DNA of 64,000 bases from an uncultured Acidobacteriota bacterium. Its GTDB lineage: Bacteria; Acidobacteriota; JAQAZP01. The stretch is from positions 1,632,001 to 1,696,000 of the forward strand of contig CAWIIB010000001.1 in assembly GCA_963836075.1 (NCBI GenBank), written 5' to 3'. The translations under genes were made by a program, and so were the position numbers. A model generated the notes under the pieces. That model was given only the letters and a program-made list of their open reading frames with translations, was not told the origin of the DNA and did not search any database. Of the stretch, positions 1 through 64,000 are shown piece after piece; position 1 is the first letter of the stretch; the number at the start of each line of letters is the position of its first letter.

Positions 1-1
1 C

Positions 2-2833
2 CCCGACTACATCCTGCTGGTGGGCGACAGCGACACCATCCCCCACTGGGTGGGCGGCGGTGAAGGCAGCCCGCACACCGATCTGAACTACGTCTGCATG
101 GACGGCTCCACCGACTGGAGCCCGGACATCGCCATCGGCCGCTTTCCGGTGGACGACGGCGCCGAACTGACCGTGATGGTGGACAAGATCCTCAGCTACG
201 ACAACGGCCAGTTCGCCGACGCCAGCTACACCTCCCGGGCCTGCTTCATGGCTTCGGTGGACAACTACACGATCAGTGAGGGGACCCACAACTACGTCAT
301 CGACACCCACATGGAGCCCAACGGGATCGTCTCCGACAAGCTCTACCAGGTGACCTACGGGGCCGACACCCAGGACGTGCGCGACTCGTTCAACGGCGGC
401 CGGCTCTACGGTTGTTACAGCGGCCACGGCGGCACCTACAGCTGGGCCGACGGACCGCCCTTCGAACAGAGCGACATCAACAACCTGACCAACTACCAGA
501 TGTACTCCTGGGTGCTCAGCTTCGCCTGCATCACCGGCACCTACACCGTGGACGAGTGCTTCACCGAGACCTGGGTGCTGGCCGCCGACAAGGGCGCCAT
601 CGCCGCATGGGGCTCTTCGGTGAACAGCTACTGGACCGAAGACGACGTGCTGGAGAGGCGGCTCTTCGACGTGCTCTACTTTGACGACGTGCGCGAGCTG
701 GGCCCGCTCTACAACGCGACCAAGATCGTCTACGCCGGGGAGATGGGCACCGGGCAGACCACCCGCCGCTACTTCGAGATGTACAACCACCTCGGCGACC
801 CGGCGACCTTTATTTCATACGGGATCGCCGCGTTGCGCGTCACCCCGTCCAGCGGCCTGATCGCCGAGGGACCGGAGGGCGGCCCCTTCGCTCCCGCCAG
901 CAAGGTCTACACCCTGAGCAACCTCGCCGATTATCCCATCGACTACACGGTGGCCCTGCAGGGCGGCGAGAGCTGGCTCGACCTCACCGGCGCGCTCAGC
1001 GGCACGCTGAACACCGGCGAAACCGCTGAGGTCACCGTGGCGCTCAACGCCGGGGCGGACACCCTGCCCATCGGCGCCTTCGGCGACACCGTGGTCTTCA
1101 CCAACCTCACCGACGGCATCGGCGACACTACCCGCGAGGTCAGCCTCGAGGTGGGCCGCTACGTCTACCACTCGGCCGACGTGCCCCAGGCGATCAACGA
1201 CAACTCCACCATCACCAGCACCCTCGACGTGGCCGACCACTTCTGCATCGCCGACGTCGATGTCGAGCTGGACATCACCCACACCTACATCGGCGACCTG
1301 ACGGTGAGCCTGACCTCGCCCGAGGGCACCATGGTCACCCTGCACAACCGCAGCGGCGGCAGCAGCGCCAACATCCAGCAGACCTACGACGACGAGGGAA
1401 CCGCCCCTGACGGCCCGGGGGCACTCTCCGACTTCGACTTCGAGTCGCCCATGGGCACCTGGACCCTCACCGTCACCGACAGCGCCGGCGGCGACACCGG
1501 CACGCTCAATGCATGGTCGGTTAAGGTGCTGCCCAGCGGCGACGAGTGCCCGCCGGTGGCCCTGGACGACGAGATCTCCACCGCACCGTTCACCGTGGTC
1601 GACGTGCAGCTGCAGGGCAGCACCATGACCGCCGAACCGCTGGACTTCATCATCACCACCCTGCCGGCCCACGGCACGCTCCGCGACGGCCAGGCGCTGA
1701 TGATCGACACCGTGCCCTACACCCTCACCGGCCCCGACCAGTGGGTGCGCTACGTGCCCGAGTACGGCTACCTCGGTGACGACTCCTTCACCTTCATCAC
1801 CTACGACGGGCAGGACTCGGCCACGGCCACGGTGACCGTGCACATCGGCGAGACCTCCACGATCTACGAGTTCGATCTCGACACCGATCCGGGGTGGATG
1901 ATGAGCGGCGACTGGGCCTTTGGCCAGCCCGCGGGCATCGACGGCGACCCGACCTCCGGCGCCACCGGCACCAACGTCTACGGCAACAACCTCAATGGTG
2001 AATACACTGACGACATGTCCGCCGTCTACCTGACCACCGGCATGATCGACTGCACCGACCTGATCGATGTCAGCGTCAGTTTCCAGCGCTGGCTCGGTGT
2101 CGAGTCGGCCAGCTACGACCACGCGCAGTTCCAGATCAACACCGCCGGCCTGCTCTGGGACACCATCTGGGAGAACGAGGCCAGCACGATGAACGAATCG
2201 AGCTGGACCGAGCAGGTCTACGACATCTCCGGGTACGCCGACGGCCAGGCCAATGTCCGTCTGCGCTGGGTCCTCGGGCCCACCGACGGCTCGGTGACCT
2301 ACCACGGCTGGAACATCGACGACATCGCGATCATCGCCACCGACACATCGGTGGAGCCGCCGCCGGACTGCAACGAGAACGGCGTGCCCGACCTGCAGGA
2401 CATCATCGACGGCACCAGCAGCGACGTCAACGGCAACGGCATCCCCGACGAGTGCGAGGGCGTGACCTCCACCATCGATGCCTCCCTGACCTGCACCCCG
2501 GACAGCGGAGTGCTGCCCTTCACCACCCAGATGGCGGTGGATCTGGCCAACCTGACCACCGAGAACCGCCGCGCCGCGGCCCGCATCAACATGGTGCTGG
2601 CCAACGGCACGCCCTACACCAACTGGCGTGCCGGCTGGACCAACCTCTCCTCCGGGGAGACCTTCAGCACCAGCTGGAACCAGAACCTGCCGGCCCTCGG
2701 CACCCTGGTGGGCAGCAACGTCTTCACCATCGTCGGTGAGGATGTCACTCCGGCGCCCTACAACCAGCCGCCCTTCGCGCCCTCCGGCGACACGGCCACC
2801 GACGACTGCACGGTGACCGCTTCGGCGCCGTAA
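2..2833 (+). CDS. 5'-truncated gingipain-like C25 cysteine peptidase with BACON-like, proprotein-convertase P-domain, Ig/cadherin-like, MAM/adhesin-like and DCNxNG Ca-binding modules, plus the shared C-terminal domain
   Basis: Frame open from nt 2 (PDYILLVGDSDTIP). C25 motifs PDIAIGRFPV, YSGHG (His), SFACITG (Cys), KGAIAAWGSS and YNHLGDPA. P-domain LDITHTYIGDLTVSLTSPEGT. Ends in DVTPAPYNQPP...VTASAP. Confidence 0.85.
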   Translation, partial: PDYILLVGDSDTIPHWVGGGEGSPHTDLNYVCMDGSTDWSPDIAIGRFPVDDGAELTVMVDKILSYDNGQFADASYTSRACFMASVDNYTISEGTHNYVIDTHMEPNGIVSDKLYQVTYGADTQDVRDSFNGGRLYGCYSGHGGTYSWADGPPFEQSDINNLTNYQMYSWVLSFACITGTYTVDECFTETWVLAADKGAIAAWGSSVNSYWTEDDVLERRLFDVLYFDDVRELGPLYNATKIVYAGEMGTGQTTRRYFEMYNHLGDPATFISYGIAALRVTPSSGLIAEGPEGGPFAPASKVYTLSNLADYPIDYTVALQGGESWLDLTGALSGTLNTGETAEVTVALNAGADTLPIGAFGDTVVFTNLTDGIGDTTREVSLEVGRYVYHSADVPQAINDNSTITSTLDVADHFCIADVDVELDITHTYIGDLTVSLTSPEGTMVTLHNRSGGSSANIQQTYDDEGTAPDGPGALSDFDFESPMGTWTLTVTDSAGGDTGTLNAWSVKVLPSGDECPPVALDDEISTAPFTVVDVQLQGSTMTAEPLDFIITTLPAHGTLRDGQALMIDTVPYTLTGPDQWVRYVPEYGYLGDDSFTFITYDGQDSATATVTVHIGETSTIYEFDLDTDPGWMMSGDWAFGQPAGIDGDPTSGATGTNVYGNNLNGEYTDDMSAVYLTTGMIDCTDLIDVSVSFQRWLGVESASYDHAQFQINTAGLLWDTIWENEASTMNESSWTEQVYDISGYADGQANVRLRWVLGPTDGSVTYHGWNIDDIAIIATDTSVEPPPDCNENGVPDLQDIIDGTSSDVNGNGIPDECEGVTSTIDASLTCTPDSGVLPFTTQMAVDLANLTTENRRAAARINMVLANGTPYTNWRAGWTNLSSGETFSTSWNQNLPALGTLVGSNVFTIVGEDVTPAPYNQPPFAPSGDTATDDCTVTASAP

Positions 2834-2872
2834 ACGGCAGCGGCCTCAGGCCGGACCAACAGTCCACAGCAC

Positions 2873-2908
2873 GGCCCCCCGCCCCGGCAACGGGACGGGG
2901 GGCCTTTT
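2873..2908 (+). terminator. Rho-independent terminator
   Basis: GGCCCCCCGCCCCG-GCAA-CGGGACGGGGGGCC hairpin followed by TTTT, 40 nt after the stop. Confidence 0.8.
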
Positions 2909-2922
2909 CCATTCCAGGTCAG

Positions 2923-2972
2923 CTACTTCAGCAGTGCCTCGACCTCCGTCTTCAGACGGGCGGCCCCGCCGG
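2923..2972 (-). pseudogene. Orphan 3'-terminal remnant of the TlpA-like redoxin gene
   Basis: ctacttcagcagtgcctcgacctccgtcttcagacgggcggccccgccgg matches 5090..5139 and encodes PGGAARLKTEVEALLK-stop. Confidence 0.85.
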
Positions 2973-3249
2973 TTCGGTCCGGTCACCGTGCTCCTACTCA
3001 CTCAGTCCCGGAACACCACCCGGTTCCCTCGAATACTGTTCTCTCAACAGGTATCGCGCGCCCTGTTGTCCTTGGGCATTTGAAATAAAAATCATTAACC
3101 CCTATAATCTATACATTACATACAAGTATTCTGATGAATGTTTGGAGGAAAATCTCCCTAACAGGGTCAATTGAGCAGTTTGGATGATTTGCCAATACAA
3201 ATCTGGCCCCACCGGAAACCCTCGCTCCGCAAGAAAATGGAGAAACAAG

Positions 3250-5001
3250 ATGCTTAAATGGCCCCGAGTTCCTGTCCGGCTGTTACCGTTGCTACTGTGC
3301 GGATTTATTCTCTGCAGCGCCGGCATCGCACATGCCGCACCGCTGTCCGGCACCTACACGATCGGGGGCACCGATCCACACTTCGTCACCATCCAGGACG
3401 CGACTGCAGCCCTCAGCGCCAACGGTGTTGATGGCCCGGTGGTGTTCGACATCCGTACCGGTATTTATGACGGCCCGGTCAGCGTGCCCGATACCGCCGG
3501 TGTATCCGTTGACAACACCATTACCTTTCAGTCAGAGGCCGGGAATGCCAGCGATGTAACGGTCCGTTCAGACAGCGGGGTATGGGTCATCTTCAGTGAT
3601 TACGTCACACTGCAACACCTGACGATCATGCAAGAGCCGTTTGGCACGTCCGATTACGGCCGTGTACTCACCATATCGGGCGACACGGATCACATCAAAA
3701 TCCTCAACAACCGTTTGCATGGCAGAAGGACAACTACAAACATCCGGGACCGCTACGCGGTTCTGTTCAACTGGAAGACATCAACCTATGCGGCCGATGA
3801 TATTCTTATCGAGGGCAACGAAATTCTGTATGGCAGCGTGGGCATCGACTGGGACGGCAGTACCCTGATCACCGGCTCCGAGCTGCGCGTTCGCAACAAC
3901 AGCATTCGTGAGTTCGGCATTAACGGCGTGCAGATACTCAAGGAACCGGCGCTCGAGCTCATCGGCAACGAGATAGCCAGCCGCTCGATCTACCTCAGCT
4001 ATCCCTATGGCGTCATTCTGGAGTTCTGTGACGGACCCATTCTTGTCGACAAGAACCGCATCAGCGTCGATGGGCACATTGGCATGGGTATACGCGAGAG
4101 TCATTCAACCACGGCCGGTCCCGGCTTGATCACAAACAACTTTGTCTCAGTCGATTCTGGCAGGGTCGGCCTCAACATCGACGACTCGGAATACCAGACG
4201 GTCGCGCACAATACCGTCCGATTTACCGGCACGTACCAGTCCGATCCGGCGCTGAAGGTCTACGATGGGACCCACCATCGCCTGCTCAACAACATCTTGA
4301 TGAACACGACCGATGGAGCGGCCATCAGCATAACTTTTCCCGACATCAGTGTCGACCAATGTGACTACAACCTGCTGTATTCGGCGAGTGGCGCCATAGG
4401 TATTACCAGCACTTTCACAACGCACTACGCGCTGGCCGACTGGCAGGCCGCAACCGGGCATGATCTCAACTCGGTCGAGGCCGAGGCACTGTTCGTGAGT
4501 GCGGAAGACTCGCACCTGGTCGCAGGGTCGCCCGGCATCGACCTGGCGCTAACAGGTGAAGTCATCGATGATATCGACTACGAGCTGCGACCTGTGGCTG
4601 CCGATATGGGTGCCGACGAGTATCTGGGCGTGACCCCCACCATCGGCGCCTCCCTGACCTGCACCCCGGACAGCGGCGTGCTGCCCTTCACCACCCAGAT
4701 GGCGGTGGACCTGGCCAACCTGACCACCGAGAACCGCCGCGCCGCGGCCCGCATCAACATGGTGCTGGCCAACGGCACGCCCTACACCAACTGGCGTGCC
4801 GGCTGGACCAACCTCTCCTCCGGTGAGACCTTCAGCACCAGCTGGAACCAGAACCTGCCGGCCCTCGGCACCCTGGTGGGCAGCAACGTCTTCACCATCG
4901 TCGGTGAGGATGTCACTCCGGCGCCCTACAACCAGCCGCCCTTCGCGCCCTCCGGCGACACGGCCACCGACGACTGCACGGTGACCGCTTCGGCGCCGTA
5001 A
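3250..5001 (+). CDS. Secreted right-handed parallel beta-helix protein with the shared C-terminal domain
   Basis: ATG 3250 with GGAG RBS and signal peptide MLKWPR...AGIAHA. N-terminal LSGTYTIGG/GVDGPVVFDI motif, Asn-rich repeats and ADMGADEY. C-terminal domain nearly identical to that of the first ORF. Confidence 0.8.
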   Translation: MLKWPRVPVRLLPLLLCGFILCSAGIAHAAPLSGTYTIGGTDPHFVTIQDATAALSANGVDGPVVFDIRTGIYDGPVSVPDTAGVSVDNTITFQSEAGNASDVTVRSDSGVWVIFSDYVTLQHLTIMQEPFGTSDYGRVLTISGDTDHIKILNNRLHGRRTTTNIRDRYAVLFNWKTSTYAADDILIEGNEILYGSVGIDWDGSTLITGSELRVRNNSIREFGINGVQILKEPALELIGNEIASRSIYLSYPYGVILEFCDGPILVDKNRISVDGHIGMGIRESHSTTAGPGLITNNFVSVDSGRVGLNIDDSEYQTVAHNTVRFTGTYQSDPALKVYDGTHHRLLNNILMNTTDGAAISITFPDISVDQCDYNLLYSASGAIGITSTFTTHYALADWQAATGHDLNSVEAEALFVSAEDSHLVAGSPGIDLALTGEVIDDIDYELRPVAADMGADEYLGVTPTIGASLTCTPDSGVLPFTTQMAVDLANLTTENRRAAARINMVLANGTPYTNWRAGWTNLSSGETFSTSWNQNLPALGTLVGSNVFTIVGEDVTPAPYNQPPFAPSGDTATDDCTVTASAP

Positions 5002-5139
5002 ACGGCAGCGGCCTCAGGCCGGACCGACGGTACACAGCACGGCCCCCCGCCCCGGCAATGGGACGGGGGGCCTTTTCATTTCGAGACTTCTACTTCAGCA
5101 GTGCCTCGACCTCCGTTTTCAGCCGGGCGGCCCCGCCGG
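4626..5139 (+). repeat. Direct repeat copy 2 (~515 bp)
   Basis: Partner of 2458..2972. Confidence 0.95.
5041..5076 (+). terminator. Rho-independent terminator
   Basis: Same GC hairpin plus TTTT as 2873..2908, lying between convergent genes. Confidence 0.8.
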
Positions 5140-6394
5140 GGGCGTAGCCGATGTGCACCTGGCGGACCACCCCGTCGGGGCCGATCACCACCAGGTGGGG
5201 GATGCCCCTGACGCCGAAGGCCCGGGCCGACGAGCCATCGGCATCCAGGGCCACCGGAATGTCCAGCTTCTCCTGCTCCAGGAACGCCGTGACCTTCTCC
5301 CGGCCCTCCATCTGGTTCACCGCGAAGAAAACCACCTCACGGCCCTTCATCTCTTTGGCCAGGGCAGCCACCCCGGGCATGCTCATCACGCAGGGCTTGC
5401 ACCAGGTGGCCCAGAAATCGAGCACCACCACCTTGCCCTTCAGCGACGAGAGACTTACCGGCTCGCCCTCCAGCGGCTGCAGGGTCGCCTCCGGGGCCGG
5501 CTGGTTCAGCGAGGGATGGTCCTGGGCCGGGTCTTTTCCCGGACCGCCCATGCCGCCGCTTGGTGGTGCGAACTGGTCCACCTTTTTCAACTTCTCGTCC
5601 GGTTTGATTTCGAATCGCCCCGCCAGGTCGGGTTCGGCATCCCAGCCGCTGAACCGGAAGTCGAGACGCGGATTCACCATCACCATCCCCTGCTCGTCCG
5701 GTTTCGGTTCTGCGGACGCTTCAGGAGGCGCCGCCGAAAGACACCTCAAAATCCAGGGCTGATCACCGCGGGTCACCCAGACCTCACCCGCGAACGCTCC
5801 GCCGGTCAGCGCAAGATGGTGGCAGGGAATCTCGCCCACCGCTTCCTCGCCCAGCAGGGTCACCTGGTCCGCGTCCCGCAGTGCGCCCACCGTTCCGGCA
5901 GCCAGGCCAAACCCGGCCACCAGCCCGGCCCCGGGGACGATGGGGCCCTGACCCTCATCATCCACGATCAGCCCGGCCATGGTGGCCGGTGATTCCCGGA
6001 GCATGTACTGACCGAAGGGGGGCATCACCATATACTGCTGTTTGCCGTTCTGGATGAAGCTCGGCTCCCGGTCGCCGCCGGCCGGGGTGAAAGCCGCACT
6101 GGCCGGCTGTTCCAGGGCCAGTTCATATTTCAGCGGCTCCATGGGCATCCCGCCGCCAAAGCTTTTGGGCAGTTCGATATGCACCACCATAGAGGCGCTC
6201 ACCGTTTTGAGGCCGCCATAAAAATCGGCGGCCCGCTCCAGGATCACCCGGCCTTCGCCGGCGGTTCCGGGTTCCGTTTCCCCGAACGCGGGCAGCCCCG
6301 GACCGGCGGCCAGCATGAACAGAGCCAGAGCCAAACCGGTGACCCCGCCCCCCCTGAAAGGTGATGTATTTTTTCCGTCCTGTCTCAGATTCAC
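5090..6394 (-). CDS. Exported TlpA/ResA-like thiol-disulfide oxidoreductase with an N-terminal DUF2092/LolA-like domain
   Basis: GKVVVLDFWATWCKPC (CxxC) and cis-Pro loop FGVRGIPHLVVIGPDG. Hydrophobic N-terminus. N-domain assignment is from recall of architecture. Confidence 0.8.
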   Translation of the reverse strand: MNLRQDGKNTSPFRGGGVTGLALALFMLAAGPGLPAFGETEPGTAGEGRVILERAADFYGGLKTVSASMVVHIELPKSFGGGMPMEPLKYELALEQPASAAFTPAGGDREPSFIQNGKQQYMVMPPFGQYMLRESPATMAGLIVDDEGQGPIVPGAGLVAGFGLAAGTVGALRDADQVTLLGEEAVGEIPCHHLALTGGAFAGEVWVTRGDQPWILRCLSAAPPEASAEPKPDEQGMVMVNPRLDFRFSGWDAEPDLAGRFEIKPDEKLKKVDQFAPPSGGMGGPGKDPAQDHPSLNQPAPEATLQPLEGEPVSLSSLKGKVVVLDFWATWCKPCVMSMPGVAALAKEMKGREVVFFAVNQMEGREKVTAFLEQEKLDIPVALDADGSSARAFGVRGIPHLVVIGPDGVVRQVHIGYAPGGAARLKTEVEALLK

Positions 6395-6547
6395 GTTGTT
6401 CTCCTCAAATTTCCAGTGGATCGGGTACCGTCAACTGTCGAAAACGGCACACCCGAAATGGATCAGTCGGTCTATTTAAGGCCAGAATGGCACATTTTTC
6501 CAGTCCCGGAAGGGGCCGGGTAGAGAAATGCACATCCTGTGCCAGGA

Positions 6548-8080
6548 TCAGGGGGCGATTCCGGTGACCTGGCAGACAGCACTGCCGGTGTCCCCGGACG
6601 ACAGGTATGGCGGCTGGTTGTATGGCGCCGGTGTCACATCTTCGGCGGTCAGGGTGAAGTAACTGTCGCCCAGCAGGCTGGGCAGCGCCGGGATGTTCTG
6701 GACCCAGCTGTTCAGAAACACTCCGCCGCCGGCAATGTTGGTGTACCCGGCGCGCCAGGAGCTGTAGCTCTGGCCCCCGGCCAGGTCTACGTTGATGCGG
6801 GCGGCCAACCTGCGGGTGGTTTCCGGATAACGGTTGGCCAGCGACACCATCATCTGGCAGCCGAAGGGAAGTGTGCTTGATGCCGGGCTACAGGTGAAGG
6901 AGGTATCCACCGAGCTCCGGGCCGGGTAGTGAAAACCGATGTCCACCGTACCCGCATCGCGGATCTCGTCGGTGCGGGTGGTGAACTGGTCGAGACAGTA
7001 TAGCTGACCGTCCGCGGTCCAGCAGATCGATTCGACAGGCGCGCTGCCGGCATTGCGGCAGGGGCTGTTTTCCGGCTGCCCCGCACTGGTTCGGGACAGA
7101 TAGTAGTCACCTGCCGGCCCGGTGACAAAGTCCGGGTCGCCTGCCAGGTTCCCGGTGCCGGGGTAGCCGCCCTGCACCACCGAGTACTCGATCAGCGGCG
7201 GGTTGTAGAGATACCCGACTTCATGGGAACCGCCCCAGAGAATGCAGTTTTTCATTTGAAGGTCGGCCGTATCGTCCTGGAATACGGAGTCGCCGTAAAT
7301 GAACGAGTTGTTTTCGTAGAAGGTGCAGTTCACCACCGTGGGACTGGCGTAGTAATAGGTTGAGATCGCTCCCCCGCCGTAATCGGCAGATCCACCATTG
7401 TGCTGGTTCTCCACGAAGAGATTGTTGATGACCAGCGGTGCGGAATCCGCACCAGAGCAGCTCACACCACCGCCGCCTCCGATAGAGGCGGAGTTCTGGT
7501 GGAAGAAGTTGTTGGCCACCACCGGCGATCCGGCATCGACGAAAACCGCTCCCCCGTTACCGTCAGCCCAATTGGCGTGGAAATAGTTGCCCATGACCAG
7601 TGTGGAATCGCCACAGCAGATGGCGCCGCCATTTTCATCGGTGAGGTTGTGGAGGAACGCGTTGTCCAGGATGCGGGGGCTCGATCCCGAACAGAGGATC
7701 GCCCCGCCGCCGCAGTCCCACTCCGATTCCGTATATCCGTTCATTATGGTGAAGCCCTGGACTAGCGCTCCCGGCCCCTCACCGCTGGTCAGCAGAAAAG
7801 CCCGGTGAACCACCTTGCCGTAATCACCCTCGCAGTCGATGGTGCAGAAATCGCGGCCGTTCTCCGAGACGACGGTCACCTCCTTGCCGCTGAAGTCGAT
7901 GTCCCGGTTGCCGGGGCCGGTGTACGTGCCGTCGGCCACCAGCACCGTATCACCGTCGGACGCCGCGTCGATGCCGGCCTGGATGGTGGGCTGGCCCGCC
8001 GGGACATGGATCACTTCGGCCGGCGCGGAGGCGGGCAGCAGCAGGATTATCAGGGCAGTGAAAGCGATCCACCTGTTCAT
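6548..8080 (-). CDS. Secreted pectin-lyase-fold/beta-helix repeat protein with the shared C-terminal domain
   Basis: ATG 8080 with AGGAG RBS and signal peptide MNRWIAF...ASAPA. IHVPAGQPTIQAGIDAA...GDTVLVADGTY start and GGAI/FxxN repeats. Divergent C-terminal-domain copy ending VTGIAP. Confidence 0.8.
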   Translation of the reverse strand: MNRWIAFTALIILLLPASAPAEVIHVPAGQPTIQAGIDAASDGDTVLVADGTYTGPGNRDIDFSGKEVTVVSENGRDFCTIDCEGDYGKVVHRAFLLTSGEGPGALVQGFTIMNGYTESEWDCGGGAILCSGSSPRILDNAFLHNLTDENGGAICCGDSTLVMGNYFHANWADGNGGAVFVDAGSPVVANNFFHQNSASIGGGGGVSCSGADSAPLVINNLFVENQHNGGSADYGGGAISTYYYASPTVVNCTFYENNSFIYGDSVFQDDTADLQMKNCILWGGSHEVGYLYNPPLIEYSVVQGGYPGTGNLAGDPDFVTGPAGDYYLSRTSAGQPENSPCRNAGSAPVESICWTADGQLYCLDQFTTRTDEIRDAGTVDIGFHYPARSSVDTSFTCSPASSTLPFGCQMMVSLANRYPETTRRLAARINVDLAGGQSYSSWRAGYTNIAGGGVFLNSWVQNIPALPSLLGDSYFTLTAEDVTPAPYNQPPYLSSGDTGSAVCQVTGIAP

Positions 8081-8246
8081 GATGACTCCTCTTGAACGGG
8101 GCGACAGGGACACCGGCTGAATCGACACGGTCCTGTTATCAATATAGAGTCATTCCCCGGATCGGGCAAGGGAGCGACAAAGACTTGTTTCCGGGAGCGG
8201 AAAATTCTATCCTGTCCCAGACTGGAAGCATCGATATTCGGAGACG

Positions 8247-9335
8247 GTGATGACCGAAGAGGAACTGGACAAGCTGAACGTCTTTCTCGCAGCATACGAG
8301 CAGTATGTCCGAGAACGGCTGCAGCCGGCGCAGACCGAGATCATGACCGCGATGGAACCGTGGCGCCAGCCGGACCACTGGAAAAAATACAAGAAAGCCA
8401 ACACCGTCCCCATCCCCTCGCCGGTGCGCACCATCTTCTCCCGGATCAAGCGGCCGGAACAGGTGGTGGACAAGATCTACCGCAAGGCGCCGCTCTACCC
8501 CGCCGGCCTCCACCCGGACAGCTTCCGCGCGATGAACGACACCATGGGCGTCCGCATGCTGGTCTACTTCCTCAGCCACCTGCCGCTGATCGACCGGGAG
8601 ATCCAGAGCTCGCCCGACCTGGAGATCTCCACGGTCAAGTCGCCGGTGGCCTACATGAGCCGGGACCAGGCAAAGCTGCTCAGCCTCGGCCACCTGCACC
8701 ACCTGGAAAAGGAGAGCGGCTACGGATCGCTGCACTACATCCTGCGGCTGAAAAAACAGCCCGGGGCGGAGCAGGAAAACCCGTGGTTCGAGCTGCAGGT
8801 GCGCACCCTGACCCAGGAACTGTGGTGTGTCACCGAGCACCATATGGGCTACAAGCCGGGCAAGCGGCCCAACCTGGCGGCCATGCGGCAGTTCAAGGTG
8901 CTGAGCAAGATGCTGGGGGCCATCGACGAACAGCTGAACCTGATGTACGAGGAGATGAACCGCTTCCAGGAGGAGACCAGCTACGAGAGCAACGACCCGC
9001 TGAATCCGGAGAACATCCCCTCGGTGCTGGACGAGTTCGGCCTGAACTGCGCCCAGCGGGACATCAACAACATCCTCAAGCTGTTCTACAGCCGCGGGGT
9101 GGAGACCGTGCAGGCCCTGCGCGACATCGCCACGCCCCACCGCCTGGAGATCATCCACAACACCTACCTCTCGGTGCTCGGCCGCCCGCCGGTGAGCCTC
9201 GAGGTGGCCGCCACCCTGGCCGCGCTCAAGGGCGCCGAAGGGCACCAGGAAGAGGTCAAGCGGATCAACTCCCAGATCGCCTACCGCGGCGCCTGGGACA
9301 GCATCCGCCAGGAGATCAGCCGCAATCCCGACTGA
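8247..9335 (+). CDS. RelA/SpoT synthetase-domain protein (small alarmone synthetase-like) with C-terminal extension
   Basis: Motifs SRIKRPEQVVDKIYRK, NDTMGVR, SGYGSLHY, ELQVRT and WCVTEHHMGYK. No HD, TGS or ACT domain seen. Confidence 0.8.
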   Translation: MMTEEELDKLNVFLAAYEQYVRERLQPAQTEIMTAMEPWRQPDHWKKYKKANTVPIPSPVRTIFSRIKRPEQVVDKIYRKAPLYPAGLHPDSFRAMNDTMGVRMLVYFLSHLPLIDREIQSSPDLEISTVKSPVAYMSRDQAKLLSLGHLHHLEKESGYGSLHYILRLKKQPGAEQENPWFELQVRTLTQELWCVTEHHMGYKPGKRPNLAAMRQFKVLSKMLGAIDEQLNLMYEEMNRFQEETSYESNDPLNPENIPSVLDEFGLNCAQRDINNILKLFYSRGVETVQALRDIATPHRLEIIHNTYLSVLGRPPVSLEVAATLAALKGAEGHQEEVKRINSQIAYRGAWDSIRQEISRNPD

Positions 9336-9406
9336 CCCGGCCCCCGTGGGACACTTTGGCGACGAGGTGGTCTAAACCGGCGAAAGGAACAGTGCATTCC
9401 TGCGCA

Positions 9407-9533
9407 TGTCATTGCGAGCCCCCGACCCGCGGGGGACGCGGGAAGTCAGAGGAAGAAACACCGTTCTTAGGTAAACGTCCCCATTTTTTGGTGATCGCCG
9501 CGTCGTCGGCTACGCCGACTCCTCGCGATGACA
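9407..9533. repeat. REP/RPE-like palindromic element
   Basis: Ends TGTCATTGCGAG ... CTCGCGATGACA (11/12 inverted) with an internal GTCGGC-TAC-GCCGAC hairpin. Confidence 0.6.
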
Positions 9534-9660
9534 AGAGGGTCCTGTTCCTTGAGAGGGGCACCATACCCCTTCATTTACCATTGACTGGGGCGCAGCAGTT
9601 CCCTAATCTTTCGCATCCGTTAAACTGGATTTATAGTCTGCGGCAGGGGTGCAATACAGA

Positions 9661-11121
9661 ATGAACTACAAATCCATCGCCCATGTCATGGGCAAATTGA
9701 TGGTGATCACCGGCGCCACCATGTTGTTGCCGGTGATCTGCACCTTCTTCTACCCGGGAGAGGGCGATCTCTTCGCCCTGCTGCTTTCCACTCTCATCGT
9801 CACCGGTGCGGGGCTGCCCTTTTGGTGGTTTTTCCGCCGTCACGATGAACTGAACATCCGCGACGGGTTCTTCATCGCCGTGGCCGGCTGGACCCTGATC
9901 TCCTCGGTATCGGCGCTGCCCTTCATGATCCACGGCAGCATCCCCTCGTTCACCGACGGCTTTTTCGAGATGATGTCCGGCTACACCACCAGCGGGGCCA
10001 CCATCCTCACCGACATCGAAGTGGTGCCCCACGGGCTGCTCTTCTGGCGCAGCCAGACCCACCTGCTGGGCGGAATGGGCTTTCTGACCCTGACCATCAT
10101 CTTCCTGCCCCACGGTATGGGCGGCCTGCGTATTTTCCGGGCCGAGTCGAGCCCGGGGCAGGTCATCACCAAAGAAAAGTTTCTGCCCCGCAACCGGGAC
10201 ACCATGATCTGGCTCTGGGGCATCTACCTCGGGCTGAACCTGCTGCAGACAACGCTGATGTGTCTTGGCGGAATGAGCCTTTTCGATTCGCTGTGCCATG
10301 CTTTCGGCACGGTCTCCACATCCGGGTATTCGACCCACAACGCCAGCGTGGGTTACTACAACAGCGCCTATATCGACTGGGTGATCATCATCTTCATGGT
10401 CCTCGGCGGGATGACCTTCATGCTCTTCTACCACGGCCTGAAGGGCAACTGGCGGGAAATTCGGATCAACACCGAGCTGCGCTGGTATGCCGGCTTCCTG
10501 CTCTTCTTCTGTCTCACGGTGGCCCTGCTGCTGTGGGTCAACGGGACCTATGACGGCCCGCTGGACTCGCTGCGCTACGCCAGCTTCCAGGTGGTGTCGC
10601 TGCTCACCACCACCGGCTTCACCACCGCGGACTACGAGCTGTGGCCCCAGTCGACGCAGATGTTTCTCTATGCCGTCTGCTTCATCGGCGCCTGCGCCGG
10701 GTCCACCACCAGCGGCATCAAGGTCGTGCACTACGTGCTGATCTGGAAGTTCATGGTGGCCTCGATCAAGAAGATCTTCTTCCAGCCCCTGGCGGTGACC
10801 AGCATCCGGCTGAACCGGCGTCCGGTGGAACCGGCCATCGTCAACCTGGCCGTTTGCTACTTCATCGTCAACATCTTCCTCGTGCTGGGCGGGGGCTGTT
10901 TCATGGTGCTGGTGGACGACATGGATTTCACCACCGCCATGAGCTCGGTGATCGCCACGCTGATGAACATCGGTCCGGGGTTCGGCGAAGTTGGGCCCTC
11001 GCATAATTACGCCCAGATATCGGCGGTGGGAAAGTGGTTCCTCTCCTGGCTGATGCTGGTGGGACGGCTGGAGATGTTCTCGGCGCTGGTGATCTTCTAC
11101 CCCTCGTTCTGGCGGAAATAA
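9661..11121 (+). CDS. trkH: Trk system potassium uptake membrane protein
   Basis: FFEMMSGYTTSGAT, STSGYS, TTTGF, IGACAGSTTSGIK, NIGPGFG and MLVGRLE pore-loop motifs in a multi-TM protein. Confidence 0.95.
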   Translation: MNYKSIAHVMGKLMVITGATMLLPVICTFFYPGEGDLFALLLSTLIVTGAGLPFWWFFRRHDELNIRDGFFIAVAGWTLISSVSALPFMIHGSIPSFTDGFFEMMSGYTTSGATILTDIEVVPHGLLFWRSQTHLLGGMGFLTLTIIFLPHGMGGLRIFRAESSPGQVITKEKFLPRNRDTMIWLWGIYLGLNLLQTTLMCLGGMSLFDSLCHAFGTVSTSGYSTHNASVGYYNSAYIDWVIIIFMVLGGMTFMLFYHGLKGNWREIRINTELRWYAGFLLFFCLTVALLLWVNGTYDGPLDSLRYASFQVVSLLTTTGFTTADYELWPQSTQMFLYAVCFIGACAGSTTSGIKVVHYVLIWKFMVASIKKIFFQPLAVTSIRLNRRPVEPAIVNLAVCYFIVNIFLVLGGGCFMVLVDDMDFTTAMSSVIATLMNIGPGFGEVGPSHNYAQISAVGKWFLSWLMLVGRLEMFSALVIFYPSFWRK

Positions 11122-11123
11122 AC

Positions 11124-11270
11124 TAGAAGTGGTTTCATAACCTCAGCTGTGGTTCGAGAGCGAGGCAACGGCTGACGAAAAGCGCAGCATCCTTTTGTGG
11201 TATGTGAGCATTTTAAGGAGGCCGGCAACGCAGCTATCGGGCCTCAGGCGAGATTCCGGGGCCGCTTCTA
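11124..11270. mobile_element. Possible MITE-like element (147 bp) between trkH and trkA
   Basis: Imperfect terminal inverted repeats TAGAAGTGGTTTCATAACCTC / revcomp TAGAAGCGGCCCCGGAATCTC, TA at both ends. The right end overlaps the trkA stop codon. Confidence 0.4.
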
Positions 11271-12668
11271 CAGGAACAGGCGCTGCAGTTCCTTGAGGCC
11301 CAGGGAGGTGCAGATGGCGATGGCCCGGTCGCCGGCCCGGATGTGCGTGCTGCCCACGGCGGTCTCCCAACCGCCACCCTGGCGCACGCCGCCGATAATG
11401 ACCCTCTCCTTGAGAATATCCATCTGGTTCAGCGGCTTGCGGGTGATCGGCGCGTCCGGGCCGGCCACGATCTCCACCAGCTCGGCGTCCAGGCCGTGAA
11501 GGTGGGCCACGGAGAGCAGTTTGCCGCGGCGGATGAACTTGAGGATCTCGTTGGCCGCCAGCACCTTCTTGTTCAGCGCGATATCCGCACCCATGGTGGC
11601 GGCCAGCACCAGGTATTCCTCCTTGTTCACCAGGGCGATGGTCTTGTTGTGCCGGGTGCTGGAGCCGTTGCCCTGCTCCTGCAGCAGGTGTTTGGCCAGC
11701 AGGCAGCTCATGATGTTGGTCTCATTGTCCCAGGTGGCAGTGATGATGGTGTCCATATCCAGCAGGCCGGCCTGGGTCAGCGTGTTGGCGTCGGAGCCGT
11801 CGCCGTGCAGCACCTCGGTGTGCTCCAGCTGCGCTGAGAGTTCCTCGGCCCGGGCCTCGTCCTTCTCGATCAGCCGGACCTCGAAGTCCGCACCCAGCAG
11901 TTCGGCCACCCGGGTGCCCACAAGTCCCCCGCCGAGGATCATCACCCGGTGGTGCTGTTCCTGCACCACGCCGGCCAGCTCCATCAGCTGGGGCAGGTGT
12001 TCCGCGGCCACGAGGATGAAGGCCTGGTCATGGGCCTGCAACTGGAAATCGCCGTCAGGGATGATGGTGGCGATCCCCCGGGCCACGGAGACAATGCGGA
12101 AGGGGAACTCGTTGTACATGCCGGCGATCTCTTTCAGCTGCCGGCCCACGATGGGCGACCCCTCCAGCACCCGCGTGGCCATTACCCGCATCTGACCCTC
12201 AGCAATGTCCACCACCACGTTCCCGGTGCGCAGCTTGATCAGCCGCAGGATTTCCTGGGCGGTCAGTTCCTCGGGGTGGATCACCATGTCGATTTTCATG
12301 TCGGGGGCGGTGATGATCGAGTTCTGCATGCCGAATTCCAGAGACCGCACCCGGGCGATCTTGGTCGGGATACCCACCCGGTCCGCGATAACCGACGACA
12401 GCATGTTCACCGCATCGTTGTCGGTCACCGCGATCATGTAGTCCATGGCCCGCGCTCCAGCCTCCTGCCAGCACTTGAAGCGCATGGCATCGCCCTGGAT
12501 CAGCCGGGCATCCACCTCGCCGTCGGCGCGGCGCAGCAAGGCGGCGTCCTGCTCCACGGCCGTGATGGCGTGGCCCTCATGAGCCAGGCGCTTGGTCAGG
12601 TAGTAGCCCACTCCGCCAAGCCCGAGGATCATGATGTTCTCTGATTTCCGGTCTTTCTTCCCGAACAT
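11268..12668 (-). CDS. trkA: Trk system potassium uptake NAD-binding subunit (two RCK domains)
   Basis: Two Rossmann motifs (ILGLGGVG, ILGGGLVG), AVTDNDAVN, HGDGSD and TrkA_C repeats. 466 aa. Confidence 0.93.
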   Translation of the reverse strand: MFGKKDRKSENIMILGLGGVGYYLTKRLAHEGHAITAVEQDAALLRRADGEVDARLIQGDAMRFKCWQEAGARAMDYMIAVTDNDAVNMLSSVIADRVGIPTKIARVRSLEFGMQNSIITAPDMKIDMVIHPEELTAQEILRLIKLRTGNVVVDIAEGQMRVMATRVLEGSPIVGRQLKEIAGMYNEFPFRIVSVARGIATIIPDGDFQLQAHDQAFILVAAEHLPQLMELAGVVQEQHHRVMILGGGLVGTRVAELLGADFEVRLIEKDEARAEELSAQLEHTEVLHGDGSDANTLTQAGLLDMDTIITATWDNETNIMSCLLAKHLLQEQGNGSSTRHNKTIALVNKEEYLVLAATMGADIALNKKVLAANEILKFIRRGKLLSVAHLHGLDAELVEIVAGPDAPITRKPLNQMDILKERVIIGGVRQGGGWETAVGSTHIRAGDRAIAICTSLGLKELQRLFL

Positions 12669-12746
12669 GGATTCACTCCGCGCACCTCTTCCACTGTCGG
12701 GCAGAGGATAGGGAAAAACGGGCTGACAATCAAGGAGTAGATTACA

Positions 12747-12775
12747 GCCCCCCGGCCGCTGGACGGCCGGGGGGC
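12747..12775 (-). terminator. GC-rich hairpin after the hydrolase gene
   Basis: GCCCCCCGGCCG-CTGGA-CGGCCGGGGGGC perfect 12-bp stem with weak U-tract. Homologous to 16381..16411. Confidence 0.6.
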
Positions 12776-12786
12776 AGGGGGGAAAG

Positions 12787-15700
12787 CTATGGTGAGACGC
12801 CGGTCACCGTGACGGTGTCGGTGTCGGTATCTCCCGAGAGAGCATATGGCGGCTGGTTGTAGGGGGCCGGCGTGACGTCAACACCGATGAGGGTGAAGAC
12901 ATTGCTGCCCACCAGTGTGGGCAGGCCGGGGAAGTTCTGGTTCCAGACCTTGGTGAAGACTTCACCGGAGCTGAGGTTGGTCCAGCCGGCTCGCCAGTTG
13001 CCATACGAGTTGCCGCTGGCGATCACCACGTCGATCCGGCCGGCGGCCCGGCGGTTCTCGGTGGTCAGGTTGGTCAACCGCGTGATGAACTGCGTAGTGA
13101 AGGGCAGGGTCGCCGTGTCGGGATTGGCGTCGATGAACACGCCCACCGTGTCGGTGATGACCCCGGGGTCGCAGGAGAACGCGCTGAGGGTCACGTCATC
13201 GATGTTCCAGCCGCAGTACTGCCAGGAACTGTCGGTGGTCCCCATGGTCCAGCGGAGGTAGACCGTGGCCTCGCCGTCGGCAAAGGCCGAGAGGTCGTAC
13301 TCCTCCAGAACCCATGAACCATCAGCGACTTCGGCACTATTCGACCAGAGGGTGTCCCAACTGCTGCCGTTGGTGCTGATGCGCAGGTAGGCATGGTCAT
13401 AGAGCGGCTGCTCCACACCGAGCCAGCGGCGGAAGCTGAGCACCACGCCCTGCTGGGCCGAACAGTCGATGGCCGGAGTGGTGAGATGGGTTTCGCTGAG
13501 GTTGTTCTCGTAGTCGCCGGCAAGGTTGTAGCCGTAAACGTTGTTTCCGGTGTAACCGCTGGTGGGGTCGGGGTTGCCGTACTGCCCGCCGCCGCCGGTG
13601 GGCTGACCCCAGGCCCAGAGGCCCGCGGTGGTCCAACCGGGGTTGGTGTCCATGTTGGCGGAGTAGAAAGTGGTCAACTCTCCCACCACGGCGCTGTAAT
13701 AGAGGGCCGGGGCGCTGCTGGGGCTGTAGACCATGCCGCTCACATCACCCTCGGCACTGACATAGAACTCCGGCGTATCGGTGCAGCTCGGTGCGGGCAG
13801 CGTGGCATCAAAGAGATCGCTGCCAGCCGGCACCAGGGCCGTGGTCAGCCATGAGCCGCCATCGTAGCGGTAGTGCAGAGTGCCGCTGCCCGGAACATAC
13901 GATTCCCCGGTGGCCGTGATCAGCACGCTGAAGGTGGTGGGGACGTCCGGCGGGATCACCTCGGGTGCTCCGTCCGGCAGGAAAATCGAGATGTAACCCG
14001 GGTCGGGGTCGGTCGGGGCGGCGTCGTTGGTCAGCATCAGCTCGTCCACCACGATCCGGCCCTCGTCAGCTCCCCAGGAGGGGCCGCAGTCAAAACGAAC
14101 CGCCACGATGTCGCTGAGGTCAAGACCCGAGTTGTTGTTCAGGAAATCGGTGAGGCGGAGGCGGATAACCTCCATCTCGTTGTGCCAGCCGCCGGAGCGG
14201 TCGTACGGCTGCTCGAGACCGCCGCCGTTAGCGCCGATGTTGATCGAGCTGCTGGTCCCGCTGCCGTCGCGCAGGGTCACGCTGAAGTCGAGGTCGCCCA
14301 TGACAACCAGGGTGTTCGGGTGACGGGTGCCCTGGGCACCGCGGAAAGAGAGGTAGAGGTCGTCGCTGAAGTCCTGCTGGGAGGCTACGACGCCCCACTC
14401 GATGTAGCGGTTGCTGCCGTTCCAGTCGAAGACCACGCCTCTGCTGTCGTCAGAGGAGGATGCCTGGGTGGCGCCGTTGAACGGGTCGGAGGTGGTCCAC
14501 GCGAAATCAGAGTTGTTGTCATCCAGCCGGCCTTCGGTGAGGTTGGTCACGGTGTAGGCTACCGATCCGCCGGAGCTGCTGGTGCTGGTGGATGTCTGGG
14601 ACTGGAAGTCGTCGATGAAGAAGTTGCCGGTGTCACCACCGTTGCGGTATTCGTGGGTCACCACCACGCAGGGATTCGAAGTGTCGACACCGATGGGGCT
14701 GAACTTCTCATACTGGCGCCAGAGGAAGTCCCGGGCCGGGATGTTGCCGTTGACATAGTGCTTGACCAGGGGCAGGAAGTAGCCCAGCTGGATCTGGTGG
14801 GTCACCGTCTCGCCGATGGAGCAGGGGCCGGTGAAATAGGAACTGCCGGTGCCATCGTGGAACCAGCCGTGGCCGGTGCCCTGCACCACGGTGGACTGCC
14901 GGTAGCGGGTGGCCCGGTCGTGGAGGTGGAAGGTCTGGCACAGGTCGCAGCTGGCCGAACCATTGACATCGGAGTCGCCGGCAGCGGTCCAGAGGTGGTA
15001 GTTCGCCCCGTGGGGATCCGCGTTGTTGGTCTTGAGGAAGTCGGTGGGCAGCATGCTGCTCAGCAGCACCACGTCTTCGAGAACGAACTCCGAGGGCGTG
15101 TAGCCGTCCACGATCCGGTCGTAGGCCCGGGTGATCCCCTCGCCGCCGCGGCTGTGGCCGATCCAGGTGATGGCCGAGGAATCGATGTGCCCGTTGAGAA
15201 CCCCGCCGCCGATGGTGCCCTGGTTGGCCAGGATATAGTCGGTGTTGGTCAGGGTGGTGGTGGAGGCGGTTTCGATCCCCGGGCCGGTGTTGTTCTCGTG
15301 GGACATCACGATGTAGCCATAGGAGGCCAGGTGGTAGCCGATGTGGTCATACCACGTGTAATCGTGCCCGTTGCCGTGGCTGATCACCACCAGGGGCAAG
15401 AGGCCCATGGAGGCGATGTCGGTGGGATAGTAGGTGTCCTGACCGAGCCACGATCCACCGCTGTAAATGATCTCGGTCACCGCCAGCGGCCCGGACTGGG
15501 TGGTGTCGTGCACCGCGTAGAGCCCCGCCTCGTCGCCGAGACCGTCGATATAGTCCACGTCGTCCAGCACGCCGTTCTGGTTCATGTCCAGCACGATGTC
15601 GTATCCCACGCCGAGACCGGTACCGGCACTGGCGTTGAGGGTGTTGGCGGCAGCCACCAACCAGTCATTGGCCTGGATCGAGGCGCTGCTGAAGGTCACG

Positions 15701-16059
15701 GTGAGCGGTCCGCCGGCCACATCGGTCAAGCCGGGGTTTGACGCCCACTGGGCAGCGTCCTGTGCATCAACCACAAAGATGTCCGCCGTATCCCCGACGA
15801 TGCCCGGGAACCGGAAGGGGTCGATGGCCACACGAACGGTGGAATTGACGTTGAAAGCCTTGACGTATTCGAAGTACGGATACTGGGCCAGGGAGTTCCC
15901 GGCCAGCTCGGTCTGCCGCTCAGGCGGCGGCACGGCGGCAGAGGCCGGCGCCGCGGCAAGGGCCAGGACGAGCAGCGCAAGAAACAGTGCCGGCAGGCGG
16001 CGCTGCCGATGAGACGTTCCGGAATTCGAATGACCACGGATCTTCTTGGATAGTGACAC
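12787..16059 (-). CDS. Secreted alpha/beta-hydrolase (chlorophyllase/cutinase-like) with extra Ig-like and MAM-like modules and the shared C-terminal domain
   Basis: GTG start with GAGGAG RBS and signal peptide. VVISHGNG, nucleophile elbow GHSRGG, candidate Asp (GDSDV) and His (GHGWFH). Ends VTGVSP. Confidence 0.8.
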   Translation of the reverse strand: MSLSKKIRGHSNSGTSHRQRRLPALFLALLVLALAAAPASAAVPPPERQTELAGNSLAQYPYFEYVKAFNVNSTVRVAIDPFRFPGIVGDTADIFVVDAQDAAQWASNPGLTDVAGGPLTVTFSSASIQANDWLVAAANTLNASAGTGLGVGYDIVLDMNQNGVLDDVDYIDGLGDEAGLYAVHDTTQSGPLAVTEIIYSGGSWLGQDTYYPTDIASMGLLPLVVISHGNGHDYTWYDHIGYHLASYGYIVMSHENNTGPGIETASTTTLTNTDYILANQGTIGGGVLNGHIDSSAITWIGHSRGGEGITRAYDRIVDGYTPSEFVLEDVVLLSSMLPTDFLKTNNADPHGANYHLWTAAGDSDVNGSASCDLCQTFHLHDRATRYRQSTVVQGTGHGWFHDGTGSSYFTGPCSIGETVTHQIQLGYFLPLVKHYVNGNIPARDFLWRQYEKFSPIGVDTSNPCVVVTHEYRNGGDTGNFFIDDFQSQTSTSTSSSGGSVAYTVTNLTEGRLDDNNSDFAWTTSDPFNGATQASSSDDSRGVVFDWNGSNRYIEWGVVASQQDFSDDLYLSFRGAQGTRHPNTLVVMGDLDFSVTLRDGSGTSSSINIGANGGGLEQPYDRSGGWHNEMEVIRLRLTDFLNNNSGLDLSDIVAVRFDCGPSWGADEGRIVVDELMLTNDAAPTDPDPGYISIFLPDGAPEVIPPDVPTTFSVLITATGESYVPGSGTLHYRYDGGSWLTTALVPAGSDLFDATLPAPSCTDTPEFYVSAEGDVSGMVYSPSSAPALYYSAVVGELTTFYSANMDTNPGWTTAGLWAWGQPTGGGGQYGNPDPTSGYTGNNVYGYNLAGDYENNLSETHLTTPAIDCSAQQGVVLSFRRWLGVEQPLYDHAYLRISTNGSSWDTLWSNSAEVADGSWVLEEYDLSAFADGEATVYLRWTMGTTDSSWQYCGWNIDDVTLSAFSCDPGVITDTVGVFIDANPDTATLPFTTQFITRLTNLTTENRRAAGRIDVVIASGNSYGNWRAGWTNLSSGEVFTKVWNQNFPGLPTLVGSNVFTLIGVDVTPAPYNQPPYALSGDTDTDTVTVTGVSP

Positions 16060-16300
16060 GGGGATACTCCTCTCACCGATTCGCGTTTACCCGATGATGG
16101 CTCTGCTCAGGCTGGCAGGATTCCAGGGAAGAAAAACCACCATGCCGCTGTTGGCCACTATCGGGTGCAATCGGAACAGCCGTCCTCTCACGGCAACAGG
16201 GATTGTCGCTCCCGGTTCATGCGAACGGAACAGGGGCGACAGAGAAACTTCGACGCAAAGCAACCCGGCGCTCGAGCCGGATCAGTCGAGTATAGTAAAT
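16060..16300 (-). promoter_or_regulatory. Conserved structured 5' leader (copy 1)
   Basis: Homologous to 18854..19090. Stems CCGATT/AATCGG and CCCGAT/ATCGGG and hairpin 16204..16241 are conserved while the loops diverge. Confidence 0.45.
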
Positions 16301-16380
16301 ATATAGGTCATTTGCCCACTGGTTTTCCAGTGGAATTTCCGATTCGAGGGTCTTTTATGCAAAATCAGGGGGGAGTCAAC

Positions 16381-16411
16381 CGCCCCCCGGCCGCCGCACG
16401 GCCGGGGGGCG
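16381..16411 (-). terminator. GC-rich hairpin after the hydrolase paralog
   Basis: CGCCCCCCGGCCG-CCGCA-CGGCCGGGGGGCG perfect 13-bp stem. Confidence 0.6.
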
Positions 16412-16420
16412 GGGGGCAAG

Positions 16421-18853
16421 CTATGGCGAAACTCCGGTCACAGTGACGGAGTCGGTGTCGGTGTCTCCCGAGAGAGCATAGGGCGGCTGGTTGTACGGGG
16501 CCGGCGTGACGTCAGCAGCGATGAGGGTGAAGACATTGCTGCCCACCAGTGTGGGCAGGCCGGGGAAGTTCTGGTTCCAGACCTGGGTGAAGACTTCCGA
16601 GGGGTCGAGGTTGGTATAACCGGCCCGCCAGTTGCCAAACGAGTTGCCGCTGGCGATCACCACGTCGATCCGGCCTGCCGCCCGGCGGTTCTGGGTGGTC
16701 AGGTTGGTCAACCGCGCAATGAACTGCGTGGTGAAGGGCAAAACCGCCGTGTCGGGATTGGCATCGATGGACGCAGTCACCGTGTCGATGACGGTTGGCG
16801 GGTCCGTCGGTGACGCATCGTTGGTCAGCATCAGCTCGTCCACCACGATCCGCCCCTCGTTGGCGCCCCAGGAAGGACCGCAATCGAGACGCACCGCCAC
16901 GATGTCGGAGAGATCGAGACCCGAGTTGTTGTGCAGGAAGTCGGTAAGCCTGAGGCGGATCACCTCCATCTCGTTGTGCCAGCCGCCGGACCGGTCGTAT
17001 GGTTGCTCGAGGCCGCCGCCGTAAGCGCCGATGTTGATCGAGCTGCTGGTCCCGCCGCCGTCGCGAAGGGTCACGCTGAAGTTGAGGTCGGTCATCGCCG
17101 CCAGGGTGTTGGGATGCTGGGTGCCCTGTGCGCCGCGGAAGGAGAGGTAGAGGTCGTCACTGAAGTCCTGCTGGGCGGAGATGATGCCCCACTCGATGTA
17201 GCGGTTGCTGCCGGTCCAGCTGAAAACCACGCCTTTGCTGTCGTCGGACGAGGAGGCCTGGGTGGCGCCGTTGAACGGGTCAGACGAAGTCCAGCTGAAA
17301 CTGCTGTTGTTGTCATCCAGGCGACCCTCGGTGAGGTTGTCCACGGTGTAGGTCACCGAGCCGCCCGAGCTGCTGGTGGATGTGGAGGGTTCGCTCTGGA
17401 AGTCGTCGATAAAGAAGTTGCCGCTGGCGCCGCCGTTGCGGTATTCGTGGGTCACCACGACACAGGAGTTGGAGGTGTCCACGCCGATGGGACTGAACTT
17501 CTCGTACTGGCGCCAGAGGAAGTCCCGGGCCGGGATGTTGCCTTCGACATAGTGCTTGACCAGGGGCAGGAAGTAGCCCAGCTGGATCTGGTGGGTCACC
17601 GTCTCGCCGATGGAGCAGGGGCCGGTGAACCAGGAGGTGCCGCCGTTGTCGTGGAACCAGGCGTGGCCGGTGCCCTGCACCACCGTGGACTGCCGGAACG
17701 CGGTGGCCCGGTCGTGGAGGTGGAAGGTCTGGCAGAGGTCGCAGCTGGCCGAGCCGTTGACGTCGGCGTCGCCGGAGGCGGTCCAGAGGTGGTAGTTGGC
17801 GCCATGGGGGTTCGAGCTGGCGGTCTTGAGAAAGTCGGTGGGCAGCATGCTGCTCAACAGCACCACGTCCTCGAGGGTGAACGCCGACGGGGTGTAGCCG
17901 TCCACTATCCGGTCATAGGCCCGCGTGATCCCTTCGCCGCCGCGGCTGTGGCCGATCCAGGTGATGGCCGAGGAATCGATATGCCCGTTGAGCACCCCGC
18001 CGCCGATGGAGCCCTGGTTGGCGATGATGTAGTCGGTGTTGGTCAAGGTGGTGGTGGAGGCGGTCTCGATGCCCGGCGAGGTGTTGTTCTGGTGGGACAT
18101 CACGATGTAGCCGTACGAGGCCAGGTGGTAGCCGATGTGATCATACCAGGTGTAGTTGTGCCCGTTGCCGTGGCTGATCACCACCAGCGGCAGCTGACCC
18201 ATTGAGGCAATGTCGGTGGGATAGTAGGTATCCTGGCCCAGCCAGGTCCCGCCGCTGTAAATGATCTCGGTCACGGCCAGCGGGCCGGACTGGGTGGTGT
18301 CGTGCACCATGTAGAGGCCGGCCTCATCACCCAGGCCGTCAATGTAATCCGGGTCGTCCAGCATGCCGTTCTGGTTCATGTCCAGCACGATGTCGTAGCC
18401 CACACCGAGGCCGATGCCGGCATCGGCGCTGAGGGTGCTGGCAGCGGCAAGCAGCCAGGTATTGGCCTGGATCGAGGTGCCGCTGAAGGTTACGGTGAGC
18501 GGTCCGCCGGTCACGTCGGTCAGCCCCGGGCTGGAGGCCCACTGGGCCGCATTCTTGGACACCACAAGATAGATGTCCGCCGTCTGCCCCACCACCCCGG
18601 GGAAACGGAAGGGGTCGATGGCCGCACGAACCACGGCGTTGACGTTGAATGCCTTGACGTACTCGAAATACGGATACTGGAGAATGCTGTTTCCGGCCAG
18701 CTCGGTCTGCCGCTCCGGCGGCGGCACGGCGGCTGAGGCCGGTGCTGCGGCAAGGCCCAGCACCAGCAGCGCAAGAAACAGTGCCGGCAGGCGGCGCTGC
18801 CGATGGTACGCTCCGGAATTCAAATGACCACGGATCTTCTTGGATAGTGACAC
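16421..18853 (-). CDS. Secreted alpha/beta-hydrolase paralog (810 aa) with the shared C-terminal domain
   Basis: GTG 18853 aligns with the paralog start and RBS. GHSRGG present. Highly similar to 12787..16059 but lacks its ~280-aa insert. Confidence 0.85.
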   Translation of the reverse strand: MSLSKKIRGHLNSGAYHRQRRLPALFLALLVLGLAAAPASAAVPPPERQTELAGNSILQYPYFEYVKAFNVNAVVRAAIDPFRFPGVVGQTADIYLVVSKNAAQWASSPGLTDVTGGPLTVTFSGTSIQANTWLLAAASTLSADAGIGLGVGYDIVLDMNQNGMLDDPDYIDGLGDEAGLYMVHDTTQSGPLAVTEIIYSGGTWLGQDTYYPTDIASMGQLPLVVISHGNGHNYTWYDHIGYHLASYGYIVMSHQNNTSPGIETASTTTLTNTDYIIANQGSIGGGVLNGHIDSSAITWIGHSRGGEGITRAYDRIVDGYTPSAFTLEDVVLLSSMLPTDFLKTASSNPHGANYHLWTASGDADVNGSASCDLCQTFHLHDRATAFRQSTVVQGTGHAWFHDNGGTSWFTGPCSIGETVTHQIQLGYFLPLVKHYVEGNIPARDFLWRQYEKFSPIGVDTSNSCVVVTHEYRNGGASGNFFIDDFQSEPSTSTSSSGGSVTYTVDNLTEGRLDDNNSSFSWTSSDPFNGATQASSSDDSKGVVFSWTGSNRYIEWGIISAQQDFSDDLYLSFRGAQGTQHPNTLAAMTDLNFSVTLRDGGGTSSSINIGAYGGGLEQPYDRSGGWHNEMEVIRLRLTDFLHNNSGLDLSDIVAVRLDCGPSWGANEGRIVVDELMLTNDASPTDPPTVIDTVTASIDANPDTAVLPFTTQFIARLTNLTTQNRRAAGRIDVVIASGNSFGNWRAGYTNLDPSEVFTQVWNQNFPGLPTLVGSNVFTLIAADVTPAPYNQPPYALSGDTDTDSVTVTGVSP

Positions 18854-19090
18854 GGGGATACTCCTCTCACCGATTTGCGTTTGCCCGATGATGGCTTCGC
18901 ACCGGCGGGACAGGATTTCAGGTTTGAAAACCGCCACGCTGCTGTTGGCCACTATCGGGTGTAATCGGAACAGCCGTCCTCATCACGGCAATAAGGGGTT
19001 GTCGCTCCCGGTTCATGCCAACGGAACAGGGGCGACAGGGAAACTTCGACGCAAGCCAACCCGGTGTTCAGACCGGTACGTATAAGTATA
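18854..19090 (-). promoter_or_regulatory. Conserved structured 5' leader (copy 2)
   Basis: Stem 18870..18968 and hairpin 19000..19037 match copy 1. Confidence 0.45.
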
Positions 19091-19382
19091 GAGACTAAAC
19101 AGGTCAATTGTCACCAACAATTTTCAGTAGATTATCCATGGGACTGGCCTTATTTTCGTAATTTCTCAATCCACCCGATGGGGTCGGGGGCAGATCGACC
19201 CGCCGGACGTTCACTTCAATTCTCTGCCGGCCAGGAAATTCTTTGCTTGCCAACAAAGATGAGATTGCCTAATATTAAGTGTAACCGGGTTTACCCGGGA
19301 ACGGTTTTTGAGGCCATCCCGTAAACCAAGCACTGCGGTATTGTCCGCACTTTGAAACAAAACAACGAAAGGGTTCAACACC

Positions 19383-19973
19383 ATGAGAATCAGGATGCTG
19401 TTCAGCCTGATGGTCCTGCTCACCGCATTTTCCACCATCGTCCCCGCCGGCATGCCGGAGGTCCCGCCCACACCCGCAGCGGTGGACGGAATCCTGCTGG
19501 CCCAATCGTTCACCCTCGATGAGCCGTACCAGTTCGCCTGGCAGGCGGAGCAGCCCATGGTCTCCTCGGGCATGATCCTGGTCCTGGAGGTCAACCCGGA
19601 CCTGGTGGTACCGCGGCAAACGCTGGAGCCGGTACTCTACGTGGGCAACGTCACGGCCGAGCGCGTCAACACCGGTTACCCGTCGGGCAAGGTGGTGGCC
19701 ATCGTGCCGGGTTCCGTCGATCTGTCGTCGGCAACCATCTGGTTTGGCGACCCCGCACTTCCCGAGCAGGTCACCTCGGAAATCATCAGCAACCAGCTGG
19801 CCAGCGCCACGGAAGCGGGGATCCGGCCCTTCACGTCGGGAGCCGCCGGCGATGCGCTGAAGTTAGCCGATTACGATGCCCTGCGCCGGCACGCTGCCGA
19901 GCTGATTCAGCAGTACGCCGCCGGTGAAGAAGATCTGGCTGCGGGCATCCTTGCCCCCCGGGTGCAGAAGTAG
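19383..19973 (+). CDS. Secreted hypothetical protein (196 aa)
   Basis: Signal peptide MRIRMLFSLMVLLTAFSTIVPA and host-like codon usage. Divergent from the hydrolase pair. Confidence 0.75.
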   Translation: MRIRMLFSLMVLLTAFSTIVPAGMPEVPPTPAAVDGILLAQSFTLDEPYQFAWQAEQPMVSSGMILVLEVNPDLVVPRQTLEPVLYVGNVTAERVNTGYPSGKVVAIVPGSVDLSSATIWFGDPALPEQVTSEIISNQLASATEAGIRPFTSGAAGDALKLADYDALRRHAAELIQQYAAGEEDLAAGILAPRVQK

Positions 19974-20388
19974 TGCCATAAAAAATCATCCTGCCCTCGC
20001 GGGCAGGCCACAACCCCGTCCTCCCTCTCCACCCTGACGGACGGCAGTGGTTGATCTGTGCCTCCCGGTTCGTGCGGCGCATCACCGGTGCGCCGCACGA
20101 ACATGTCATCACCCCCAATCCGCCACTGGAGCGGCGGCCACAAATCCTGCCACGCCAATGAGTCCACTCGCGCGCCCAGCAGACAACTGACACGCACTAA
20201 ACATATAATCAACATAGACTTAGATGAGACACCACAGTCCGATCTTCGCCGCCGGTTTCATTGACAGAACAACAGTCCTCGGCTATTGTCCCAAGCGTCC
20301 GCACGTCAATTGAAGTCAGTGGAAATCGATGGAATTGTTTCGGTCGCAGATTGTTTTATCGTAAAATCGAAAATGGGGCTCCGGATTC

Positions 20389-21885
20389 ATGCCCGATTCA
20401 AAAATCCCCCAGCAGGGAACTGCTCTGCCGGACAGCCATTTCAGATTGCTGGAGTACATCCCCGACGCGGTGGTGGTTCACGACATGGGTTTCAAAATCC
20501 AGTATGTGAACCGGGCCGCGGAAAAACTCTACGGATGGACGTCCGGCGAGATGGTTGGCCGGCTTCTACTGGATCTCATTCCCCTCGAAGTTCTCCGTGG
20601 CAGACGCAGCGATATTGCTGCTGAAATCCATGAAAAGGGCCGCTGGCACGGCGAAGTGATTCAGACCAGGAAAGACGGGGGAAGGATCAGGGTCCTGGCC
20701 ACCGTGTCTGCCGTCAAGGATGAGCACGGAAAAACTGTCGGGCGCATCGGTGTGAACCGGGACCTGACCGGGCATGAGAAGGTTGAAACCCGGGATGCGA
20801 TCCCCGGAGAGCTGCAGCGTGAGAAGGCGAAGAAGCCGACGGAACAGGATCGTCTGTTCAACCTGTCCCAGGACCTGATCTGTATTGCCAACCTGGACGG
20901 ATACTTCACCTATATCAACCCGGCCCTGGAACAGGCCACGGGGTATTCACATCAGAAACTGCAGGAAAACCCCATCGTGACTTTCGTTCACCCCGATGAC
21001 CGGGAAAAAACGGCAGCGGAATTAGACAAACTGGCCTCCGGCCAGGTGACGGTGGACTTTGAGAACCGCTACCTGCACGCGGACGGCTCCGTCCGCCACA
21101 TCTCCTGGGTTGCGACACCGCTCGTCGAGGAAGGGCAGATCTACAGCATCGGCCGTGACATCACACGGCAGAAAGAGGCCGCGGAACAGATCGAGGATTA
21201 CCAACTGAAGCTGCGAGCGCTGGCGTCGGAACTGACCCTGGCCGAAGAAAACGAAAGGCGCCGCATCGCCTCGGACCTCCACGACCACATCGGCCATTCA
21301 CTGGCCCTGGCCCGCATCCAGTTGGGCAAAATACTGGAATCGGGGTCGGACACCGAAAAGACCGTCCTGGTGAACGACATCTCCAACATCCTGCTCGAGG
21401 CGCTGCAGGAAACGAAGAACCTCATTTTTGATCTGAGTTCACCCACGATGAACGAACTGGGGATCGCCGCGGCCATCTCCGACTGGCTGGAGGAATTTAT
21501 CGAGCGGCGGCACGGGCTGAAGACGATTCTGATCGATCGGAGCGACGACAAGCCGGAAGACCACGGGCTGCGTGCCATTCTCTTTCGCAACACACGGGAA
21601 CTGCTGACCAACGTGGTCAAGCATGCCCGGGCTCAAAACGTTCAAGTGGTCATCGAAAACGGCCCTGACGCATTCCGTATCTCCGTGGCAGATGACGGAA
21701 TCGGCTGCGATGACGATCACAGTTCGCGCATGGGCAAAAAAGAGAGCGGCTTCGGGCTGTTCAGCATCAGGGAGCGGCTGGCCGATTTCGGCGGAGAGCT
21801 GCATATCAGGTCCGAACCGGGAGAAGGCTGCGAAGCGATCATGACCATCCCTGCCGAAAGTATGATATCCGGAGGCACGGTATGA
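20389..21885 (+). CDS. Cytoplasmic PAS-PAS sensor histidine kinase (HisKA_3/NarX type)
   Basis: Two PAS/PAC domains, H-box EENERRRIASDLHDHIGHSL, N-box ELLTNVVKHA, DDGIG and GFGLFSIRER. No TM segment. Confidence 0.92.
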   Translation: MPDSKIPQQGTALPDSHFRLLEYIPDAVVVHDMGFKIQYVNRAAEKLYGWTSGEMVGRLLLDLIPLEVLRGRRSDIAAEIHEKGRWHGEVIQTRKDGGRIRVLATVSAVKDEHGKTVGRIGVNRDLTGHEKVETRDAIPGELQREKAKKPTEQDRLFNLSQDLICIANLDGYFTYINPALEQATGYSHQKLQENPIVTFVHPDDREKTAAELDKLASGQVTVDFENRYLHADGSVRHISWVATPLVEEGQIYSIGRDITRQKEAAEQIEDYQLKLRALASELTLAEENERRRIASDLHDHIGHSLALARIQLGKILESGSDTEKTVLVNDISNILLEALQETKNLIFDLSSPTMNELGIAAAISDWLEEFIERRHGLKTILIDRSDDKPEDHGLRAILFRNTRELLTNVVKHARAQNVQVVIENGPDAFRISVADDGIGCDDDHSSRMGKKESGFGLFSIRERLADFGGELHIRSEPGEGCEAIMTIPAESMISGGTV

Positions 21886-24800
21886 AAAGAAAAGCGACCG
21901 TGCTGCTGGTGGACAACCACCCGGTTTTTCGCCAGGGAGTGGGAATGCTGTTCGACAAGCAAAAAGACATCAAGGTGGTGGGCGAAGCCAGCGACGGACT
22001 GGTGGCCATCGAGATGGTCCGGAAACTCTCACCGGACCTGGTGGTGATGGACATCAATATGCCGAACCTCGACGGCATCGAGGCCACCAGCAAAATCCTC
22101 GCCGAGTTCCCACAGGTCAAGGTGGTGGCGCTCTCCGTCCATTCCGGCAAGCAGTTCGTCAGGGATATGCTCCAGGCCGGAGCCCACGGCTACATCCTCA
22201 AGGAGAGCGCACTGGAAGAACTGGTGGCGGGAATCCGCACCGTTCTGGCGGGAGAAGTCTATCTGAGCAAGTCGATCTCGAAGCTGGTGATCGCCGACTA
22301 TGGCGAACTGCTCTCCGGAGACAATGATGGTTCCGAAACATCGCCGGACCCGATCCTGAGAACCAAGCTCCACCGTCCGCCCACCACTGCCGATATCATT
22401 CCCCGCATCCGATTGATCGAACAGTTGGAGAAAGGGCGTGACCGGGCGATGACCCTGATCTCCACACCGGCCGGCTATGGCAAGAGTATCCTGGCCAGCC
22501 AGTGGCTGGAGACCAGCCGGCGCCCCGGAGCCTGGGTCTCCCTCGATAAAGGTGACAACGACCCGCGAGAATTCCTGCGCTACCTGCTGGCGTCATTGGA
22601 AGAGGTTACTGCCGGGCTGAACTGGCAGTCGAAACCCCTGCTCAAAGCGGCCGACCTGCCACAAGCCCGAGTGCTGGCCCGCTACCTGCTGAACGACCTC
22701 GACCAGGTGACAGAGCCGCTGTTCCTGGTTCTCGATGACTATCACCTGATAAAGGAACAGAAGATCCACGATCTGCTGGCTGAATTGCTGCGCTACCCAT
22801 CGCCCAATTTGCACCTGGTGCTGCTCACCAGACGCGATCCGCCCCTGCCCCTGGGAACGATCCGGGCCTATGGTCAGTTGACCGAACTGGGCGTCAAAGA
22901 TCTGCGATTCACTCTCGATGAAACCACGGCCTTTCTCGAGCGATCCCTGCACACTTCGGTCGATAAGGATATGGCATCAGCCCTGGACGAAAAGCTGGAG
23001 GGCTGGGTTGCCGCCTTACGTCTGGCATCGATCTCGATGAGCCGGAAGGAAAGCCACGAACGCGTCCTGCAGGAGCTGAACGAGAGCCCCCAACTGGTCC
23101 AGGAGGTACCTGCTCCGGGAAGTCCTCTCGCAGATCCCTCCGGCCCAGTCGCGATATCTGCTGGAGACCTCGCCTCTGGACCGCTTCTGTGCCCCGCTCT
23201 GCACGGCCGTTTCCGCGTCCTCGGCGGACAAGGAGAACGGTGGTGAGCAACTGTCCGGCCAGGCCTTCATCCACTGGCTCGGGGAGACCAACCTGTTCGT
23301 CATCCCGCTGGACGACCGCAACGAGTGGTTCCGTTACCACCACCTGTTTCAGGAACTGCTCAATAACGAGTTGAAACAGGCATTCACGCCGGATGAAATC
23401 AGTGCGATCCACCGCCGTGCCGGTAAATGGTTCGCCGGCCGCCAGCTGATCGACGAGGCGATTCTCCACTATCTGGCCGGCGGGGATGAGGCTTCCGCCC
23501 TCAAGCTGGTGGAGCAGTCCCGCTACGACATCGTCAATGCCGACCGGTGGTTTGTCTTCAAGAAATGGCTCCCCCTGTTTCCCGAGGCCGTTATCCGGCG
23601 GAGACCGGTTCTGCTCATGACCCGGATCTGGATTTATTACCACCAGTTCGACATCGGCAAGATACCGGAGGCCCTCGATGAGGTCGAGGTGCTGCTGGGC
23701 GACGACTCGGCGGATGAATCGATGCACGGTGAGGTCGACTTCTTCCGCGGCTATATCGCCTTTTTCCAGAATGACGGGATAAAGAGCCTGAAATTGCTCG
23801 AACATGCCCAGGCCGTAGTCCCGGAGCAACTCAACGAAATCAGGGGCCAGGTCGAGATTCTCCACGGCCTGGCCAGTCAGATGCAGGGCCTGAAGAAAGA
23901 GGCCATCAAGACGCTGAACCGACTGATCACCAATCCTGATTCGTCGCGAGGTGTGCGAAGAACCCGTCAATTTGTGACGATGGTCTATATCAACATGATT
24001 TCGGGCGACCTGAATGCCGCATGGAAGGCGAACCAACAGCTGTACGAGGTTTCTAAAGCAGGCGGATATTCCTACGCCGAGGCCTGGAGCTTCTACCTCG
24101 AAGGCGTGATCAAATTCTTTCAGTGTGATTTTGAGCAGGCCATCAATGCTTTTGGTCTTGCCGCAAAGCAACGATATGTCCTCCACACACGCGCAACTGT
24201 GGACGCCATGGCAGGGCTCGCTATCGGCAGTCAGGCTGCCGGGCAATCACGCGAGGCCGAAGCGGCAATGGCCCAACTCTGCAACTATGTTGATACCCTT
24301 GACGATCCGGCATATGCCATTCTTGCCCAATCGTGCCAAAACCGGTTGTCGATCCTCCAGGGGAAAGTACCGGATTCAGAAAAGCTGTTACTGCAGGATC
24401 CCCCTCCCGCGGAGAACATGGTCTGGTGGATCGAGATCCCGGCGGTCACCCATTGCCGGGTTCTCCTCGCTAGCGGCACAAAGCACAATCTCGCAGCAGC
24501 CGAAACCGTGCTCCGGGAAGTCCTCCAGCTGAATCGAAATAATCACAACACGCTGCACACGATCGTGGTTCTTACCCTGCTGGCAATGGTCCGCGAGAAG
24601 CAGGGGGACAACCAGGAATCTCTGACGTTGATCGATGAAGCGGCTGCCCTGGCGACACCGGGGAGCATCTTCCAACCCTTCCTGGAGTTGGGCCCACCGA
24701 TGGCCGGTCTGCTGGCACAACTTGATCCCGAGGGGCCGGCAAAGGGTTTCGTCGAGCAGTTGCTGGGCTCTTTCGACAAAATGACAAGTGGCCGGGTTCC

Positions 24801-25068
24801 AGGACTGGCAGAAGACACAATACCCGGGCCGAAAACCGACCCCGCCTCCGAAGAAATCAGAGACCTTCTGACCCGGCGTGAGTCCGAAATCCTGCAGCAT
24901 CTGGCAAAGGGCCTGGGCAACAGGGATATAGCCTCCCTATTGTTTGTTTCATCCGAAACCATAAAAAAACACCTCTACAACATCTACCGGAAACTCGAAG
25001 TCAACTCGCGGGTTTCCGCCATTACCAAAGCCGGAGATCTGGGGCTGGTGAAATCGTCCGATGGTTAG
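21882..25068 (+). CDS. REC-MalT-like STAND NTPase-TPR-LuxR HTH hybrid regulator, split by a +1 frameshift at ~23105
   Basis: NarL-type REC (VVMDINMP), ILRTKLHRP, Walker A PAGYGKS, Walker B LVLDDYH, WFRYHHLF and C-terminal HTH. Removing one G in gag-G-tac restores QEYLLREVLSQIP, collinear with the downstream paralog. Confidence 0.85.
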
Positions 25069-28000
25069 AGCGACGACAATCCTGGTGGACGACCATCCGG
25101 CATTTCGCCAGGGTCTGCGTTCCCTGCTGGGCCAGGAGAAAACCCTCCAGGTGGTGGGGGAAGCCGGCGGCGGCCTGGAGGCTATCGAGCTGGTCCGGAA
25201 ACTCTCACCCGATCTGGTGGTGATGGACATCTCCATGCCGGACCTCGACGGCATCGAAGCCACTCAGCGGATTCTCTCCGAGTTTCCACAGATCAAGGTG
25301 GTGGCCCTCTCCGTCCATTCCGGCAAACGGTTCGTCAGGAGGATGCTTCAGGCCGGGGCCGCGGGTTACATCCTCAAGGAGAGCGCGGGGGAAGAACTGC
25401 TGGAGGGCCTCCGCACCGTGCTGGCGGGTGAGATCTACTTGAGCAAGTCGATCTCGGACCTCGTGATCTCTGATTATGGCAACCTGCTGTCGAAAGCTGA
25501 CGGCGTCATTGAAGAATCGACCAGCCCGATTCTGCGAACCAAGCTCCACAGTCCGCCGGCCACCACCGACATCGTTCCCCGGACACGATTGATCGAACAG
25601 CTGGAGGGCGGACGTGATCGGGTAATGACCCTGATCTCGGCTCCCGCCGGGTATGGCAAGAGTATCCTGGCCAGCCAGTGGCTGGCCGCCAGCCGGCGCC
25701 CCGGTGCCTGGCTGTCGCTGGACGAAAACGACAACGACCAACGGGAGTTCCTGAGATATTTCCTGTCGGCTCTGGATGGCGTTTCCGCAGGGTTGGGCCA
25801 GCAGTCGAAATCCCTGCTCTATGCAGCCGAGTTGCCGCCGACGATGGTTCTGGCCCGCTACCTGCTCAACGACGTCGAGCAGGTAAAAGAGCCGCTGATC
25901 CTGGTACTCGACGACTACCACAGAATCAAGGATCAAAATATCCATGACCTGCTGGCCGAGTTGCTGCGATACCCCTCGCCGAATTTGCACCTGGCGCTGC
26001 TCACCCGACGAGACCCGCCCCTGCCCCTGGGAAAACTCCGGGCCCAGGGTCAGCTGACCGAACTGGCGGTACAACAGCTGCGATTCACCCTCGATGAAAC
26101 CACGGCCTTTCTCGAACGAATTCTCCACACCACGGTGGATGAAGAAACGGCATCGGCCCTGGACAAAAAGCTGGAGGGCTGGGTCACCGGTTTGCGTCTG
26201 GCCGCGATTTCAATGGGCCGTAAGGAAAACCGGGAACGCGTTCTGCAGGAGTTGCTGGAGAGTTCCCACCTGGCGAGCGAGTATCTGGTCCGGGAGGTAC
26301 TATCCCAGATCCCTCCCTCCCATTCACGTTCCCTGATGGAGATCTCGATCCTGAACCGCTTCTGCGCTTCGCTCTGTGACGCAGTGTCCGAATCGTCCGC
26401 AACAGATACGGACGGGGGAAAACGACTGACCGGTCGGGCCTTTGTCGACTGGCTGGAGAAAACCCACCTGTTCGTGATTCCACTGGATGACCGAAGTACA
26501 TGGTACCGCTTCCACCACCTGTTTCAGGACCTCCTGCAGGTGGAATTGAAGCGGGCAAGGTCCGAGAAGGAAATCAGGGCCATTCATGTACGGGCCAGCC
26601 AGTGGTTCGAAGGCGAGGGGCTGGTCGACGAAGCATTGAAACACGCTCATTCCGCAGAGGATATCAAGCGGGTGGTCCATATCGTCGAGAAGAACAGACA
26701 ATCCGCACTCAACACCGATCAAATGTATGTTCTCGCGAATTGGCTGTCGCGAATACCGGAATCAGTGGTGTTTCAGAGCGCCGAGCTACTGTTGGCACGA
26801 GCCTGGGTCTGTCAGCACCAGTATCGCCTGGTAGAAATCGAGCAGATTCTCGACCAGGTCTACTCCCTGCTGCGGAAAGACGGGGGCCACCAGCATCAGC
26901 ATGCCGAGGTGTCGTTTTTCAGGGGGTGCCTGCAGTTCTTCCACGGAGATGGCGCAGGCAGTTTGAAGTATCTCAAAGAAGCCTTGGAGTGGATTCCGAT
27001 TTCATTTTACGAAGTACGGGCCGAGTCCGAAGTCTACTATTCTCTGGCCTGTCAGATGGAGGGACAGAAGGATCGAGCCATTGACATGCTGGACCATCAG
27101 CTAAAAGCCAATCCGCTGTCCGTGGATCTGAGGAAAACCCGCCTGCTTGCCGCAGCGGTATACGTAAACTTTGTCTCTGGCGACCTGGCGGAGGCCAAAT
27201 CCTGCAATCTCCAGTTCCGGCAGTTTGTGGAGAGGGGATATTTCCCATACGCCGAAGTGTGGTGCGACTATCTTCAGGGCCTGATCAACCTTCAGACAAA
27301 TGAACTCGACACGGCCATCGAGTTCCTGGAGCGATCCGTCGAACAACGGTTCGTGGCCCACAGAAGGGCCGCGGTGGACTCGCTGGTCGGTCTGATGCTG
27401 GCAAGTGCGGCTGCGGGTCAACGGGACAAGTCCAGCATTGCACTGCAGCAACTCCATAAATACACAGCATCATTGAATGATCCGGCCTGCCTGGCCATAG
27501 CCGATTCCGGCGAGGCACGGCTGGCCATTCTGCAGGGACAACCGGAACATGCCGCCAACTGGCTCGAGAAAACCTCGATCCCTCCTCCGGAGGTGATGCT
27601 CTGGTGGCAGGAGGTCCCCTGCCTTACCTGGTGCCGAGTATCAATTGCAGAAGGGACAGCCGGCCGCCTCCGCGAAGCGGAGAAGCAGTTGAAAAATCAT
27701 GCCGCGATGGCCGAGGCCCATCACAATATCACTCAGTCGATCACTATCCTGACTCTGCTGGCGGTCACGCTGGAGAAGCAGGGTAAGACGAAGAAAGCGC
27801 TGACTTTTCTCGAACGGGCCGTGATGCTGGCTCAACCGGGCAGCATCATCTTCCCCTTCCTGGAACTGGGGCTGCCGATGGCCGAACTGCTTGACCAGGT
27901 GGATGCCGAGGGCCCGGTGCGTGAATTCGTCGACCACCTGTTGGCCACGTTCAGCGAGCCGACGCCGGTGCCGGCCCGAAAAGCGGTGAGGGATTCTGAC

Positions 28001-28243
28001 CTTGACGCGGAAACCGGCAATTCTCCGGCAGCGGCGAAGAGTCTAATGACTCTTCGCGAACTGGAGATCCTGCCATTTCTGGGTGAGGGGTTGAGCAACA
28101 GGGAGATTTCGGAGAGGATCCAGGTCACCCCCGAGACGGTCAAGAAACACCTGAAGAACATCTTCCAAAAACTCGGCGTGGGAAGCCGGGCCCGCGCCGT
28201 GGTCAAGGCCCGGTCGCTGGGGATCCTGCCTGAAGACCATTGA
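25061..28243 (+). CDS. REC-MalT-like STAND NTPase-TPR-LuxR HTH hybrid regulator (1060 aa)
   Basis: LVDDH/VVMDISMP REC, PAGYGKS, LVLDDYH, WYRFHHLF and LRELEIL...ETVKKHLKNIFQKL HTH. Confidence 0.92.
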   Translation: MVRATTILVDDHPAFRQGLRSLLGQEKTLQVVGEAGGGLEAIELVRKLSPDLVVMDISMPDLDGIEATQRILSEFPQIKVVALSVHSGKRFVRRMLQAGAAGYILKESAGEELLEGLRTVLAGEIYLSKSISDLVISDYGNLLSKADGVIEESTSPILRTKLHSPPATTDIVPRTRLIEQLEGGRDRVMTLISAPAGYGKSILASQWLAASRRPGAWLSLDENDNDQREFLRYFLSALDGVSAGLGQQSKSLLYAAELPPTMVLARYLLNDVEQVKEPLILVLDDYHRIKDQNIHDLLAELLRYPSPNLHLALLTRRDPPLPLGKLRAQGQLTELAVQQLRFTLDETTAFLERILHTTVDEETASALDKKLEGWVTGLRLAAISMGRKENRERVLQELLESSHLASEYLVREVLSQIPPSHSRSLMEISILNRFCASLCDAVSESSATDTDGGKRLTGRAFVDWLEKTHLFVIPLDDRSTWYRFHHLFQDLLQVELKRARSEKEIRAIHVRASQWFEGEGLVDEALKHAHSAEDIKRVVHIVEKNRQSALNTDQMYVLANWLSRIPESVVFQSAELLLARAWVCQHQYRLVEIEQILDQVYSLLRKDGGHQHQHAEVSFFRGCLQFFHGDGAGSLKYLKEALEWIPISFYEVRAESEVYYSLACQMEGQKDRAIDMLDHQLKANPLSVDLRKTRLLAAAVYVNFVSGDLAEAKSCNLQFRQFVERGYFPYAEVWCDYLQGLINLQTNELDTAIEFLERSVEQRFVAHRRAAVDSLVGLMLASAAAGQRDKSSIALQQLHKYTASLNDPACLAIADSGEARLAILQGQPEHAANWLEKTSIPPPEVMLWWQEVPCLTWCRVSIAEGTAGRLREAEKQLKNHAAMAEAHHNITQSITILTLLAVTLEKQGKTKKALTFLERAVMLAQPGSIIFPFLELGLPMAELLDQVDAEGPVREFVDHLLATFSEPTPVPARKAVRDSDLDAETGNSPAAAKSLMTLRELEILPFLGEGLSNREISERIQVTPETVKKHLKNIFQKLGVGSRARAVVKARSLGILPEDH

Positions 28244-28309
28244 GCGGTCCGGCACCGCCCCGCTGATCATCCAAGGGCCACCCCCCGGCTTCCCTCCAGC
28301 TAGCTCGAA

Positions 28310-28855
28310 CTAATCCCGGGCCACTTCGCGGACCACCGATCCGCCGGTGACCATGATCATGCCGACGAAGAAGAGCTTGATGCCGAGCAGGATGCCGATG
28401 GCCCAGGGACCGGCCAGTGGGAACTGCCGCCAGATCATGATGCCGAGCAGGATGGAGACGATCCCGCCGAAGACCATGAAGCCCCAGCCGGACACCGGTT
28501 TCAGCTGGAACCCGCCGATGATCTCGAAAATACCGTCCACCAGGAAGTAGATCGCCAGCATGATGGTCAGGACACCGGCGGCGAAGAGTGGCTTCGCCAC
28601 CAGGGCGATACCGCAGATCAGGGTCAGGGCACCGATGGCGAACATCAGCAGTCCCCTGCCGAAGCTGCCCGCCTGGAAGGCCCAGATCATCCGGACGATG
28701 CCGGCGAGCACCACCAGTATGCCCACGGCCATGGCCACCGACATCCCGGTCAACCCAGGCGCCAGCATGGCAAGGATTCCCAGAATGATGGTGATGACCC
28801 CGAAAATGGTCATATTCCGGCCACCGGCCCTGGCTTCAGCATTGAGCTCGTTCAT
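28310..28855 (-). CDS. HdeD/DUF308 family membrane protein
   Basis: ATG 28855 with GAGGAG RBS. About six Gly-rich TM segments and a GWGFMVFGGIVSILLG...WAIGILLGI pattern. Confidence 0.8.
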   Translation of the reverse strand: MNELNAEARAGGRNMTIFGVITIILGILAMLAPGLTGMSVAMAVGILVVLAGIVRMIWAFQAGSFGRGLLMFAIGALTLICGIALVAKPLFAAGVLTIMLAIYFLVDGIFEIIGGFQLKPVSGWGFMVFGGIVSILLGIMIWRQFPLAGPWAIGILLGIKLFFVGMIMVTGGSVVREVARD

Positions 28856-28984
28856 GGCTTTCTCCTCTGGTTTGAAATTAGTCTCACGACCCTGTGTCGA
28901 CTCACCCCATGAAACGGTCAGATTCATGGCCCAGGCAATGGTGGAACCGAAGAGCTGGAACAAACTGCTGCCAGGATTACCCAC

Positions 28985-29042
28985 AATCTAATCTATTCAG
29001 CGTGTGGATGTAAATCACCCGTACGTAGCAAACCGGGTGGTA
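28985..29042 (-). promoter_or_regulatory. TACCAC-box promoter (copy D)
   Basis: Minus strand TACCACCCGGTTTGCTACGTACGGGTGATTTAC, then TTTACA-N18-TAGATT. Confidence 0.7.
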
Positions 29043-29146
29043 TTTGTGCTGCTACCCCGAACGGGGCATCTATTGACGTGAGGAATGTTCAGAGAAGAAC
29101 AGGGCGGGATCAGGGGTTGAGAAAAGGACAGGAACCGAAGAGCAAG

Positions 29147-29199
29147 AAAAAACCGGATCGACTGAATGCTGCGCAATGGCAACCGTTCAGCCGATCCGG
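29147..29199 (-). terminator. Rho-independent terminator for the beta-barrel gene
   Basis: CCGGATCG-A-CTGAA...TTCAG-C-CGATCCGG stem with a T6 tract on the minus strand. Confidence 0.6.
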
Positions 29200-29219
29200 C
29201 AAGAAAGGCTATCTACTGC

Positions 29220-29783
29220 CTAGAAGCGATACGCCACACCGGCGCTCAGGCCGAGGCCGTTCATGCTGAGGTCAAACGTGTCGAGCCCGGATAAGAGACC
29301 AGGTTCCACATTGCCTTCAATCACGCGATACATGACATCGGCCCAGAAGGACCAGGGCGCACCCGGCTCACCGGACTGATAACCCAGGTCCGCATACCAG
29401 CCCCAGGCGTCATCCATCCGGCCGTTGTTCACGTCGAGAAACGCGTAGGTCAGGCCGACGCCAAACCACATGTTCCGGTTTTCCATGAAGTGGTAGTTCA
29501 CACCCACGTCAACCGGCAGAGCCATGACATCGTAATCATGATACCCTTCCGGCACGGAGCCCGTGTCGAAGCCCAGGTCACCCATGTAGGTCAGACGAGC
29601 CATGATGCCCCACGGCGATTCACCCATCAGCCAGTCGGCATTGAGGCCGCCGCCGAATGAACTCTCGGTGTCGGAACCGTCGTAATAGGTAAGGAACAAC
29701 GCATAGTTGGACTCGGCCGCTGCGGGCAGGGTCACACAGGCACACATCAGAATCGCGATCATCAGAATACCAATTCTCTTCAT
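29220..29783 (-). CDS. Small outer-membrane beta-barrel protein (OmpW/OmpA-like)
   Basis: Signal peptide ending AAA, alternating amphipathic strands and C-terminal GVAYRF beta-signal. Confidence 0.8.
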   Translation of the reverse strand: MKRIGILMIAILMCACVTLPAAAESNYALFLTYYDGSDTESSFGGGLNADWLMGESPWGIMARLTYMGDLGFDTGSVPEGYHDYDVMALPVDVGVNYHFMENRNMWFGVGLTYAFLDVNNGRMDDAWGWYADLGYQSGEPGAPWSFWADVMYRVIEGNVEPGLLSGLDTFDLSMNGLGLSAGVAYRF

Positions 29784-30055
29784 CTTCCAATCCTCCTCAC
29801 TGTTCGTTTCATCGCATCATCCGGCAGTGCCGGCTCCATTGATTCCCGATGCGATATGTTACCGATAAACTGAACATGACCCAGGATCTATCTAAAAAGT
29901 TCCTTTCACCCCACAGGCTAATGACAGGATCCTTCCACCTCCTTTCAAAAGCGGGTCAACAGGCTCACCGCTGACCCGTATCTTCCAGGATTTTGAAAAG
30001 AACAATGATCAAGTGATTTATGTCGCGCATATAAATATACTATTTTGCCTCTGTT

Positions 30056-30088
30056 GTAAACTCCCCAAAAGTGGTATATCCAGTGGTA
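30056..30088 (-). promoter_or_regulatory. TACCAC-box promoter (copy E)
   Basis: Minus strand TACCACTGGATATACCACTTTTGGGGAGTTTAC, between the barrel gene and the divergent MalT-like gene. Confidence 0.7.
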
Positions 30089-30225
30089 TTTGAAGGGGGA
30101 AGCGCCATGCCACATTGCATCTTTCTCCCGAAAGACATTAAGCTAACCACCGATTGTAACGATTTCCACGCCCCAGCAATCGGAATCGCCAGCGGCTCAC
30201 GGTCAACCGACAGAAAACAACAGGG

Positions 30226-32934
30226 ATGTTGGCTTTGGAAAACAGACCGCCAGCACTGAAGATCCCCATACTTCGAACCAAGCTGCACCGGCCGGCCCTG
30301 CCCGCCAATCATGTGCTCCGTTCCCGGCTGCTGGCCGCCATGGAAGAGCAGGCTCTCCGGCCGGTGGTCCTGGTGTCGGCGCCCGCCGGATACGGCAAGA
30401 GCACGCTGGTCAGTTGCTGGCTGGAACAGAGCCGCCAACCCGGCGTCTGGCTGTCCCTGGACGAACTTGACAGTGACCTGCAGCTATTCCTGAACTATGT
30501 CGTCACGGGCGTGCAGAACATCTTTCCCGATGCCCTGGGCGACACCGCGGCGATGATCAACTCGCCGGCCCTTCCGCCGGTGCCCGTCCTCGCCGCCACC
30601 CTGGTCAACGAGCTGGACCGGATCGGGCAGGATTTCACCCTCGTTTTCGATGATATTCACAGCATCGGGGACAAGGCCGTTCTCGATCTGCTCAGCCAGA
30701 TCCTGCGCCAGCCGCCCCGCTCGTTGCGCATCATCCTGGTGGGCCGGCGGGACCCGATCCTGCCCATCGCCGCCCTGCGCGCCAGGGCCATGCTGACCGA
30801 ACTGCGCATGGAGGACCTCCGCTTCACCGTTGACGAGGCCAGAAAGTTCCTGGGGGATGCACTGGGAGACGAGGACGATCAAGCCCTTGCCGAAGCGCTG
30901 GTTGAGAAGTCCGAAGGCTGGATCACCGGACTGCACCTGGCGGTCCTGGCCATGGAGAGAACGGACGAGCGCAGCCGTATGCTACTGGAGTTGAAGGGCA
31001 CCACGCGTTACGTGGTGGACTACCTGGTGGGCGAGGTTCTGGAACAGCAGCCGGACGGCATCCGCCGGTGCCTGCTCAGTTCTTCGATCCTGCGGCGATT
31101 CTGCGCGCCGTTGTGCGATGCCCTGCTGGAGGCGTCCGGGAATACAGGCAATGAGAAGATCGACGGAAACGCCTTCATCGACTGGCTGCAGGCGCACAAC
31201 CTGTTCATCATTCCGCTGGACACGGAGAACCGCTGGTTCCGCTACCACCACCTCTTCGCAGACCTTCTCAGGGCCCAGCTCCAGCGCAGCACTGAGCCGG
31301 AGCGCATCGCGGCGCTGCACGCCCGGGCCAGCGCCTGGCACGAGGAGCAGGGGCTGGTGGAAGGTTCGATTCAACACGCTCTGGCAGCCGGAGACATGGA
31401 AGAGGCCGCCGACATCGTCGAACGGAACTCGGACACCGAGTTCGACACCAATCGATGGTTCGTGGCCGCCCGCTGGCTGGAGCTGCTGCCGGAAGAGATC
31501 ACCCGGCAGCGCCCGAAACTGCTCCTGGCCCGGGCCCGGGTGCTCAATGACAAGTTCCGCCTGATGGAGATCCCGCCCCTGATCCAGCGGGTCCAGCAAC
31601 TGCTGGAAACAGGGCCGGTCAAGCCGGCGGTCCAGGCCGAGTTCTTCTATTTCCAGGGGTTCCTCACATTCTGGGAGGGGGACGGGCATAAGAGCCGGGC
31701 TTTCCTCGAACAGGCGCTGGAACTGCTCCCCGAAACAGAGACCGGCTACCTCCGTGCACAGAGCGAGCTCTTTTACGGCCTGGCCACCCAGATCAACGGG
31801 CGCGGGGACGAAGCCGTGGCAACGCTCCGCGGGTGGATCCAAAAGCGCGGTCTGCGCACCGGGCTGCTCTGGGAACGGTTGACCTACGGCCTGGCCGTGA
31901 TCCACCTGCTGCAGGGGCAGCTGGCTCCGGCGGAACGGGAGGGCCAGGCTCTGCTGGAGGACAGCGTGAGGACAGGCACGCAATTTATCCAGAGCTGGAG
32001 CCACTATCTCCTGGGTGTGGTTGCCATCCATCGCTACGATCTTGACCAGGCGCAGCAGCACTTCGGCCAGGTGGCCGGCAACCGCTACGCCGGCAACAGC
32101 CGGGCGGTGAGCGACAGCATGGTGGTCAGTGCCATCATCCAGCAGTTTCGAGGGCATCCCGATGAGGCCGACCAGTGGCTGGAACAGGCCGAGGAGTTCG
32201 CCCGGTGGACGGAGGATTCATCCCTGCTGGAAACGACCCTCTCGGGCAAGGCCAGGATCGCCCTGCTACGTGACGATCTCGACACGGCGGCCCGCTGGCA
32301 GCGGGGATTCAGCATGCCGCCCCATGTGCCCGCGATGATCTTCTTCCCCACCAATTCCTCTGTTACGGAGTGCCGGGTCCTGCTGGCCCTGGGCACCGAT
32401 TCAAGGCTGGCGGAAGCGGTGGAAAAGCTTGACTACCTGCGGCAGGAGACCTCGTCGCTGCACAACAGCTGCCAGGCCATCGACATCATCGCCCTCCAGG
32501 CACTGGCCGCTCACCGGCAGGGCCGGGAAGACAAGGCTCTGGACCTGCTGGAACAGGCCCTGGCCCTTGCCGAGCCGGGCGAGTGGGTTCGCCCCTTCGT
32601 GGAACCGGGCCCTCCCATGGTGGCCCTGCTGCAGCTGCTGCTCAAGCAGGACCGTTCGGCGCAGCAGATCAGAAAGATCCTGGCGCTGTTGAGAAAAGGG
32701 GAATCCGGCCGGCCGAGACCGCAGCCACTGATCGAGCCGCTCACCACCCGGGAGCTGGATGTCCTCGACCTGCTCACCAAACGACTGCGAAACAAGGAGA
32801 TATCCGAAAAACTGCACATCTCCCCCGTCACCGTGAAATCCCACCTGCGGACGATCTATCAAAAGCTCGGCGTGTCCAGACGCCGGGAAGCGGTTGAACG
32901 GGCCGCAGAGCTGGGAATCGTGGACCACCACTGA
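30226..32934 (+). CDS. MalT-like LuxR-family STAND transcriptional regulator (902 aa)
   Basis: ILRTKLHRP, SAPAGYGKST, LVFDDIH, SEGWITGL, WFRYHHLF and EPLTTRELDVL...TVKSHLRTIYQKL. Confidence 0.92.
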   Translation: MLALENRPPALKIPILRTKLHRPALPANHVLRSRLLAAMEEQALRPVVLVSAPAGYGKSTLVSCWLEQSRQPGVWLSLDELDSDLQLFLNYVVTGVQNIFPDALGDTAAMINSPALPPVPVLAATLVNELDRIGQDFTLVFDDIHSIGDKAVLDLLSQILRQPPRSLRIILVGRRDPILPIAALRARAMLTELRMEDLRFTVDEARKFLGDALGDEDDQALAEALVEKSEGWITGLHLAVLAMERTDERSRMLLELKGTTRYVVDYLVGEVLEQQPDGIRRCLLSSSILRRFCAPLCDALLEASGNTGNEKIDGNAFIDWLQAHNLFIIPLDTENRWFRYHHLFADLLRAQLQRSTEPERIAALHARASAWHEEQGLVEGSIQHALAAGDMEEAADIVERNSDTEFDTNRWFVAARWLELLPEEITRQRPKLLLARARVLNDKFRLMEIPPLIQRVQQLLETGPVKPAVQAEFFYFQGFLTFWEGDGHKSRAFLEQALELLPETETGYLRAQSELFYGLATQINGRGDEAVATLRGWIQKRGLRTGLLWERLTYGLAVIHLLQGQLAPAEREGQALLEDSVRTGTQFIQSWSHYLLGVVAIHRYDLDQAQQHFGQVAGNRYAGNSRAVSDSMVVSAIIQQFRGHPDEADQWLEQAEEFARWTEDSSLLETTLSGKARIALLRDDLDTAARWQRGFSMPPHVPAMIFFPTNSSVTECRVLLALGTDSRLAEAVEKLDYLRQETSSLHNSCQAIDIIALQALAAHRQGREDKALDLLEQALALAEPGEWVRPFVEPGPPMVALLQLLLKQDRSAQQIRKILALLRKGESGRPRPQPLIEPLTTRELDVLDLLTKRLRNKEISEKLHISPVTVKSHLRTIYQKLGVSRRREAVERAAELGIVDHH

Positions 32935-33117
32935 CCCGACAATTCTCCCGACCCTGTACGGCGTCCATATTAAGATCCAATCCGAAGTACATCCCCTCTA
33001 CGCCCTTTTTACGCCTTTTTGGCTGATGCACCACCATGCCACCGCGGATAGAGTGCATGAGTCAAGATTTCATCCACCAGCCAATATGAAATGAGCTGAA
33101 AAGACAGGGCATGAACC

Positions 33118-33390
33118 ATGATGGATCAATCCACGAAAAAACATCTGGATTCCTGGTCGCCGGCAACCTATCGTATCGAGGTCGAAGGCTTCCTGGAGGG
33201 AAGCTGGTCGGACCGCTTTGCGGGGATGCGGATCCGCTGGCGGAAACGGGAGGACAACTCCGTCATCACCCGGCTCACCGGGCGACTGAGGGATCAAGCC
33301 GAGCTGAGCGGTGTTCTCAACGGCCTCACCGAACTGCACCTTTCCATTCTGACGGTGGAAAGGATCGGCGAAGACGACAAGGGGAGTTGA
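33118..33390 (+). CDS. Small ACT-like hypothetical protein
   Basis: YRIEVEGFL...WSDRF...LTGRLRDQAELSGVLNGL..LHL. Paralog at 50937..51182. Confidence 0.75.
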   Translation: MMDQSTKKHLDSWSPATYRIEVEGFLEGSWSDRFAGMRIRWRKREDNSVITRLTGRLRDQAELSGVLNGLTELHLSILTVERIGEDDKGS

Positions 33391-33464
33391 GCCTGTGGGC
33401 AACTCCGGAATTGAAACAGAGGGAACAAAGAATTGAATCGATCAATGAAAGGGAGGGTCTGACC

Positions 33465-35834
33465 ATGAGTCACAAGAATCAGAGAAACGTCATTCTGGGG
33501 TGTCTGTTGCTCCTGCTGGGTATCTCATCTGCAGGGATTGCCCTGGAACTGGACCGCACCGTCCTGCCGATCCAGCCGCCGTATCGCGAGCCCATCACGG
33601 TGTTCGACGCCCGGGACGCCGAGAAGCCCCCGAGGTTCACGGTCACGCCTCCGGAAGGCGCCCCGAACGTCGTCATCGTGCTGATCGATGACATCGGCTT
33701 CGGTGCAGTAAACAGCTTCGGCGGCGGCATCCAAACCCCGACCTTTGATCGCCTGGCCGACAATGGCCTGCGCTTCAACCACTTCCACACCACGGCCCTC
33801 TGCTCGCCGACGCGCTCGGCACTGCTGTCCGGCCGGAACCACCACCAGGTCAATGTCGGCTGTGTGATGGAGATCGCCACCGGCTTCCCCGGCAACCAGG
33901 GCGAGCGCAGCACCCGAGGTCAGTACTTCGCCGAGACCCTGCGCCTCAACGGCTACAGCACGGCGGCGTTCGGCAAGTGGCACGAGACGGCCACCTGGGA
34001 AGTCTCCGTGTCCGGCCCCTACGATCGCTGGCCGACGAACTCGGGCTTCGACAGGTTCTACGGTTTCATCGGTGGCGAGACCAACCAGTGGGACCCGGTG
34101 ATCTTCGACGGTGTGACCACGGTCCCGAAGAAGGACGACCCCGACTATCACTTCACCTCGGACATGACCAATGAGGCAATCCAGTGGATGAAGTTCCAGC
34201 AGGCGATGACGCCGGACAAGCCGTTCTTCGTCTACTTCGCGCCTGGTGCGGTGCACGCCCCGCACCACGCCCCGAAGGAGTTCATCGAGAAGTACAAGGG
34301 CAAGTTCGACGGCGGCTGGCTGAAGTACCGCGAGGAGGCCTTCGCTCGCCAGAAGGAGATGGGCATCATTCCCCAGAACACCAAGCTGGCGCCCATGCCC
34401 GACGACATCCCGGACTGGGAGACGCTGAGCGACAACGAGAAGGCACTCTTCGCCCTGCAGATGGAAGCCTTCGCCGGCTTCATGGAGCACACGGACGTCG
34501 AGATCGGCCGGATGGTGGACGCCATCGACGATATGGGCGCTCTGGACAACACGCTGTTCATCTACATCATGGGCGACAACGGCTCGAGCGGCGAAGGCGG
34601 CCTGACCGGCACCTACAACGAGCTGGTGCACCTCAACGGAATCTTCGACGCCGAGACCACCGAGAGCATGTTGGAGCGCGCGGACGACTGGGGTGGCCCC
34701 AACTCCTTCCCGCACTTCTCCTCGGCCTGGGCGGTGGCCACCGACGTGCCGTTCACCTGGACCAAGCAGATGGCCGCGGACTACGGCGGTACCCGCAACC
34801 CGATGGTCATGCACTGGCCGACGGGCATCAAGGCCAAGGGTGAGATTCGCCAGCAGTGGCATCACGTCAATGACGTGGCCGCCACCGTGCTCGAGGCGGC
34901 CAAGCTCCCTCAGCCCAGGGTGGTGAATGGCGTCCCGCAGATACCGTTGGAGGGCGTGAGCATGCTCTACGCCGCGCGTGACGCCGACGCGTTCAACCGT
35001 CGCCACACCCAGTACTTCGAGATCTTCGCCAACCGCGCGATCTATCACGATGGCTGGCTGGCGCGTGTGGTGCACCGCGTCCCCTGGGAGAACCTGCCGA
35101 TCAACAAGCTCCAGGACGACGTTTGGGAGCTCTACCATGCGCAGGAGGACTTCAGCCTGACCAATGACCTGGCAAGCGAGTATCCGCGACGGCTCGCCGC
35201 GATGAAGGACCTGTTCGAACGGGAAGCCATCCGCAACAGCGTCTATCCGCTTGACGACCGCTCGTACGAGCGCTTCAACGCCGCCATCGCCGGACGGCCC
35301 GACCTGATGGGCGACCGGACCAGCCTGACCCTCGCCCAGGGAATGACCGGCATCCTGGAGAACTGCTTCATCAACGAGAAGAACACCTCCAAGACGGTCA
35401 CCGCCAAGGTCAAGCTCGAGGGCAACGACCGGGGCGTCATTCTCTGTCAGGGTGGCAAGTTCGGCGGCTGGGCTCTGTACATGGATCAGGGCAAGCCGGC
35501 CTACACCTACAACTGGTTCGGCCTGCATAGCTACACCGTGGCCGCCACCGAGGCCATCAGTGGCGACCAGGCGGAGATCAAGTTGCAGTTCGACTACGAC
35601 GAGGCCGGAGAAGGCACCGGCAAGGGCGGCCAGGCGACCCTCTACGTGAACGGCGAGCAGGTCGCCCAGGGCCGCATCGAGAAGACTCAGCCAGCGCTCT
35701 ACTCCGCGGACGAGACAGCGGATGTCGGCGTGGACGAGTCGACGCCGGTCGCCGACAAGGTCTTCAAGGACGTCGAGGACTCCGAGTTCACGGGATACGT
35801 GAAAGAGGTTACGATCAGCATTCCCAAAAGATAA
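33465..35834 (+). CDS. Exported arylsulfatase (Cys-type formylglycine) with C-terminal beta-sandwich
   Basis: ATG 33465 with GGAGG RBS and signal peptide. PNVVIVLIDDIG, CSPTRSALLSGR, GKWH and GDNG. Confidence 0.92.
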   Translation: MSHKNQRNVILGCLLLLLGISSAGIALELDRTVLPIQPPYREPITVFDARDAEKPPRFTVTPPEGAPNVVIVLIDDIGFGAVNSFGGGIQTPTFDRLADNGLRFNHFHTTALCSPTRSALLSGRNHHQVNVGCVMEIATGFPGNQGERSTRGQYFAETLRLNGYSTAAFGKWHETATWEVSVSGPYDRWPTNSGFDRFYGFIGGETNQWDPVIFDGVTTVPKKDDPDYHFTSDMTNEAIQWMKFQQAMTPDKPFFVYFAPGAVHAPHHAPKEFIEKYKGKFDGGWLKYREEAFARQKEMGIIPQNTKLAPMPDDIPDWETLSDNEKALFALQMEAFAGFMEHTDVEIGRMVDAIDDMGALDNTLFIYIMGDNGSSGEGGLTGTYNELVHLNGIFDAETTESMLERADDWGGPNSFPHFSSAWAVATDVPFTWTKQMAADYGGTRNPMVMHWPTGIKAKGEIRQQWHHVNDVAATVLEAAKLPQPRVVNGVPQIPLEGVSMLYAARDADAFNRRHTQYFEIFANRAIYHDGWLARVVHRVPWENLPINKLQDDVWELYHAQEDFSLTNDLASEYPRRLAAMKDLFEREAIRNSVYPLDDRSYERFNAAIAGRPDLMGDRTSLTLAQGMTGILENCFINEKNTSKTVTAKVKLEGNDRGVILCQGGKFGGWALYMDQGKPAYTYNWFGLHSYTVAATEAISGDQAEIKLQFDYDEAGEGTGKGGQATLYVNGEQVAQGRIEKTQPALYSADETADVGVDESTPVADKVFKDVEDSEFTGYVKEVTISIPKR

Positions 35835-35849
35835 GCAGCAAGGGTCAGC

Positions 35850-35880
35850 GCACCGGGGGCATGTGCCATGCCCCCGGTGC
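35850..35880. terminator. Perfect 14-bp hairpin after the arylsulfatase
   Basis: GCACCGGGGGCATG-TGC-CATGCCCCCGGTGC. Confidence 0.6.
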
Positions 35881-35967
35881 AACGGAAGAACCGGCATGAA
35901 ACTCGTTCGCCAAACCTGGTTTGCTCTGGCTCTGGTTGTACTGGTCACCGGCACACCTCTCCCCACC

Positions 35968-36057
35968 ACGCAAATCCCCCATTCGGGGGATTTGCGTTTG
36001 TACCACCCGATTTTCCACCCCCGGGTCATTTACTTCTGAAGACGATCCACATAGACT
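35968..36057 (+). promoter_or_regulatory. TACCAC-box promoter (copy C) preceded by a perfect 13-4-13 palindrome
   Basis: ACGCAAATCCCCC-ATTC-GGGGGATTTGCGT, then TACCACCCGATTTTCCACCCCCGGGTCATTTAC and TTTACT-N17-TAGACT. Confidence 0.7.
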
Positions 36058-36121
36058 GAGAATCATCAGGATTATTCCATTTTTCGCGCTACCACATCCG
36101 AATCGATGGAAGCTCCATATT

Positions 36122-38608
36122 ATGTACAACTTGAAATTTCTCCACATCACCGGCGCCCTGCTCTTCGCCCTCCTTCTGCTGCCATTGGCCGCGGCGGAAT
36201 CCCCTCTCCAGGCACAGTCGGGGCAGAAGCCCGCCGGCTCGGCGGACCCGTCGGGATCGCCGGAAAGCCAGCAGGGTGATGCCGTTGCAGAGGAAGCGCT
36301 CCCCGATCTCCCGGAACTGGCTGAGATCATTCCCCTGACCAGCGAGCTGTCCGGACGCCTGGTGGTCCTGCAGAACAAGCTGGAGGGACTACTGGACAGC
36401 GCGGCCGTCGAAGCCGGCTTTGCCGAGATCGAGAAAGATCTGGCAGAGCCCGTGGCCCAGTTGGACCAGCTGAAAAAAACGGCCAGCTTCAGGCTGAGCA
36501 GGCTCGAGGACTTGCGGGGCATAGTCCGGGGGAAGAAAACAGCTTTCGAGGCCACCAGCAAGCCGCTGAACGATGCCATCGACCAACTGGGCGCGTACCG
36601 GGAAGAGTGGCTGGAGGAGAGAAAGACCTGGAGCAGGTGGCAATCCAACCTGGTCACAGAGGATGATCTGGATCAGTTCAAATCGACATTCAACAAGGCC
36701 AATACAACCATCGACAAAGCTGTTGACCTGGTAACCTCCAGGCTCGACACACTGCTGAAGATCCAGGAGCAGGCCGGAGAGAGCCACATCAGGATCATCT
36801 CGCTGGAGGCGGAGCTGGACGGCCTGATCGCCCGGGAGGAGGCGGACGCCCTGGCCAACGCCTCGCCCCCAATGTTCTCGAATCAGTTCGTCTCGCAGTT
36901 CGACAATGAGCTGTACGATGCCGTGGTCGGCGGGGTGGCAGGGATCTCGTGGCCGGATAAACCGTTCCTGCTGTCCCAGATATGGACTCTGCTCTGGCTG
37001 GGACTGCTGCTCTTCTTCACCTCGAGGACGATCAACAGAAACCGGCAGGTCTTGAATGAATCGAAGAATGGTTCGTTCCTGGCCTCCCGGCCCTATTCCA
37101 CGGCCCTTTTCCTGGTGGCCTTGCTCTGGATACTGATCAACGAATTCCAACGGGTTCCAGCGACCTGGAAACTGGCCGCCGAGATCGTCCTGGGTATCGC
37201 CTTTCTCCGGCTGGCACTGAAGGCGCTTAATATAGCCTGGGTGCGGCAGTTCGTACTCTGGCTCTTACTTGTTTTGATCGCCGACAGGGTGATGGACACC
37301 ATCAACCTGCCGTTGCCGCTGTACCGGCTCTGCCTGCTGGCCATGACGCTGGCCGGCATCTTCTTTTTTCTCCGCTGGTCCAGGGCCTCCGACCAGCTGG
37401 GTCAGCCGAAGTACTTCGCCAAAGCGCTCCGGCTGGTCTCCCTGCTGCTGGCAGCGGTCCTGGTGGCGGAGATCCGGGGCAAAGAGGCCATGGCCATCTA
37501 CCTCTTCTTCTCCACCCTCGATTCCGCGGCCACCATCCTGATCTTCGTCATGTTGATGCATATCGTCCACGCCGCCATCGAATCGGCTCTGCGCAGCATT
37601 CCGAAGGGCCGGCTGCCCCTCTTCCCCCGGGAAGACATCGCTGCCGACACCCGCCACCTGGCACACATGGTCAATGCCCTCATCGCCGCGTCTCTCCTCT
37701 TCCCGGCCATTCTGATGTGCTGGGGGGTCTACAACAATCTGGCCGAGGCGATACGAGGCATCCTTGATTTCGGGTTCACCGTGGGGTCGAAGCAAATCAG
37801 CGTGGGCCTGCTGATGGTTGCGGCCGCCATCCTCTACGGCACCTTTTTCACCTCCTGGATCCTGCAAAAACTGATGCTCAGCGAGGTGCGGGTCAAGCAC
37901 CACCTGGCGTTGGGCGCACGCTATTCCATCGCGCGGCTGCTGCACTACGTGATCATCTGCGCCGGGTTCCTCATCGCCCTGTCAACGCTCGGCGTCGAGA
38001 TCACCAAGATTACCATCATGCTCAGCGCTCTCGGTGTGGGCATCGGATTCGGCCTGCAGAGCGTGGTGCACAATTTCGTCAGCGGGCTGATCCTTCTCTT
38101 CGAGCAGCCGGTGAGGGTGGGCGACGCCATCGAACTCGACGGCACCTGGTCGGTGATCAAGAGTATCGGCCTGCGGGCCACCACGGTTCAGACCTATGAG
38201 CTGGCCGACGTGATCATCCCCAACTCCCAGCTGATCAGCAGCCAGGTGGTTAACTGGACACTGAGCAACCGCAACGTGCGGCTCTCCATCCCGGTTGGCG
38301 CGGCCTACGGATCCGACGTGACCCGGGTGATGGAGACGCTGATCGCCTGCGCCAGTGATCATCCCCAGTTGATGAAATCCCGCGAACCACAGGTACTCTT
38401 CCAGCAGTTCGGGGATAGCGCTCTCAATTTCGAGCTGCGGGTATGGGTCATAGACGTTGACAACAAGTTGCGGGTGCGCAGCGAACTGCTGCAGAAGATC
38501 GATCAGAGTTTCCGTGATGCCGGGATCGAGATCGCCTTCCCCCAACTGGACCTGCACCTGAGAAGTGTCGATGAATCCATAGACATCGTCCCGCCTGTGC
38601 CTGAGTAA
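36122..38608 (+). CDS. Large MscS/MscK-like mechanosensitive channel
   Basis: Signal peptide, periplasmic coiled coil and many TMs. ALGVGIGFGLQSVVHNFVSGLILLFEQPVRVGD, IIPNS and FGDSALNFEL. Confidence 0.9.
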   Translation: MYNLKFLHITGALLFALLLLPLAAAESPLQAQSGQKPAGSADPSGSPESQQGDAVAEEALPDLPELAEIIPLTSELSGRLVVLQNKLEGLLDSAAVEAGFAEIEKDLAEPVAQLDQLKKTASFRLSRLEDLRGIVRGKKTAFEATSKPLNDAIDQLGAYREEWLEERKTWSRWQSNLVTEDDLDQFKSTFNKANTTIDKAVDLVTSRLDTLLKIQEQAGESHIRIISLEAELDGLIAREEADALANASPPMFSNQFVSQFDNELYDAVVGGVAGISWPDKPFLLSQIWTLLWLGLLLFFTSRTINRNRQVLNESKNGSFLASRPYSTALFLVALLWILINEFQRVPATWKLAAEIVLGIAFLRLALKALNIAWVRQFVLWLLLVLIADRVMDTINLPLPLYRLCLLAMTLAGIFFFLRWSRASDQLGQPKYFAKALRLVSLLLAAVLVAEIRGKEAMAIYLFFSTLDSAATILIFVMLMHIVHAAIESALRSIPKGRLPLFPREDIAADTRHLAHMVNALIAASLLFPAILMCWGVYNNLAEAIRGILDFGFTVGSKQISVGLLMVAAAILYGTFFTSWILQKLMLSEVRVKHHLALGARYSIARLLHYVIICAGFLIALSTLGVEITKITIMLSALGVGIGFGLQSVVHNFVSGLILLFEQPVRVGDAIELDGTWSVIKSIGLRATTVQTYELADVIIPNSQLISSQVVNWTLSNRNVRLSIPVGAAYGSDVTRVMETLIACASDHPQLMKSREPQVLFQQFGDSALNFELRVWVIDVDNKLRVRSELLQKIDQSFRDAGIEIAFPQLDLHLRSVDESIDIVPPVPE

Positions 38609-38688
38609 TATCTCCTTTATTTTGCAAGCGCTTACAGATCACATCACCCTCCCCTCCCCCACCCCCCCCTTTCGGGTAACCCCCGATT

Positions 38689-38746
38689 TACCACTCCAAA
38701 TACCACCCTTGGGTAATTTACAGATGCCTTGCGAGAGATCTAGATT
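38689..38746 (+). promoter_or_regulatory. TACCAC-box promoter (copy A)
   Basis: TACCACTCCAAATACCACCCTTGGGTAATTTAC, then TTTACA-N18-TAGATT. Confidence 0.75.
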
Positions 38747-38883
38747 CACTATATTCAAGTAGTTCTTTATTTTTATCCAACCGGAAATGGCGGCCAGCCA
38801 CATTGCTGGAGGGTCCCTTGAGGAATATGACCCCTCCTCCGGGCACAGGAGAACACGACCAACACCAGAAAGGATCAGAGACA

Positions 38884-40404
38884 ATGAATACCACTGAACT
38901 ATACGATGTGGTCCTGGCCAACGGCCGGGTCATCGATCCGGAAACCTATCTCGATGGGACATTTAATGTCGGGATCAACGGCGGAAAGATTGCCGCCATC
39001 TCAGATCAGCCCCTCGAGGGCAAGGAAATCATCGACGTCTCGGGCATGATCGTCTCGCCCGGTTTCATCGACCTCCATTCTCACGGGGTGAATATCGCCA
39101 GCAACCGAATCCAGGCCTTTGACGGCGTCACAAGTGCCCTGGAACTGGAAGGCGGTATTCTTCCAATCGGGGAATTCTACGATAACTGCGCGAAAGAAGG
39201 CCGGCCGATCAACTACGGCGCCTCAGCCGGCTGGGCCTCGGCCCGGCTGGTCACGATCAATCCGGACCAGGCCGTGAATGGCAAGCCCGAGCCCAATGCC
39301 GTTCCGTATGTCTTCAACAGATTCTACATCAAGGAATTCACTCAGAATGTCGCCACCGAGGCTCAGGTGGACAAGATCATCGAATGGACCGAGCAGGGGC
39401 TCAAGGAAGGGGGGATCGGCATCGGTGTGCTGCATGCCTACCTGCCGGGCGCGGGTTCCAAAGAACTCATGCGCGTGTGGGAACTGGCTGCGAAGTACAA
39501 CGTGCCCACCTACACCCATATCCAGAATGTCTCCATGCTGGATCCCAAGAGCGGCGTTGCCAGTATGCTGCAACTAGCTGGCCTCGCCGCAGCGACCGGG
39601 GCCCACACCCACGTATGCCATATGAACAGTGTTGGACTTCGGGATATCGATAAGTTCGTTGCTGTCGTGCGAAATGCACAGAAACAGGGCGTTAAGATGA
39701 CGACCGAGGCCTACACCTACGGTGCAGGAAACTCGGCGATTGCCGCTGCGGAATTCAATCCGGATGACGTCGAAATGAGGATGGGAGTCCACTTCAACGA
39801 CTTCACCCTGGTGAAAACGAATACGGCCTTCAAGAACAAAGAGGAGTTTGTGAAGGATATGAAGGCCAGTCCCGGAGACGCCGTCATCGTCCACTTCCTG
39901 GATGAAGACAATAACCCCCATGACGCCAGTCTGCTGGATATGTCGGTGCTTTATCCGGGCGGGGCCGTCGTCACCGATGCGATCCCCTTCACCGACGAGA
40001 AAGGGACATGGTTCTTGGGCGATGAATGGCCCCTCCCCAAGGGACTGCAGAGCCACCCTCGCGCTGCAGGGAACTACTGCCACTTCCTGAGGAGATGGGT
40101 CCGGGAGCGTGGAGTTTTGAGTTGGATGGATGCCATCAGGAAATGCTCCTTGATCCCCGCCCAGATCATCGAAGATGCCGCACCGATGACGAAAAAGAAG
40201 GGGCGCCTTCAAGAAGGCTGTGATGCCGACATCATCGTCTTCGACCCGAAGACCGTTGCGGACAAGGCCACCTTCAAGGAGCCCTGTCAGCTATCCGAAG
40301 GCATGAAGCACGTGATGGTCAACGGCACCTTCCTCATCCGCGACTCGGAGCTCGATACCAAGGCCATGCCGGGACAGGCCGTCCGTGGAACGATCAGGGG
40401 TTAA
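38884..40404 (+). CDS. Amidohydrolase, N-acyl-D-amino-acid deacylase-like
   Basis: NGRVIDPE, PGFIDLHSH, HPRAAG, KGRLQEGCDADIIVFDP and GMKHVMVNG. Confidence 0.85.
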   Translation: MNTTELYDVVLANGRVIDPETYLDGTFNVGINGGKIAAISDQPLEGKEIIDVSGMIVSPGFIDLHSHGVNIASNRIQAFDGVTSALELEGGILPIGEFYDNCAKEGRPINYGASAGWASARLVTINPDQAVNGKPEPNAVPYVFNRFYIKEFTQNVATEAQVDKIIEWTEQGLKEGGIGIGVLHAYLPGAGSKELMRVWELAAKYNVPTYTHIQNVSMLDPKSGVASMLQLAGLAAATGAHTHVCHMNSVGLRDIDKFVAVVRNAQKQGVKMTTEAYTYGAGNSAIAAAEFNPDDVEMRMGVHFNDFTLVKTNTAFKNKEEFVKDMKASPGDAVIVHFLDEDNNPHDASLLDMSVLYPGGAVVTDAIPFTDEKGTWFLGDEWPLPKGLQSHPRAAGNYCHFLRRWVRERGVLSWMDAIRKCSLIPAQIIEDAAPMTKKKGRLQEGCDADIIVFDPKTVADKATFKEPCQLSEGMKHVMVNGTFLIRDSELDTKAMPGQAVRGTIRG

Positions 40405-40432
40405 AAATAAGTAGAAATATGGAGGTAGAAAA

Positions 40433-41755
40433 ATGGGTAACAGACATCCGAATCCACATTCCTTCAACAAGGGTCCCCATGCGGGGGAAAAGAACGAGCA
40501 CCGAACACTGATTAAGAACATCAGCATCTTCAACGGGAAATCGAAAACCCTGACCAAAAAAAAGGATGTCGTCCTGCTGGACAACACCATCGAGAAGATC
40601 ATCCCGGCAGGCAGCAAGGAGAACGCCTATGGGCATGTCATCGATGGCAAGGGTGGATACCTTTCACCGGGCCTGATCGACAACCATCTGCATCTCATGA
40701 TGGGCGTGTCACAGGCGGAGTTTTTCAATGGCCCCTTCCAGTATGTAACCTGTATGGCTGTACGTGAGGCGGAAGATATGCTCATGCGCGGGGTTACTAC
40801 CTGCCGTGATGTGGGCGGCAACATTTTTGGATTGAGGAAAGCAGTCAACAGTGGGCTCCTGCCCGGCCCCAGGATCTATGGTTCAGGCAGCTTGATTGCG
40901 CAGTATTCGGGCCATGTGGATTTCCGCAACCCCAACGACATGCCCAAGGAATGGGGTGGCCCCATTAGTACCGTGGAGCGTTCTGAAATGAATTGCGGTC
41001 TCCTGGCCACCGGTGTCGACCAGGTGATGGCTGCGGCGCGTCATAATCTCTACCTTGGCGCTGATTTTATCAAGATCGCCAACGGTGGGGGCGTCTCATC
41101 TTTTACCGATCCGCTTTATGTGAATGAGTTCTTCGAGGAAGAAACCAGAGCCGCGGTAAGGGTAGCTGAAGACTACGGCACCTATGTGGCAACCCATGTG
41201 TTTAATCCTGTCGGTATCAAAAGAGCACTCAATGCAGGGGTCAAGACCATTGAGCATGGCCACCTCATCGATGAAGAAGCCATGGAATTGCTGGCAGAAA
41301 AAGAGGCCATCCTTTCCCCACAGGTATACGTGATGGCGATGCTGAAGCCCATCTATACCGATCCAGTCCGCGCCGGCAAACTGAAGCAAGCCCTTGATGG
41401 TATGGACAATATGTTCAAGCTGGCCAAGAAGTACAAGGTCAAGATGGTGTACGGCACCGACCTGCTCTTTGATTACGAAGGAAGGAAGGACCAGCTCAAG
41501 GACCTCACGCTAAGAAAGCCCTGGTTCACCTCTGCGGAAATCATGATCCAGGCCACCGGAAACGCCGCGGATTGTGTAGCACTGTGCGGCAAGCGAAATA
41601 TATACGGAAAACTCGGTGTGATAGAGAAAGGCGCCATGGCTGACGTGTTGATTTACGACAAGAACCCCATTGAAGACGTGGCGATTGTGGAAGACCATGA
41701 AGACCACCTGAAACTCATTGTCAAGGACGGCAAGGTCTACAAGAACACGCTGTAA
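40433..41755 (+). CDS. Metal-dependent amidohydrolase (Xaa-Pro dipeptidase-like subgroup)
   Basis: PGLIDNHLH, GVTTCRDVGG, IKIANGGGV, TIEHG, YGTD and GAMADVL. Confidence 0.88.
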   Translation: MGNRHPNPHSFNKGPHAGEKNEHRTLIKNISIFNGKSKTLTKKKDVVLLDNTIEKIIPAGSKENAYGHVIDGKGGYLSPGLIDNHLHLMMGVSQAEFFNGPFQYVTCMAVREAEDMLMRGVTTCRDVGGNIFGLRKAVNSGLLPGPRIYGSGSLIAQYSGHVDFRNPNDMPKEWGGPISTVERSEMNCGLLATGVDQVMAAARHNLYLGADFIKIANGGGVSSFTDPLYVNEFFEEETRAAVRVAEDYGTYVATHVFNPVGIKRALNAGVKTIEHGHLIDEEAMELLAEKEAILSPQVYVMAMLKPIYTDPVRAGKLKQALDGMDNMFKLAKKYKVKMVYGTDLLFDYEGRKDQLKDLTLRKPWFTSAEIMIQATGNAADCVALCGKRNIYGKLGVIEKGAMADVLIYDKNPIEDVAIVEDHEDHLKLIVKDGKVYKNTL

Positions 41756-41833
41756 ACGATACCAGGATCGTCCGATATCACCGCAGCATGAAAGCCGCAT
41801 CAAGAGCGGTCTTCAGGCACTGCCTGGGAACCA

Positions 41834-42841
41834 ATGGGTGTACCGGCAATGATCGAAGAACCTGCCGCGGGCAAGGTCGCGCCTGTCCCGATCCCGGTCA
41901 CGGTGGTGGCCGGGTTTCTCGGGGCGGGTAAGACCACGCTGGTCAACCATATCCTGAACGGGAATCACGGGCAGCGCATCGCGGTTGTGGTCAATGATTT
42001 CGGGTCGATCAATATCGATTCCGAGCTGATCACCAATCTTGGCCAGGGCATGGTGAGTCTGGCCAACGGGTGTATCTGTTGCGTGATCCGCAGCGACTTG
42101 ATCAGCGCGGTGCTGACCCTGGCCGGTGAGGCCGATCGGCCGGAGCATATCATCATCGAATCGAGCGGGGTAGCGAATCCGGCCAGTGTGGAGCGGGCGT
42201 TCATGCTGCCGGAAATATGGCACACGGCGCAGTACGCGGGCACCGTCAGCGTGGTGGATGCCGACCAGGTGCGGTCGCTCACCGATGAGCAGGCCGCGTT
42301 GGCGGAACAGCAAATACGAGGCGGCGACCTGATTGTCCTGAACAAGGTCGACCTGGTGAGTGATACCCGGGTTGCCGAGGTTCGTGCCTTGCTGGAGACC
42401 ATCAAGCCCGGGATACAAATCATTGAAACGACCCACTGCGACCTGCCCGTGGAGCTCCTGCTGGGTGGCCGCAGCGTTGATCGGCACAGTTCAGTCCCCG
42501 ATACGACAGAGGGCCGCCACGAGCATGACCAGGTCTTTGAAAGCTGGAGTTACGAATCGGGGCGGCCGCTGCAGTTGGGCCTGTTTCAGGAACTGCTGAA
42601 ACATCTCCCCCGGGATATCATCCGGGCCAAAGGGTTTGTCTTCGCCGCCGACGCCCCGCACAAGCGCTATCTTCTCCAGCTTGTGGGGAGACGGGCCACC
42701 ATCGCGGTGAACGGGGCATGGAATGGGCAACCACCAAAAACCCGCTTGGTGTTCATTGCCAAAAGTAATTCGGTGAACTTTCAGGCCGTCGAGCAGGCCC
42801 TGAATGGCTGTATGCCTGTTAACCAAAGGATAGAAAAATGA
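41834..42841 (+). CDS. CobW/COG0523 G3E-family GTPase metallochaperone
   Basis: GFLGAGKTT, NGCICC, IIESSG, LNKVD and IRAKG. Confidence 0.92.
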   Translation: MGVPAMIEEPAAGKVAPVPIPVTVVAGFLGAGKTTLVNHILNGNHGQRIAVVVNDFGSINIDSELITNLGQGMVSLANGCICCVIRSDLISAVLTLAGEADRPEHIIIESSGVANPASVERAFMLPEIWHTAQYAGTVSVVDADQVRSLTDEQAALAEQQIRGGDLIVLNKVDLVSDTRVAEVRALLETIKPGIQIIETTHCDLPVELLLGGRSVDRHSSVPDTTEGRHEHDQVFESWSYESGRPLQLGLFQELLKHLPRDIIRAKGFVFAADAPHKRYLLQLVGRRATIAVNGAWNGQPPKTRLVFIAKSNSVNFQAVEQALNGCMPVNQRIEK

Positions 42842-44079
42842 AACCCCACAACACCGGAAGCAGAGAACCGTTCGATGATGTCTGCCGCTTTCTCATCAAG
42901 CTCGGCAAGGCGGCTCATGACTACGGCTCGACGTCGGGCCGTCTCGAGATCTACCTCTCCCGCCTGACGGCGGCACTCGGCTATTCCGGCGCGTTCCGGG
43001 TCACGCCGACGGAAATGACCTTCGCCTTCCAGGAAGACCAGGCGCAACCGCAGCGAATGCACATGACATCGCTGCCCGCCGGCGGGCTCGACCTGGACAA
43101 GCTGGCGCGGGTCGGCGACATGATTGACGACATTGAAAACGGAGCCCTCTCCCTTGCCGACGCGGCGACCCGATTGGATGAGATCGGGAAAACAGCGCTG
43201 CCCTGGGGCCAGCTGGCCAATGCGCTCAGCTACGTGCTTATCGGCGCCGGCATTGCGGTCATCTTTGCCGGCAGCTGGTGGGATACGCTCTTCGCCGCTA
43301 TTTTCAGCCTGGTTGTCTTCGGGGTGATCGTTCTTTCCGGCCGCTTCGGGACGTTCGCCGCGGAGTGGCTTCCCCTGACCACCGCGTTCGTGGCCGCCGC
43401 ACTGACCGCCGTCACCCAACTGTTCGTTCCCCAATTGAACCTGGTGCTGGTGACCCTGTCAGCCATCGTTGTGCTGCTCCCCGGCTACACGATCAGTCTG
43501 GGGATCATCGAGCTGGTGGGACAGCAAACAGTCAGCGGCACCGCCAACCTGATGAGAGGGTTGGTCTACCTGGTGAAACAGATCCTGGGCGCCTGGCTGG
43601 GAGCGGCCCTGGTCCTGGCCCTCCTGCCGCGGGATGCCGCGGCCTTCGGCACACCGGTGAACCCTCAGTGGCTCTGGCTGTTCATGCCGCTGCTCATCGT
43701 TGCCCTCTGCGTGGTTTTTCAGACATCGCGCCGGGATCTCATCTGGGCCGCCCTGGGCTGCGGCATCGCCTACGGCGGGATTCTGCTGGGCAGCACGCTG
43801 GTGGGCGGAAACCTGGGGAACCTGCTGGGCACGGTGGTGGCGGTGGCCTTCGCCAATCTGTGGGCCCGGCAAACCGGGCGGCCGACGTCGATTGTCCTGC
43901 TCCCCGCCATCATCCTGCTGGTCAGCGGCAGCATCGGGTTCCGCGGGCTGGCGGCCATGGCAGCCGGCCAGGCGGCCACTGGGGAGCAGCAGTTTGTCCA
44001 GATGTTCATCGTCGCGCTGACCATTGCGGCAGGCGTGTTTATCGGGAACACCATCATACGGCCCAAAGCCACCCTGTGA
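42838..44079 (+). CDS. ThrE-family threonine/serine exporter
   Basis: N-terminal soluble domain (RLEIYL, VTPT, LDLDKL) followed by ~10 TMs with LLPG and VSGTA motifs. Confidence 0.8.
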   Translation: MKPHNTGSREPFDDVCRFLIKLGKAAHDYGSTSGRLEIYLSRLTAALGYSGAFRVTPTEMTFAFQEDQAQPQRMHMTSLPAGGLDLDKLARVGDMIDDIENGALSLADAATRLDEIGKTALPWGQLANALSYVLIGAGIAVIFAGSWWDTLFAAIFSLVVFGVIVLSGRFGTFAAEWLPLTTAFVAAALTAVTQLFVPQLNLVLVTLSAIVVLLPGYTISLGIIELVGQQTVSGTANLMRGLVYLVKQILGAWLGAALVLALLPRDAAAFGTPVNPQWLWLFMPLLIVALCVVFQTSRRDLIWAALGCGIAYGGILLGSTLVGGNLGNLLGTVVAVAFANLWARQTGRPTSIVLLPAIILLVSGSIGFRGLAAMAAGQAATGEQQFVQMFIVALTIAAGVFIGNTIIRPKATL

Positions 44080-44098
44080 GCCGGAAGGAGGAACGGAG

Positions 44099-45442
44099 AT
44101 GAAGAGAATCCTGGCTTTGCTGCTCCTAGTTGTGGCCGTCCCGGCATCGGCTCAGCAGGCGCCGGCCGACCCCCCCGGGCCGGACCAGCCTGCAGTTGAG
44201 GCTGCAGCGACGGACCAGACGCCGGTTCAGAAGCGGGAAGAGACGGTTTTCGAGAAACTGGCCAAGGACCCCCACAATCAGCGGTACGGACGCACCTATG
44301 GTGACGGCTGGATCCCGGTCCCCGGCACCAGGTCCGATGTACGGTTCGGCGGTTTCATACAGCTCAACGTCATCCACGATTTCCAGAATAGTGGATTCCC
44401 CTATGGCGACTTCATCCCGGCCCTGATCCCGGTGCCCACGGATGACACGACGAACACCGAGTTCGATGCGCGCACCAGCCGCGGGACATTCGAGTCACGG
44501 ACCTACACCGACAACGCGGGTTCGATCAAGTCCATGATTTCCATGGATTTCGCCGGAAACGAGACCGCCAGCTCGATCCAGCCGCGTCTGCGTCAAGCCT
44601 ATGTGTCATGGGTCGGCCCGCAGAGCAATATTTCCTTTACCGCCGGTCAGGCGTGGACCACCTACCTCGACCTTGGTGTCTGGCCCGAGCTGTTCGACCT
44701 GGAAGGCCCCAATGCCATGACCGGTGTCCGCCAGGGGCTGCTGCGCGGCTCCTATGCCTTTGGGGAAAAGAAGAACCTGGTCTTCGACCTCGCACTGGAA
44801 CAACCCGAGACCGCGGTGGCCAACGGGAACGGTCTGCGGGACATGCCGGATCTTGCGGCCCGGCTGAACTGGCAGAAGGACTGGGGTCACCTCCAGGGCA
44901 CGGCCATCGGCCGGCAGCTGGTGGCGGAGAGCATGGCGGGAGAGGGCAAGGACTCGGCTTTCGGCTGGGGGTTGTCGCTGTCCGGCAACTGGCTGGTGCC
45001 GGGCACCAAACGGACCAGCGCGCCCTCCGACGACTTGGGGCCGCGCCAGGACAACATCCAGTTCCAGATCCAGGGCGGCAGCGGCATCGGCCGCTACGTC
45101 TTCGACCCCGGCGCGGCGCCCACACCCCAGGACGCGGTCTACGACGACGCCACGGCGGAGCTCACCCCCCTGGACCAGTTCGGCGCTTTTGTGGCCTACC
45201 ACCACTGGTGGACCAACAAGCTGCGCTCCGCAGTCATCTACGGCTTCGTGCGAATGGACAACCTGGAGATACAGCCCGAGACCGTTCTGGAGGGCAGCAC
45301 CTATGCCGCGGCAAACCTCATCTACCGGCCGTTTCGCCGGATGGACATCGGCCTCGAGTATTACTACGGCGAACGTTCGAACAAGGACGGTGAGACCGGT
45401 CATGCCAACCGGGTGCTGCTGGGCGTGAATTTCGGGTTCTAA
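44099..45442 (+). CDS. DcaP-like outer-membrane porin
   Basis: ATG 44099 with RBS and signal peptide. GWIPVPGT..VRFGGFIQL, RLRQAY, GQAWT and terminal NFGF. Confidence 0.75.
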   Translation: MKRILALLLLVVAVPASAQQAPADPPGPDQPAVEAAATDQTPVQKREETVFEKLAKDPHNQRYGRTYGDGWIPVPGTRSDVRFGGFIQLNVIHDFQNSGFPYGDFIPALIPVPTDDTTNTEFDARTSRGTFESRTYTDNAGSIKSMISMDFAGNETASSIQPRLRQAYVSWVGPQSNISFTAGQAWTTYLDLGVWPELFDLEGPNAMTGVRQGLLRGSYAFGEKKNLVFDLALEQPETAVANGNGLRDMPDLAARLNWQKDWGHLQGTAIGRQLVAESMAGEGKDSAFGWGLSLSGNWLVPGTKRTSAPSDDLGPRQDNIQFQIQGGSGIGRYVFDPGAAPTPQDAVYDDATAELTPLDQFGAFVAYHHWWTNKLRSAVIYGFVRMDNLEIQPETVLEGSTYAAANLIYRPFRRMDIGLEYYYGERSNKDGETGHANRVLLGVNFGF

Positions 45443-45467
45443 AGGAACAGAATCAAAAGGAGTGGCA

Positions 45468-45806
45468 ATGGCACAGACCAAACGGATCGACCGTGAGCAG
45501 TGGGCGGACTTCGCGGTTTCATTCTCCAACGGCAACAAGGGCCGAAGCGTGAAGGTGGAGTTGCTGGGCAGCGAACTGGGTGCACAGACCCTGGTGAACG
45601 GGGCATCGTTCTTCGCGCTGGATCGGGATCCCGAGGGCAAGGGGGACGACGTGGAGATCTCGCTGGGCAAGAAAGCGCCCGACAACTTTCACACGATCCA
45701 GGGCCCGTCCGAGATCTGGCGGCACCAGGACGACAACGGCGCTGTCACCGGCCTGGAAATCATTGACCTCGAGGGTCAGAAAACGATCCTCACCTTTTCC
45801 GAATGA
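45468..45806 (+). CDS. DUF5335-like hypothetical protein
   Basis: IDREQWADF..FS..NKGR.V.VE..G..LGAQ...HTI pattern with AGGAG RBS. Confidence 0.65.
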   Translation: MAQTKRIDREQWADFAVSFSNGNKGRSVKVELLGSELGAQTLVNGASFFALDRDPEGKGDDVEISLGKKAPDNFHTIQGPSEIWRHQDDNGAVTGLEIIDLEGQKTILTFSE

Positions 45807-46090
45807 CGGAGTCGGGGCATCAGTCCTTGACGACGATTGGTTGACCACGCCGGCTATCCGCGTTCGCTCGGTGCTTCGAGAACTGGAGGAAAACCATGAA
45901 CCCATATGTCCAGGCCATGGTGACGATGTTGGCCGTCCACACTCCAACGGGATGAGCGACAGCCGGCGGAAAAATTGAGGATTCATAGACATTGGTTGGG
46001 GGAAGCACTATCTTTCCTTAAATTCCGAGTGATTCGCGCATCGACGTGATGCGGCACACCCGGTGCGTTGTATCGATCGAGGATGTATCG

Positions 46091-47690
46091 ATGAAGAGTC
46101 TGCAACTCGCTTTTGTCTTCTTGCTTGGTATCGTGATCGCGGTGCCTTGCGCAGCGACTGGGTCCGGCTCGGTGTCTGCGGAGGTGGACGATCTGCTTGA
46201 TCGAGCCGATGCTCTCGTGCAGTTGGGCGTGATCGAGAAAGGCGCCGGCCGGTCCTTCGAAGATGCCTTCGACCTTGTGGATGCCGCGGCCGAACGCCTC
46301 ACGGACTCCAGCTTTTCACCTGACGAGCGACAGGCCCTGGCGCTCGAGATCGACGCGATCAGGGAAGATCTCGAGCTGATGGTGGAGCTGAATGAAGAAC
46401 GGTTCTACGGCAGGTTCCGCCTGACTCGCCTGGTCATCCCGACCCTGTTCAGCGGGGACGAATCCGAGGGCCCCGAACAACTGATTCATCCACCGCGGTT
46501 GGCGGCGACAGAGATCGCGGCCCGCAAATTCACTAACGAAATCCGCCGCTTCGATCATCCTCGTCTGGTGATGAGAAGCTCATCGGCGGACTGCAAGTAC
46601 GACAATGTGACATTGCGAATGAATCTCGGTGACGAGCGATCACTCCCCGTCACCCGGAGAGAACTGGTTCGAGCGCTGAGCACGGACGAGATGCGGGACT
46701 TCGATGGAGGGTCGAACGACCCGGAGTTGATCGGCCGGCTCCTTGATGTCTGCGATGCGGCCAGCCTGGTGGTATTGACCGTGGAGCCGGTCACCGTGAT
46801 CGACGAGTTAACGGAGAAAGTGGTCTTTCGTGGAGACGTGTTCCTTACCGGTGAGGCGGTCCAGGGAAGCCCCATCGGTGCAAGCGTTGTCATCCGCAGT
46901 TCGAGCTTCGTGTCCTACGGCATAGTGCGAGATCGCCGGGACCAGTTCTGGCCAATCGTTGGAGTGCAAATGCTGATGCTCGCGCTGGCCATGACCTGGG
47001 CCGCGCGCTTGCGGTGGAGTCTCGACCGGCCCCTGAAGCCGTTCTACCGGCTGGGGATCGGCCTGGTCCTGTTCATCTTCGGCCGGGTCTTCGTTCTCGT
47101 CGCCCTGGTGGTGATGCAGAAAGCGATTCCCGATTCCAGCGCCCTGGCGCTGGTGGCCTGGTGGTGGCCCGCGATCCTGGGCCTGCTGGCCATTCTCGGA
47201 GTCGGCCTGGTGGCCTGGCTCGGCCAGGCGCGATTGACGAATATCATCCCCGGCGCTCGTGGAGAGCGGGCCGTGGGGTCGATTTTTGCACTCACGGCAC
47301 TGGGTGCCGCTTCGGTACTTCGTGGCGCCGCTGCTGCTGCTCGATGGATTCTCGGGATTCGCATGTCTGGTGCCGTTCATCCTGGCCAGCCTCGGTCTGG
47401 CGCTGCTGTTCGGGTTCTCGGCGCGAACCGGCCCCCCCGTTCCCTACTGGTTCATGATCGGCCCCCTGTTCGCCGCTCCACTGGTGGGCGTCAGCCTCCT
47501 GATGGCTTCACCTGGATGGCTCTGGGCCAGTGTGGGTCTGACGGGTGCGATCGGTCTGGCCGCCTGGATACGGCACCGCTACGCAGTGGCACACGGCACG
47601 GAAGAACCCGAGCCGACGCCGGAAGAGGCCGTGGCCGCCGATCAGGAAAAACTGTCCAAACTGCACAAGAGACTCTCCAGGAAGTCCTAG
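46091..47690 (+). CDS. Hypothetical membrane protein (periplasmic N-domain plus multi-TM C-terminus), +1 frameshift at ~47314
   Basis: Signal peptide. Removing one G in tcg-G-tac joins ...LGAAS to YFVAPLLLL... and continues the TM pattern to stop 47690. Confidence 0.7.
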
Positions 47691-47722
47691 CCCTTCGCCC
47701 CGCTATCCTCTGCCAGGCAGGA

Positions 47723-47824
47723 TCAGCCGGTGGCGTCCTGCTCGCTGAGCTTGGCGCATTGCCGGAGGAAGAACTCGCGCGACCAGAGTTCCAATGACGG
47801 CAGTTCACTGGGTTTCACGAATCG
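47723..47824 (-). pseudogene. Orphan 3' end of abiEii (duplicated segment with alternative C-terminus)
   Basis: 47747..47824 matches 49137..49214 at 75/78 nt and reads RFVKPSELPSLELWSREFFLRQCAKLSEQDATG-stop. Confidence 0.85.
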
Positions 47825-47855
47825 GTGAACCTGCGGTCATCCGACTGAAGCCCGA

Positions 47856-49052
47856 TCAGCACAGATATCCAGGCAGGAAGAGGGGAAGACGCTGCTTTTC
47901 CGGAGCAGCAGTGTGGGCGAAGATGATCTTGCGATCGATCTTGACGCCTTTGAACTGTTGCCGGCCTTTCCCCGGGCCACCGATTTCAATCGCAATCTTT
48001 TTTGGTGCGTCCTCGATGAGGTAGTCCGGTGTCTTGGCACCCCGGGTGCTCTTTAAATACTGCAGGCGGATGCCGGCCTGCCTCATCGCCTCCACAAAGT
48101 AATCCTCCCGCAGCCCTCCCACGGCATCGTCGTAGTCCCGGTAGAGCAGGCGGCTTGGTGGCGCCATCAGCACCTTCGGTTCACGAAGGACATTCGTCCC
48201 CGCCGGAAAAACCCGATGGAGGATGAACGCCCTTTCGAGGCATCCGACATACTGTTCCGCCTTGTACTTGGTGATGCCCAGGTTCCGGGAGAGGCTGGAG
48301 TAGTTGATTCCGTCAACCGCGGAGCGTCCGACAAAACGGAGCAGACGCCTGATCGATTCCAGTTCATCGATGTGCAGACGAGCCACCGAGGGGATGTCCC
48401 TGGTGATGACCTTCTCGACGATACTCTCCAGGAGGACAAGCGGCCGCGGTTCCTCCAGGGAAAAAGGCAGGATCCCACCCTGGAGATAGTCCTCGAAGAA
48501 CCGCCCGGAACGAAGGTGCTCTGGTTCCCAGTCCCCCGCGATGATCTGCTCCAGGTCGAGCGGGGGCAGGGAGATGTCCTGTGCGAAAGCCAGGTATTCG
48601 CGAAACGAGAAGCCGTGAAGATCGATCAGCCGCACACGGCGCGACAAATCGTGGGCGGATGCACGCATCGCCAGCGCCACGGAACTCGAAAACAGGATCC
48701 GGACATCGACAAAGTCATACAACCGCTTGAGCAGCGCCGTGGAATCCGGAAGAAAATGGATCTCATCCAGAAGGAACGTCCGAAACCGATAGTGCTGGTT
48801 CAGCTTTCGAATCAGCTCCCAGGCATCATCGTCCCGGCCGAGCGTGTCAGCGGACAGGTAGAACGCGTCCTCGTGATCGACGGCAAACTGTCTCAGGAGC
48901 ACCGTCTTGCCGACCCCCCGGGCGCCGACGATTCCCACAAAATGCCGGCCTCCGTCATGCTCCAGTTGCGGGTAGAGGAAGCGCTTTCGGCCGTATTTCC
49001 GGCCATCCTGCTTCGCCAGTTCATGAAGTTCCAGCAGTCGATGAATGTCCAT
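47856..49052 (-). CDS. AAA_14/COG1373-like ATP-binding protein with C-terminal PD-(D/E)xK-like segment
   Basis: GARGVGKT, LLDEIH, DLSRR, YLQGG.LP and TPDYLIE...IAIEIGG. Confidence 0.85.
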   Translation of the reverse strand: MDIHRLLELHELAKQDGRKYGRKRFLYPQLEHDGGRHFVGIVGARGVGKTVLLRQFAVDHEDAFYLSADTLGRDDDAWELIRKLNQHYRFRTFLLDEIHFLPDSTALLKRLYDFVDVRILFSSSVALAMRASAHDLSRRVRLIDLHGFSFREYLAFAQDISLPPLDLEQIIAGDWEPEHLRSGRFFEDYLQGGILPFSLEEPRPLVLLESIVEKVITRDIPSVARLHIDELESIRRLLRFVGRSAVDGINYSSLSRNLGITKYKAEQYVGCLERAFILHRVFPAGTNVLREPKVLMAPPSRLLYRDYDDAVGGLREDYFVEAMRQAGIRLQYLKSTRGAKTPDYLIEDAPKKIAIEIGGPGKGRQQFKGVKIDRKIIFAHTAAPEKQRLPLFLPGYLC

Positions 49053-49100
49053 GAAAACCCACCTTTATGCGGAACATTAAACAAGATGACATACATTTTG

Positions 49101-49979
49101 TCAAATCATTTTACGAGATGAGTGTGGCCCGCCACCGAGCTTGGCGCATTGCCGGAGGAAGAACTCGCGCGACCAGAGTTCCAGTGACGGCAGTTCATTT
49201 GGTTTCACGAATCGCTGCACATCCCGCCGGGCCTGCATCCAGTCATGTTCCGCAATCATGGTGCGGAGTTGTTCCACACACCAGGCGTTATCGGTCTTCG
49301 GGGACTGACCTTTCCATGGTCCCTGCTGATCCAGAGCGGCGGAGAGCAACTCGTGGTTTATCGGTGTTCTCCGAGCCGTGTACCAGATGAAGTCGTACCA
49401 GTCGCGGCCCTTGAGATAGGTGCGGCACAGCAGAGCGTGGAGCTTGCCCGCAAAAAGGCTGGGCAGGTCGAAAATGCGCACCGCGGCGGGAAACGGATAG
49501 TCCAGAACCGGCATGTCGTATGAAGCCCCCGCCGGCGGATTGGTATCCACTTCCAGCTTGATCCGCAGCTTCCGCATGCGACCGGCCGGAGACCGGTAAT
49601 CGAGGCGCAGCAACTTGCCCACCGAGTCGTCTTTGACAAAGGCCTGTTGTACCGTTGCGCCGGCCCTGGAGCGGTCATCGATCTCCAGCTCATAGCCATA
49701 GACCACCAACTCCCGGCGAACCCGTTCAAGATAGGGGGAAAGCCGAAACGCCGGGTCCGGTGCGGCGAGGGCGAAGTCCATGTCTTCCGAAAACCGGTTC
49801 AGGCTATGGAAGATGCGCAGACATGTGCCGCCCTGGAATCCGGCCCGGCCAAAAAGATCCGTCCGACCCAGGCCGGCAAGAATGATCTCCTGGGTGATTT
49901 CGCGCAGGGCCTGATCTTCCTCGAGCGTGGATTTGCAGGCATACGCGGCAAGCCGCTCCTGGATGATTTCGACACTCAC
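49101..49979 (-). CDS. abiEii: AbiEii/AbiGii-family nucleotidyltransferase toxin (type IV TA)
   Basis: FQGGTCLRIFHSLNRFSEDMDF, IKLEVDTNPP and KLHALLCR...KGRDWYDF. Confidence 0.92.
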   Translation of the reverse strand: MSVEIIQERLAAYACKSTLEEDQALREITQEIILAGLGRTDLFGRAGFQGGTCLRIFHSLNRFSEDMDFALAAPDPAFRLSPYLERVRRELVVYGYELEIDDRSRAGATVQQAFVKDDSVGKLLRLDYRSPAGRMRKLRIKLEVDTNPPAGASYDMPVLDYPFPAAVRIFDLPSLFAGKLHALLCRTYLKGRDWYDFIWYTARRTPINHELLSAALDQQGPWKGQSPKTDNAWCVEQLRTMIAEHDWMQARRDVQRFVKPNELPSLELWSREFFLRQCAKLGGGPHSSRKMI

Positions 49980-50623
49980 AGGTTCAGATCCTTTCTGAGG
50001 CCGGCCAGGAAGCGGGACACCCGGCCGGGTTTATAGGCAGACGCGACTTCATCAAACATTTCGCCGGTCAACTCGGCCAAAGATTCGCCTTCAACACGCA
50101 GGCTCTCCACCACCGGGGCGGCGGAACGCCAGTCACACCGCTGGACGTACACATGGTCGGCCAACGCCTTGAGCGGGGTTGCCAGAAACAAGGATCCACT
50201 CCCTTCTACCGAGACCCGGCGAACCCCCGCCAGAAACCGGAGTTGGGGAACGCGGGTGAAGCTGAACAGCCCGACCGGTGTGTCGAAAGTCCGTGATCGT
50301 CCCAGGGAAACACTGGTAACGGATTGCACTCCTTCCGGAATCCAACCATGGTGCGAGAGGGCGGTTTCCAGGCTGACATAGCTCGGGCCGTGAATGAGCT
50401 GGGCCAATTCCAGAGGATTGATTTTGTCATGAGTGAACCGGCTGGACAGGCAGTAGAGCCCCCTGTATACGCGCCAGACCTCTCCACTGGCCACGGCCCT
50501 CTTGAGCAGGGCGTCCAGGCGCGGACCGCCGCTCCCAACCCAGAGAGCTGCCTGGTCCCTGGTAAAGACACCTCGTTTCGCCCTTGTGAGAGCAATTTCC
50601 GTCACTGTCTGCATGTGCACCAT
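49976..50623 (-). CDS. abiEi: AbiEi-like type IV antitoxin/transcriptional regulator
   Basis: wHTH-like RVYRGLY, PSYVSLETALSHHGWIPE and ATPLKALAD. 4-nt overlap with the toxin start. Confidence 0.85.
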   Translation of the reverse strand: MVHMQTVTEIALTRAKRGVFTRDQAALWVGSGGPRLDALLKRAVASGEVWRVYRGLYCLSSRFTHDKINPLELAQLIHGPSYVSLETALSHHGWIPEGVQSVTSVSLGRSRTFDTPVGLFSFTRVPQLRFLAGVRRVSVEGSGSLFLATPLKALADHVYVQRCDWRSAAPVVESLRVEGESLAELTGEMFDEVASAYKPGRVSRFLAGLRKDLNL

Positions 50624-50782
50624 ACTGTCATATAACGACAGTTAAACGCAACAGCATGAGTTCATTTCTAAAAACTGGTCGAATTCATACAAATTCGGTC
50701 CACATCCATCACCAGAAACCACCCCCCGATGCAAGTTGTGATGCCGCCTTCCCCCCTCCCCTCCTCCGGGGTACGCCAAATA

Positions 50783-50840
50783 TACCACTCCAATTACCAC
50801 CCTTGGGGAATTTACAGATTCCATGCAAAAAAGCTAGATT
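50783..50840 (+). promoter_or_regulatory. TACCAC-box promoter (copy B)
   Basis: TACCACTCCAATTACCACCCTTGGGGAATTTAC, then TTTACA-N18-TAGATT. Similarity to copy A extends to ~50866. Confidence 0.75.
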
Positions 50841-50936
50841 CACCATATTCCAGTGGTTTCTTTATCTCGCAAGAACGGAATCGAAAGCGGTGACCTGCCG
50901 CCCTACCAATATCTGAACGGATTTGGGGAGCAAAAC

Positions 50937-51182
50937 ATGGAAAAACCGATCACTTACAGAATCCGGGTGCGCGGCGTGCTCTCCCAGGAATGGTCCGAAC
51001 GGCTGGCTGACATGGCCATCACCGTGGACCGTTCCAGCGAGAAAGGGCCGGTCACCACGCTGGAGGGCCGGCTGAGGGACCAGGCCGCTTTGTCGGGCGT
51101 ACTGAACTCGCTCTACGAGCTGCACCTGCCGGTACTCTCGGTGGACTCTCTGGATGAGGTTAAGGCTGATATCACGCACTAA
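50937..51182 (+). CDS. Small ACT-like hypothetical protein
   Basis: GGAG RBS. YRIRVRGVL..EWSERL...LEGRLRDQAALSGVLNSLYELHL. Paralog of 33118..33390. Confidence 0.8.
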   Translation: MEKPITYRIRVRGVLSQEWSERLADMAITVDRSSEKGPVTTLEGRLRDQAALSGVLNSLYELHLPVLSVDSLDEVKADITH

Positions 51183-51199
51183 AACCAAGGAGAATCAAG

Positions 51200-52012
51200 A
51201 TGAACTGGATGAGGCCCCTGGCACTGCTCTTTGTTGTCCTTCTCACCCCGACGATGGCCTTTGCCGAAGAGGAATCAACGACCGACGCTGACGATCTGGC
51301 CAAGGCGGCCCAGAACCCGCTGGCCACCCTGGTCACCATGCCCTATCAGTTTAACTGGAACAGCGGGGCGGGCCCGTACGACCGGACCATGTTCAACCTC
51401 AACATCCAACCGGTGATCCCCTTCATCGGTGAGAAGTGGAACGTCATCTCCCGCACCATCATGCCAATCAACAGCGTCCCGCTGGGTGAGAGCGGTGCGG
51501 AGTTCGGCCTCGGGGACACTACCCTGACCCTCTTCTTCTCTCCGGCCAAGGCGGGCAGGCTGTCCTGGGGTGTGGGCCCCATCTTTGGTCTGCCCACCGC
51601 CTCCAACCCCGAAATCCTCGGCTCCGGCAAGTTCGGGCTGGGGCCGTCGGGCGTGGTCTTCTTCATGACCGGCAAGTGGACCATGGGCGCGGTGGCCAGC
51701 AACACCTGGTCGGTGGCAGGCGATGGCGACCGTGACGATACCAACCTGTTCGTCGCTCAGTATTTCCTCAACTACAACTTTGGCGGCGGCTGGGCCGTGG
51801 GCACCGCCCCGGTGCTCAGCTGCAACTGGGAGGCGGAATCGGGCAACCAGTGGACCATCCCCTGGGGCGCACAGGTCTCCAAGCTCACCCGCTTCGGTTC
51901 CCAGCCGGTCAACCTGTTGCTGGGCTACTACCAAAATTCTGAACACCCGGACGGCGCGCCCGATGCGCAGGTCCGCTTCCAACTCAATCTCATGTTCCCT
52001 ACAAAGAAGTAG
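51200..52012 (+). CDS. Putative outer-membrane beta-barrel/transporter (family often mislabelled neuromedin U)
   Basis: Signal peptide, DLAKAAQNPLA, LNIQPVIPF, WNVISRTI.P, GLGD, WGVGP...PTAS and terminal QLNLMFP. Confidence 0.7.
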   Translation: MNWMRPLALLFVVLLTPTMAFAEEESTTDADDLAKAAQNPLATLVTMPYQFNWNSGAGPYDRTMFNLNIQPVIPFIGEKWNVISRTIMPINSVPLGESGAEFGLGDTTLTLFFSPAKAGRLSWGVGPIFGLPTASNPEILGSGKFGLGPSGVVFFMTGKWTMGAVASNTWSVAGDGDRDDTNLFVAQYFLNYNFGGGWAVGTAPVLSCNWEAESGNQWTIPWGAQVSKLTRFGSQPVNLLLGYYQNSEHPDGAPDAQVRFQLNLMFPTKK

Positions 52013-52052
52013 TGAACGCAAGCGGATCCAATTGAAACCAAAGGAGACAGCA

Positions 52053-53603
52053 ATGAATCGAGGGATGACCATATCGCTTCTGATGGTGGCCCTGGTGCTC
52101 ACCCTGGGCGCCTGCACCACCGCACCGACGGACGGGACACCGGCACAAACAGCCGCCACCACCGTCGAACCGCCGATGATGAAGTACACCACCCAGATCC
52201 CGTCGAATGTCGTTACACCCGACAGGACGGAGACTCGCCTGGGGACCCTGGAGTTCACCGACGGCTTCCCCACCGCGGAGACTTCGGAAAAGATCTGGGA
52301 CTTCATGGACTTCTCCCGCGCCGTTGAGGTCATGATCATGACCACCCCGGCCGCCTCGCTGCAGGGGTTCCGCAAAGGGATCCAGAAGTGGGGCCCGGAC
52401 AACGAAACGATGATCGTCTGGGAGGGCCGCCTGGACTCCAAGGGCCTGTTGCTGACCGGGAACACGACAGTTGTTTACACCTTCATGTGGATCGACCTCA
52501 AGGACGGCCCGATGGTCATGGAGACCCCGCCCAACGTGCTGGGCATCATCGACGATGCGTGGTTCCACTACGTCTGCGATTTCGGTAACGCCGGCGATGA
52601 CAAGGGCAAGGGCGGGAAGTTCCTGCTGGTGCCGCCCGGCTACGAAGGCAAGCTGCCCGCGGACGGCTATTTCGTAAAGCATTCGAGAACCTACGGCCAC
52701 TGGCTGGCCATGCGCGGCTTCATGACCAACTTCGATCCCGCTCCCGTGGTCAAGAACATGAAGGAGCACTTCCGCCTCTACCCGCTGGGCAGTGCCCCCA
52801 GGGAAGTCAACTGGGTCAACACGGCCATGGAGGACTTCAACACGCTGCACGCCCAGGACGCCACCTTCTTTGACGAGGTCAATATCACGGTCCAGGAAGA
52901 GCCCAACTCGGCGGAGGATCCCGAGATTCTCGGGCTGCTGGCGTCCATCGGTATCCAGAAGGGCAAACCCTTTGCCCCGGATTCCCGGATGAAGAAAATC
53001 CTGGCCGAGGCCGCGGCCGTGGGCACCGCCGCCCAACGCACCATCCTCTTCCGCAACCGTGACGAGAACACCGTGATCTGGCCCGGCAGCAAGAGCTGGG
53101 AGGTCGGCTTCGCCGGCGGCAGCTACGAGTTCCTCAACGACGGCGTCAGCCTGATCGATTCCCGGGTCCGCTTTCACTTCTATGCCACCGGGATCACCCC
53201 GGCCATGGTCAAACCGCCGGTGGGCGCCGGGTCGCAATACGTGATCGGCCTGCGCGACGCCCAGGGCAATGCGCTGGACGGCAGCAAGACCTACAAGATC
53301 CACATCCCACCCAACGTTCCGGCCAAGCGCTTCTGGGACATCACGGTCTACGACAACCAGACCCGCTCCCTGCTGCAGACCGACAATCCCTATCCGGGGG
53401 TCACCAGCATCGATCAGGCCACTGTGCAGAATGCCGACGGCTCCTACGACGTCTACATCGGCCCCAAGAAGCCCGATGGCAACGTGAACTGGATCCAGAC
53501 GGTTCCCCACAAGGGCTGGAACATGCTGTGGCGGATCTACGGTCCGACCCAGGTCTGGTATGACGGCGGTTGGCGGCCCAGCGAAATCGAACTGGTTCCG
53601 TAG
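52053..53603 (+). CDS. DUF1254/DUF1214 domain lipoprotein
   Basis: Lipobox LGAC. ETRLGTLEF.DG.P, LTGNTTVVY, DLKDGP, DKGKGGKFLLVPP, FWDITVYD and RIYGP. Confidence 0.9.
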   Translation: MNRGMTISLLMVALVLTLGACTTAPTDGTPAQTAATTVEPPMMKYTTQIPSNVVTPDRTETRLGTLEFTDGFPTAETSEKIWDFMDFSRAVEVMIMTTPAASLQGFRKGIQKWGPDNETMIVWEGRLDSKGLLLTGNTTVVYTFMWIDLKDGPMVMETPPNVLGIIDDAWFHYVCDFGNAGDDKGKGGKFLLVPPGYEGKLPADGYFVKHSRTYGHWLAMRGFMTNFDPAPVVKNMKEHFRLYPLGSAPREVNWVNTAMEDFNTLHAQDATFFDEVNITVQEEPNSAEDPEILGLLASIGIQKGKPFAPDSRMKKILAEAAAVGTAAQRTILFRNRDENTVIWPGSKSWEVGFAGGSYEFLNDGVSLIDSRVRFHFYATGITPAMVKPPVGAGSQYVIGLRDAQGNALDGSKTYKIHIPPNVPAKRFWDITVYDNQTRSLLQTDNPYPGVTSIDQATVQNADGSYDVYIGPKKPDGNVNWIQTVPHKGWNMLWRIYGPTQVWYDGGWRPSEIELVP

Positions 53604-53673
53604 CGAACCTGTCTCAATCGTACGGCGGGGCGGGTCAACACTCGCCCCGCCAAATTAGAAAGGGGATCTTGAG

Positions 53674-55221
53674 ATGAAAGCAAGAATACTGGTCGTTCTG
53701 GCAATAACCGGGCTCATGACCGCCGGCCTGATGGCGCCGGCCATTGCCCAGCAGGGCAAGAGCATCTTCGAACTCGGCAGCTCGAACACCCTGCCGGCCT
53801 CGAAAGACTTCAAACCGGCCCCCGAGACCGTGAAGACCCGGTTCGGAACGCTGAGCTTCCCGGGCGGCTACCCGACGGAAGAGACGGTGCAAAAGGTCTA
53901 CGACGAACTCGACCTGCAGCGTGCGACCCAGCTCTACCTCGACATGTATCCCGCTCTTTCCATGCGTGGAATGATGTTGGGAACGGTCCGTGATTACGGG
54001 GCGAAGGACTGCTCCCATGTCTCGGTGACAGCCGATCGCCTGGATTCCAAGGCAATGTGGCTGACCGGAAACACCGAAAGCATCTACGCCATGATCGTGT
54101 TTGACCTGAAGACCGACGGTCCCACGGTCTTTCAAGCGCCTCCCGGATTGATGGGACCGGTGGATGACGCCAACTTCCTGTTTGCCTTCGATATTGGTCC
54201 CACCGGCCAGGACAAGGGCAAGGGTGGCAAGTACCTGATCCTCCCTCCGGACTACAAGGGCGAGGTGCCGGACGGCTACTTCGTGTTCAACTCGCCGACC
54301 TATCAGCTCTTTTCCTTTGTCCGCGCCAATGCCGAGGTGGTGGGAACGGGTGAGAAGGCGATGGATTTCTTCCGCAAGAACTGCCGGGTCTATCCGCTGA
54401 AGGATGAATCAAGGGCCAGCACGTTCACCAATGTGACCGGTGTGCCGATCAATACGCTGGTTCCCGAAGATGCCACCGCATTCGAATGGATGCATGAGCT
54501 CATCAACTATGAACCGGCCGAAGCCTTCGGGAAGGAGAAGCTCGGACGTCTCGCTTCCATCGGTATTGAAAAGGGTAAGCCATTCGCCCCTGACGCACGC
54601 ATGCAGGGTATTATGGCCAAGGCCGCCGAGCAGGGCGTCGCCATGTCGCGCGTGATCGCCTTCGACTGCCGCGATCCCCAGGCTCCCGCCTATCCGAACC
54701 GGAAATGGGAAAGCCCGTACGTCACCAACAATTCGACGTTCTACCAGAACGACTATATCAATCTCGAGGCACGCACGGTGTTCCATTTCACCGCCGACGG
54801 CATCACGCCCGCCATGGCGGCCCAGATGCCCGAAGGTCTTGGATCAAGATACCAGACAACCTACAAAGACAAAGACGACAAATTCCTGGACGGCAACAAG
54901 ACCTACAAGCTGCACATGCCGCCGAATGTTCCGGTCAAGTTGTTCTGGGCGGTGACGGTCTACGATCCGTGGTCGCGTTGCTGCATAAAGACACAGCCTT
55001 ACCCGAGCATCAGCAGCCAGCAGAAGCCTCCGCCGACAACCAACGCCGATGGCTCCATCGACATCTACTTCTCCAATGAGAAGCCGGAAGGCGTTGCGGC
55101 ACAGAATTGGGTCAAGACCCTGCCTAACCAAGGCTTCTTTGTCTACATGCGCTACTACGGCCCGCTCAACGCATTCAACAACAAAACGTGGATCCCCAAT
55201 GACGTGGAGCTGGTGGAGTAG
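53674..55221 (+). CDS. DUF1254/DUF1214 domain exported protein
   Basis: Signal peptide. LTGNTESIY, DKGKGGKYL, FWAVTVYD and RYYGP. Confidence 0.9.
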   Translation: MKARILVVLAITGLMTAGLMAPAIAQQGKSIFELGSSNTLPASKDFKPAPETVKTRFGTLSFPGGYPTEETVQKVYDELDLQRATQLYLDMYPALSMRGMMLGTVRDYGAKDCSHVSVTADRLDSKAMWLTGNTESIYAMIVFDLKTDGPTVFQAPPGLMGPVDDANFLFAFDIGPTGQDKGKGGKYLILPPDYKGEVPDGYFVFNSPTYQLFSFVRANAEVVGTGEKAMDFFRKNCRVYPLKDESRASTFTNVTGVPINTLVPEDATAFEWMHELINYEPAEAFGKEKLGRLASIGIEKGKPFAPDARMQGIMAKAAEQGVAMSRVIAFDCRDPQAPAYPNRKWESPYVTNNSTFYQNDYINLEARTVFHFTADGITPAMAAQMPEGLGSRYQTTYKDKDDKFLDGNKTYKLHMPPNVPVKLFWAVTVYDPWSRCCIKTQPYPSISSQQKPPPTTNADGSIDIYFSNEKPEGVAAQNWVKTLPNQGFFVYMRYYGPLNAFNNKTWIPNDVELVE

Positions 55222-55289
55222 CATCGGATCCCAATCAATGCCGGGGGCGGGTGATCTATTGGCCCGCCCCGGACAAAAGGTGTATTTCT

Positions 55290-56753
55290 ATGAAAACGAA
55301 AACACTCCTGATCCTCGCGCTGATTGGTCTAGTGACTGCCCTGATGGCGACTCCCGCCGTGGCGCAGGACAAGCCCAACGTTGTCCTCATGCTGGCCGAC
55401 AATGTCGGCTGGGGCGACATCGGCGCCTACGGCGGCGGCGAGATACGAGGGATGCCCACGCCGAACATCGATCGATTGGCCAGCGAAGGCATGCAGATGA
55501 CCCAGTTTCTGGTGGAACCGGCATGCACGCCTTCCAGGGCTGCTCTGTTGACAGGACGCTATTCGACACGTGTTGGGTTAAATACCGTCATTATCGGTGG
55601 CACGCCCAATACCCTGCAGGCCAAAGAGGTGACGCTCGGTGAGCTATTCAAAGAAAAGGATTATGCCACCGCATACGCCGGCAAATGGCATTTAGGTATG
55701 GAAGAGCAGAGTTGGCCGACGCGTCAGGGCTTTGATGAGTATCATGTGGGTGTGATCGAGACAACCGACGGCACCCTGTACCGGGAAAGCATGGAACGCA
55801 GCGGTATGCCGGAATCTTTTATCGAAAGCGTAGTTCCGAGAATTTATGAGTCTGATGAAAACGGAAACCTCAAAGCAGTGCGGGAATACACCGTGGATTA
55901 CCGTCGGCAGGTTGAAGGTGATATCGCCAAAGCATCTGTGGACTTCATCAAACGTCAAACGAAAAACAATCAGCCTTTCTTCATGATGATCGGCTGGACG
56001 CACTCTCACTATCCGAGTGTTACCCCGCCTGAGTTTAGCGGTAAATCGAGTAGTGGTCCGTATGGCGACGCGATTATGGAGCTTGACCATCGCACCGGTG
56101 AAGTGCTTGCCGCCATTGAAGATGCGGGGATTGAGGACAATACCATCGTCATCTGGATTTCTGAAAACGGTGCAACTCCCATCAGCGGACCTCCTGCCTA
56201 TCGTGGCGGAAATAACGGCCCCTTCCGGGGGGAACTCGGTGATGCCACGGAAGGTTCTATCCGTGTTCCGGGCATGATCAAATGGCCCGGCAAAATCGCC
56301 CCGGGGAAAAACAATGGCATGGTGTCGATTCATGATTTTCTGCCCACTCTGGCCAGTATCATCGGGGCGAAAGTACCTGATGATCGAGCCATTGACGGCG
56401 TTGACCAAAGTGCCTTCTTCCTGGGCAAACAGAAAAACTCCAATCGTGAGCACCTGATTACCTTTATTGAAGATGAGGTCGCCGCAGTGCGCTGGCACCA
56501 GTTCCGCATTTACCCGCAGGATTTTGTTCCCTCCGGTGGTAATCCCGCCCGTCCCGGATTAGGTGGTCACCGCGCAGAGATGAATGGTATGCCGGCTATC
56601 TACCATATAGAGAACGATCCACGGGAAGAGGATAACCTGATTGCTTCTAAAGCCTGGGTATTCAGGCCGTATATGAAAGCGATTGGGGATTACTACAAAT
56701 CATTGGAGAAATACCCGAACCCAAAGGGAGTTTCTCTAACGGAGTTCAAATAA
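55290..56753 (+). CDS. Exported arylsulfatase-family sulfatase (Cys-type)
   Basis: Signal peptide. KPNVVLMLADNVG, CTPSRAALLTGR, GKWH and SENG. Confidence 0.92.
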   Translation: MKTKTLLILALIGLVTALMATPAVAQDKPNVVLMLADNVGWGDIGAYGGGEIRGMPTPNIDRLASEGMQMTQFLVEPACTPSRAALLTGRYSTRVGLNTVIIGGTPNTLQAKEVTLGELFKEKDYATAYAGKWHLGMEEQSWPTRQGFDEYHVGVIETTDGTLYRESMERSGMPESFIESVVPRIYESDENGNLKAVREYTVDYRRQVEGDIAKASVDFIKRQTKNNQPFFMMIGWTHSHYPSVTPPEFSGKSSSGPYGDAIMELDHRTGEVLAAIEDAGIEDNTIVIWISENGATPISGPPAYRGGNNGPFRGELGDATEGSIRVPGMIKWPGKIAPGKNNGMVSIHDFLPTLASIIGAKVPDDRAIDGVDQSAFFLGKQKNSNREHLITFIEDEVAAVRWHQFRIYPQDFVPSGGNPARPGLGGHRAEMNGMPAIYHIENDPREEDNLIASKAWVFRPYMKAIGDYYKSLEKYPNPKGVSLTEFK

Positions 56754-56847
56754 ACTTGCCGGTTATCGAAAGGCGCGGCTTCCCGGTTTCCGGCCGGGGA
56801 AGTACGACAGAGTGCCCTTGACGAACATCGGGCTATAGGTTTCCAGA

Positions 56848-56894
56848 GCAGGCGGAAAGGCACAGCCGGCCTTTTCGCCTGCCCCGGTTTTTTT
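56848..56894 (+). terminator. Probable Rho-independent terminator
   Basis: GCAGGCGGAAAGGC...GCCTTTTCGCCTGC stem with a T7 tract nearby. Confidence 0.55.
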
Positions 56895-57102
56895 GATCAA
56901 ATATTCCTTAAGGCATCGAGGTGGACGAAGTCGACGTGGAAAACAGGATTGCGGAGAAAGCCGAGGAGTTTGCGGCGAAGGAAACGGCGTTGCGATCAGA
57001 ACTCGAGAGAGGCGGCGGGGCGCAGAGACTCAGGAATATGCTCCTCGCCGAGAGCCCACCGGAGTATTTAATGGAAATAAACACTTTAAAAAAGAGAAAA
57101 TC

Positions 57103-58627
57103 ATGAAGAACAAATCTAATTTTGCAAGAAAGGCGTGCAAGTGGGCAGCGGTAGGCTGCGTACTTGCGGGGGTAACCATTGCCGTTGCTGCAGCACCACA
57201 GGACGCGGCTGCAGCCTCAAAAAAATCCGGAAAGCCCAATGTAGTAATTATGCTGTCAGACAACATGGGATACGGTGATTTAGGATGCTATGGCAGCGGT
57301 GGTGAACTTCGTGGTATGCCCACGCCACGCATCGATCAGCTGGCAAGTGAAGGGATGATGCTCACTCAGTTTTTCGTGGAGCCGGGCTGTACACCGACCC
57401 GCGCGGCTTTGCTGACAGGCAGATATTCTCAACGTGCAGGATTGGGAAGCATTATTATTGCCGGTACACCCAGTACTCTGCAGGATAGTGAGGTGACGCT
57501 GGCCGAACTGTTCAAATCAAAAGACTACGCCACTGCCATTGTGGGTAAATGGCATCTGGGTGAAGAAAAGCAAAGTCTGCCCATTAACCAGGGCTTTGAT
57601 GAATGGCATGTTGGGATTTTACAAACCACCGACGGTGTATTGTATCCGGATGGTATGCGTAGAAGCGGTTTTTCGGAAGCAGCAATTGCCAAATCGCAAA
57701 CCGCTATCTGGGAATCAGAACCCGGAAAGGATGTGTTGAAAAAGGTCCGTCCCTACGATCTTGAATACAGGCGGCATATCGAAGGTGACATAGCGCAAGC
57801 CTCCGTGAAGTACATCAAAGAACAGGCAAAAGAAAAGGAAGCCATTCTTTCTTTATGTGGGATGGTCACATGTGCATTATCCGGCCTTGCCTCATCCCGA
57901 CTTTGAGGGGAAATCGAGTGCCGGGCTTTTTGGTGATGCTGTGATGGAACTTGACTACCGTACAGGACAGGTGCTTGACGCCATAAAGGAGGCCGGTATT
58001 GAAGACAACACCATCGTCATATGGCTTTCTGACAATGGGCCGGCTACAACCCAGGGGTCCAACAACGATTTCCTGGGCAGTTCAGCCGGACCGTTCCGTG
58101 GAGAGGTTGGTGATGCACTTGAGGGTTCACTGCGCGTTCCGGGCATGATCAAATGGCCAGCAAAGATCAAACCGGCAAAGAGCAACGAGATGGTAGCTAT
58201 CCACGACTTCTACCCTACATTGGCCAACATTATCGGGGCCAAAGTACCCACTGACCGTGCCATTGATGGCGTCGATCAGGGTGATTTCTTCCTAGGCAAA
58301 AACAAGCAGTCAGCGCGCGAAAGCCTGATCACGTTCATGGAAGGCGAGGTTGCTGCAGTGCGCTGGAAGCAGTGGCGGATTTATCCAAAGCAATTCGTTG
58401 CATCTGAGGGCAACCCGTCCCTGATGGGCGTGGGCGCCTATCGTGCCGAGGGGATGGGGTATCCTTCTATCTACAACATTGCCCGTGATCCACGGGAACA
58501 ATGGAACCAGACTGCAGTCTCTGCCTTTGTGCTCGGACCGTATATGCAGATTGTGGGCGAATACCAGAAGTCACTGGAAAAATATCCCAATCCACCAGCC
58601 TTCAGCATGACAAAATTTGCGAAGTAA
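57103..58627 (+). CDS. Exported sulfatase (Cys-type), +1 frameshift at ~57837
   Basis: CTPTRAALLTGR. Removing one G in aag-G-aag restores KEKKPFFLYVGWSHVH, collinear with 55290..56753. Confidence 0.85.
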
Positions 58628-58821
58628 CGGGGGCAAAAAAGCATCGCATGCTGCGCCAGGGATTATCCTTGGCGCAGCATCCATGACTAAAAAAGAAAAT
58701 TGGAGCATTAATAATGTCAAACATCCTCAAGGCGATGGGCTGCAGCGTCTGAAGAATATGCTCATCGCTGAAAGCGCACTGGGGTATTTAATGGAAATAA
58801 ACACTTTAAAGAGAAAAAATC

Positions 58822-60348
58822 ATGAAGAAAAAATCAAATTTTGTAGGCAAAGCTCGAAAGTGGGCCGCTGTCGGCTGCGTATTGGCTGGTGTGACCATTG
58901 CCGTTGCTGCAACACCACAGGACGCGGCGGCAGCTCCTCAAAAGGCCGACAAGCCCAACATCGTTCTGATCAACATGGACAACTTCGGCTACGGCGAGCT
59001 GGGGTGCTACGGCGGGGGTATTCTCCGGGGTGGCGCCACGCCGCGCATCGACAAGCTGGCCACTGAAGGGATGCGGCTGTTGAATTTCAATGTCGAGGCG
59101 CAGTGCACGCCCAGTCGTGCGGCGCTGATGACAGGCCGTTATGCCGTACGCACGGGGAACGGTTCTGTACCGCTCCAAACCGTGGATTATGGTTTGACCC
59201 AGTGGGAATACACCATGCCGGAGATGCTGAGCGATGTGGGTTATGCCACCGCCCATTTCGGCAAGTGGAATCTCGGCCAGGAGAGAGGGTCGCTATCCCA
59301 CCAATCAGGGTTTCGATGAGTGGTATGGCATCCCCAATTCGACCGACGAGAGCCTGTGGCCGACGAATGAAATGTTCCTAGAAGTGGGCGGAAAATAGCG
59401 GAGGAGACCGGCAAAAATCCGATGATCAAGGAAGAGCACATGTTTTATCGGCCAGAAAAGGCTCACCGACAAAAGTGGTGAAGGTCTTCGATCTGTCGGT
59501 AAGGCGAGAGATCGACCGTGAAGTCACCGACCTTGCCAAAGACTTCATGACACGCCAGGCCAAAGCCGGTAAACCGTTCTTCCTGTATCTGCCTTACACC
59601 CAGACGCATATGCCGGTTTCACCGAGTAATGAGTTTAAAGGCAAGAGTGGCAATGGCGACTGGGGCGATGTGCTAATGCAGATCGATGCCTATACCGGTG
59701 AATTGCTGGATAAGGTAGATGAGTTGGGTATTGCCGAAAATACCATCTTTATTTTTACCTCGGATAACGGCGGCGAAATGACCCCCAATTTCCAGGGATG
59801 GAACGGCCCATGGAGTGGTTCCTATTTCACGGGTAAGGAAGGGTCCTTACGGGTGCCATTTATTGTCCGCTGGCCTGGAAAAGTTCCGGCAGGCAAGGTC
59901 TCCAACGAGATCGTTCACCAGTTTGATCTGTACGCTACATTGGCAAACATTGCCGGTGGTAAGGTGCCGACAGATCGTATCATCGACAGTAAGGACATGA
60001 CGGATTTCTTCCTGGGGAAACAAGAGGCGTCCGGTCGAGACGGCTTTGTAGTCTATGTCGGTGACGATATTCACGGCGTGAAGTGGCAAAACTATAAGAT
60101 GATGTTCATGGAGTTTGAAGGAGGGCATGGGTAGTGGGAAACTGAACGTGTTCCCGTTTGCTCGCTTTTACAACCTCTATGATGACCCTAAAGAAGAATA
60201 TCCCGTGAATGACCACAGCAATGGGCGTAAATTATGGCTACGTTGGGGGACTGGGCCGATTCTGGTAGAGCATAAGGAGTCGTTGGCCAAAGAACCACCA
60301 ATCAAGCCGGGTACGCCTGATCCATACATGCCGAAGAATCAGAAATAA
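58822..60348 (+). CDS. Exported sulfatase (Cys-type) with several frameshifts (~59285, 59380-59460, ~60130); sequencing errors or pseudogene
   Basis: KPNIVLINMDNFG and CTPSRAALMTGR, with sulfatase segments continuing in other frames (YPTNQGFDEWYG; PFFLYLP, TSDNG, EGSLRVP; FYNLYDDPKEE). Confidence 0.8.
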
Positions 60349-60360
60349 CCCAGGCAGTGC

Positions 60361-60393
60361 GGCATGAGCCGAGCAAGGAACTCGGCTCATGCC
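60361..60393. terminator. Perfect 13-bp hairpin (terminator or REP-like)
   Basis: GGCATGAGCCGAG-CAAGGAA-CTCGGCTCATGCC. Confidence 0.55.
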
Positions 60394-60561
60394 ACCTTGT
60401 TTGAGCAAGCGGGAGATTAATGGCGCACAGAAGAGAAGCAGGCATGACGGCAGGAAGGGCTGAACATCGAATATTCAACGAAAACTCGCCATCTTGCCAA
60501 TCACCGCCTGCGGTTTGCTGGCTATTGCCGGCTGCCAAAAGCAGGGAAAGGATGTGGCCGT

Positions 60562-62100
60562 ATGAAATTGAAAACGTTCACGATGATAGCGCTCGCAGTC
60601 GTGCTGGTCGCTGGCCAGACACCGGTTGACGCACAGACGGGAGAGGACCGAAACCTCTTCAAGACAGCTGGCGAGAAACAGACCAACACGGACTTTAAAC
60701 CGGCACCGGATAAAATCGAGACCAACTTTGGCACCTTGAATTTCGAACTTGAGGCCTTTCCCGACCAAGCATCCGTGCAGAAAATCTATGATGAAATGGA
60801 TTTACAGCGGGCCACGCAGGCCTATATGGATTTCATGCCGGCTCTCTCGGTATACGGCATTGTGAAGTCGCACATCCGCGACTTCGGCTTCAAGACCTCG
60901 TCCGACATCGTGGTGGCGGCCGGTCCCGGTTGGAGACCCAGCGAGCTCTACCTGACCGGCAACAACGCCACCGTATATGCCTGTGCGTCCCTCGATCTCA
61001 AGGTGGACGGTCCGACGGTGGTGGAGATTCCACCCGGCATGTACGGCACTGCCGACGACGCGCTTTTCAAGTACCTCGTGGATTTCGGCTTTGTCGGCCC
61101 CGACAAGGGCAAAGGCGGCAAGTACCTCTTCCTGCCTCCCGGATACGACCACAATCCACCCGCGGGTTTCTTTGCAATCCACTCGCCGAGCTATCGCATC
61201 TGGGTGATGATGCGCGGCTTCGGTGAGGTCGGGACCGGTGAGCAAGCCGTTGCCTGGTTCAGGGAGAATCTCAGAGTCTACCCACTGGCAACCGGTCCCC
61301 GTGAAGGCAATTTCACGAACGGAACCGGCGTCGGCACCAACTCGCTGGTTCCGGAGGACGGTTCTGCATTCGAGATGCTCAACGAAATCGTGCAGTACGA
61401 ACCCGGGGAGCTGTTCGGCGCCGAGCAGCTGGGCCGCCTGGCCACCCTCGGTATCCGCAAGGGCGAGCTCTTCAACCCCGATCAACGGATGCGCCGGATT
61501 CTTGACCACGCCGCTCAGCAGGGTGTCGCGATGTCGCGTGCCATCGTCTACGCCTCTCGCGAGCCCGATATCCGATACTGGCCAGAGCGCCACTGGGAGA
61601 AGATGTTCCTCCACAACACCACCTTCGAGCGGGACGGCGCCAACGACATCGATGCCCGCACACTCTGGCACTATCAGGCGATCGTGGTTTCACCAAACCT
61701 GGTTTCTACGACTCCGGGCCAGGGCACGGCCTACCTGACCACATTCCGGGATAACAAAGGCGAGTATCTGGATGGCGGTAAGCGTTACAAATTGCGCGTG
61801 CCGGCAAATCCGCCCGTCAAACGCTTCTGGGCGATCTCGGCCTACGATCCGACCACCCGAAGCCTACTCGATATCGGAGGCAACAAAAACAAGTCAGTCG
61901 GTAGCCTGGATAACCCCGAAGTCAATGCTGATGGCTCTGTTGATGTCTTCTTCAGCGCAAAAGCCCCGCAGGGAAAAGAAAGGAACTGGGTCCCAACAAA
62001 CCCCGATAAGGGCTTCTTCCTGGTGTTCCGTTTCTATGGACCCACGGAAGGATACATCGAGAAGACCTGGGTGCTCAATGACCTTGAGTTAGTAAATTAA
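60562..62100 (+). CDS. DUF1254/DUF1214 domain exported protein
   Basis: Signal peptide. LTGNNATVY, PDKGKGGKYL, FWAISAYD and RFYGP. Confidence 0.9.
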   Translation: MKLKTFTMIALAVVLVAGQTPVDAQTGEDRNLFKTAGEKQTNTDFKPAPDKIETNFGTLNFELEAFPDQASVQKIYDEMDLQRATQAYMDFMPALSVYGIVKSHIRDFGFKTSSDIVVAAGPGWRPSELYLTGNNATVYACASLDLKVDGPTVVEIPPGMYGTADDALFKYLVDFGFVGPDKGKGGKYLFLPPGYDHNPPAGFFAIHSPSYRIWVMMRGFGEVGTGEQAVAWFRENLRVYPLATGPREGNFTNGTGVGTNSLVPEDGSAFEMLNEIVQYEPGELFGAEQLGRLATLGIRKGELFNPDQRMRRILDHAAQQGVAMSRAIVYASREPDIRYWPERHWEKMFLHNTTFERDGANDIDARTLWHYQAIVVSPNLVSTTPGQGTAYLTTFRDNKGEYLDGGKRYKLRVPANPPVKRFWAISAYDPTTRSLLDIGGNKNKSVGSLDNPEVNADGSVDVFFSAKAPQGKERNWVPTNPDKGFFLVFRFYGPTEGYIEKTWVLNDLELVN

Positions 62101-62127
62101 AGGATCGTAAATTAAAGGAGAAACAAA

Positions 62128-63648
62128 TTGAAAACAAAACAATTATTCACATTCGCTTTAACCTTGGTGTTGGCGATCAGCTTAACTGCAACATCCTGGG
62201 CACAATCACCCAGGATGAAAATGACCACCGACATCCCGGCTTCGATAACGGCTCCGGACAAGGTGCAAACCTCCCTCGGCACCCTCGAATACTTCGACGG
62301 CGTGCCCGAAGAGGCCACGGTGGCGAAGGTCTACGACTACCTCGACCGCTCCAGGGCCGTGGAAGCGTTCCTCAACTGCATCCCGGCGATGTCGATGTAC
62401 GGGATCCGGGAGGGACAGCGGGAATTCGGGATCGATGCCAGCAACAAGATCGTTATTTACGACAACCTGTTGGACTCCAAGGCGCTCTGGCTGACCGCGA
62501 ATACCTCCACCATGTATGCCATGGGCTGGCTCGATCTCAAGAAAGACGGCCCCACGGTGGTCGACCTGCCGCCGCGAATGCTGGGCATCCTCGACGACAT
62601 GGCCTTCCTCTACATGACTGATCTGGGTATGGCCGGCCCCGACAAGGGCCAGGGCGGCAAGTTCCTGGTCCTGCCTCCGGGCTATGAGGGCGATGTGCCG
62701 GACGGATACTACGTGGTGAAATCAAACACCTACGGGGCCTGGCTCTTCATGCGCGGCTATCTCGACAAGGGTATCAAGGCCGCCTCGGAGAACATCCGCA
62801 ACAACCTCAAGGTCTACCCGCTGGCAAAAAAAGACAACCAGCCGACCATGCAGTTCATCAACGGAACCGGTGTGGAGATTCAGACCGTCCTGCCGAACGA
62901 CTTCTCCTTCTTCAGGAATGTTCACGCCATCCTCCAGGAAGAACCGGCCGGTTTCCTCGGTGCCGAGATCAGCGGCCAGTTGGCGGCCATCGGCCTTGAA
63001 AAGGGGAAACCGTTCCCGACGGACAAACGCATGACCGACATCCTGGTGGACGCCGCAGCCATCGGCAACGCCGCGGCCCGCGCCATCAGCTTCGCTCCGC
63101 GGCATCCGGGGCTCTACACCTACGGCAAGGACAGCGGCTGGTACCAGCCCATTATCGGCGGGAGCACCACCTACATGGACAATGGCTCCCGCGTTCTGGA
63201 CGGGCGCGTGTTCTACCACTTCGGCTACATCTGTGTCTCGCCGGCCATGTCGAGCAAATCTGCGGGCAAGGGCTCGGACTACTCCATGGGCATGGTGGAC
63301 TCCAAGGGCCAGCCGCTGGACGGTTCCAAGACCTACAAGCTGCACCTGCCGCCCGATATCCCGGTCAAGGACTTCTGGGCGCTGACCATGTATGACACGC
63401 AAACCCGCTGCCAGCTGCAGACCGACCAGCAGTTCCCCACTTTGGACAGCTACGCCAAAGGCATGAAAACCAACCCCGACGGTTCCATAGACGTCTATTT
63501 CGCTCCCCAAGCGCCCGCCGGCCAGGAGAGCAACTGGCTGCAGACCATCCCGGGCAAGAGCTGGTTCGTGGCCCTGCGAATGTACGGCCCGCTGGAGTCC
63601 TGGCTCGATCAGACCTGGCGGCCGGGTGAGATCGAACTGGTGGAGTAG
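62128..63648 (+). CDS. DUF1254/DUF1214 domain exported protein
   Basis: TTG start with AGGAG RBS. LTANTSTMY, PDKGQGGKFL, FWALTMYD and RMYGP. Confidence 0.9.
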   Translation: MKTKQLFTFALTLVLAISLTATSWAQSPRMKMTTDIPASITAPDKVQTSLGTLEYFDGVPEEATVAKVYDYLDRSRAVEAFLNCIPAMSMYGIREGQREFGIDASNKIVIYDNLLDSKALWLTANTSTMYAMGWLDLKKDGPTVVDLPPRMLGILDDMAFLYMTDLGMAGPDKGQGGKFLVLPPGYEGDVPDGYYVVKSNTYGAWLFMRGYLDKGIKAASENIRNNLKVYPLAKKDNQPTMQFINGTGVEIQTVLPNDFSFFRNVHAILQEEPAGFLGAEISGQLAAIGLEKGKPFPTDKRMTDILVDAAAIGNAAARAISFAPRHPGLYTYGKDSGWYQPIIGGSTTYMDNGSRVLDGRVFYHFGYICVSPAMSSKSAGKGSDYSMGMVDSKGQPLDGSKTYKLHLPPDIPVKDFWALTMYDTQTRCQLQTDQQFPTLDSYAKGMKTNPDGSIDVYFAPQAPAGQESNWLQTIPGKSWFVALRMYGPLESWLDQTWRPGEIELVE

Positions 63649-63719
63649 GAGGCCGGAGGATGCAGGATCCAGCATCTTGCATCCAAGAGTTCAACGACTG
63701 AAGAAAAGGAGAACGAATC

Positions 63720-64000
63720 ATGAAAACGAAATCGCTCACATTCATCCTGGTTGCACTGGTGGCCATCTGCCTGATGGCGCCGGCCTCCGCGCAAACTCCG
63801 ACCTACAAAATGACCACACAGATCCCTGCGAACGTGCTGATACCGGATGAGGTGGAAACCCGCCTGGGAACCCTGAAGTTCTTTGATGGCGTGCCCACGG
63901 CTGAAACCGCCCAACTCATCTGGGATAATCAGGACTTTTCTCGTGCGGTAGAGTCCATGATCATGTGTACGCCGGCCGCTTCACTTGTTGGTTTCAGAAG
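63720..64000 (+). CDS. DUF1254-family exported protein, 3'-truncated by the window end
   Basis: AGGAG RBS. MKTKSLTFILVALVAICLMAPASAQ...KMTTQIP...ETRLGTLKFFDGVP...DFSRAVE matches the paralogs. Confidence 0.85.
   Translation, partial: MKTKSLTFILVALVAICLMAPASAQTPTYKMTTQIPANVLIPDEVETRLGTLKFFDGVPTAETAQLIWDNQDFSRAVESMIMCTPAASLVGFR

Follow-up and report, generated by a model that had tools for sequence, protein, structure and literature searches.

The locus described here lies within a window of 64,000 nucleotides (positions 1,632,001 to 1,696,000 of contig CAWIIB010000001.1, assembly GCA_963836075.1) from an uncultured Acidobacteriota bacterium, the 6.23-Mb genome of which has a completeness of 94.7%. 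Five open reading frames of this window were verified as previously described, and the last ~122 residues of their products are homologous in all five. The genes, referred to as carriers, and the respective copies of the C-terminal domain, referred to as the tag, are as follows:

2..2833, plus strand: carrier 1, C25 peptidase with a P-domain, a MAM/choice-of-anchor-J-like domain, a short dockerin-like motif and the C-terminal domain; the window cuts its 5' end
2465..2833, plus strand: C-terminal domain copy 1, final 122 codons and the stop (profile E value of 3e-72)
3250..5001, plus strand: carrier 2, signal peptide, right-handed beta-helix (Beta_helix/NosD) and the C-terminal domain
4633..5001, plus strand: C-terminal domain copy 2, its DNA 97% identical to that of copy 1 over 300 nt
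6548..8080, minus strand: carrier 3, signal peptide, beta-helix and the C-terminal domain; the ORF extends to 8128, with a signal-peptide-like start at 8080
6548..6916, minus strand: C-terminal domain copy 3 (alignment and profile)
12787..16059, minus strand: carrier 4, signal peptide, alpha/beta-hydrolase-like passenger, choice-of-anchor J module (aa 828-957) and the C-terminal domain
12787..13155, minus strand: C-terminal domain copy 4, the sequence used for the structure model (pLDDT 96.8)
16421..18853, minus strand: carrier 5, a paralogue of carrier 4 lacking the choice-of-anchor J module, with the C-terminal domain
16421..16789, minus strand: C-terminal domain copy 5 (alignment and profile)
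2445..2972 and 4613-5139, no strand assigned: the two arms of a segmental duplication (repeat families D1 and D5)

The alignment of the five tails contains a single one-residue gap and 48 invariant columns, and each tail matches the profile built from them with an E value between 1e-64 and 1e-72, indicating homology far beyond chance. All of the motifs that a preceding sequence-only reading had listed as invariant (LPF, LxN, RRxAxRI, WRAG[WY]TN, WxQNxPxLxxLxG and FT, as well as DVTPAPYNQPP[FY]xxSGDT and VT...P, the P being the last residue) do fall within these columns, and, just as it had stated, the tails are devoid of a hydrophobic helix, a basic tail or a terminal aromatic residue, ending in ..AP or ..SP instead. 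The N-termini of the four complete genes look like signal peptides, as had been proposed, and so does that of gene 1, the full ORF of which (1295 aa) begins before window position 1. A recent segmental duplication (DNA 97% identical along 300 nt, in addition to the downstream stretch) accounts for the near-identity of the tails of genes 1 and 2; its arms comprise the 3' end of the tag, a downstream GC-rich hairpin-like stretch and a redoxin-gene remnant matching the 3' end of a minus-strand redoxin gene, and the five window tails are, therefore, not five independent cases. Such visible copying of 3' ends between neighbours, downstream DNA included, would agree with the domain having no addressing role whatsoever, serving instead, in the manner of a PPC domain, to cap the structure, assist folding or guard against proteases, and having spread as 3' ends were duplicated and recombined, and the same could be said of its generic fold and of the clustering of its carriers throughout the genome, where 64 of 213 neighbouring carrier pairs are spaced within 2 kb.

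A profile search of the whole genome retrieved 219 domain copies in 218 ORFs, 194 of the copies finishing at most three residues from the ORF end. Most of the non-terminal matches are artefacts (frameshift-truncated copies), and true internal copies amount to only two of the 219, found in one ORF that has a second, divergent copy and in another ORF with one true internal copy. Among the 150 best database representatives, the domain is C-terminal in 142 and present in two copies, mostly in tandem, in nine, so that the earlier description of it as always single-copy is too strict for the family, in view of the two internal copies and the tandem pairs of relatives. The DVTPAPYNQPP segment is the best-conserved part of the domain, 15 positions are conserved at 90% or more across 42 diverse copies, and 158 of 180 copies have P as their final residue, a typical end reading ..CTVTGxAP. 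Purifying selection holding ~15 near-invariant positions across paralogues whose median identity is 48% is hardly what a mere cap would call for, and a shared interaction is suggested by the surface loop and the C-terminal residue being fixed. Two Cys columns, both filled in 124 of 180 copies, neither in 26 and a single one in 30, co-vary in a manner fitting an oxidising compartment, the statistic being inflated by the relatedness of the paralogues. Neither a conserved linker nor a cleavage motif was found upstream of the domain. The DVTPAPYNQPP segment, earlier proposed as a recognition or processing loop, is at most a candidate for such a role, the analysis having turned up neither a partner nor a protease or cleavage site for it.

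Signal-peptide-like N-termini were seen in 121 of the 177 carriers of at least 300 aa versus 757 of the 5798 other long ORFs, as judged by a crude home-made heuristic applied to stop-to-stop ORFs. Domain scanning of 69 of the 177 long carriers returned FG-GAP, beta-helix, S8, C25, M6, PAD, LVIVD, BNR and choice-of-anchor B/J domains, the latter (NCBIfam families defined by varied C-terminal anchors) directly adjoining the tag on its upstream side. By their domain content, the passengers are typical surface or secreted proteins, and the suggested export of carriers from several families is borne out by the heterogeneity of this set, its signal-peptide-like N-termini and the extreme C-terminal position of the domain. 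Secretin operons of the type II/type IV-pilus kind are present in the genome. The carriers include an FGE-sulfatase-like protein and non-enzymes as well as enzymes, and two of them (proteins 45 and 60) already possess a PPC domain upstream of the tag; this breadth, together with the sorting and anchoring modules that homologues of the passengers bear at the same position (see below), leaves a domain without any addressing role a highly improbable option.

The domain was found in three of 301 Acidobacteriota genomes, these being all three genomes of its class, and the remaining 298 gave nothing save for one 22-bit match, in line with the lineage specificity that had been put forward. Among 1.84 billion proteins, 512 clusters possess it. 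The metagenomic DNA runs in which the region occurs bear sediment, salt-marsh or soil labels, mostly with small shares, and none of the public runs listed as containing it is an RNA run. About 200 exported proteins per genome in a deep uncultured branch of Acidobacteriota end in an undescribed ~120-residue Ig-like domain. A full-text literature search, at the level of titles and abstract openings, brought up no description of it, no Pfam or NCBIfam model covers the tail in the five window proteins (as expected from the sequence-only reading) or in 69 further carriers, a hmmscan of 42 isolated domains gave no CBM, CARDB, PPC, dockerin or T9SS CTD match at E <= 10, and a PDB sequence search with the domain profile had no matches at E <= 10.

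The AlphaFold model of copy 4 is a confident eight-stranded, Ig-like beta-sandwich (pLDDT 96.8), in which the DVTPAPYNQPP segment is predicted to be an ordered loop joining the last two strands. A structure search with this model indicated RbmA, CARDB and transglutaminase domains as alike at the fold level only, the nearest folds also including CBM-like and accessory glycosidase domains, while no T9SS CTD chain was among the Foldseek and VIA matches listed and the ESM look-alikes were CARDB-like clusters with weak scores (0.87). The expectation that no strong match to a described family would surface consequently holds at the level of sequence, and is qualified at that of structure by a weak likeness to an ordinary CARDB/FnIII-like sandwich. 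Such structural neighbours (CBM-like, glycosidase accessory and, albeit weakly by ESM, CARDB-like), the conserved Trp, Tyr, Asn, Gln, Arg and Asp positions of the sandwich, the occurrence of tandem copies and the sediment, salt-marsh and soil runs (mostly small shares) would all be compatible with a CBM- or adhesin-like module binding a substrate or particle and tethering the secreted proteins to an environmental polymer or mineral in the sediment, not to the cell. This appears quite unlikely to us, given that ~200 very different proteins sharing one module better fit a common cellular address than a substrate, that CBM and CARDB domains commonly sit inside proteins or at their N-terminus, the tag being internal in only two of 219 copies, and that no CBM or CARDB model was matched even at E <= 10.

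The passengers are also found without the tag. Of the 120 best matches to the hydrolase passenger (identities of 61-87%, leaving the query itself aside), only seven have the domain, 20 have an OMP-like barrel end, nine have a hydrophobic anchor and ten stop just before the tag point. Likewise, the tag is present in only three of 120 homologues of a PAD passenger, others ending in FlgD_ig, Por_Secre_tail, Dockerin_1 or PKD; a FlgD_ig or Por_Secre_tail CTD is found at the tag position in those of Eisenbacteria and other lineages, and dockerins in those of Zixibacteria. Judging by these sequences, the domain occupies the place of known sorting or anchoring modules in the homologues. The anatomy of the domain, its copy number, terminal position, exported cargo, lineage restriction and swapping for other tags are established, and it is probably an address or anchoring tag of some kind. 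What we tentatively favour is a lineage-specific C-terminal surface-sorting tag that stays on the protein and serves it as a docking module.

The main rival to this docking reading is a true export signal akin to the T9SS CTD, in which case a lineage-specific outer-membrane translocon would recognise the folded domain in the periplasm, after which a C25 (PorU-like) peptidase would cut it off and might link the cargo to a polymer on the surface. True secretion signals are likewise marked by strictly C-terminal placement and a conserved free end, which counts against docking, the cargo spectrum (C25, PAD, S8, M6, FG-GAP, beta-helix) is the classic T9SS one, the PAD-passenger homologues bear FlgD_ig or Por_Secre_tail CTDs at the very same place, and C25 peptidases are expanded in the genus (25, 15 and 15 matches versus 0-7 in 38 other Acidobacteriota genomes). 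The T9SS analogy drawn earlier, however, was not backed by the machinery: the search for the core, which took in SprA, PorV, PorU and GldM, gave no match in this 94.7%-complete genome for PorV (NF033710), nor for SprA (TIGR04189, PF14349) and GldM (TIGR03517), the models of the latter two being silent in control genomes as well, i.e., of unproven sensitivity and without a positive control. The best PorU match of the genome, a 937-aa C25 protein that itself lacks the tag, scores 201.7 bits, far under the 420-bit cut-off; as a candidate reader it was rejected, its gene being surrounded by unrelated ones (PFOR, radical SAM, AAA) and 19 of 38 tag-free genomes having C25 peptidases as well. The T9SS CTD model TIGR04183 had zero matches genome-wide, T9SS CTDs being barely used across the phylum sample, and the tag is without sequence or profile likeness to them (none by hmmscan, 7% by hhalign). 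Since tandem copies and high conservation would also be unusual for a transient signal, we deem an export signal of this type unlikely.

Other candidates for a reader fared no better. One secretin, in a type II/type IV-pilus-like operon, has a C-terminal cohesin-like domain, and it was dismissed on the grounds that such a tail recurs in 21 of the 38 other Acidobacteriota genomes and, therefore, does not track the tag. Recurrent families within 2.5 kb of the carriers are merely FG-GAP, beta-helix, Ser/Thr kinases, sigma-54 activators and radical-SAM proteins, which were rejected likewise. Some of the FG-GAP and beta-helix neighbours of carriers bear dockerin tails. Self-BLAST for a repeat-rich scaffold disclosed no repeats, relaxed settings giving mostly weak and possibly compositional self-matches, exosortase (PF09721) had no matches in the genome, PEP-CTERM (TIGR02595) had a single one, located elsewhere than the tag, and the genome searches identified no receptor, partner or processing enzyme for the tag.

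Retention and docking are favoured over a transient signal because of the strong conservation across paralogues, the lack of a conserved upstream linker or cleavage motif, the tandem doubled copies in relatives and the failure to find a dedicated translocon. Under the docking reading, whose inferred parts are that the tag is retained, that it binds, that it has a disulfide and that its loop has a function, a Sec signal peptide would bring each passenger to the periplasm, where the last ~122 residues would fold as the eight-stranded Ig-like sandwich, with a disulfide probably joining the first and last strands in most copies. After export, the module would remain on the mature protein and keep the passenger at the cell surface by binding a shared receptor, be it an envelope glycan or an outer-membrane protein, via its conserved residues of polar and aromatic type (RRxAGRID, NWRAGxTN, WxQxIP) together with the ordered DVTPAPYNQPPYPPSGDT loop, while the near-invariant terminal ..AP might shield the free end from exopeptidases. 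Functional kin of such a module would be the dockerin, the SLH domain and the anchoring half of the T9SS CTD. A bolder version, which we find rather doubtful, is that this class-level branch of Acidobacteriota, in which no T9SS core or exosortase was found, runs an undescribed sorting system, where a translocon, sortase or receptor of no known family would read the DVTPAPYNQPPY loop along with the free ..AP terminus and thereby address ~200 proteins per genome to the surface, this being one of several independent unread C-terminal address systems in the phylum.

Sorting domains at the C-terminus are what defines entire systems of secretion and surface display (T9SS, sortases, exosortases) and, to our knowledge, every newly recognised C-terminal tag has led to its machinery. 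One tag on 218 ORFs, with the known readers not found, would imply either a new docking principle on a known route or an unknown sorting machine. It also offers a simple rule for predicting which proteins are surface-borne or secreted in an uncultured sediment lineage with many proteases and hydrolases, and, as a compact and confidently folded module, might serve as a display handle, even though the narrow reach (three genomes and about 500 protein clusters) limits its general importance.

When compared with known systems, the tag shares with T9SS CTDs a folded Ig-like beta-sandwich (a likeness that is generic), the extreme C-terminus, Sec-exported multi-family cargo of the same kinds (C25, PAD, S8, M6, FG-GAP, beta-helix) and tens to hundreds of carriers per genome. 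T9SS CTDs (TIGR04183/PF18962, FlgD_ig PF13860), at ~70-100 aa, are nevertheless shorter than the 122-aa tag, which is much better conserved in sequence and has no HMM or profile similarity to them, the 42-copy profile reaching 7% probability over 26 columns when compared by hhalign with 16 FlgD_ig-type tails (a shallow template of orthologues only); the FlgD_ig-type tails examined end in ..LLK, whereas the tag ends in ..AP. Dockerins (Dockerin_1, PF00404) are, like the tag, small and mostly C-terminal modules on many unrelated secreted proteins, and the proposed docking of carriers to a common receptor would be analogous to theirs, yet their fold is a duplicated calcium-binding loop-helix motif, whereas the tag is modelled as an all-beta sandwich, and hhalign against 18 dockerin tails gave 0.7% probability. 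At least eight dockerin-type tails occur in this very genome on similar beta-helix passengers, and the search for a partner disclosed no lineage-specific cohesin-like protein, that domain of the secretin being widespread in the phylum. Likeness to CARDB (PF07705) and FnIII-like matrix domains, such as those of V. cholerae RbmA, would be a matter of the fold alone, none of the 42 domains matching the CARDB model at E <= 10, and the model of the PPC pre-peptidase C-terminal domain (PF04151) has no match on the tag either. Autotransporter and OMP barrels differ from what is a soluble-type 122-aa sandwich whose last residue is P and not an aromatic one. Finally, PEP-CTERM/exosortase, LPXTG and GlyGly-CTERM signals are, just like the tag, lineage-restricted C-terminal marks on unrelated exported families, from which it is set apart by being a folded 122-aa domain rather than a motif with a TM helix and a basic tail behind it.

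All five ORFs picked out by the sequence-only reading are present in the window, and the last ~122 residues of each, the tag, are uncovered by any Pfam or NCBIfam model, the same libraries describing the upstream parts (passengers) as follows:

2..2833 (+), gene 1: C25 peptidase, P-domain, MAM-like module, tag
3250..5001 (+), gene 2: right-handed beta-helix protein, tag
6548..8080 (-), gene 3: right-handed beta-helix protein, tag
12787..16059 (-), gene 4: alpha/beta-hydrolase-like protein, tag
16421..18853 (-), gene 5: paralogue of gene 4, tag (choice-of-anchor J domain in only one of genes 4 and 5)
2445-2972 and 4613-5139: arms of a segmental duplication (tag 3' end at 97% identity, downstream GC-rich stretch, redoxin-gene remnant)

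The five aligned tails have 48 invariant columns, which include every motif listed earlier, and one single-residue gap. The tails of genes 1 and 2, being 97% identical in DNA over 300 nt with a likeness that runs on downstream (2876-2972 vs. 5043-5139), are, judging by their sequence, products of a recent segmental duplication, hence not independent examples. The remnant in the duplication matches the minus-strand redoxin gene at the 3' end (78%), and the duplication illustrates how recombination can move the tag between adjoining genes. Between two carriers lies an exported fusion of DUF2092 (LolA-like) with a Redoxin/AhpC-TSA thioredoxin fold (5090-6394, -), and the adjacency of this predicted periplasmic thiol-disulfide enzyme to putative disulfide-bearing cargo may be coincidence. 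The genes at 8247-12668, also between carriers, are ordinary (RelA/SpoT-domain protein, TrkH, TrkA), with no link to the tag seen. The N-termini of genes 4 and 5 (15900-16059 and 18700-18853) are signal peptides with a long, basic n-region containing HRQRRLPALFLALL, which loosely resembles a twin-arginine motif.

When every stop-to-stop ORF (not gene calls) of at least 60 aa in the 6.23-Mb, 10-contig, 94.7% complete assembly, of which the window is C1:1632001-1696000, was searched with a profile built from the five tails, 219 domains in 218 ORFs were returned (i-E < 1e-5), and in 194 of the 219 the domain finishes no more than 3 residues from the end of its ORF. The inspected non-terminal matches were mostly frameshift-cut copies, several broken within the PYNQPP stretch, and included two real internal copies. 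Four shortened copies are either assembly errors in the record or decaying copies, broken in the DVTPAPYNQPP stretch (two), just after SGDT (one) and after the NWR motif (one):

C1_1395731_1397584_-, frameshift-shortened tag
C4_45019_45624_+, frameshift-shortened tag
C9_397815_398558_-, frameshift-shortened tag
C1_2015376_2018357_+, frameshift-shortened tag

The 180 cleanly terminal copies, with a median pairwise identity of 48%, give the consensus ..C.P.SGTLPF...RR.AGRIDV.LA.G....NWRAG.TN....W.Q.IPALG..G.N.FTL.AEDVTPAPYNQPPYPP.GDTD...CTVTG.AP, and 158 of them end in proline. Cys occupancy co-varies between its two Cys columns (124 copies have both residues, 26 have neither and 30 just one; the p-value is inflated by the relatedness of the paralogues), and a disulfide is probable. 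A signal-peptide-like N-terminus is seen, by a crude heuristic of hydrophobicity and charge applied to stop-to-stop ORFs, in 121 of the 177 carriers of at least 300 aa; among the other long ORFs the count is 757 of 5798. The 30 residues preceding the tag are of ordinary composition and yielded no shared motif.

Among 1.84 billion cluster representatives, 512 proteins match at E <= 1e-3 (389 at E <= 1e-30). Among the best 150 of the 512, the domain is C-terminal in 142 and present twice in 9 (7 of these being adjacent pairs finishing at the C-terminus), which leaves the claim that it is always single-copy true of nearly all ORFs of this genome and untrue of some relatives. Its lineage specificity is borne out: the host class, represented by three species-representative genomes of a single genus, has at least 150, 139 and 113 matches, whereas none of 38 genomes sampled across the phylum's other families has the tag. 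In a wider draw of 301 genomes of the phylum, the 3 with the tag are those of the class (plus one 22-bit match). Across 185,579 species, a pattern scan hit two MAG records only, one titled Acidobacteriota bacterium.

The cargo scan took in 69 of the 177 long carriers and found FG-GAP proteins (14), beta-helix/NosD/PMP-like proteins (16), peptidases (five S8, two C25, one M6), a Porphyromonas-type deiminase, LVIVD, BNR/sortilin, SBBP, FGE-sulfatase and choice-of-anchor B/J passengers, and 14 carriers with no Pfam family. The ~650-aa hydrolase-like passenger of genes 4 and 5 is unusually conserved across lineages; the gene 5 version shares 61-87% identity with proteins from several others, and homologues are named from Planctomycetota, a deltaproteobacterial worm symbiont, a Mesorhizobium relative and Thermoanaerobaculia. 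These homologues, labelled "choice-of-anchor X" by one source, bear at least six different C-terminal ends, one being a Cys-rich hydrophobic tail (..CIPC..LLLL..WYCCC[FY]RK..). Only 7 of the best 120 bear the tag, 20 end in an OMP-like barrel and 9 in a hydrophobic stretch, the remaining ends including RTX, vWA and CARDB; 10 terminate as soon as the GWNIDD module is complete, at the very point where gene 4 runs on into the tag. The deiminase passenger bears the tag in 3 of 120 homologues, others ending in FlgD_ig (e.g., Eisenbacteria), Dockerin_1 (e.g., Zixibacteria), Por_Secre_tail or PKD. Within the genome, where there are at least eight dockerin-type tails, two tandem beta-helix proteins resembling carriers end in a Dockerin_1-type tail (..DFDR.GVIDG.DL.IFSFYFGA..), so at least two alternative C-terminal modules serve the same passenger types in this genome:

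L138:2960-4279 and L138:4292-5902 (G000:C1:1131816-1134758), beta-helix proteins with Dockerin_1-type tail

A cleaved signal of the T9SS kind is a serious rival, albeit clearly less probable than retention. The genus has an expanded set of C25 peptidases (25, 15 and 15 matches vs. 0-7 elsewhere); such peptidases also occur in 19 of the 38 genomes lacking the tag. As to the T9SS comparison drawn earlier, in searches resting on HMM sensitivity and a 94.7% complete genome, PorV had no match, nor did SprA (two models) or GldM, for both of which the control searches likewise came up empty in every control genome. The three genomes of the class yielded no T9SS type A CTDs, which are sporadic in relatives (3 of 41). 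The genome gave no exosortase match and a single PEP-CTERM match. The best PorU-like protein, itself without the tag, was rejected as its reader, i.e., the component recognising it, its gene being surrounded by unrelated genes. Several tag-less C25 peptidases share a similar short tail, ..[DN]F.AY......G....A.G.F, which may represent either an FG-GAP propeller's closing blade or a different C-terminal motif; P0160, an FG-GAP-bearing paralogue of the hydrolase passenger, has the same type of end:

C9_723300_726503_-, C1_1561828_1568115_-, C1_949686_953417_+ and C9_2866364_2869102_-, C25 peptidases with the ..[DN]F.AY tail

One of three secretin-domain matches, in an operon with ECF sigma, anti-sigma, T2SS-F, T2SS-E with a MshEN domain, PilM, PilN and a pseudopilin, has a cohesin-like tail:

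L149:7992-10496 (G000:C1:2169991-2172495), outside the window: TPR, FecR_C, Secretin_N, Secretin and C-terminal cohesin-like domain (PF00963, 33.5 bits)

ORFs matching this tail, many of them secretin-like in length, are present in 21 of 38 other Acidobacteriota genomes; the tail may be phylum-wide and does not track the tag, which led to its rejection as reader. Recurrent neighbours of carriers offered no reader candidate.

AlphaFold2, given the gene 4 tail with an alignment of 42 diverse copies, predicts an eight-strand beta-sandwich (mean pLDDT 96.8, pTM 0.87), with the DVTPAPYNQPPY..SGDT segment as an ordered loop joining the last two strands. Accessory domains of glycosidases are among the nearest solved folds, and ESM Atlas look-alikes are CARDB-like clusters with a weak score (0.87); a substrate-binding module is nevertheless a rather unlikely reading, and a purely structural cap an improbable one. 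The anatomy is that of a C-terminal address module: a single conserved fold with a fixed free end, borne by hundreds of unrelated carriers with signal-peptide-like N-termini and interchanged with known anchors in homologues. We tentatively favour a retained docking tag, given the high sequence conservation, the conserved polar/aromatic surface and loop, the terminal proline (many carboxypeptidases release C-terminal proline poorly), the probable disulfide, the tandem copies in relatives, and the lack of a cleavage motif and of any dedicated translocon found.

The tag constitutes a new family within a familiar type of feature, described in neither Pfam, NCBIfam nor the portion of the full-text literature covered by the search. 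In agreement with its earlier description as unlike known sorting and anchoring domains, 42 isolated domains matched no Pfam family consistently (E <= 10; five singleton matches), no NCBIfam model covered the tail in 74 carriers, and the profile had zero matches to PDB sequences (E <= 10). Compared with known C-terminal modules, using shallow templates in each case, the hhalign probability is 7% for FlgD_ig-type T9SS tails (n = 16), 0.7% for dockerin tails (n = 18) and 0.2% for PKD tails (n = 10).
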